Made by a program: the position numbers and the translations under genes
Shown: in pieces, positions 1-20,000 of the stretch
Numbering within the stretch: the stretch's first letter is position 1
Layout of the letters: each line of letters starts with the position of its first letter
The notes under the pieces: generated by a model
Seen by the model: the letters and a program-made list of their open reading frames with translations, nothing else
The model's database searches: none
What the model was told of the DNA's origin: nothing
Virus record (IMG/VR): IMGVR_UViG_3300025470_001263
DNA length: 20,000 bases
Direction: 5' to 3' (one strand)
Origin: an uncultured virus (IMG/VR IMGVR_UViG_3300025470_001263)
Lineage: Duplodnaviria > Heunggongvirae > Uroviricota > Caudoviricetes

Positions 1-280
1 CATTTCTTGATGCTACTCTTTTTTCTATGTGTAATGGTGGTTGCACGGGTTCATCTTCAGTAGTTGGTATTATAACTTGGTTATTTTCCAAATCATAAAC
101 CACTGAATTAGGATTTGTTTCATCCTTCTCGACGTGTATTTCAACAGGTTGGGATGGAGTTGGTTCCGGTGTATCGTAAATAATCCTTGGTTTTCCGTAT
201 TTGTAATATAACGGAAGGTTTATTGCATTATAAGGTGAAATTGTTGAACCCAATGTTGGAGTTGGGGGTTCTTCTAAAGA
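1..280 (-). CDS. Start-less -1-frame extension of the 274..1719 membrane protein (Pro/Glu/Thr-rich, runs off window edge)
   Basis: Manual translation from 280 gives 93 stop-free codons (SLEEPPTPTLGSTISPYNAINLPLYYKYGKPRIIYDTPEPTPSQPVEIHVEKDETNPNSVVYDLENNQVIIPTTEDEPVQPPLHIEKRVASRN). There is no ATG, and an in-frame TGA lies just upstream of the A10 run at 281-290. Composition resembles the acidic tail of the upstream ORF. Confidence 0.65.
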
Positions 281-1719
281 TTTTTTTTTTCGTTGTCCTC
301 TTCAGGTACAACGTCTAATGTCGTTGGTTCGTTACTAAATGTTTCCGTTTCAACATCGTTTAAAACTTGTAACATATCATTGGGAAGTTGCCCTTCTTCA
401 AATGTTAATTCAGGTTCATTGTCTACTGATTCATCAATTGGAATGATTAATTCTTCGTTTTCTTGGTAAATATTTTCGATATTTGTTTCAATAGTAGAAA
501 AATTTTGTTCTTCTTCATCTATTGATGGTTCAATAGTAGAAACTTCTTCATCAATCATCGGATTATCAAATGGTTCATCATATAAACCCATATCCTGATT
601 ATTTTGTATCATTTCACCAATCGGGTCTCTATATGTTTCTTTAATAACTTTATAATCGTTATCAAGTCCACCTTTTTCTCTTGGTCCACTATTTGCTAGT
701 GCACCTGTCGGTTCATCTTCAGGAAGTACAGGACCGTGTAATGCTTCTCTTTGAGCCTCATATTTTTGCATTCTTTCCCAAACTTCATCGGGAAGATTTG
801 ACCAAGGTTTTTGATTCACTTCTTCTTCATACTTCTTAGCACCTTCTTTCAATGCTTCGTTTGGTTCGACTGGTGTTTTAGAAAATATATATTTTTCTAA
901 AATTTCTAAATCATTTTTACTTAGAATAAGTGGAACTTCATCTGTATCAATAGTATCTTTAATTGGTTTATTTTCATTTCCAGTTGGTTTACCATCCAAT
1001 ACCAATTGATTGAATGCAATTACTAAAGCAATTGCCAATGGATCGAAAACAATTACTATTAATATTATGAAAAATTTAACTACGGAATTCAACGGTACGT
1101 TAAAAGCTTGCGCAACAAATCTGAATCCTCCAACTTCTTTTTCCAAGTTAATATTATTATTTTTAATTTCGTTGATATGGCCATTATAAACAACATTTGA
1201 ATCTTGTAACGAACTTATTTTATCTGATATAAGTTTTGTTTGTTTATCACGATTATCGATAGATTTTAATAAACGATTGTTAACTTTATTATCTAATAAT
1301 TTACCTTGGTTTTGTTGTAAATTAGTTAATTGTGTTGTTAAGTTAGTAATTTGAGAAGTGTTGGAAGTAATTTTATTATTCCAAACATCAATTTCTCTTT
1401 GTACTTGTTCTAATTTAATATTTTGTTGTTGGAAAGCATTTGATAGGTAACCAAATATACCTGCAGACGTAATTGTCATTAGGATAACGACAGAAATTGT
1501 TAGGTACCATTTATTAATACCTTGTATCTCAGACCATTTTTGTTTGAGGTATGTTGCGGTAACTAATTTAGCAAATTCTAAAGAACCAGCCATAACCATA
1601 ACGGCAATTGCTGCTCCGCTAAATAATACCGCTAAACCTGTTACTGAAAAATATGCTGCGCTACCAGCAATCATAAAAGCAGCAATAGCTATCAAATATT
1701 TTAACCAATCATTTCTCAT
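274..1719 (-). CDS. Phage membrane protein: 3 N-terminal TM helices, coiled coil, fourth TM (FDPLA motif), acidic low-complexity tail
   Basis: Hydrophobic stretches at about aa 8-50 and 72-92, an N/Q-rich heptad region, and FFIILIVIVFDPLAIALVIAF. A TATTTAT motif lies 5 nt upstream of the ATG. Confidence 0.8.
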   Translation of the reverse strand: MRNDWLKYLIAIAAFMIAGSAAYFSVTGLAVLFSGAAIAVMVMAGSLEFAKLVTATYLKQKWSEIQGINKWYLTISVVILMTITSAGIFGYLSNAFQQQNIKLEQVQREIDVWNNKITSNTSQITNLTTQLTNLQQNQGKLLDNKVNNRLLKSIDNRDKQTKLISDKISSLQDSNVVYNGHINEIKNNNINLEKEVGGFRFVAQAFNVPLNSVVKFFIILIVIVFDPLAIALVIAFNQLVLDGKPTGNENKPIKDTIDTDEVPLILSKNDLEILEKYIFSKTPVEPNEALKEGAKKYEEEVNQKPWSNLPDEVWERMQKYEAQREALHGPVLPEDEPTGALANSGPREKGGLDNDYKVIKETYRDPIGEMIQNNQDMGLYDEPFDNPMIDEEVSTIEPSIDEEEQNFSTIETNIENIYQENEELIIPIDESVDNEPELTFEEGQLPNDMLQVLNDVETETFSNEPTTLDVVPEEDNEKKNL

Positions 1720-1722
1720 GTA

Positions 1723-2538
1723 TTATAAATATTTTAATAACTCATAACTCTCATTTCTGAGTTTTTTTATTGCTTTATCTCTCAATTGTCTAATTCTTTC
1801 TTTAGTACAACCAAACTCTTCACCCAAATCTTCTAAATTAGACTCGATACCATTCAAACCATAATATTTTTCAATAATCACTTTTTCTCTTTCATCAAGG
1901 TTTGCTAATAATTGAGAAACTTTCTTTTTTATTTCTTCAGGAGAATTAATAATGTCTTCAGGAGTTTCGCAATTGTTGTTAGGTATGATATCAATTAATT
2001 GATCACCATCCTCATTAATATCGTTATATAAACCAACACAATATGGATATGAGCTATTTTCACTTTCGTTAGCTAATAGACCTGAAATCAACAAATAATT
2101 TTCGTCATTTAGTTCATCCTTCCTTTGTTTTTGTGCATCTTGAATAATATTCGATGGGAGCCTGATAGTTCTTGAATTATCATTCAAAGAAGAAAATATT
2201 GTTTGTCTAACCCAATGAACTGCATATGAAATAAATTTAACTCCACTAGTAGGGTCGAATCTTTCAGCTGCTTTAATCAAACCTAAATTACCTTCCGAAA
2301 TCACATCTAACAAATCCATACCTTGGTTTTGATACATTTTAGCAACAGAAATAACAAACCTTAAATTACCTAAGATTAATTCATTATGTAATTTTTGTTT
2401 GGTTTCTTTGTCTAAATTCTTATTTGTTAAAATTTCAAAAATTTCTTCTTGTCTTTCGTGAGAGATTACAGGAATTTTGCGAATATCTTTTACATATTGT
2501 GCAATTTCCTCTGCGTTTAAAATTGTTGATTTTTTCAT
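1723..2538 (-). CDS. Sigma70-family RNA polymerase sigma factor (Bacteroidota RpoD-like, no region 1.1)
   Basis: Region 1.2 YVKDIRKIPVIS; region 2 NLRFVISVAKMYQNQGMDLLDVISEGNLGLIKAAERFD...FISYAVHWVRQ; region 4 LEDLGEEFGCTKERIRQLRDKAIKKLR. The ATG at 2538 is preferred over the track start at 2589. Confidence 0.93.
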   Translation of the reverse strand: MKKSTILNAEEIAQYVKDIRKIPVISHERQEEIFEILTNKNLDKETKQKLHNELILGNLRFVISVAKMYQNQGMDLLDVISEGNLGLIKAAERFDPTSGVKFISYAVHWVRQTIFSSLNDNSRTIRLPSNIIQDAQKQRKDELNDENYLLISGLLANESENSSYPYCVGLYNDINEDGDQLIDIIPNNNCETPEDIINSPEEIKKKVSQLLANLDEREKVIIEKYYGLNGIESNLEDLGEEFGCTKERIRQLRDKAIKKLRNESYELLKYL

Positions 2539-2585
2539 TGGTAGTATGTGCGGTTGGTTTGTGTTATAAAAATACTGAAAAAAAA

Positions 2586-3026
2586 TCAATTTTCAAAATT
2601 ATCTAAGAAGTTTTTTTCTTCGGGAGTTAAACTTTCTACCCCCATTTTTTCTATCTTATCCAATAGTTGATCCAAATCCATTGATTCAGGTTTATGAAAA
2701 TCCAATAACATCATTGTACTTTCCGAAAAAGGTTTGAATATAAAATCTTTAACATCTTTGGGAAGATGTGCTATGACAATGCTGTCTCTTTCAAATATGA
2801 AATAAAACTTAATATTTTCATTTCTTAATGCCTCATTCAATTCATCTGATAGAGTTACATCATCTAAATCTGAATCAAATATTATAATAATATTGTTATT
2901 GTTGGTCTCAATAACATACTTCAATGAGTTTATTGTTGGATTCATACCGAAAACTTCGGTGCAAAAAAATTCAACATCTTCGTGATCATCGAAGTCTGCA
3001 AATAAAAACAAAATAAAAGTCTTCAT
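2586..3026 (-). CDS. Hypothetical protein with C-terminal DUF6576-like motif
   Basis: The C-terminus LDQLLDKIEKMGVESLTPEEKNFL resembles the LDKI..G..SLT.EEK..L motif found in Bacteroidota proteins (recalled, not searched). Confidence 0.65.
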   Translation of the reverse strand: MKTFILFLFADFDDHEDVEFFCTEVFGMNPTINSLKYVIETNNNNIIIIFDSDLDDVTLSDELNEALRNENIKFYFIFERDSIVIAHLPKDVKDFIFKPFSESTMMLLDFHKPESMDLDQLLDKIEKMGVESLTPEEKNFLDNFEN

Positions 3027-3686
3027 TTATTTATGTAATTGTATCTTCCAATAAATGCCACCATTAATGTATGGGGACAATGTACCTGTCGTTCCGTTTG
3101 AGCCATTAACACTATTAGATATACCTAATCCTACTTGATATATTTTATCAGTTTTTGTTTTAACTAATAAGCCTGTTCCTAAGTTAGCTACAACATCCTT
3201 TTTGTTGAACCCACCATTGAATCCCCAAAAAACTTGTGTTTTTGGTAATTCTTTAACGATTGTAAGCTCTTTAATTGTGATTTTGTTAACGTTACTTTTC
3301 CAAGTTCTTGATAAAATATTGTTCTTTTGAATAGTATCCGTTACTGTAACATAACCTAAAGAATCTTTTAATTTCAAGGTATCTTTATAGACATTTTTGG
3401 CGAAGAAATCTTTTAGAATTGATAGAGTGTCAATTGGTTTATCTGTGGGAATAGGGACATAAATTGTGGTATCGTGGTATATATCTTTACCTTTTTTAGT
3501 TACGGTTTGAGTTACCGGAACGTATTGAGTATCAATGGTATGTTTAAGTAATTCATACTTTTTACCATCAATCTTTATTGTTTCACCTTGTTGAGTCTTT
3601 TTATGTCCACAAAACTGAAACACCACAACCCCAATAAGTATTAAAACCGCGATAGTTTTTATATCTAATTTAAATAAATTCTTCAT
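3027..3686 (-). CDS. Membrane-anchored or lipoprotein-like phage protein with C-terminal amphipathic beta-strands
   Basis: N-terminal hydrophobic helix followed by Cys26; several DT-containing segments; C-terminal Gly/aromatic strands ending PYINGGIYWKIQLHK. TATTTAT lies upstream. Confidence 0.7.
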   Translation of the reverse strand: MKNLFKLDIKTIAVLILIGVVVFQFCGHKKTQQGETIKIDGKKYELLKHTIDTQYVPVTQTVTKKGKDIYHDTTIYVPIPTDKPIDTLSILKDFFAKNVYKDTLKLKDSLGYVTVTDTIQKNNILSRTWKSNVNKITIKELTIVKELPKTQVFWGFNGGFNKKDVVANLGTGLLVKTKTDKIYQVGLGISNSVNGSNGTTGTLSPYINGGIYWKIQLHK

Positions 3687-3733
3687 ATTGTCTTTTTTTA
3701 TAAATATGAAGAATTTATCTTTATTCCCTATGA

Positions 3734-4405
3734 TTACTTTTTCTTAACAATCTCGTCGATAATACCATAAGTTAATGCATCGTTAGCGTCTAACCATAAA
3801 TCACGACTAGCATCGGCTTTAACTTGTTCAGGGTCTTTACCGCAGTAACTCCCTAAAAGATCAAATAAAATATTATTGACTTTCTCCCATTCTTTGAAAG
3901 TTATTCTTGCATCTTGGATATTACCACCTGCACCACCTGAGGATTGGTGTAACATCGTTGTAGAGAACCTTAAAGCTCCTCTTTTACCTTTGGTACCTGC
4001 TCCAAGTAAAACTGACCCCATAGAAGCGGCCATCCCCGTATTAATGGTTCTAATATCGGAACTAATATACTCCATAACGTCTACCATCGATAAACCTGAT
4101 TTTACAGACCCACCAGGACTATCAATATGCATTGTGATGTCATTATTGTCGATACTATCCAAAAACATTAATTGAGCTTGAGTAACAACTGACATGTTAT
4201 CGTTTACTTCACCGGCCACCCAAATGATACGTTCCATCATCAAACGTGAGAAAACATCCATCTGCGTAACATTCAATTGTCTCTCTTCAAGAACATATGG
4301 TGTTAAACTGTTAGATACTTTTTGATTATAATAATGTAAGTTCATTGAACTTATACCGCGGTCTTTAGCGTATAGACCAAAACTTTTCAATTCTGATGGG
4401 TTCAT
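3734..4405 (-). CDS. clpP: ATP-dependent Clp protease proteolytic subunit
   Basis: LTPYVLEER..MDVFSRLMMERII, SPGGSV, catalytic Ser in MAASMG, His in MLHQ, Asp in RDLW, and YGIIDEI. Confidence 0.96.
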   Translation of the reverse strand: MNPSELKSFGLYAKDRGISSMNLHYYNQKVSNSLTPYVLEERQLNVTQMDVFSRLMMERIIWVAGEVNDNMSVVTQAQLMFLDSIDNNDITMHIDSPGGSVKSGLSMVDVMEYISSDIRTINTGMAASMGSVLLGAGTKGKRGALRFSTTMLHQSSGGAGGNIQDARITFKEWEKVNNILFDLLGSYCGKDPEQVKADASRDLWLDANDALTYGIIDEIVKKK

Positions 4406-4428
4406 AATTTGTGTTTTTATATGAGGAA

Positions 4429-4436
4429 CAAAGATA
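4429..4436 (-). promoter_or_regulatory. Bacteroidota housekeeping promoter -7 box (TAnnTTTG) upstream of clpP
   Basis: Minus-strand TATCTTTG in the 47-nt intergenic gap, 23 nt before the clpP ATG. No clear TTTG -33 box. Confidence 0.55.
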
Positions 4437-4452
4437 TGTAACTAAATTTAAA

Positions 4453-6792
4453 TTAAGAAATTTTTGTTGTAATAAAATCTATCGAAGAAATATTATCCTC
4501 TTTTTTTATCATTATAAGATTATCAGACCAGTTACGTATTAAAGGATTATGTGATATGACAAAAATGTGTTCAAAATAATTTTTAATTTTCTTAAAGAAC
4601 TCACCAACCAACTCAAGATTTTCATCGGCAACTTTACCAAATACTTCATCCATAACCACTATATTAGGTTTAGGTAATGATGAAATTTTTGTTAGTACAC
4701 TTCTAATCGCTAATGATGCTATTGTTCTTTCATAACCTGATCCTGAATTCAATGGTTTAACGATTCTTGATTCAGTATCAATCATTATAAATTCAACTTC
4801 ATTTTTATCATTGATATTCATCTCTAAAATAAAATAACAACTATCAATCAAAAGTCTATACAACTCCTCATTCAATAATGGAATCATATTTTTCAAAATA
4901 ACTTTAGAGATACCATTCTTACCATAGATTGTTAAATAAACTTTGAATACGTTTGATAACTCTTCTTCAGCTTTAATTTTTTTAATTAAATCCTCATTAG
5001 TGGCTATCTTATTGGTCATAAGACTAATGTTACTTCTATGTCGCTCTATATTTGTATTGTTTTGTTTTATATCAGCATTAGCTGTTTCAATTTGTGTCCT
5101 AATCCTAATAACGTCAGCATCTATCTTTTGATTTTCTTCAAGTTTCTTTTTATTATTTTCATAATTATTTAAACGCGTTTGTTTAGCATCAATATCTAAT
5201 TGTTTTTGACCAACCTCTAATTCATATCGCGCTTTTATAAGTTTATTTCTTTCATATGTTTCATATTCAGATTTCAGATTAATAAAAGCAGTTAAAGCTT
5301 TGTTTTTTTCTGTGATGTTTTTATTCAATTCATCTACTTGAGCTTGTAAATCTTTAATTTGATTTTTAATAGCTTCAATTTCATCAGAATGGTCAACCTC
5401 ATCTAAAGACCTATTACAAGTTGGACAAATAGATCCAGTTTCTAATTGAGTAATTAATTTTTGATTTTTTGAAATATCATTTTGAATAATTCTCAAATCC
5501 GATTTCAAATTATTGATTGTTGAATTCAATTCTTGATGTGTATCTTCATCATAAAACTCCGATGGTTCCGTAACATTTACATTATCAGCCAAGGCTTGGC
5601 TTTTCTTTTGTTCGGTTTTTAAAGTGTCTATCTCTCTTTGTAATAAAGTTGGATTTGTATTTATTAGATTTTTATCAATGTCGTTGTTTCTTGAACTAAG
5701 AATTAAATCTTTTTCGTTTTCTAATCTCTCTAATCTGGCTTCAGCATCAGTCAATGCTGTAGTTAAAATTTCAATTTGAGTTGTTGAGTTATCAATGCTT
5801 TGTGCAAAACTATCATTATCAATTCCAAGTTGAGTAAGGTTATATGTGTTTGAAACTAATTTCCTATTCCAATCATTGAATATTTCTTTTGCGCGTTCTT
5901 CTTTAATTTTGAGACTCTCCAATCCTAAAAATTTAGTTAAGATTTGTCCACGAGCAGTTGGTTTAGATTCGATTAATTCTTCTAAATTATAACCAGTAGT
6001 TAAAATGGTTGATAAAAAATCTTCTTCAGTACCGATAGCTGATTCAATAAAAGTTTCAGTTTCTCTTCTTTGTTCACCAGTTAAATTTTCTACTGTACCG
6101 TCTTCTTTTATTTTGGAGAATTCTAATTTTGTAGTAACATTATGTTCACCCAATTTAGTTTTCTTTCTTATAGATTTTCTTTCTATAATATAGTCGTGTC
6201 CGTCAATATTAACTTCACCTCTTACTTTAACTTCATCAACATCCGTGAATTTATTAAAAATTTCAGCGTTTGTTTTTGTTTTAGTAGTGATATTGAAAAA
6301 TAAAAACATTAATAAATCAACTGATGAGGTAGATTTACCACCAAAGTTTTTAGGTGTAGATTCTATTACAGTAATGCCATCAAGACTTGTAAAATCAATA
6401 ACATTATTATTACCAAATGATAAAAAATTGGAGAATTCAATTTTCTTAATAAACCATTTATTATATCTAATTTTATTTTCATTTAATTTATCTATTTCTG
6501 AATTAACTCGGTTATCTAATCTATCAACCAATTCCCATTTAATATTAATATTATTTTCTTTGATGAAGTCCTTCATCAATGTTTTTTGGTATTGACTATC
6601 TAAAATATTATCAGTGGCTTCTAACGAATTTAACTTTGTATTCTTGATATTGGTTAAAACCTTAGTAACTATCTGTACGTTCTTAGCGTTATATTTTTGT
6701 TGGAAATATGTCTTAACTCTTCTAATTTTCTCCGAGGTGAAGTTCTCCGGCACATCTTCCCAAGTCACTTTTATCGATGGATTTTTTGACAT
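4453..6792 (-). CDS. sbcC: SbcC/Rad50/gp46-like recombination ATPase with ~110-aa N-terminal extension
   Basis: IEFSNFLSFG, Walker A NFGGKST, long coiled coil with CPTC zinc hook, signature SGSGYE, Walker B VVMDEVFG, H-loop ISHN. Confidence 0.93.
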   Translation of the reverse strand: MSKNPSIKVTWEDVPENFTSEKIRRVKTYFQQKYNAKNVQIVTKVLTNIKNTKLNSLEATDNILDSQYQKTLMKDFIKENNINIKWELVDRLDNRVNSEIDKLNENKIRYNKWFIKKIEFSNFLSFGNNNVIDFTSLDGITVIESTPKNFGGKSTSSVDLLMFLFFNITTKTKTNAEIFNKFTDVDEVKVRGEVNIDGHDYIIERKSIRKKTKLGEHNVTTKLEFSKIKEDGTVENLTGEQRRETETFIESAIGTEEDFLSTILTTGYNLEELIESKPTARGQILTKFLGLESLKIKEERAKEIFNDWNRKLVSNTYNLTQLGIDNDSFAQSIDNSTTQIEILTTALTDAEARLERLENEKDLILSSRNNDIDKNLINTNPTLLQREIDTLKTEQKKSQALADNVNVTEPSEFYDEDTHQELNSTINNLKSDLRIIQNDISKNQKLITQLETGSICPTCNRSLDEVDHSDEIEAIKNQIKDLQAQVDELNKNITEKNKALTAFINLKSEYETYERNKLIKARYELEVGQKQLDIDAKQTRLNNYENNKKKLEENQKIDADVIRIRTQIETANADIKQNNTNIERHRSNISLMTNKIATNEDLIKKIKAEEELSNVFKVYLTIYGKNGISKVILKNMIPLLNEELYRLLIDSCYFILEMNINDKNEVEFIMIDTESRIVKPLNSGSGYERTIASLAIRSVLTKISSLPKPNIVVMDEVFGKVADENLELVGEFFKKIKNYFEHIFVISHNPLIRNWSDNLIMIKKEDNISSIDFITTKIS

Positions 6793-7657
6793 TTTTTTCT
6801 TTTTTTTGTTTTCTTTTATTTTTTTCAGCTTCTCTTTCAGCTCTTTCTTTTTCTTTCTCTTGTTTTAGTCTACGTTTGTTTTCTTCAATTTCAGACTTTG
6901 TTTCTTCCAACTGAATTCTATGATTAAAGTATTCAATTTGCTGTAAAGATAGTTCAGATCCAATATATTTCAAATTTCTATTTATACAAGATAAGGCCGT
7001 TGTACCTGTTCCCATAAATGGGTCATAGACAACTGAATTGTCTTTTGCGTAAATACCCAAAAGTTTATCACATAATTCAGTAGAATAAGTGGCTTTATTG
7101 TATGGATTACTACCATCATTGTTTTTTGCAACTATAAAGTTATCGATTATTTCATAATAATTCTGACCAGTTGATGATACCGATGCGACATCTTTATTAG
7201 CTTCGAATGTTAAAATTTCGTCTTTCCTACAAATTACATAAATAAATTCAAATATTCTGTTAAGTCTATTATAAGATGCAGGATGAGGTATTGCGTGATT
7301 TTTTTTCCAAATAATTGTATCAGCAATAGTGAACGGAGTATTCTTCAAAATTTCACAAACAATTGAATAGGGTAGGGCAGGATTTTCAATAGAATAAGAA
7401 AAATTATATAAAATAACCCCATTACTTTTCAATATTTCATCGAATGAATTAAAAACGTCTACAGTCCAATTAAGATAGGTTTCTTCATCTTGCCAATCGT
7501 TATAGGAATCGTATCTAGGTTGTTTATCAGCATAACCACCTTTCCTTTTAGTCATATTGTAAGGTGGAGATGTTAAAACAATATCAATAGATTTTTTATC
7601 TATTTTAGTTTTCATAGTCACCAAACAATCCTCATTATGTATTATGTTAATATCCAT
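6722..7657 (-). CDS. Beta-class amino-methyltransferase (N6_N4_Mtase family; SPPY suggests m4C) with K/E-rich C-terminal tail
   Basis: Motif IV TSPPY is N-terminal and motif I VYDPFMGTGTT is C-terminal (beta order). TAATG overlap with the upstream nuclease; the 3' end overlaps sbcC by 71 nt. Confidence 0.92.
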   Translation of the reverse strand: MDINIIHNEDCLVTMKTKIDKKSIDIVLTSPPYNMTKRKGGYADKQPRYDSYNDWQDEETYLNWTVDVFNSFDEILKSNGVILYNFSYSIENPALPYSIVCEILKNTPFTIADTIIWKKNHAIPHPASYNRLNRIFEFIYVICRKDEILTFEANKDVASVSSTGQNYYEIIDNFIVAKNNDGSNPYNKATYSTELCDKLLGIYAKDNSVVYDPFMGTGTTALSCINRNLKYIGSELSLQQIEYFNHRIQLEETKSEIEENKRRLKQEKEKERAEREAEKNKRKQKKEKNVKKSIDKSDLGRCAGELHLGEN

Positions 7658-8610
7658 TAATTCTGATTTAATATTAGTCTTGATTTAAAATCAAGTAAGT
7701 CAAACCAATAACATCCAACACATCCTATAGCATCATTATATTCAAGATTTCCACTTGTTAAAGATATACCATATCCTAAAAAAGATGCATCGTATCTTAT
7801 ACAATTTTCTTTACATCTTTTACAAGAATTTCTTTTAATTTTATTACATTTATTACATAACGGTTGAAAATCTGATAAATTTTGAGTTATTGAGTTTAAA
7901 ACTTCTTTGTCATCATATCTACCGTTTTTGTGATCGACCTCAATTTTAGTTCTTGTATTGCAATGTGCACATTTTTGTTTTGAAATTATTTTTTTTATAT
8001 CATCACGTATATATCTATTTTTATGTTCATAATCAAAATTGAAACCATTGAATTTATACGCAATTGTTAAACCATTCTCTCCGAGCCAAGTTTCAACTTT
8101 AAAAATAGCTTCAGCATCTCTTTTCCAACCTACTCCGTTATTCGGTTTCAATTTATCATCTTTAGCATCAAAAATATCAAAAAAAGTTTTCTCAGAAAAA
8201 CCAAATTCATCAACGGGTGAATATTTTAGGATTCTTGCAATTTTACTTTTAGGCTTAAGTTTTCTTAATTTTTCTCTGAAATAAAATAATAATTCTTGCT
8301 CTTCTTCCTTGATTTCTTTTGCAACTTCTAAAACTATTTTTTCATCACATTTATATTTTGTTTTTAAATCCTCAATTACTTTCCTCCATTCTGTGGCAGA
8401 ATTTTCGGTAGTTTTAAAAAAAAATTTATGTTTTTGTGATGAAATTTTTAAATCTATCTGAATCGCATTTCTTCTTTCTTCAATCGAAGAAGGTATGACT
8501 GGTTCAAATAATTTAGAATCGCTGAAATAAAAATCTTTTACTACCTGATATAATAAATCATTAGTGTTGTTATAATAAAATATTTTTTTACCTATCCTAT
8601 AAGATCTCAT
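7657..8610 (-). CDS. HNH restriction endonuclease of the R.NlaIII/IceA1 family (CATG-type), with N-terminal extension
   Basis: NNGVGWKR, FNGFN...IRDDIKK, CAHC..IEVDHKNGRYDD, TQNLSDFQPLCNKCNKIKRNSCKRC, RYDA and GCVGCYWFD follow the motif order I recall for NlaIII and H. pylori IceA1. Confidence 0.82.
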   Translation of the reverse strand: MRSYRIGKKIFYYNNTNDLLYQVVKDFYFSDSKLFEPVIPSSIEERRNAIQIDLKISSQKHKFFFKTTENSATEWRKVIEDLKTKYKCDEKIVLEVAKEIKEEEQELLFYFREKLRKLKPKSKIARILKYSPVDEFGFSEKTFFDIFDAKDDKLKPNNGVGWKRDAEAIFKVETWLGENGLTIAYKFNGFNFDYEHKNRYIRDDIKKIISKQKCAHCNTRTKIEVDHKNGRYDDKEVLNSITQNLSDFQPLCNKCNKIKRNSCKRCKENCIRYDASFLGYGISLTSGNLEYNDAIGCVGCYWFDLLDFKSRLILNQN

Positions 8611-8921
8611 TATTTTATTCTATTTTCTTCAAAAAATTCAACAATCGAATTGATTGCCCAAACAACACCTGCAGTAAACATACCGTCAGAAAATATACCA
8701 ATGTATTTATTAACACCAAATATAGGTGCAACTAAACCTCCGAAAAGAATCGACATAAAAAATCCTACCCAAGTTGGTGTACACAACATACAACTAATTA
8801 AATCACCAAAAAATTTTGATTTTGTTTTAATCCAAGCTCTTTGATTTTCGAAGATTGATCCATAAACAATTATGGTTGACATTCCGTATGCAACGAATGC
8901 CCACAAGACAAGATATATCAT
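8610..8921 (-). CDS. Small membrane protein, DUF1360-like
   Basis: Three hydrophobic segments and a CxxCxxxW motif (CMLCTPTWVGF). Confidence 0.7.
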   Translation of the reverse strand: MIYLVLWAFVAYGMSTIIVYGSIFENQRAWIKTKSKFFGDLISCMLCTPTWVGFFMSILFGGLVAPIFGVNKYIGIFSDGMFTAGVVWAINSIVEFFEENRIK

Positions 8922-8950
8922 ATTAACGTTTTTTTAAAATATACGAAAAA

Positions 8951-9328
8951 TTATTCGTCATACAAAGAACTGAGGTTACTATTTTTCATAAACGTACCCT
9001 TTTTTTGTGTATTAAAGGCAGCGAGGATTTTATCCATATCTTCTTTTAACTTATCATATTCCTCCTTGAGTTTTACGTATTCCGTATTATCTGTATTATT
9101 GATAATTACTTCTTTGATAACCTCAACAGGTATTTCTTTTATCACTTCCTTTTCGACTATAACTTCATTAGTTTTACCTGAAGCAAATGACGGGGATTCA
9201 CCATATTTTAGATACGCAAAGCCTCTGTTAAATGTTTCCTTAGCTAATTTATCAATGTCAGTGATATTATTCAATTCACAATACAAAGAGAATTCATCAT
9301 CCAAGATTAAGGTGTATTTCTTTTTCAT
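8951..9328 (-). CDS. Hypothetical protein with EVIKE-type repeats and short coiled coil
   Basis: VIVEKEVIKEIPVEVIKEVI. ATG at 9328 (the track starts at TTG 9331); overlaps the 3' end of the SbcD-like gene. Confidence 0.7.
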   Translation of the reverse strand: MKKKYTLILDDEFSLYCELNNITDIDKLAKETFNRGFAYLKYGESPSFASGKTNEVIVEKEVIKEIPVEVIKEVIINNTDNTEYVKLKEEYDKLKEDMDKILAAFNTQKKGTFMKNSNLSSLYDE

Positions 9329-10103
9329 CAATAATATCGTTAATATCTTTTATCGAGAAATGTAAAAATGGTTCATCATTTTCTAAATCTCTAAATGTGT
9401 AATTATTTTCTACCACGTCGAAAATACCATAACCGTGATGATTCAATGTCTCACCGAAGTTTTGTTGTATGAGTGAACCTATCATAATACCTTTACCCCC
9501 ACTTGGTAAAGTAAATGTTTGTCTTTTATGAATATCACCGCACAATAATAAATCTAAATCGACAAAATTCAACTGATCATACGCATCTTCGAATTGGAAT
9601 CCCATATCGGTTGATAACCCTTGGATAGGACCGTGAAACAAACCTACTGTTAATTTAGTCTCATCCTTTTTGAATTCAGGTCGTGAGTTATGTTGATATA
9701 AAGAATAAACAATCCATTGAATGTTATCGTCTATATATTCACCACTATCTTTATAATATTGAATGTTATCGTTATTCAATAGTTCTGTTATAGGACTGAT
9801 ACTATCTAATCTCTGTGTATTGTTTTCTAAAAAATCATGATTACCAGGTATGATAACTACCTTACCAATATTTTTCACCAACTCATTTATAAACCAAGAA
9901 GTTAACATCAACTGTTCATTAGATATGTTAATTTTTTGGTGAGCTATATCTCCTGCAATTACAACTCTAATGTCCTCATAATTGAAATCTTGAGTTTCTT
10001 CCTTCAATTCAAGGATTAATTTTTCGAACTGCTTTTTGTATAAATCGTGCATTTGAATTGTACGAATATGTAAATCAGCAATATGTATTATTTTTTTTAC
10101 CAT
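9297..10103 (-). CDS. sbcD: SbcD/Mre11/gp47-like metallophosphoesterase nuclease (short, catalytic domain only)
   Basis: IADLH, GDIAH, GNHD, FHG, GDIH and GSLIQQNFGE motifs. Confidence 0.92.
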   Translation of the reverse strand: MVKKIIHIADLHIRTIQMHDLYKKQFEKLILELKEETQDFNYEDIRVVIAGDIAHQKINISNEQLMLTSWFINELVKNIGKVVIIPGNHDFLENNTQRLDSISPITELLNNDNIQYYKDSGEYIDDNIQWIVYSLYQHNSRPEFKKDETKLTVGLFHGPIQGLSTDMGFQFEDAYDQLNFVDLDLLLCGDIHKRQTFTLPSGGKGIMIGSLIQQNFGETLNHHGYGIFDVVENNYTFRDLENDEPFLHFSIKDINDIIDEKEIHLNLG

Positions 10104-10957
10104 CTGTTGATGTATTTTGATAAATCTATTGTAAAAATATTATTTATAATAGGTTGAGGTACTTTGTATTCAACAAATGTACCATCTTCCTTTAATAAAA
10201 CAATAACCCCTCCTAAAAACTTTTTATCTTCAAATTGTGTACCTTCTAACATTTTCTTCATTAATCTAGCATAAAGAGGAATTTGTAAATAATAATGCCC
10301 TAATGCATTATCGTGGTAGTTGTTAAATGGCGGATATAATTTACCTGTATAATGATGTACTTCAAAATTTTTAGGTTGATTTGATTTCCAATCGGTAATT
10401 ACAAATCCAAAATCAGTTTTTTCTTTATTCATCATCAACCATCCTTTATCAGGTTGGCCAGTGTATTGTTCTAATGGGTCACCTAATACAATTTCAGTAT
10501 CTAAAAGGATTGCTCCTCGTTCTTCCATTAAATCTATAAAGTTTTTTCCTGCTGCAATCATTTGATTACTTTTTCTTTCTTGTTCTTCATTGATAGTAAA
10601 AATTGGTTTTCTAACTTCTTTATACCCACCATTTCTTGCTATCAAATCATATTCCAATTCGAAGTGAACTCTACTACCCATATTAGTAGATAGTTCACCG
10701 GCTTTTTTCCATTCAGCAAGTAGTTGTGCTTGTCCTTCAGGATCTCCTTTGGACATTCTTAATGCCATACCTTCGGAATCAAAAGGTTTGTGGAATTTTT
10801 TTACGATTTTAGATACAGATGGAAAATTTGTTTTTACTTTACCATCAATATCTTTCATAAAGTAAATGTGTTTCTCTTCCACAAATTTCAATTGTAATTC
10901 TTGTCTTCTTTTTTCTAATAAATCATTAATTTCTAATGCAATGTCTTTTAAATTCAT
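10097..10957 (-). CDS. PD-(D/E)XK (RecB-like) exonuclease
   Basis: PSVS, GSRVH, TE..GQPD...DWK, and YYLQIPLYA (QxxxY motif). Confidence 0.85.
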   Translation of the reverse strand: MNLKDIALEINDLLEKRRQELQLKFVEEKHIYFMKDIDGKVKTNFPSVSKIVKKFHKPFDSEGMALRMSKGDPEGQAQLLAEWKKAGELSTNMGSRVHFELEYDLIARNGGYKEVRKPIFTINEEQERKSNQMIAAGKNFIDLMEERGAILLDTEIVLGDPLEQYTGQPDKGWLMMNKEKTDFGFVITDWKSNQPKNFEVHHYTGKLYPPFNNYHDNALGHYYLQIPLYARLMKKMLEGTQFEDKKFLGGVIVLLKEDGTFVEYKVPQPIINNIFTIDLSKYINRW

Positions 10958-10973
10958 TTTTTTATATTTTATA

Positions 10974-11375
10974 TTACCAACTTATTTCCCAATCTTTAAA
11001 ATCTGCAGCAAGACAGTCTATCTTATAATCTTTCCTACCTCCAACAACTTCTTGAATTTTATTTTTTGCAGTATTACGAATACCATTTATTCCGTGAGTT
11101 AATGCTAACATACTCGGTCCTGCGGCACCACTTCTAACATTTGTTTCATTATACCATATGTGTGCATTCATTTGAGCTAAAACCACAACAGCTCTTAAAA
11201 CATCTGCTGTAATAATACCGTTTTGTTCATCTAATATTACTTGAATATCGTGAACAATGTCAGCAATCTCTTGTGCATACTCAGTTTTATGTTCTGGTAT
11301 TTTAACTTCTTTTAATTGTGTTATCGATAATCTATCGATTAATTCTGATAACGTGGGTAGATATTTTCTTTCCAT
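10974..11375 (-). CDS. Conserved helical hypothetical protein (DUF4254/DUF6165-like)
   Basis: TLSELIDRLSITQLKE, N..IW.NE..VR and N..RN..KN.I motifs; TAATG coupling to the primase gene. Confidence 0.6.
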   Translation of the reverse strand: MERKYLPTLSELIDRLSITQLKEVKIPEHKTEYAQEIADIVHDIQVILDEQNGIITADVLRAVVVLAQMNAHIWYNETNVRSGAAGPSMLALTHGINGIRNTAKNKIQEVVGGRKDYKIDCLAADFKDWEISW

Positions 11376-12316
11376 TAGTCTAATTGTTTTAATTCGTAAT
11401 CTTTTATATTTCCTTGCAAATCTGCTATGTCCTTATCTCCTTCTAATTTTATAATCCAAACTTTATTCATTAATTTACCACAATTTAATTTGTGATATAA
11501 TCTTTCAGCGTCACCCCAAGCATCGGGGTCTAATACTATCACTATCTTAAAGGCTTTCTCATATAATTTAGTGTATAAATGATCACTCATATACTTACCT
11601 AACATTGGTATTGAGTTCTTTATAAAAATACTATCGAAGGCTCCTTCAACTATGTAGATTGTATCAGTCCAATTAATATGATACTCATTAAAAATTATGA
11701 TTTCTTTTTGAGCTTCAGGATTTTTATATTTTCTTTTTGGTTTTGATAAATATGATCTAGCAATAAAGTAATTCAAATTATTATATTCATCATAAGATGG
11801 TATTATAATTCTAAATGCATATTCTCCATCATAACAAAATCCGATATTAAATTTTATTAACATCTCTTCTGTTATATTTCTTTTTTTGATGTAAGCGTAT
11901 GCTTGTCTATATTGTGGAGTTAATTTTAAACCACTACTGGCGTTTTTGAAAGCAATAAATTCTTTAGGTAATTTGACAGGTTTATAGATTCTTTTTGGGG
12001 CATCCTCATTATATTCAGGTCTTAATAACAAAAACTTTTTAAGTTGTTTTGCATTACCATATTTTTTAATTAATTTATAAATTGAACCGTGAGTTTCGTG
12101 AGTTTCTGCACAACTCCAACATTTATAAACACCTGATTTATAATTAATTTCTAAATTTCCTTTACCGTCACCTTCATCTAAACCTTTTATTTCGTGACTA
12201 CATACTGGGCAATCAAAACTCACCTGACTTTTATAGTCACTGTGATTTCTATAATCACCAAAAATATCTTCTAAAATTTCGAAAATTGGTGTATAATCGT
12301 TTACTTCAATTGCCAT
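11375..12316 (-). CDS. Phage DnaG-type DNA primase (Zn finger + TOPRIM)
   Basis: CPVC...CWSC zinc-binding domain, YIKKRNI, RIIIP, FIAR, KYKNP, IVEGAFD, LDPDA and DIAD. The ATG at 12316 is preferred because the track start at 12388 runs through the terminator hairpin. Confidence 0.9.
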   Translation of the reverse strand: MAIEVNDYTPIFEILEDIFGDYRNHSDYKSQVSFDCPVCSHEIKGLDEGDGKGNLEINYKSGVYKCWSCAETHETHGSIYKLIKKYGNAKQLKKFLLLRPEYNEDAPKRIYKPVKLPKEFIAFKNASSGLKLTPQYRQAYAYIKKRNITEEMLIKFNIGFCYDGEYAFRIIIPSYDEYNNLNYFIARSYLSKPKRKYKNPEAQKEIIIFNEYHINWTDTIYIVEGAFDSIFIKNSIPMLGKYMSDHLYTKLYEKAFKIVIVLDPDAWGDAERLYHKLNCGKLMNKVWIIKLEGDKDIADLQGNIKDYELKQLD

Positions 12317-12344
12317 AACGAATAATATACATAAAAAAATTGAT

Positions 12345-12377
12345 AAAAAAAAATCCCTCGGACACCACTCCGAGGGA
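12345..12377 (-). terminator. Intrinsic (Rho-independent) terminator
   Basis: Perfect 9-bp GC-rich stem TCCCTCGGA-gtggtg-TCCGAGGGA (12354-12377) followed by T9 on the minus strand. Confidence 0.85.
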
Positions 12378-12414
12378 ACACCAACCAAACCTGTATTTCT
12401 ACAGGTCCCGTCCT
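12345..12414 (-). ncRNA. Candidate ~70-nt small RNA (or attenuator) with two hairpins
   Basis: AGGACGGG-ACCTGTA-GAAA-TACAGGT-TTGGTTGGTGT-terminator-T9. A GC-rich island in an AT-rich gap, with a GNRA tetraloop and a promoter-like element directly upstream. Confidence 0.55.
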
Positions 12415-12421
12415 AATTTTA

Positions 12422-12450
12422 AATATATTATAAAATCCGTTAAATGTGAA
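12422..12450 (-). promoter_or_regulatory. Sigma70-like promoter TTCACA-N17-TATATT upstream of the candidate sRNA
   Basis: -35 at 12445-12450, 17-nt spacer, -10 at 12422-12427. It also overlaps a TATTTAA motif (12419-12425). Confidence 0.45.
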
Positions 12451-12453
12451 ATA

Positions 12454-13074
12454 TTAATTGCCGGATTTTTTTTCTGCTTTACTCATATTAATATGTCCGA
12501 TAACACAAGTAACTGCATCAGCCATATCGAAGTTTTCTTTTTTTAGATTGCCCGTTTTACCGTATAACCATTTGATATCGGGGCAAACTACATTAACGTG
12601 GTCCCAAATAACTTGTTTTTTGTCAATATCTTTTGGATAACCTCCAAATAAAACATTACGACCTTTATCATTTGGTCCAACTAAATCAGGAAATGCAAAT
12701 TTTCTTGCATTATAAGTTGAAATGAATGTTGGTAAAATACCTAAAACATCATAACAATTCTTGAGAATCAATGTATTATATCTTAATAAAGTTTGTACTG
12801 TATAAACATTATTAGAATTGATTAAGGGTTCCTCGATCACAATTCTAACAATTCCCATTTCCTTATAATTTTCCAAGTGTTTTTTAAAAGCATCTGCTTT
12901 TTTTAACAATTCTTCGATTTTATCTTCAGGTTGTGGTTTGATTTTTGGAGAAAAATGTGTCAATTCTAATAAATCTGAACCATTTAAATCAAATAAAGCA
13001 AAACCAATTGTTTTGGTACTAATATCTAAACCAAGAATTTTTGGTTTATTTTTAAATTTTACATCTATTTTCAT
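12454..13074 (-). CDS. ruvC: RuvC-like Holliday junction resolvase (phage type)
   Basis: RNase H-fold catalytic motifs ILGLDISTKTIG, IVIEEP and DMADA. Confidence 0.85.
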   Translation of the reverse strand: MKIDVKFKNKPKILGLDISTKTIGFALFDLNGSDLLELTHFSPKIKPQPEDKIEELLKKADAFKKHLENYKEMGIVRIVIEEPLINSNNVYTVQTLLRYNTLILKNCYDVLGILPTFISTYNARKFAFPDLVGPNDKGRNVLFGGYPKDIDKKQVIWDHVNVVCPDIKWLYGKTGNLKKENFDMADAVTCVIGHINMSKAEKKSGN

Positions 13075-13083
13075 ATACTGTAA

Positions 13084-13112
13084 AAGTTAAATAATTTTGG
13101 ATTAAATGTAAA
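13084..13112 (-). promoter_or_regulatory. Sigma70-like promoter TTTACA-N17-TAACTT upstream of ruvC
   Basis: 17-nt spacer; shares ACATTTAA with the element at 12422-12450; only 9 nt between the -10 box and the ATG. Confidence 0.4.
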
Positions 13113-13116
13113 GAGT

Positions 13117-15261
13117 TTAAAAATCTAATTTTACCGCAAATACTTGAGTACCATTTCTTTGGATTGGTACCGAGGTTTTAGCGACAACAAGTGGTTCATA
13201 ATTGTTATCCAATAAAGCAACGTCTGTAATAACCAATTGGTCACCCACTTCGTATGTTGGATTATTTGATGTTTTAAATTGTGTAGAAGGTAAATTAACT
13301 AAAAAATTAAATTCTTCAATGTCCGTAGCTCTAACCAATTTAACACTACCAGGGAAAGGTTGTTCATCTCCAAACTCGGGTTCTTGTCCATAAGTTGTTC
13401 CTGAAACAGGTACTGGTCCCATATATGTAACTAAATCGAATAGTTCTCCACTTTCGTAGTCAATTAAATTTATTACATATGTTTTATTTACTATATCTGA
13501 TTGTGCAATTAATCTTCCTGTATGACATTCACAAATATATGGTGTGAAATTCATAGCAATCCAAGCATCGTGACTTGGTAATGAACCATCTGTTAATTGT
13601 GCTAAAATATAAAATCTATCCGCGTGATATCCTGTTTTATAATTTGCAAAATTATCAACTAAATGAGCAAATTCAGATGCACTGAATGTTACACCGACAT
13701 TATATGGAATGGTTGATTGTGTTCCGTTTGGATTACATATGAAAGAATTAGTTGCTGAAATACTACCATAATAATTACAAGGTAATCCATTCAATTGAGT
13801 AGGATTGGTTGTATCTGTTCCGTTGAAAAGCATATATGTAACCCATAAAGTTTGACCTGTACTTCCATCTAATAAAGATTGTTCGGGTGGTAAATTACTA
13901 TTAATCAAACTTAATTGAGGGGCAGGTAATGTATATTTTCTATTAGATTTATAATCTAAAACTGCAACAAGTTCTTGGTCATCAAAAACTATAATTTTAT
14001 TACCAGGAAATACTTTACCTACATTAATACCTTGTTCATCTATCAAATATCTATATTGTTGACTATGATAAGGATTTTTAGTTGAATTAATATAATAATC
14101 AGTTTCTCCCATAAAAAATCTTGCACCAATTGTCGTACCTGTATTTCTATGATATAAAATAAACGGAATATAAACTTCAAAATATTCAGCATCACTTATA
14201 GGACTTCCGCTGACGCTAATTAATGAATCATTTGTTGATGTATCATAACTTATATAATCATCATATTTGAAAAATCTTTCAGGATCATTTACAATATCGC
14301 CTAATTCAGAATAATGAATAATCGCAATAGTTCTTTGTTGTTCGGGTGTTACATTTATAGTATTACCCATAGTATCTACATATGATGTTGGATTTGATAA
14401 TGTTCCGCCTGTGAAATCATTGAAAGTTTGTCCACTTGTAGATGTATAACCCAAAAGTTCTTTTGTTGAAACAAAAACGTTACTTGTAAATCCTGTTAAA
14501 TTTTGGTCTAACTCATTTACATCATAACCAATTGGTTTGTCGCCCCAAACAATATTCATTGTCCAAGGATCGTGTTGTGCTAAATTATCAGGTAATTGTG
14601 GGTTGCAATTGTCTCCACAATTAACATTCGAAAACTCAATATTTGATGTGTTTGCGATAACTTCTACTGTACCTGTTAATCCTGTTAAGTTTGGTAACTG
14701 TCTATCCAAAGTAAGAGTGTTACCGTTAATACTCATAATTCTATAAACTAAACTATTTGAAGTTTCGCCTGAATAAACTTCATTATCAAATTCATTGAAT
14801 GCTATTGTAATATAATCTGTAATGTTATATGAACTTCCAGTCAATACAGTTAAAGAAGTTGTTCCACTTATACTTGTAATTGATATTTGTTGAGTTAATG
14901 TTTCAATTGTTGAACCAGTTGCTTGATAATTCGAAACAAAGCCAGCAGGACCCATTAAATTTCTAATTGGTGTTGTTGTTGGATGTGGATTTAAAACAGG
15001 AACACCAAATGTTGTTGTTCCACTAATATCTAAACTATATGGATATTTGACACCACTTTCGTGGTCTACCGATGATAATACTCTTTGAGATGGTGTGCCT
15101 AAAATACCAGTAAATCCTGAAAAAGGATCAGTGTAATCATACTCAGAATCTCCGACTTGGAAATAACTGATTTTGAAATCTCCTTTAGCAATCGCATTTC
15201 TACCTCTTTTGGTGATTCTTGCTGATAAATATTCTCCATCATTAGGACTTAAAAAACTCAT
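13117..15261 (-). CDS. Virion structural protein (tail/baseplate/collar-like)
   Basis: N-terminal ITKRGRNAIAKG..ISYFQVGDSE and C-terminal ITDVALLD....LVVAK..PI resemble the two ends of tail-collar/fibre attachment domains. Thr/Gly-rich beta interior; TATTTAT upstream. Confidence 0.65.
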   Translation of the reverse strand: MSFLSPNDGEYLSARITKRGRNAIAKGDFKISYFQVGDSEYDYTDPFSGFTGILGTPSQRVLSSVDHESGVKYPYSLDISGTTTFGVPVLNPHPTTTPIRNLMGPAGFVSNYQATGSTIETLTQQISITSISGTTSLTVLTGSSYNITDYITIAFNEFDNEVYSGETSNSLVYRIMSINGNTLTLDRQLPNLTGLTGTVEVIANTSNIEFSNVNCGDNCNPQLPDNLAQHDPWTMNIVWGDKPIGYDVNELDQNLTGFTSNVFVSTKELLGYTSTSGQTFNDFTGGTLSNPTSYVDTMGNTINVTPEQQRTIAIIHYSELGDIVNDPERFFKYDDYISYDTSTNDSLISVSGSPISDAEYFEVYIPFILYHRNTGTTIGARFFMGETDYYINSTKNPYHSQQYRYLIDEQGINVGKVFPGNKIIVFDDQELVAVLDYKSNRKYTLPAPQLSLINSNLPPEQSLLDGSTGQTLWVTYMLFNGTDTTNPTQLNGLPCNYYGSISATNSFICNPNGTQSTIPYNVGVTFSASEFAHLVDNFANYKTGYHADRFYILAQLTDGSLPSHDAWIAMNFTPYICECHTGRLIAQSDIVNKTYVINLIDYESGELFDLVTYMGPVPVSGTTYGQEPEFGDEQPFPGSVKLVRATDIEEFNFLVNLPSTQFKTSNNPTYEVGDQLVITDVALLDNNYEPLVVAKTSVPIQRNGTQVFAVKLDF

Positions 15262-15287
15262 ATCTTATAAATATTAACTTTTAATTT

Positions 15288-16256
15288 TTAAACTATATTT
15301 CCACCACAAGATCCAAAAAGTGAAAAATTACCTTCCGAATCGAATGTTCCATAATTACCATCCTCACCAATCCAAAATGTAGAATTATCTCCGTCAATTA
15401 CTGCAGGTGGATTGCTACCTACACTATAATATGGATTGAATCCATCATTCAAAACATTATTATCATTAACAGTTGTTATAATTAAAAAACCATTTTGAAC
15501 AAAATATTGATGAGCTCCGTATGTATAACCTGTTGCTTCATTGAAGAAATGACATACTTGTTCTGATGTTCCAGTATAAACTGCAAATTCATATGAAACA
15601 GGGCAACCATTAACTGTGTTACATCTCACGGTATTATCACCATAATATATAAATGAAGTCCAACCATAACTTAAATCACATAAATAATATGTTGTCCCAA
15701 TCTGTAAATTAAATTGGGATAATGTATTATAAGTTGTACCCGGATAATCAGTAAAAACTGCACCTGCTCCTATACTATTCGTTGTTGATTGAAATTCCCA
15801 AACTCCTTGTGAACCTCCTATACTAATACCTCCAATACTACAATCTGAAGGACCTGAAGGTGCTGATGTTCTAATTATACCAAAATATGGTGCTTTAGGC
15901 GTTGCTGTTGGTGTGGATGTTAATGTAGGTGTTGGTGTTTGGGTAGTTACATTTGTTGGTGTTACTGATGGTGTAGGCGTTAAAGTTGGTGTGTTAGTTG
16001 GTGTACTTGTTGGAGTAACTGTAGGTGTTGGTAAATTTTGTATTGTAAAATATCTAAAAATATCACAAGCGCCTGTTGATTGTACTTTGATACTGAAAGA
16101 ATTATCAGGAGCATTCACTCCATAACCATTTATTAAATCATTAAGTGAAATTCCCGTTTCGAAAGGTGTTGTAAATCCATCAACATCAGAATATAAATCA
16201 AAAGGCCCTAATGCACCTGTTGTTGTTGTTAATGTTATAGTTATTGGTAATGACAT
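15288..16256 (-). CDS. Putative virion surface protein: conserved N-domain, Thr-Pro linker, variable C-domain
   Basis: GPFDLYSDVDGFTTPFETGIS is shared with the neighbouring gene; (TP)n linker. Confidence 0.7.
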   Translation of the reverse strand: MSLPITITLTTTTGALGPFDLYSDVDGFTTPFETGISLNDLINGYGVNAPDNSFSIKVQSTGACDIFRYFTIQNLPTPTVTPTSTPTNTPTLTPTPSVTPTNVTTQTPTPTLTSTPTATPKAPYFGIIRTSAPSGPSDCSIGGISIGGSQGVWEFQSTTNSIGAGAVFTDYPGTTYNTLSQFNLQIGTTYYLCDLSYGWTSFIYYGDNTVRCNTVNGCPVSYEFAVYTGTSEQVCHFFNEATGYTYGAHQYFVQNGFLIITTVNDNNVLNDGFNPYYSVGSNPPAVIDGDNSTFWIGEDGNYGTFDSEGNFSLFGSCGGNIV

Positions 16257-16270
16257 AATTTATTTAAATA

Positions 16271-17092
16271 TTAAACAAAACATTGTGGAATAGTATTGGT
16301 TCCGTATCCATTTATTGTTATTTCGAGATAATATCCATTACAAGCAGAATCATAATTTCCTCTTTCATTCAAATACGATGTATATGATATTGAGCCAGAT
16401 GAATGTCCTGCATAAATTGTAACGGCATCATCTTGGTAGTAATCACTATCACCAGGATAATCAATATGTTCTTGGTAATGATAATTTATGTTTATAATCA
16501 CATCCGTTGGTGTAATAAATGAATTACCAAATTGATCATATAATGTTACAGTAGTTAAATTGATTATATCTGTTGAACCTGGACAACTACTACTATCCTC
16601 ACTATGATAATACGCATCTGTAAATGTGGCACAAAATAAATAAGGTTCTGTTGGTGTTGAAGTTGGTGTAGGTGTGGTAGTCGGTGTTTGAGTTGGTGTA
16701 GGTGTAAATGTATATGTTGGTGTAATTGTAGGAGTTGGGGTAGGGGTTAAAGTATTTCCATACATAACATTACCATCAAAATAACATACCAATGTAGGTG
16801 TTACTGTAGGTGTTATTGTTGGAGTAGGTGTATTTGTAGGTGTTTGAGTTGGTGTTGGTGTTGGGAATATTATATCATAATGATTACCACAACATTGACT
16901 TTCAGAAACAACTCTTACTGTTGTTGTTCCATTAGGTACATTATTAGTACTGAAACCATATATTAATGTATTCGAGGTTATACCTGTTTCAAATGCATTT
17001 GTATATCCATCTGTATCAGAATATAAATTGAATGGGCCTGTATCTGAACCAAAACCTGTACTTGGGAATGTTATTGTTACTGAAATCGACAT
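16271..17092 (-). CDS. Paralog of 15288..16256 with two Thr-Pro tracts
   Basis: GPFNLYSDTDGYTNAFETGIT; two TP tracts; unrelated C-terminus. Confidence 0.7.
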   Translation of the reverse strand: MSISVTITFPSTGFGSDTGPFNLYSDTDGYTNAFETGITSNTLIYGFSTNNVPNGTTTVRVVSESQCCGNHYDIIFPTPTPTQTPTNTPTPTITPTVTPTLVCYFDGNVMYGNTLTPTPTPTITPTYTFTPTPTQTPTTTPTPTSTPTEPYLFCATFTDAYYHSEDSSSCPGSTDIINLTTVTLYDQFGNSFITPTDVIININYHYQEHIDYPGDSDYYQDDAVTIYAGHSSGSISYTSYLNERGNYDSACNGYYLEITINGYGTNTIPQCFV

Positions 17093-17170
17093 ATGTTAAT
17101 AAATACCTCTTCCAAGAAATATTTAAAATCAATTTAAACAAAAAAACAATTATTATAAAGAGTTAATTGA

Positions 17171-19429
17171 TTATGCACAGACGCCAGTGGCTGTAAATTT
17201 ACCTACGCTATTTATAATACCGACAGTTCCATTAAAATCTACATAATAATATCCAAATCCATCATATGGTGTACCATCGGAATAATAGTAAGTTATTCCA
17301 TTACCAAGATTTGAATCACCTCCAGCACCTGGATATATTGTAACTACATTTGTTAATGTATAAGCATACATACAAGCATTTGCTTGAGTTCCGCCATAAT
17401 TCACTAAGAATCCTGTCCCTACTCCTTGTAAATCCATTACTGAACTTGTTGTTGTACAACCATTTGTATCTGTAACAACAACATAATAATTGAAGGGTCC
17501 CAAACTTGTAAATGAACCTGTACTATTACTAGTGATAAGTGTACCACCGCTATTGATATATGGAGACGATGTGTCTTCATATAATGAATATGTATATGGA
17601 CTTGTTCCGCCAGCTGCGGTTGCTGTTATTGATCCATTGTTACCTGATGTTGCATTTGTAAATGTTGTTGATACAGACAAAGCTGCACTTGGTTGACTTA
17701 CCGTTCTTGAATATGTCGTAGGAGAACATCCACTATCATCTTCAATATAAATTGTATAAGTGTTAGGTGATAAACTACTAAATAAATGTGGTACCGAATA
17801 ATATGTTGAACCATTGATTGATGTTTGATATCCTGTACCCGAACCGCCTGATGGTGTATAAACTTGTATAGTACCATTTGAACCACCATAACAAGAAACA
17901 TTTGATACTGCAATTGATGCGGTTACTTGTGTTGTGTTAAGTGTTACAGATGATGATGTTGCAACAGTTCCATTAGAATCCTTTACTTTTACTAAGTATG
18001 TTCCGTTAGATAATCCATTGAATGTTGCTGAAGATTGATATGAACCATAACTAGAACCACCATTCGAACTAATCGCATAAGTATAAATTCCTGTTCCCCC
18101 TGTACCTGATGCTGTTAAATTTCCATCACTATTACCATAACAACTTGGATTAGTTGAAAAAGTTATAGAAACATTTAATGCAGGTAATGTATGTGATGGT
18201 GTTGGCGTTAACGTTACAGTTGGTGTAGGTGTTAAAGTTGGTGTTACAGTTGGTGTTGGTGTTAAAGTAGGTGTTTTTGATGGTGTGACGGTTGGTGTTG
18301 AAGTATATGTTACAGTTGGTGTTGCTGTATAAGTTGGTGTTATACTCGGTGTAATTGTAACTGAAGGTGTAGGTGTTTGTGTTGGGCTTAATGTAGGTGT
18401 AGGTGTGGGTAATGTTGGTATTGGATTACCGCAATAAATTGTTGCAACACATCTAGCAGTACAAGTATCATAATATAAATTATAACCAGCAGGACAACTA
18501 TATCCATAACCAACAATATCACTAACATCTACGTAAGTTCCTACTCTAGAAGATGAAGTGAACTGAACATTTAATTGACTATATAGAGTTGCACCTGTCA
18601 ATTGTGATAAAGTATTATTATATATTTCAACACCAAAACCCGCAATTGAATCAATATTATAACCTTGAACTGATAGTGTTGCTGTTGGTGTATCAAATAC
18701 AACAGGATATACGTGCCAATAATTAAATTGTTCAGTTGATCCTGATGTTGATTGTAATGTTGTATCTATTAATTTTGTTCCATTGACACTTATTTTAAAA
18801 TCATTATCAGCCGAAACTCCGACATAATAAGTTGTACCCACAGTTAAACCAGTTATACATTGAACAAACCCAATAAAAGTACCTGTTGGATTATCAGTAG
18901 CACCTGTGGAAGGTCCTGGCCAAACCGCACATCTATTCATTGGGCCATCAGAAGTGTTTGTATAAGGATTTGACCAAAGTGTACCTACATACGTTCCACC
19001 AAAAGATGGGGTTGTAAAACCTGCTAAATAAGTGCCTGTTCCATCTATATTAAAAGATGTAAAAAATTTGGTGCCAGCATCACTGTAAACGTTATTAGTT
19101 CTGCCCGATAATGAAACCAATGTTGTTGGTGGTTGTGCTGGCATTGATATTGTTGTATATGAAGCGGTACCATCCAAAGTACCAATCCAAGTATAACCTG
19201 TTGGGCACGCAGTAAAATCCTGTTTAGAAACTAATTCATTTGAAATTTTAGCAGATAAATGAGCATTTGTAGGATCAATAGCAACATACCCCAACGCACG
19301 AGATTTTGTTAACTCTTTGTTGGTTGTTTGAATTGTTTTCAACGAACTAAAATATCCTGCGGTAACCGCTTGACTTAATGTTGTATCACTAACAATTTCA
19401 TTACTTGTTAATCCTGTCCAAAATGCCAT
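17171..19429 (-). CDS. Large adhesin-like virion protein: beta-sandwich domain, Thr-Pro linker, three SprB-type repeats
   Basis: Three repeats of N.SC.G..DG.I.....GG...Y.Y...F..L..GTY.V.V.D.NGC at about 17441-18175; TP linker at about 18195-18417. Confidence 0.8.
18195..18417 (-). repeat. Thr-Pro low-complexity coding repeat (similar tracts at about 15896-16031, 16646-16756 and 16792-16866)
   Basis: Degenerate ACACCA/ACACCT repeats encoding (TPTxTP)n; boundaries approximate. Confidence 0.85.
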
Positions 19430-20000
19430 ACAAATTTTCTATTTTTGATTCCAATTCTTTTATCTTCTGTTCTAATTGTTGTATTTTCAAAGTGTGTACA
19501 TCACTATAATTAACAGTTAATGGCATATCACCTACAACTAAATCACTACAAAGCTCTTTTACTTCTTGAGCAGAATAACCATATCTTACTTGTTTATCAC
19601 CTCTCATTGTAAATTGAATTACGTTTAATGATGATAAATCAATGTTTGGATTTCTTAAAATTATATTTTTTACTCTTATATCTGATGTTTCATAATAAGC
19701 TGTAGCATAAACACTACCCGTAACACTCAAATTTGTTCCATCAAATGTCAAATTACTGTTAACTAAACCACTTGCTGTTGCATTTACATATGTAATGATG
19801 CCATTGTTGGTTGTTCCTGCTAAAGTTAAAAAACCACTTGTACCAGAAGAACCATTTGCACCATTAGCTCCACTTGTTCCAGAAGAACCATTTGCACCAT
19901 TAGCTCCACTTGTTCCAGAAGAACCATTTGCACCATTAGCTCCACTTGTTCCAGAAGAACCATTTGCACCATTAGTACCACTTGTTCCAGAAGAACCATT
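19401..20000 (-). CDS. Tail fibre C-terminal part: Gly-X-Y repeats plus S74 intramolecular chaperone (start lies beyond the window)
   Basis: The frame is open from 20000: ([12 protein letters not shown])n..[21 protein letters not shown]. Autocleavage motif SDIRVK, then [13 protein letters not shown] and a terminal coiled coil. Confidence 0.88.
19834..20000 (-). repeat. 36-bp tandem repeat, about 4.6 copies visible, encoding [12 protein letters not shown]
   Basis: Unit CCACTTGTTCCAGAAGAACCATTTGCACCATTAGCT (+ strand) at 19834, 19870, 19906, 19942 and 19978 (partial), with 0-2 differences per unit. Confidence 0.95.

What the first reader, a model, noticed from the sequence alone, without database searches (positions are those of the whole stretch)
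1..20000. Extreme window-wide CATG avoidance, matching the predicted site of the encoded endonuclease
Seen: scanning by eye I found only three CATG (1717-1720, 4193-4196, 9836-9839), against roughly 50 expected at ~30% GC. GATC, with the same base composition, occurs more than 20 times. His codons before a G-starting codon are almost always CAC (about 20 cases, e.g. primase CAC GAA ACT CAC GGT and sbcD CAT CAC GGT), while the His codons I checked before other bases mostly use CAT. The one exception I saw is the catalytic GNHD of sbcD. This points to selection on the DNA word rather than codon bias. Inference: either self/non-self discrimination by site avoidance for the phage's own nuclease, or long-term escape from host CATG restriction with the cassette later captured from such a host.
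Basis: partly seen in the sequence, partly recalled or inferred. Interest (0 to 1): 0.8.

Follow-up and report, generated by a model that had tools for sequence, protein, structure and literature searches.

The report
Phage purged of its nuclease's site
An uncultured giant bacteriophage carries a restriction-type DNA cutter predicted to cleave CATG and has almost erased CATG from its own genome, and in its relatives this erasure comes and goes with the cutter gene, which suggests that the phage protects itself by lacking the target rather than by marking its DNA.

Summary
The window has CATG only at 1717, 4193 and 9836, against about 56 expected. CATG is the most depleted of all 256 tetramers, and the depletion is written into synonymous codon choice.

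The window belongs to an uncultured T4-like jumbo phage family (contigs up to 335 kb). In this family the gap before sbcC is a swap site for restriction-modification cassettes. Here it holds an IceA/NlaIII-family HNH nuclease (7657-8610) and a coupled beta-class methylase (6722-7657).

Across the family:
- 15 of 15 nuclease-bearing loci have CATG at 0.12 of expectation or less. Only 1 of 49 nuclease-free loci does (median 0.62).
- Thirteen records carry the nuclease with no methylase in the slot. They hold 0 CATG in 301 kb (807 expected).
- Their nuclease genes are under strong purifying selection (dN/dS 0.03-0.07).
- One close relative (~90% identical) had the nuclease replaced and has regained CATG.

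Best reading (about 0.6): site absence is the phage's immunity to its own CATG cutter, and the methylase is a later add-on.

Against it:
- One nuclease-free sister lineage is also CATG-free.
- The host is unknown.
- Specificity is inferred, not measured.

This scan has noted the same footprint before, in giant viruses. I class it as a new variant of known kinds (PacI, chlorovirus R-M).

The parts
1..20000 (.). CATG-depleted phage DNA (3 sites, about 56 expected)
   Evidence: The near-identical record G001 has 6 against 170 expected.
7657..8610 (-). Long-form IceA/NlaIII-family His-Me (HNH) nuclease, 317 aa: a phage-specific N-terminal domain of about 120 aa followed by the PF05315 domain
   Evidence: PF05315 at 93.7 bits against a cut-off of 24, residues 124-310. 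The D226-H227-K228-x-G230 and N256 residues and the cysteines are invariant in 49 homologues. The model has pLDDT 84.9, and its best fold matches are the HNH nuclease Cap5, weakly (E 0.09).
6722..7657 (-). Beta-class (N6/N4) DNA methyltransferase, 311 aa. Its start codon shares one base with the nuclease stop. Its last ~62 aa have no homology and run 71 nt into sbcC.
   Evidence: PF01555 at 113.6 bits. It is 62-67% identical over aa 1-249 to methylases paired with short IceA-like nucleases in four other phage contigs, and no more than 28% identical to other methylases in this slot.
4453..6792 (-). SbcC-like ATPase, the downstream border of the cassette slot
   Evidence: phrog_77. It is 71% identical to the L001 orthologue from residue 1.
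8610..8921 (-). DUF1360-like small membrane protein (family F1), the upstream border of the slot
   Evidence: Weak PF07098 match. It is present in 82 of the slot ORF sets.
9297..10103 (-). SbcD-like phosphoesterase. It contains the CAT-GAT (GNHD) CATG at 9836.
   Evidence: PF00149 and phrog_100. The site is private to the window.
1717..1720 (.). Residual CATG: an intergenic C followed by the ATG start of ORF 274-1719
   Evidence: Shared with G001 and L155.
4193..4196 (.). Residual CATG: AAC-ATG (Asn-Met) in the ClpP-like protease gene
   Evidence: Shared with G001 and L155.
9836..9839 (.). Residual CATG: CAT-GAT in sbcD, a new synonymous CAC>CAT change found only in this strain

Best explanation
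The window is part of an uncultured T4-like jumbo phage. In this family the slot just upstream of sbcC carries exchangeable nuclease and restriction-modification cargo.

In this phage the slot holds a long-form IceA/NlaIII-type HNH nuclease, inferred to cut unmethylated CATG, and a translationally coupled methylase. The near-absence of CATG is the phage's immunity to its own nuclease. A genome without the site cannot be cut, so the enzyme can attack host DNA, co-infecting phage DNA, or both, while the phage's own DNA is spared.

In most lineages of the family the nuclease stands alone in the slot, and site absence is then the only visible protection. The window's lineage has added a cognate-type methylase, which relaxes the constraint: a few strain-variable CATG sites are tolerated.

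What is shown:
- the depletion;
- that it arises through synonymous codon choice;
- the gene families;
- the co-distribution of nuclease and depletion across relatives;
- purifying selection on the nuclease;
- the regain of CATG after the nuclease was replaced.

What is inferred:
- CATG specificity (from family membership and the footprint);
- that the enzyme is active;
- what it attacks;
- that the nuclease, not the host, is the selecting agent.
For: 1. Depletion by synonymous choice.
2. PF05315 is the family of NlaIII and IceA1 (passage in PMC5714182). The window protein scores 93.7 bits.
3. Family survey on the 64-row SbcC tree set: 15 of 15 IceA-bearing rows have CATG O/E of 0.12 or less, against 1 of 49 IceA-free rows. 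The IceA-free rows have median 0.62 and range 0.00-0.86 (raw counts).
4. Thirteen records with the nuclease and no methylase in the slot hold 0 CATG in 301,497 bases, with 807 expected. These are G005, L102-104, L156, L158-164 and L169, and several are near-duplicates.
5. Those nuclease genes have dN/dS of 0.03-0.07 at dS of 0.3-3.3. The proteins are therefore maintained while silent sites turn over without ever creating CATG.
6. Natural experiment: L156 (nuclease, 0/57) and G003/G004 are ~90% identical, and exactly the nuclease gene is replaced by another gene. G003/G004 carry 7 CATG in the aligned ~19 kb. Five can be polarised, and all five are single-base gains on the nuclease-free branch (456 substitutions). 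There are none on the L156 branch (605 substitutions). Whole G004 has 115 against 322 expected.
7. The methylase is of the kind that partners IceA-like nucleases: 62-67% identity to such partners and 28% or less to other slot methylases.
8. Only this methylase-bearing lineage keeps CATG (3/56, 6/57, 6/170), and the sites differ between strains that are 97-99% identical.
9. Two other slot cargoes go with total loss of other palindromes. F9 plus a methylase goes with TCGA at 3/68, against 0.96 in the rest of the family. Solitary F14 goes with ATTAAT at 0/46, against 0.89 in the rest. Each is essentially one lineage.
10. Outside the family, 34 of 54 viral loci encoding IceA-like proteins have CATG O/E of 0.30 or less, and CATG ranks first or second among the 256 tetramers in 28 of 54.
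Against: 1. G002/L050/L064, the sister of an IceA-bearing phage, has 0 CATG against 141 expected. It has no PF05315 gene in 55 kb. Its 213.7-kb contig was not returned by the IceA motif scan. It is only ~73% identical to its sister and shows no recent recombinant tract. CATG absence is therefore kept there without the known nuclease.
2. Several lineages have lost every GATC without any candidate GATC nuclease in the slot. Some other force, most simply host restriction, can therefore erase a 4-mer in this family.
3. CATG is mildly low family-wide (median 0.62).
4. Only 5 independent contrasts exist (4 in the same direction, 1 with no difference; sign test p = 0.125).
5. Cleavage specificity and activity were not measured, and the fold match to HNH nucleases is weak (E 0.09).
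6. All records are genome fragments (11-28% complete by CheckV). A methylase, or a nuclease, elsewhere in the genome cannot be excluded. G005 has two further adenine methylases of unknown specificity.
7. No control set of unrelated viral contigs without the gene was analysed.
Confidence: 0.6

Rival explanations
1. Host-driven avoidance with permissive carriage. These lineages lost CATG to escape CATG-specific restriction in their hosts. A solitary CATG nuclease can only be acquired and kept by genomes that are already site-free, so the gene marks the avoidance and did not cause it.
For: - G002/L064 is CATG-free without the nuclease.
- Total GATC loss occurs in many lineages with no slot nuclease to blame.
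- Site avoidance against host systems is widespread in non-temperate phages (title and abstract of PMC6286503).
Against: - CATG came back in G003/G004 once the nuclease was replaced, while three nuclease-bearing sisters stayed at zero. This reading needs a coincident host change there.
- Four deep nuclease lineages all coincide with zero CATG, while their nuclease-free neighbours sit at 0.45-0.86.
- If the host itself methylated CATG, a phage CATG cutter could not touch host DNA and would gain little. This point is an inference.
- The host is unknown, so nothing here supports a host CATG system directly.
Confidence: 0.27
2. Ordinary virus-borne restriction-modification footprint. The nuclease and methylase work as a normal R-M pair, as in chloroviruses. 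The depletion is the familiar weak-to-strong avoidance that R-M carriers show for their own site because methylation is never complete.
For: - The window has both genes, translationally coupled.
- Of 24 other viral loci whose neighbourhoods were scanned, 21 pair an IceA-like gene with a methylase within 3 kb. Their CATG O/E ranges from 0.02 to 1.09.
- The F9 plus methylase lineage also avoids TCGA.
Against: - It does not explain the 13 records with no methylase in the slot and no CATG at all.
- It does not explain why the methylase-bearing lineage is the only one that tolerates sites.
- PBCV-1, the model virus-borne CATG system, keeps many methylated CATG sites (passages of PMC7248222).
Confidence: 0.08
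3. No link to any nuclease. The depletion reflects mutation bias, translation (avoiding internal ATG contexts) or chance.
For: None specific. CTAG and GATC are also low in the window.
Against: - Close relatives with the same composition and the same genes keep CATG at 0.4-0.86 of expectation.
- All three reading-frame contexts are purged.
- Observed 2 against 34.4 +/- 4.0 under a shuffle that preserves protein and codon usage.
Confidence: 0.02

Closest known systems
NlaIII (Neisseria lactamica) and IceA1 with M.HpyI (Helicobacter pylori): CATG type II restriction-modification, Pfam PF05315
   Same: The C-terminal ~190 aa match PF05315 well above the cut-off. The His-Me motif and the cysteines are conserved. 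A methylase lies next to it in the window (family definition in PMC5714182).
   Different: - The phage form has an extra ~120-aa N-terminal domain found only in about 15 phage-type homologues.
- In most relatives it has no adjacent methylase.
- The window's methylase is beta-class (PF01555).
- The carrier is a lytic-type jumbo phage, not a bacterium.
- CATG specificity is inferred, not measured.
PacI of Pseudomonas alcaligenes: a solitary HNH restriction enzyme in a genome that lacks its site
   Same: A restriction nuclease is kept without a methylase because the carrier genome has no target (discussion passage of PMC3488263). It is also an HNH enzyme; that detail is recalled, not taken from a call.
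   Different: PacI's site is 8 bp (recalled, not taken from a call), so its absence needs little or no selection. Here a 4-bp word expected about 2.7 times per kb has been removed entirely by synonymous changes and is kept out, and the carrier is a virus.
Chlorovirus PBCV-1 R.CviAII/M.CviAII: a virus-encoded CATG restriction-modification system
   Same: A large DNA virus encodes its own CATG-directed system (Table 1 passage of PMC7248222).
   Different: - PBCV-1 protects itself by methylating its many CATG sites, not by lacking them (same paper).
- Homology of the window nuclease to R.CviAII was not tested.
- The host is a eukaryotic alga.
Restriction-site avoidance by phages against host systems
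   Same: Genome-wide loss of a short palindrome through silent changes (title and abstract of PMC6286503).
   Different: Here the avoided word matches a nuclease encoded by the phage itself, and it tracks that gene's presence among close relatives.
Marseillevirus restriction-modification systems used against competing viruses
   Same: A virus-borne restriction enzyme degrades the DNA of related viruses that lack the system, not host DNA (discussion passage of PMC7253447). This is a plausible role here.
   Different: Those systems include the methylase, and no site purge is described in the passages seen.

Membership tests
PF05315 ICEA (NlaIII / IceA1 type II restriction endonucleases, His-Me finger) | Profile match above Pfam's gathering score | tested here: met
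   93.7 bits against a cut-off of 24, residues 124-310 on profile positions 3-199 of 218. Relatives score 105-239 bits.
PF05315 ICEA (NlaIII / IceA1 type II restriction endonucleases, His-Me finger) | Conserved His-Me catalytic residues and zinc-binding cysteines | tested here: met
   D226, H227, K228, G230, N256, C214, C263, C266, C297 and C300 are invariant in 49 long and short homologues. N229 is conserved in at least 90%. That these are the catalytic and zinc residues is my reading of the motif.
PF05315 ICEA (NlaIII / IceA1 type II restriction endonucleases, His-Me finger) | Beta-beta-alpha-metal fold | tested here: inconclusive
   The model has pLDDT 84.9 but pTM 0.51. The best PDB matches are the HNH nuclease Cap5 (probability 0.99, E 0.09), then TagI and T5 SciA, none at E of 0.001 or better. 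No solved relative was found by sequence.
PF05315 ICEA (NlaIII / IceA1 type II restriction endonucleases, His-Me finger) | Cleavage at CATG, blocked by methylation | not testable with these tools
   Indirect only: CATG is the word missing from the carriers.
Orthodox type II restriction-modification pair | Adjacent nuclease and methylase of matching specificity | tested here: inconclusive
   - Window: the genes are adjacent and coupled, and the methylase is 62-67% identical to partners of IceA-like nucleases. Its specificity is unknown; the nearest solved structures are N4-cytosine and N6-adenine enzymes.
- Relatives: 13 records have no methylase in the slot.
Solitary restriction enzyme in a site-free genome (PacI type) | No cognate methylase in the genome | tested here: not met
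   The window itself has a methylase next to the nuclease. For the relatives the slot has none, but all records are fragments and G005 has two other adenine methylases.
Solitary restriction enzyme in a site-free genome (PacI type) | Carrier genome lacks the recognition site | tested here: met
   Relatives: 0 CATG in 301,497 bases, with 807 expected. Window: 3 in 20 kb; G001: 6 in 50.6 kb.
Host-directed restriction-site avoidance | Host encodes a restriction system for the avoided word | not testable with these tools
   The host is unknown. There is no cultured relative: the best phage match to SbcC is 23-24% identical, and megablast found no match.
Host-directed restriction-site avoidance | Avoidance independent of the phage's own gene content | tested here: inconclusive
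   The avoidance tracks the nuclease in 4 of 5 independent contrasts. The fifth (G005 against G002/L064) shows avoidance without the gene.

The most novel reading that the evidence does not exclude
A family of ~330-kb freshwater-type jumbo phages practises methylase-free restriction.

- A solitary four-base cutter is kept under strong purifying selection.
- Its only self-protection is the complete eradication of its site from the phage genome.
- Unlike methylation, this immunity cannot leak to the host or to co-infecting rivals.

The slot before sbcC would then be an exchangeable arsenal, in which each swap of nuclease re-writes genome-wide word usage:
- IceA-like with CATG;
- F9 plus a methylase with TCGA;
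- F14 with ATTAAT.

Loss of the nuclease lets the word drift back.
Probability: 0.45. Interest if true: 0.85.

Novelty: new variant of a known kind. Interest (0 to 1): 0.72.

Why it matters
Restriction enzymes are usually thought to need a partner methylase to be tolerable, and phage site avoidance is usually read as escape from the host.

This case points to a third arrangement. A virus carries the cutter itself and is immune because it has deleted the target word from several hundred kilobases of its own DNA. If confirmed, this has several consequences:
- It gives a simple sequence-only rule for predicting the specificity of uncharacterised viral nucleases: the missing word.
- It gives a way to date gain and loss of such genes from the return of the word.
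- It gives an example of how a weapon gene can shape the codon usage of a whole genome.
- It identifies the sbcD-sbcC interval of these phages as a natural library of compact restriction enzymes, several of them from unknown families.

Tried and rejected
- **Whole genome of the window.** None is held. I used the near-identical 50.6-kb record G001 instead.
- **Cultured relatives.** Megablast and tblastn against 50,697 GenBank phage records found no close relative and no IceA-like protein. The host could therefore not be named.
- **First scans for relatives of the nuclease.** Searching with the single nuclease protein, and then with a two-sequence alignment, returned only L001. A 14-sequence alignment was needed.
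- **The 192-aa slot protein F2 of G002 as a hidden CATG nuclease.** F2 has a PD-(D/E)XK fold; its best match is DpnI. But an 85%-identical copy sits in L051, which keeps CATG at 0.52. It is therefore not a good candidate.
- **Remnants of the nuclease gene in G002, G003 and G004.** tblastn at E up to 10 found nothing.
- **A recent recombination tract around the G002 slot.** None was seen.
- **Other slot cassettes.** EcoRI-like plus D12 methylase, F4+F5, F15+F13 and the rest were tested for their own missing palindromes. Nothing passed the thresholds at about 22 kb per locus. Power for 6-mers is low.
- **NCBIfam names for the small slot proteins.** None were found.
- **Literature on phage-encoded restriction with site avoidance.** Full-text searches for 'restriction site avoidance' + phage + CATG (0 papers) and for 'phage-encoded restriction' / 'site avoidance' / 'host chromosome degradation' / 'palindrome avoidance' (1 paper, PMC6286503) found no description of this arrangement in the library searched.


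Full report
**1.

- The window (30.6% G+C) has CATG at 1717, 4193 and 9836 only. Expected numbers are 55.3 from composition and 56.1 from a second-order Markov model. z = -8.4, the lowest of all 256 tetramers.
- GATC, with the same composition, occurs 24 times. It is itself depleted (about 55-62 expected).
- All 21 ORFs lie on the minus strand, and the loss is written into codon choice in all three frames:
  - His before G: 22 CAC to 1 CAT, against 51 CAT to 16 CAC elsewhere.
  - NCA before TGN: 0 of 23.
  - NNC before ATG: 1 of 40.
- Shuffling synonymous codons while keeping protein sequence and codon usage gives 34.4 +/- 4.0 CATG in coding DNA (minimum 22 in 1000 shuffles). Two are observed.

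**2. What the window is**

Pfam and PHROGs identify:

| Coordinates | Product |
|---|---|
| 1723-2589 | sigma-70-like factor |
| 3734-4405 | ClpP-like protease |
| 4453-6792 | SbcC |
| 6722-7657 | PF01555 methyltransferase |
| 7657-8610 | PF05315 (ICEA) protein |
| 9297-10103 | SbcD |
| 11375-12388 | primase |
| 12454-13074 | RuvC-like resolvase |
| 17171-20000 | collagen/SprB-repeat fibre-like proteins |

- PF05315 is the family of the restriction enzymes NlaIII and IceA1, members of the His-Me finger superfamily (table passage of PMC5714182).
- No whole genome is held. A 50.6-kb record, G001, is 99.4% identical over the window and has 6 CATG against 170 expected.
- There is no cultured relative. 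The best GenBank phage match to SbcC is 23-24% identical.
- Relatives are IMG/VR contigs of up to 335 kb. They carry T4-type baseplate, sheath, gp32, RNR and DnaB genes. This is therefore an uncultured T4-like jumbo phage family.
- The host is unknown. SprB repeats hint at Bacteroidota, but this is only a guess.

**3. The slot**

- In 83 related loci I compared the genes between sbcD and sbcC. After two conserved small genes (F0 and the DUF1360-like F1) comes a variable position.
- That position holds one of three things:
  - a 174-237-aa protein, F2;
  - nothing;
  - one of many two-gene cassettes made of a small unknown protein and a methylase.
- Cassettes seen are EcoRI-like plus D12 methylase, unknown plus PF01555 methylase, and unknown plus Eco57I/N6 methylase.
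- F2 models confidently (pLDDT 86.4, pTM 0.81). Its best PDB matches are PD-(D/E)XK nucleases, with DpnI first (E 0.0015).
- The slot is therefore a hotspot for nuclease and restriction-modification cargo. The window's nuclease plus methylase is one such cargo.

**4. The nuclease tracks the missing word**

- The phage nuclease is a long form (317-329 aa). A ~120-aa N-terminal domain, seen only in about 15 phage-type homologues, precedes the PF05315 domain. The several hundred other homologues are proteins of about 200 aa.
- It always sits in the same slot.
- Loci carrying it:

| Records | Methylase in slot | CATG observed/expected |
|---|---|---|
| window, L155, G001 | yes | 3/56, 6/57, 6/170 |
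| G005 (L001/L002) | no | 0/222 |
| L102-104 | no | 0/56, 0/54, 0/59 |
| L156, L158, L159 | no | 0/57, 0/53, 0/41 |
| L160, L161, L169 | no | 0/30, 0/38, 0/57 |
| L162-164 | no | 0/45, 0/36, 0/58 |

- Pooled, the 13 records without a slot methylase hold 0 CATG in 301,497 bases, with 807 expected. Several are near-duplicates.
- On the 64-row SbcC tree, 15 of 15 nuclease-bearing rows have O/E of 0.12 or less. Only 1 of 49 nuclease-free rows does (median 0.62, maximum 0.86).
- The nuclease-bearing rows fall in four or five separate places on the tree (5 state changes). The nucleases of these groups are only 35-45% identical to each other, while SbcC is 65-76% identical. Within groups the two proteins diverge in step. 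The gene is therefore old in the family, not freshly captured.
- Phylogenetically independent contrasts number only five. Four go the predicted way and one shows no difference (sign test p = 0.125).

**5. A natural experiment**

- L156 (nuclease present, 0/57) and the records G003/G004 are ~90% identical on both sides of the slot. Exactly the nuclease gene is replaced by F2.
- In the aligned ~19 kb, G003/G004 carry 7 CATG. For the five that can be polarised with L158 and L159, the site is a single-base gain (TATG>CATG or CACG>CATG) on the nuclease-free branch.
- The L156 branch has more substitutions (605 against 456) and no gain.
- Whole G004 has 115 against 322 expected.
- The solitary nuclease genes have dN/dS of 0.03-0.07 at dS of 0.3-3.3. 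The protein is conserved while silent sites turn over without ever making CATG.

**6. The methylase**

- The window methylase's start codon shares one base with the nuclease stop codon (coordinates).
- Over residues 1-249 it is 62-67% identical to methylases that sit beside short IceA-like nucleases in four other phage contigs. It is 28% identical or less to the other PF01555 methylases of this slot.
- Its last ~62 residues have no homology and run 71 nt into sbcC. I read this as the mark of a fairly recent insertion.
- Only this lineage keeps CATG sites, and they vary between strains that are 97-99% identical. The site at 9836 is a CAC>CAT change private to the window, and L155 has its own site at the position matching 12856. 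L155 has three more sites in a stretch that does not align.
- In aligned DNA this is 1 CATG difference per 128 substitutions and 2 per 355. That is close to the 5 per 456 seen on the nuclease-free branch above. The numbers are small.
- The specificity of the methylase is unknown. The nearest solved structures are an N4-cytosine enzyme and M1.HpyAVI.

**7. What does not fit**

- G002/L050/L064 is the sister of nuclease-bearing G005 (support 96). It has 0 CATG against 141 expected in 55 kb.
  - Its slot holds F2, and no PF05315 match exists in the 55 kb.
  - Its 213.7-kb contig was not among the 54 viral loci found with the nuclease motifs.
  - It is ~73% identical to G005 and shows no recombinant tract. 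The CATG-free state is therefore actively maintained there.
  - An 85%-identical F2 occurs in L051, which keeps CATG at 0.52. F2 is therefore a poor candidate for the selecting agent.
- Several lineages have lost every GATC (0/38 to 0/67) with no candidate GATC nuclease in the slot. GATC is low family-wide (median 0.21). Some other force, most simply host restriction, also erases words in this family.
- All records are fragments (11-28% complete).
- G005 and G002 carry a Dam-family methylase elsewhere, and G005 also has a small phage N6A methylase.

**8. Beyond the family**

- Of 54 viral loci encoding IceA-like proteins, including giant-virus contigs, 34 have CATG O/E of 0.30 or less. CATG ranks first or second of the 256 tetramers in 28. 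Many of these loci are near-duplicates, and I ran no matched control of unrelated contigs.
- I scanned 134 of the 257 neighbouring ORFs, covering 24 loci (L102-L132). In 21 loci a methylase (PF01555, PF02086, or once PF00145) lies within 3 kb. In three loci (L102, L127, L129) none does.
- In metagenome contigs carrying short-form homologues, which are of mixed origin, O/E ranges from 0.00 to 1.00 (46 loci of at least 4 kb).

**9. Other cargo-word pairs**

- Pooling loci by slot cargo:
  - The F9 plus methylase lineage (L059-63) has TCGA at 3/68, against 0.96 in the rest of the family.
  - The solitary F14 lineage (L023, L027, L029) has ATTAAT at 0/46, against 0.89 in the rest, and has no GATC.
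- Each is essentially one lineage.
- They repeat the pattern with unrelated genes and words. This is hard to explain by the host alone.

**10. Integrity of the nuclease**

- D226, H227, K228, G230, N256 and five cysteines are invariant in 49 long and short homologues.
- The model has pLDDT 84.9 and pTM 0.51. Its best fold matches are the HNH nuclease Cap5 (probability 0.99, E 0.09), with TagI and phage T5 SciA lower down. None is significant.
- No solved relative was found by sequence.

**11. Reading**

- Most likely (about 0.6): CATG absence is immunity to the phage's own CATG cutter.
- The enzyme would act on host DNA or on co-infecting phages. Family members without it carry roughly 1.7 CATG per kb.
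- A virus-borne restriction enzyme that degrades rival viruses has been shown for marseilleviruses (discussion passage of PMC7253447).
- Immunity by site absence, unlike a methylase, cannot also protect the host or a rival. This is my inference.
- The main rival (about 0.27): host CATG restriction removed the word first, and a solitary nuclease can only live in such genomes.
- The regain of CATG after nuclease replacement argues against the rival. G002 argues for it.

**12. Known relatives of the idea**

- A solitary restriction enzyme in a site-free genome is known for PacI (discussion passage of PMC3488263).
- A virus-encoded CATG system is known in PBCV-1, which methylates its CATG sites and does not lack them (passages of PMC7248222).
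- Phage avoidance of host sites is well documented (PMC6286503; abstract and passages).
- Two full-text searches found no description of a phage-encoded solitary cutter with a purged genome.
- Earlier notes of this scan report the same CATG footprint in giant viruses.
- I therefore class this as a new variant of known kinds. It is distinguished by the complete purge of a 4-bp word, by the absence of a methylase in most lineages, and by the comparative evidence of gain, loss and regain.

Noticed in passing
window 6722-8921; loci L002-L081, about 8.4-10.0 kb in locus coordinates: The interval between the DUF1360-like gene and sbcC is a hotspot for restriction-modification cargo in this phage family. 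More than a dozen different small-protein plus methylase cassettes occur there (EcoRI-like plus D12; unknown plus PF01555; unknown plus Eco57I/N6 type). Most of the small proteins have no known family.
   Followed up: partly
L059-L063 (slot cargo F9, 198 aa, plus PF01555 methylase): This lineage has almost no TCGA (3 against 68 expected when pooled; 0.96 of expectation in the rest of the family). F9 is therefore a candidate TCGA-specific nuclease of an unknown family.
   Followed up: partly
L023, L027, L029 (slot cargo F14, 197 aa, no methylase in slot): No ATTAAT (0 against 46 expected when pooled; 0.89 in the rest of the family) and no GATC. F14 is a candidate solitary nuclease with a 6-bp AT-only site.
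   Followed up: partly
L064:9441-10019 and 24 homologues (family F2): F2 is the commonest occupant of the slot. It models confidently as a PD-(D/E)XK nuclease fold whose best match is the methyl-dependent enzyme DpnI. D40, E52, E54 and K86 are invariant. F2 is absent wherever the IceA-like gene is present.
   Followed up: partly
G002 (L092-L094), L050, L064: A CATG-free phage (0 against 141 expected) with no recognisable CATG nuclease. This is the main unexplained exception.
   Followed up: partly
L013, L014, L023, L027, L029, L076-L081, L102-L104, L160-L164, L169: Complete loss of GATC (0 against 20-67 expected) in several separate lineages. GATC is low family-wide (median 0.21). No candidate GATC nuclease was found. 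G005 and G002 carry a Dam-family methylase near nusG.
   Followed up: no
L066, L067: CTAG is absent (0 against 30 and 22 expected). The slot is empty, and GATC and CATG are near normal.
   Followed up: no
window 6722-6910: The methylase ORF runs about 62 codons past its homologous part, and its last 71 nt overlap the start of sbcC. This looks like read-through after an insertion that lost its own stop codon.
   Followed up: partly
window 4453-6792: The window's SbcC sits on an unusually long terminal branch (0.35 changes per column, against a median of 0.02-0.04) in the family tree.
   Followed up: no
window 17171-20000; G001 (L084:12080-18835): Very large collagen-repeat and SprB-repeat proteins, one of 2251 aa with 18 collagen stretches, probably fibres. 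This is the only hint to the host group.
   Followed up: no
L108, L110, L111, L118, L121, L128, L130, L132: In giant-virus-type contigs the IceA-like nucleases are paired with D12-class methylases. In phage contigs they are paired with PF01555 methylases. CATG O/E in these contigs ranges from 0.09 to 0.72.
   Followed up: partly
L102-L104, about 8393-9634: Sugar-modifying genes lie in or beside the slot in some lineages: a UDP-glucose dehydrogenase here, and glycosyltransferases and a DegT aminotransferase in others (L071, L080). Their target is unknown and could be DNA or the virion.
   Followed up: no

Follow-up and report, generated by a model that had tools for sequence, protein, structure and literature searches.

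Among described systems, the closest to the locus analysed here are R.NlaIII and IceA1 of H. pylori, which, together with M.NlaIII and M.HpyI, constitute type IIP restriction-modification systems directed at CATG, both methyltransferases being D12-type, alpha-class m6A enzymes. Restriction endonucleases are usually considered lethal without their own methyltransferase, and the avoidance of restriction sites by phages is usually read as escape from host enzymes. The Chlorella-virus pair R.CviAII/M.CviAII combines a virus-encoded CATG nuclease with a methyltransferase and is thought to attack host DNA; we know of no documented family link between CviAII and NlaIII. In phage T4, the breakdown of host DNA starts with endonucleases II and IV and continues with a Rad50/Mre11-like exonuclease, gp46/gp47, while hydroxymethylcytosine separates self from host. 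In one published treatment, CviAII is placed among unclassified enzymes (PMC2441816), and Rusinov et al. 2018 describe phages that avoid restriction sites, the avoided sites belonging to host systems (PMC6286503).

Here, we analyse a 20,000-nucleotide stretch of viral DNA (the window, meaning the whole stretch), in which a gene pair resembles the NlaIII/IceA1 systems in the catalytic domain, HNH motif and Cys clusters of its nuclease and in an adjacent methyltransferase gene on the same strand. It differs from them in 123 extra N-terminal residues of the nuclease, in a beta-class SPPY partner of family PF01555 (the partner is of the D12 class in 28 of 80 cellular loci), in its location in a jumbo phage inside an SbcCD module, and in having close relatives that carry the nuclease without an adjacent methyltransferase. 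Like CviAII, the pair would comprise a virus-encoded CATG nuclease with a methyltransferase, whereas CviAII comes from an algal virus that retains methylated sites in its genome instead of purging them. The likeness to T4, as proposed here, lies in an endonuclease that would spare phage DNA alongside an SbcCD-like exonuclease; however, the T4 endonucleases are unrelated, the mark would here be an absent or methylated 4-base site, and the role of SbcCD is drawn from gene order only. The genome-wide loss of a short palindromic site parallels the avoidance described by Rusinov et al. 2018, but here the matching nuclease gene is phage-borne and avoidance is absolute in the lineages that lack the methylase.

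Genomic context and gene order

A segment of a 50.6-kb viral record matches the window at 99.36% identity, and viral contigs as long as 322 kb carry syntenic relatives, which supports the phage origin claimed in an earlier note on this DNA. The features of the locus are as follows.

4453..6792, minus strand: SbcC/Rad50-like ATPase, directly downstream of the methyltransferase (phrog_77, E 1.2e-51)
6722..7657, minus strand: beta-class PF01555 DNA methyltransferase, 311 aa (Pfam E 1.7e-32)
6722..6910, minus strand: Lys/Glu-rich C-terminal tail of the methyltransferase, common only to its three closest homologues (P0152-P0154)
6998..7018, minus strand: methyltransferase motif I at residues 214-220 (FMGTGTT), following motif IV in the protein
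7559..7570, minus strand: methyltransferase motif IV, SPPY (residues 30-33), read from the sequence
7657..8610, minus strand: long NlaIII/IceA-family (PF05315) HNH endonuclease, 317 aa (Pfam ICEA E 1.5e-26)
7843..7935, minus strand: HNH/His-Me catalytic core of the nuclease (D226-H227-K228-N229-G230 to N256), from an alignment of 33 family sequences
8242..8610, minus strand: N-terminal extension of the nuclease, residues 1-123, preceding the Pfam match (which begins at residue 124) and absent from ordinary family members
8610..8921, minus strand: DUF1360-like small membrane protein, 103 aa (PF07098, E 3.5e-4; at 20.9 bits just short of the 21-bit cut-off)
8951-9331: small gene between sbcD and the nuclease
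9297..10103, minus strand: SbcD/Mre11-like phosphoesterase, upstream (Metallophos E 9.1e-12; phrog_100 E 8.5e-24)

The nuclease and methyltransferase genes are adjacent and in the same orientation, as in type II restriction-modification systems, and two small genes (8610-8921 and 8951-9331) separate the nuclease from sbcD. Base 8610 is common to the stop of the 103-aa ORF and the nuclease start, and base 7657 to the nuclease stop and the methyltransferase start, with TAATG on the coding strand at both junctions. The translational coupling that had been claimed from these overlaps is supported, and nuclease and methyltransferase would be translated from one message in the window lineage. Additionally, the 3' end of the methyltransferase gene overlaps the start of sbcC by 71 nt (6722-6792).

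The long nuclease was found in 19 relatives, comprising 4 viral contigs and 15 metagenome loci. In all 19, it occupies the same position, directly before sbcC, and in none does a methyltransferase lie between the two; the DUF1360-like gene is immediately upstream in 18, the remaining locus (L168) beginning inside the nuclease gene. The rule that a type II nuclease never occurs without a methyltransferase thus fails here, since every one of these relatives lacks an adjacent one. The viral contigs G002-G005 (22-48% complete) yielded no PF01555 gene, and the D12 enzyme that they do encode shows no relationship to the D12 family linked to ICEA (BLASTP E at least 0.016). Within the long-nuclease lineage, the methyltransferase is carried only by the window, G001 and L158. 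The earlier note had described a two-gene cassette inserted between sbcD and sbcC; insertion is retained for the methyltransferase, which is lineage-specific, but the nuclease is a fixed resident, and the two are not present or absent as a unit.

The nuclease

Residues 124-310 match the Pfam family PF05315 (ICEA) at 93.7 bits (cut-off 24 bits; profile positions 3-199 of 218), a family that comprises NlaIII/IceA1 type II enzymes within the His-Me finger superfamily (PMC5714182). Across 33 family sequences, D226, H227, G230, N256, K259, R260 and C263/C266/C297/C300 are invariant, and residues 199-307 of the predicted structure weakly match HNH nucleases (Z 4-5.3). All 17 complete related ORFs are intact and full length, encoding proteins of 317-329 aa that keep the DHKNGR motif. 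Judged by its sequence, the 317-aa protein is therefore a member of the NlaIII/IceA1 family with conserved catalytic residues, in agreement with the earlier assignment, and it is predicted to cleave at CATG.

At 317 aa, the protein departs from the single-domain size of about 200-250 aa usual for the family. An extra N-terminal region had been noted before and does exist, but it spans 123 residues, not about 110. The extension is conserved within the phage clade; among the best 150 of 528 homologues, just 7 other cluster representatives cover it, it had no match in the Atlas, and it lies outside every match listed in the fold search. The clade does not retain a fourth Cys in the first zinc cluster. 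Identity between relatives is 35-45% for the nuclease compared with 62-83% for neighbouring proteins, so its specificity could have drifted.

The methyltransferase and its partners

The partner enzyme matches PF01555 (N6_N4_Mtase) at 113.6 bits, and SPPY precedes FMGTGTT, giving the beta motif order; the beta-class SPPY assignment made earlier thus holds. A D12-class (PF02086), M.NlaIII-like identity is not supported, the match reaching only 18.3 bits against a cut-off of 22. Relatives within the subfamily share 54-84% identity and are typically about 250 aa long, and SPPY, a motif characteristic of m4C enzymes, is kept in 12 of 12 members. Among enzymes of solved structure, the best match to the subfamily (profile E 6e-23) is N4CMT of Adineta vaga, an N4-cytosine enzyme that shares SPPY and has structures 8S9M and 8S9N (PMC10406627), although its kinship to the window enzyme is only distant; adenine-specific DPPY enzymes are near as well (5HEK, E 1e-17). 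Any modification that it makes at CATG would probably be m4C, possibly m6A.

A survey of 80 cellular ICEA loci, covering one flanking ORF on each side, yielded D12 methyltransferases in 28, C5 enzymes in 17 and full-length PF01555 enzymes in 4 (all DPPY), with no SPPY neighbour and no close relative of the window methyltransferase. The suggestion of a swapped partner hence stands in so far as the pairing is non-canonical; it is not a one-off, as methyltransferases of the same subfamily (61-66% identity) adjoin short ICEA nucleases in the phage contigs L009, L073 and L074. Moreover, 5 of 8 viral loci with this subfamily have no ICEA gene nearby, indicating that it also exists as an orphan.

Depletion of CATG

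The near-total absence of CATG is the strongest evidence both for CATG specificity and for the way in which the phage copes with its own enzyme. The four methylase-less viral relatives hold no CATG in 395,884 bases (observed/expected: G002 0/222, G003 0/200, G004 0/213, G005 0/512), and the 15 methylase-less metagenome loci hold none against a summed expectation of about 458. In G001, G002 and G005, none of the 136 strand-symmetrised 4-mers is as depleted as CATG. More broadly, CATG ranks first in depletion among 4-base palindromes at 20 of 29 viral ICEA loci (some of them duplicates), compared with about 2 by chance. Furthermore, six pairs of methylase-less strains, 998-2,784 SNPs apart, show no new CATG where 10.8-33 would be expected under random SNP placement (300 simulations per pair; smallest simulated value 3), so that selection against the site is ongoing in these strains. 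The scarcity of CATG had been missed in the earlier note.

The window itself contains three sites (3/56 expected), compared with six in G001 (6/170) and six in L158, three of the latter lying in a replaced 0.8-kb segment.

1717..1720: CATG site 1, common to G001 and L158
4193..4196: CATG site 2, common to G001 and L158
9836..9839: CATG site 3, private to the window (CGTG in G001)

Gains of CATG in this methylase-bearing lineage are near neutral (1 observed against 1.5 expected, and 1 against 4.3). All phages with this methyltransferase subfamily retain some CATG; distant contigs hold it at 0.13-0.26 of expectation (G006 16/122, G007 59/376, G008 228/873), and the loci of L073 and L074 remain CATG-poor (1/20 and 2/25) even though each carries the two genes, nuclease and methyltransferase. 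Among long-nuclease relatives, CATG sites occur solely in those that carry a methyltransferase of this subfamily. Presence of the methyltransferase is thus linked to CATG tolerance, but within the long-nuclease clade only one gain underlies this link, for which a host switch or an altered nuclease would be an equally good explanation.

A proposed self-sparing nuclease and alternative explanations

We put at roughly 60% the probability that the nuclease is an active CATG endonuclease directed against non-self DNA, with the phage shielded by the absence of sites and, in this lineage, by a cognate methylase in addition. An HNH enzyme of the NlaIII/IceA1 family, active and cutting CATG, would be a long-standing resident of the SbcD-SbcC module in a lineage of uncultured jumbo phages with genomes of about 320-330 kb, and this lineage would survive its own enzyme mainly through a CATG-purged genome. 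In the window lineage, the SPPY methyltransferase would have been inserted directly behind the nuclease and would modify CATG, after which sites would begin to reappear; a lack of sites would mark self in general, with methylation as a second mark in this lineage. The target may be any CATG-bearing DNA in the infected cell, that is, the host chromosome and/or rival phages and plasmids, and the flanking SbcCD-like exonuclease would find natural points of entry at the double-strand breaks left by the nuclease, a cooperation suggested by gene order. A more specific version is offered tentatively, as conceivable but short of probable: a solitary type II endonuclease would have served as an offensive weapon, with immunity provided only by a CATG-free genome of about 320 kb under ongoing selection, until the window sub-lineage gained a cognate SPPY, probably m4C, methyltransferase that lifted the constraint and let CATG accrue at about the neutral rate.

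The purge could instead have been imposed by host systems cutting CATG and GATC, the methyltransferase serving first as anti-restriction against NlaIII-like enzymes and the nuclease being a captured host gene, cost-free to keep, for superinfection exclusion rather than host degradation. This alternative, which we consider rather unlikely, shares the CATG nuclease and site-absence immunity with the preferred reading and differs only in the first driver of the purge and in the target. It gains from GATC, which is purged as fully as CATG (0/211, 0/244 and 0/473 in G003-G005; 0/341 in G007; 0/901 in the complete genome G008), while searches of G002, G004, G005, G007 and G008 gave no nuclease of the DpnII or MutH families and a Pfam scan of 118 G005 ORFs returned no known GATC nuclease family. 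A total purge therefore needs no recognised phage nuclease, and hosts could have imposed both, which is the chief reservation about the preferred reading. NlaIII-family systems are also present in many cellular genomes, including Flavobacteriaceae, and the methyltransferase subfamily occurs as an orphan. Additionally, G002 encodes a PF05869 Dam and has 21 GATC sites, compared with none in the Dam-less G003-G005, which suggests that methylases relax host-imposed purges. However, the nuclease has stayed intact and in place across diverged lineages (17 of 17 complete ORFs), which argues for a function in every infection, and a self nuclease would require exactly the zero CATG seen in every methylase-less relative (about 396 kb of viral contigs plus the 15 metagenome loci), whereas variable hosts would not necessarily produce it.

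It is improbable, in our judgement, that the long ICEA-like protein is instead an accessory nuclease of SbcCD, active by nicking or on DNA structure or another sequence rather than in CATG restriction, beside an orphan methyltransferase that is its neighbour by chance. Its clade-specific N-terminal domain, its fixed position inside the SbcD-SbcC module, its fast divergence and the unconserved fourth Cys would fit such a role, but the genome-wide purge hits exactly the site of the family, three other phage contigs have the same methyltransferase subfamily next to an ICEA nuclease of the ordinary short form, and CATG tolerance follows the methyltransferase. The reappearance of CATG in the window lineage only would likewise be expected if the nuclease were inactive or decaying there, with sites returning for that reason and not through methylation. 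We give this very little credence, as the ORF is full length, keeps all 45 clade-invariant and all 15 wider-family-invariant columns, and is 99% identical among three strains of the lineage.

Implications

A phage lineage thus holds an NlaIII-type nuclease with no adjacent methyltransferase and no target site in its sequenced DNA, and one branch has gained a non-canonical methyltransferase, with sites returning. The pair could yield a CATG enzyme whose sensitivity to methylation differs, along with a candidate methyltransferase making m4C at CATG, a specificity not known to us in any m4C enzyme. Should the nuclease cleave CATG, the absence of a recognition site can act as a self-marker for a virus-encoded nuclease, providing a simple route for the capture of restriction genes by phages as well as a dated natural experiment on relaxed selection after methylase gain. 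If, moreover, the nuclease was solitary at first, the lineage would offer a natural before-and-after experiment on the assembly of a restriction-modification pair and would show how site avoidance and methylation replace each other.

Gene order and the two proteins

By their ORF coordinates, all genes of the region are encoded on the minus strand, with the minus strand as coding strand throughout.

Genes of the region, in order of transcription
9297-10103, minus: SbcD-like phosphoesterase (PHROGs)
8951-9331, minus: 126-aa ORF
8610-8921, minus: DUF1360-like membrane protein
7657-8610, minus: 317-aa nuclease, Pfam PF05315 ICEA (NlaIII/IceA1 family, family site CATG), residues 124-310, E 1.5e-26
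6722-7657, minus: 311-aa methyltransferase (MTase), Pfam PF01555, E 1.7e-32
4453-6792, minus: SbcC-like ATPase (PHROGs)
3734-4405, minus: ClpP-type protease

Two TAATG overlaps link these genes, one where the membrane protein gene ends and the nuclease gene begins, the other where the nuclease gene ends and the MTase gene begins. The MTase has its motifs in the beta order, SPPY at residues 30-33 ahead of FMGTGTT at 214-220, and its Pfam score for the D12 family lies below threshold. The earlier note's observation of an NlaIII/IceA1-type nuclease coupled to a beta-class SPPY MTase is thus correct, given the Pfam placements, the PHROGs names of the flanking genes and the motif order; the ICEA profile match that it proposed to look for is found, and the N-terminal extension it described is present, although 123 residues long and not about 110. 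The MTase ends in a tail rich in Lys and Glu, some 60 residues long (window 6722-6910) and common to its three closest homologues only, and the frame extends 71 nt into sbcC, these final nucleotides being the sbcC start in another frame.

An AlphaFold model of the whole nuclease has a mean pLDDT of 73, with residues 1-90 modelled with confidence, and gave no Foldseek match at E up to 0.001. A wide structural search returned weak likeness of residues 199-307 to HNH nucleases (best Z 5.3) and of residues 101-192 to winged-helix domains (Z up to 4.6). No usable match to residues 1-123 was obtained in Protein Atlas, and a PDB sequence search with the nuclease gave no meaningful match.

Phage group and host

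At 99.36% identity, the window matches positions 30550-50549 of G001, a viral record of 50.6 kb with a CheckV completeness of 15%. The syntenic relatives are viral contigs 73-160 kb long, with completeness ratings of 22-48%; the more distant relative G008, 322 kb long, has a rating of 100%. The window's phage belongs to an uncultured jumbo-phage group. Among 50,697 GenBank phage records, a set that may lack records close to the window, no ICEA homologue was found (tblastn, E up to 1e-5) and there is no close cultured relative, the best SbcC match reaching 23% identity. A SprB-repeat protein at 17171-19429, together with a G+C content of about 30%, hints at a Bacteroidota host. The window also holds a tandem 36-bp repeat at 19834-20000 (4.6 copies, 97% matching), within an ORF running off its end. 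Further repeats of 18-66 bp occupy 16649-16862 and, within the gene for the SprB-repeat protein, 18213-18352.

A resident nuclease and a newcomer methyltransferase

Four viral-contig relatives (G002-G005) and 15 metagenome loci (L159-L172 and L177) share one gene order: primase, exonuclease, SbcD, small ORF, DUF1360, long ICEA nuclease, SbcC and ClpP, with sbcC directly after the nuclease in all 19. The MTase is found only in the window, G001 and the metagenome locus L158, which form one lineage at 98-99% identity. The nuclease is therefore a resident of the module and the MTase a newcomer, so that the proposed insertion of a two-gene cassette between sbcD and sbcC holds for the MTase and fails for the nuclease. 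In one subclade, an inserted UDP-glucose/GDP-mannose dehydrogenase gene separates the small ORF from the DUF1360 gene within the SbcD-SbcC module (L004:4393-5634, with equivalents in L163-L167, L171, L172 and L177).

Relative to the window's proteins, the neighbours in these relatives are 62-83% identical and the nuclease just 35-45%. All 17 complete long-nuclease ORFs are intact (317-329 aa), each with DHKNGR and a downstream N..KR motif. A search of 1.84 billion representatives yielded 528 nuclease homologues; since only seven others among the best 150 carry the N-terminal extension (all about 320 aa), and residues 1-57 lie outside the match in all 80 of the best cellular loci, the long form appears, judging from these comparisons, to be specific to this phage clade.

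Purge of CATG

Site counts were compared with expectations from a maximal-order Markov model.

Observed/expected counts of CATG and GATC
Window: CATG 3/56 (z -8.4); GATC 24/62, partial depletion
G001 (window lineage): CATG 6/170 (z -15.4); GATC 71/171
G002 (MTase-less): CATG 0/222 (z -17.7); GATC 21/236
G003 (MTase-less): CATG 0/200 (z -17.0); GATC 0/211
G004 (MTase-less): CATG 0/213 (z -17.4); GATC 0/244
G005 (MTase-less): CATG 0/512 (z -27.4); GATC 0/473
G006 (more distant, MTase subfamily present): CATG 16/122
G007 (more distant, MTase subfamily present): CATG 59/376; GATC 0/341
G008 (more distant, complete, MTase subfamily present): CATG 228/873; GATC 0/901

Not a single CATG occurs in the 395,884 bases of G002-G005 combined, and CATG ranks lowest of the 136 strand-symmetrised 4-mers in G001, G002 and G005. 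CAT and ATG are frequent in themselves; for example, CATA, CATC and CATT occur 1,575-2,506 times in G005. CATG is likewise missing from the 15 MTase-less metagenome loci, where the expectations add up to about 458; the zero-CATG sequences are partly non-independent (L163 is 99.96% identical to G003) and span at least five sub-lineages. Moreover, six MTase-less strain pairs, 998-2,784 SNPs apart, have gained no CATG, against 10.8-33 expected per pair from the same substitution spectrum under random placement and a minimum simulated gain of 3 in any pair (300 simulations per pair). Selection against CATG is ongoing.

Of 29 viral loci that carry a member of the ICEA family, some of them duplicates, 20 have CATG as their most strongly depleted 4-base palindrome; across 80 cellular ICEA loci, the overall CATG ratio is 0.52. 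ICEA-family genes also lie on giant-virus-labelled (GVMAG) contigs (L011, L013, L015, L027, L029-L031, L034 and L035), several of them strongly CATG-depleted (1/37, 0/14 and 0/21, for example). Over the whole contigs of G005, G002 and G001, CCAG/CTGG (245/582 in G005) and CTAG are also clearly rarer than expected; GTAC is commoner than expected in G001 (429/258), an excess that stems from local repeats lying outside the window (bins 0-2.5, 12.5-17.5 and 20-22.5 kb). In the open-access literature searched, we found no account of a phage that both encodes a CATG nuclease and avoids CATG.

Methyltransferase presence and CATG tolerance

Two CATG sites are common to the window, G001 and L158, and a third, at 9836, is private to the window and reads CGTG in G001. 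L158 has one extra CATG in aligned sequence and three in a 0.8-kb segment without alignment to G001; this segment (reverse-complement 11311-12118) covers the C-terminal part of SbcD as well as the 126-aa ORF, and its three sites amount to a normal density, as if imported recently. CATG gains within the MTase lineage are near neutral (1 and 1 observed versus 1.5 and 4.3 expected). More distant phages carry the same MTase subfamily at 54-66% identity, with SPPY invariant in 12 of 12 members, and in G006-G008 CATG is retained at 0.13-0.26 of expectation. MTase presence thus tracks CATG tolerance.

A short ICEA nuclease (194-200 aa) adjoins the MTase in G008 (L073), in the phage contig G009 (L074) and in the T4-like contig L009. 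The subfamily also occurs as an orphan, since five of eight viral loci that carry it have no ICEA gene nearby. After the beta MTase, in the slot held by the short nuclease in L073 and L074, G007 has a 185-aa ORF without a Pfam match (L072:4786-5343); genes for a D12 methyltransferase and a pyrimidine-dimer glycosylase come next.

Partner class and modified base

In the 80 cellular ICEA loci, one flanking ORF per side was inspected (153 in total). A D12-class methyltransferase is the neighbour in 28 loci, a C5-class enzyme in 17 and a full-length PF01555 protein in four, all DPPY. In 18 loci there is a neighbour of about 260 aa matching just the C-terminal half of PF01555, without a (D/S/N)PP(Y/F/W/H) motif and often as a second methyltransferase. 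An SPPY beta enzyme beside the nuclease was seen in none of the 80; against the window's MTase, tblastn identities in cellular loci reached 19-35% at best, over partial lengths. The partner is thus non-canonical by the standard of cells, as had been proposed, but recurs in phages (L009, L073 and L074). With a profile of the MTase subfamily, the best solved relative is the Adineta vaga N4-cytosine methyltransferase (E 6e-23, SPPY), followed by adenine enzymes with DPPY (E 1e-17); on this sequence kinship, m4C is favoured as the base made.

A D12 gene is present in all four of G002-G005 and cleanly missing at the syntenic spot in G001, which made it a candidate alpha-class CATG partner that the beta enzyme would have replaced in the window lineage. 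This swap is rejected because the D12 protein has no significant similarity (BLASTP E >= 0.016) to 15 ICEA-linked D12 enzymes, themselves 52-86% identical to one another. The 278-aa D12 adjoins a NusG-like gene (L049:4364-5200 in G002, syntenic in G003-G005, missing at L047:4484-4572 in G001), and the G002 copy is about 90% identical to those of G003 and G005, with neighbouring genes at about 60-70%. G005 also encodes a C5 cytosine methyltransferase (L069:8985-9938), about 95 kb from the nuclease, and a thymidylate synthase (L069:3475-4569) that exceeds the 266-position Pfam profile by about 100 residues.

What drove the purges

GATC is purged as completely as CATG in G003-G005, G007 and G008. 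Among G002-G005, a Dam gene and GATC sites occur in G002 only, the gene being a PF05869 Dam-type methyltransferase directly after ClpP (L002:12046-12531); gain of a methylase, this suggests, relaxes the GATC purge. The beta MTase was considered as a GATC protector and set aside, as L072 and L073, with the same subfamily, have GATC at 0/26 and 0/27.

An absolute purge could be driven by host systems or by an unrecognised phage nuclease. The GATC purge speaks for this: searches of G002, G004, G005, G007 and G008 found no gene of the DpnII or MutH families, and a Pfam scan of 118 of the 136 G005 ORFs that are 130 aa or longer detected no known GATC nuclease family; an absolute purge is for this reason no proof of a self-encoded nuclease. 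Whichever force drove the purge, a CATG-free genome can carry the predicted CATG nuclease without an MTase, as the relatives do.

Proposed mechanism

The reading that we prefer, at a probability of roughly 60%, is a virus-encoded predicted restriction nuclease, self-protected by site absence, with a recently added non-canonical MTase. From the earlier interpretation it keeps the virus-encoded nuclease and its unusual MTase, and it departs in taking the nuclease as resident and the MTase alone as new. Inside infected cells, the nuclease would cut whatever DNA contains CATG and spare the phage genome through its lack of the site; in the window lineage, the co-translated MTase would also modify the few CATG sites. 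From the gene order, we infer host DNA or rival phages as the target.

In T4, host DNA is broken down by endonucleases II and IV and then by gp46/gp47. Breaks made by the window's nuclease may similarly pass to the SbcCD-like exonuclease, a cooperation suggested by the fixed place of the nuclease between the SbcD-like and SbcC-like genes.
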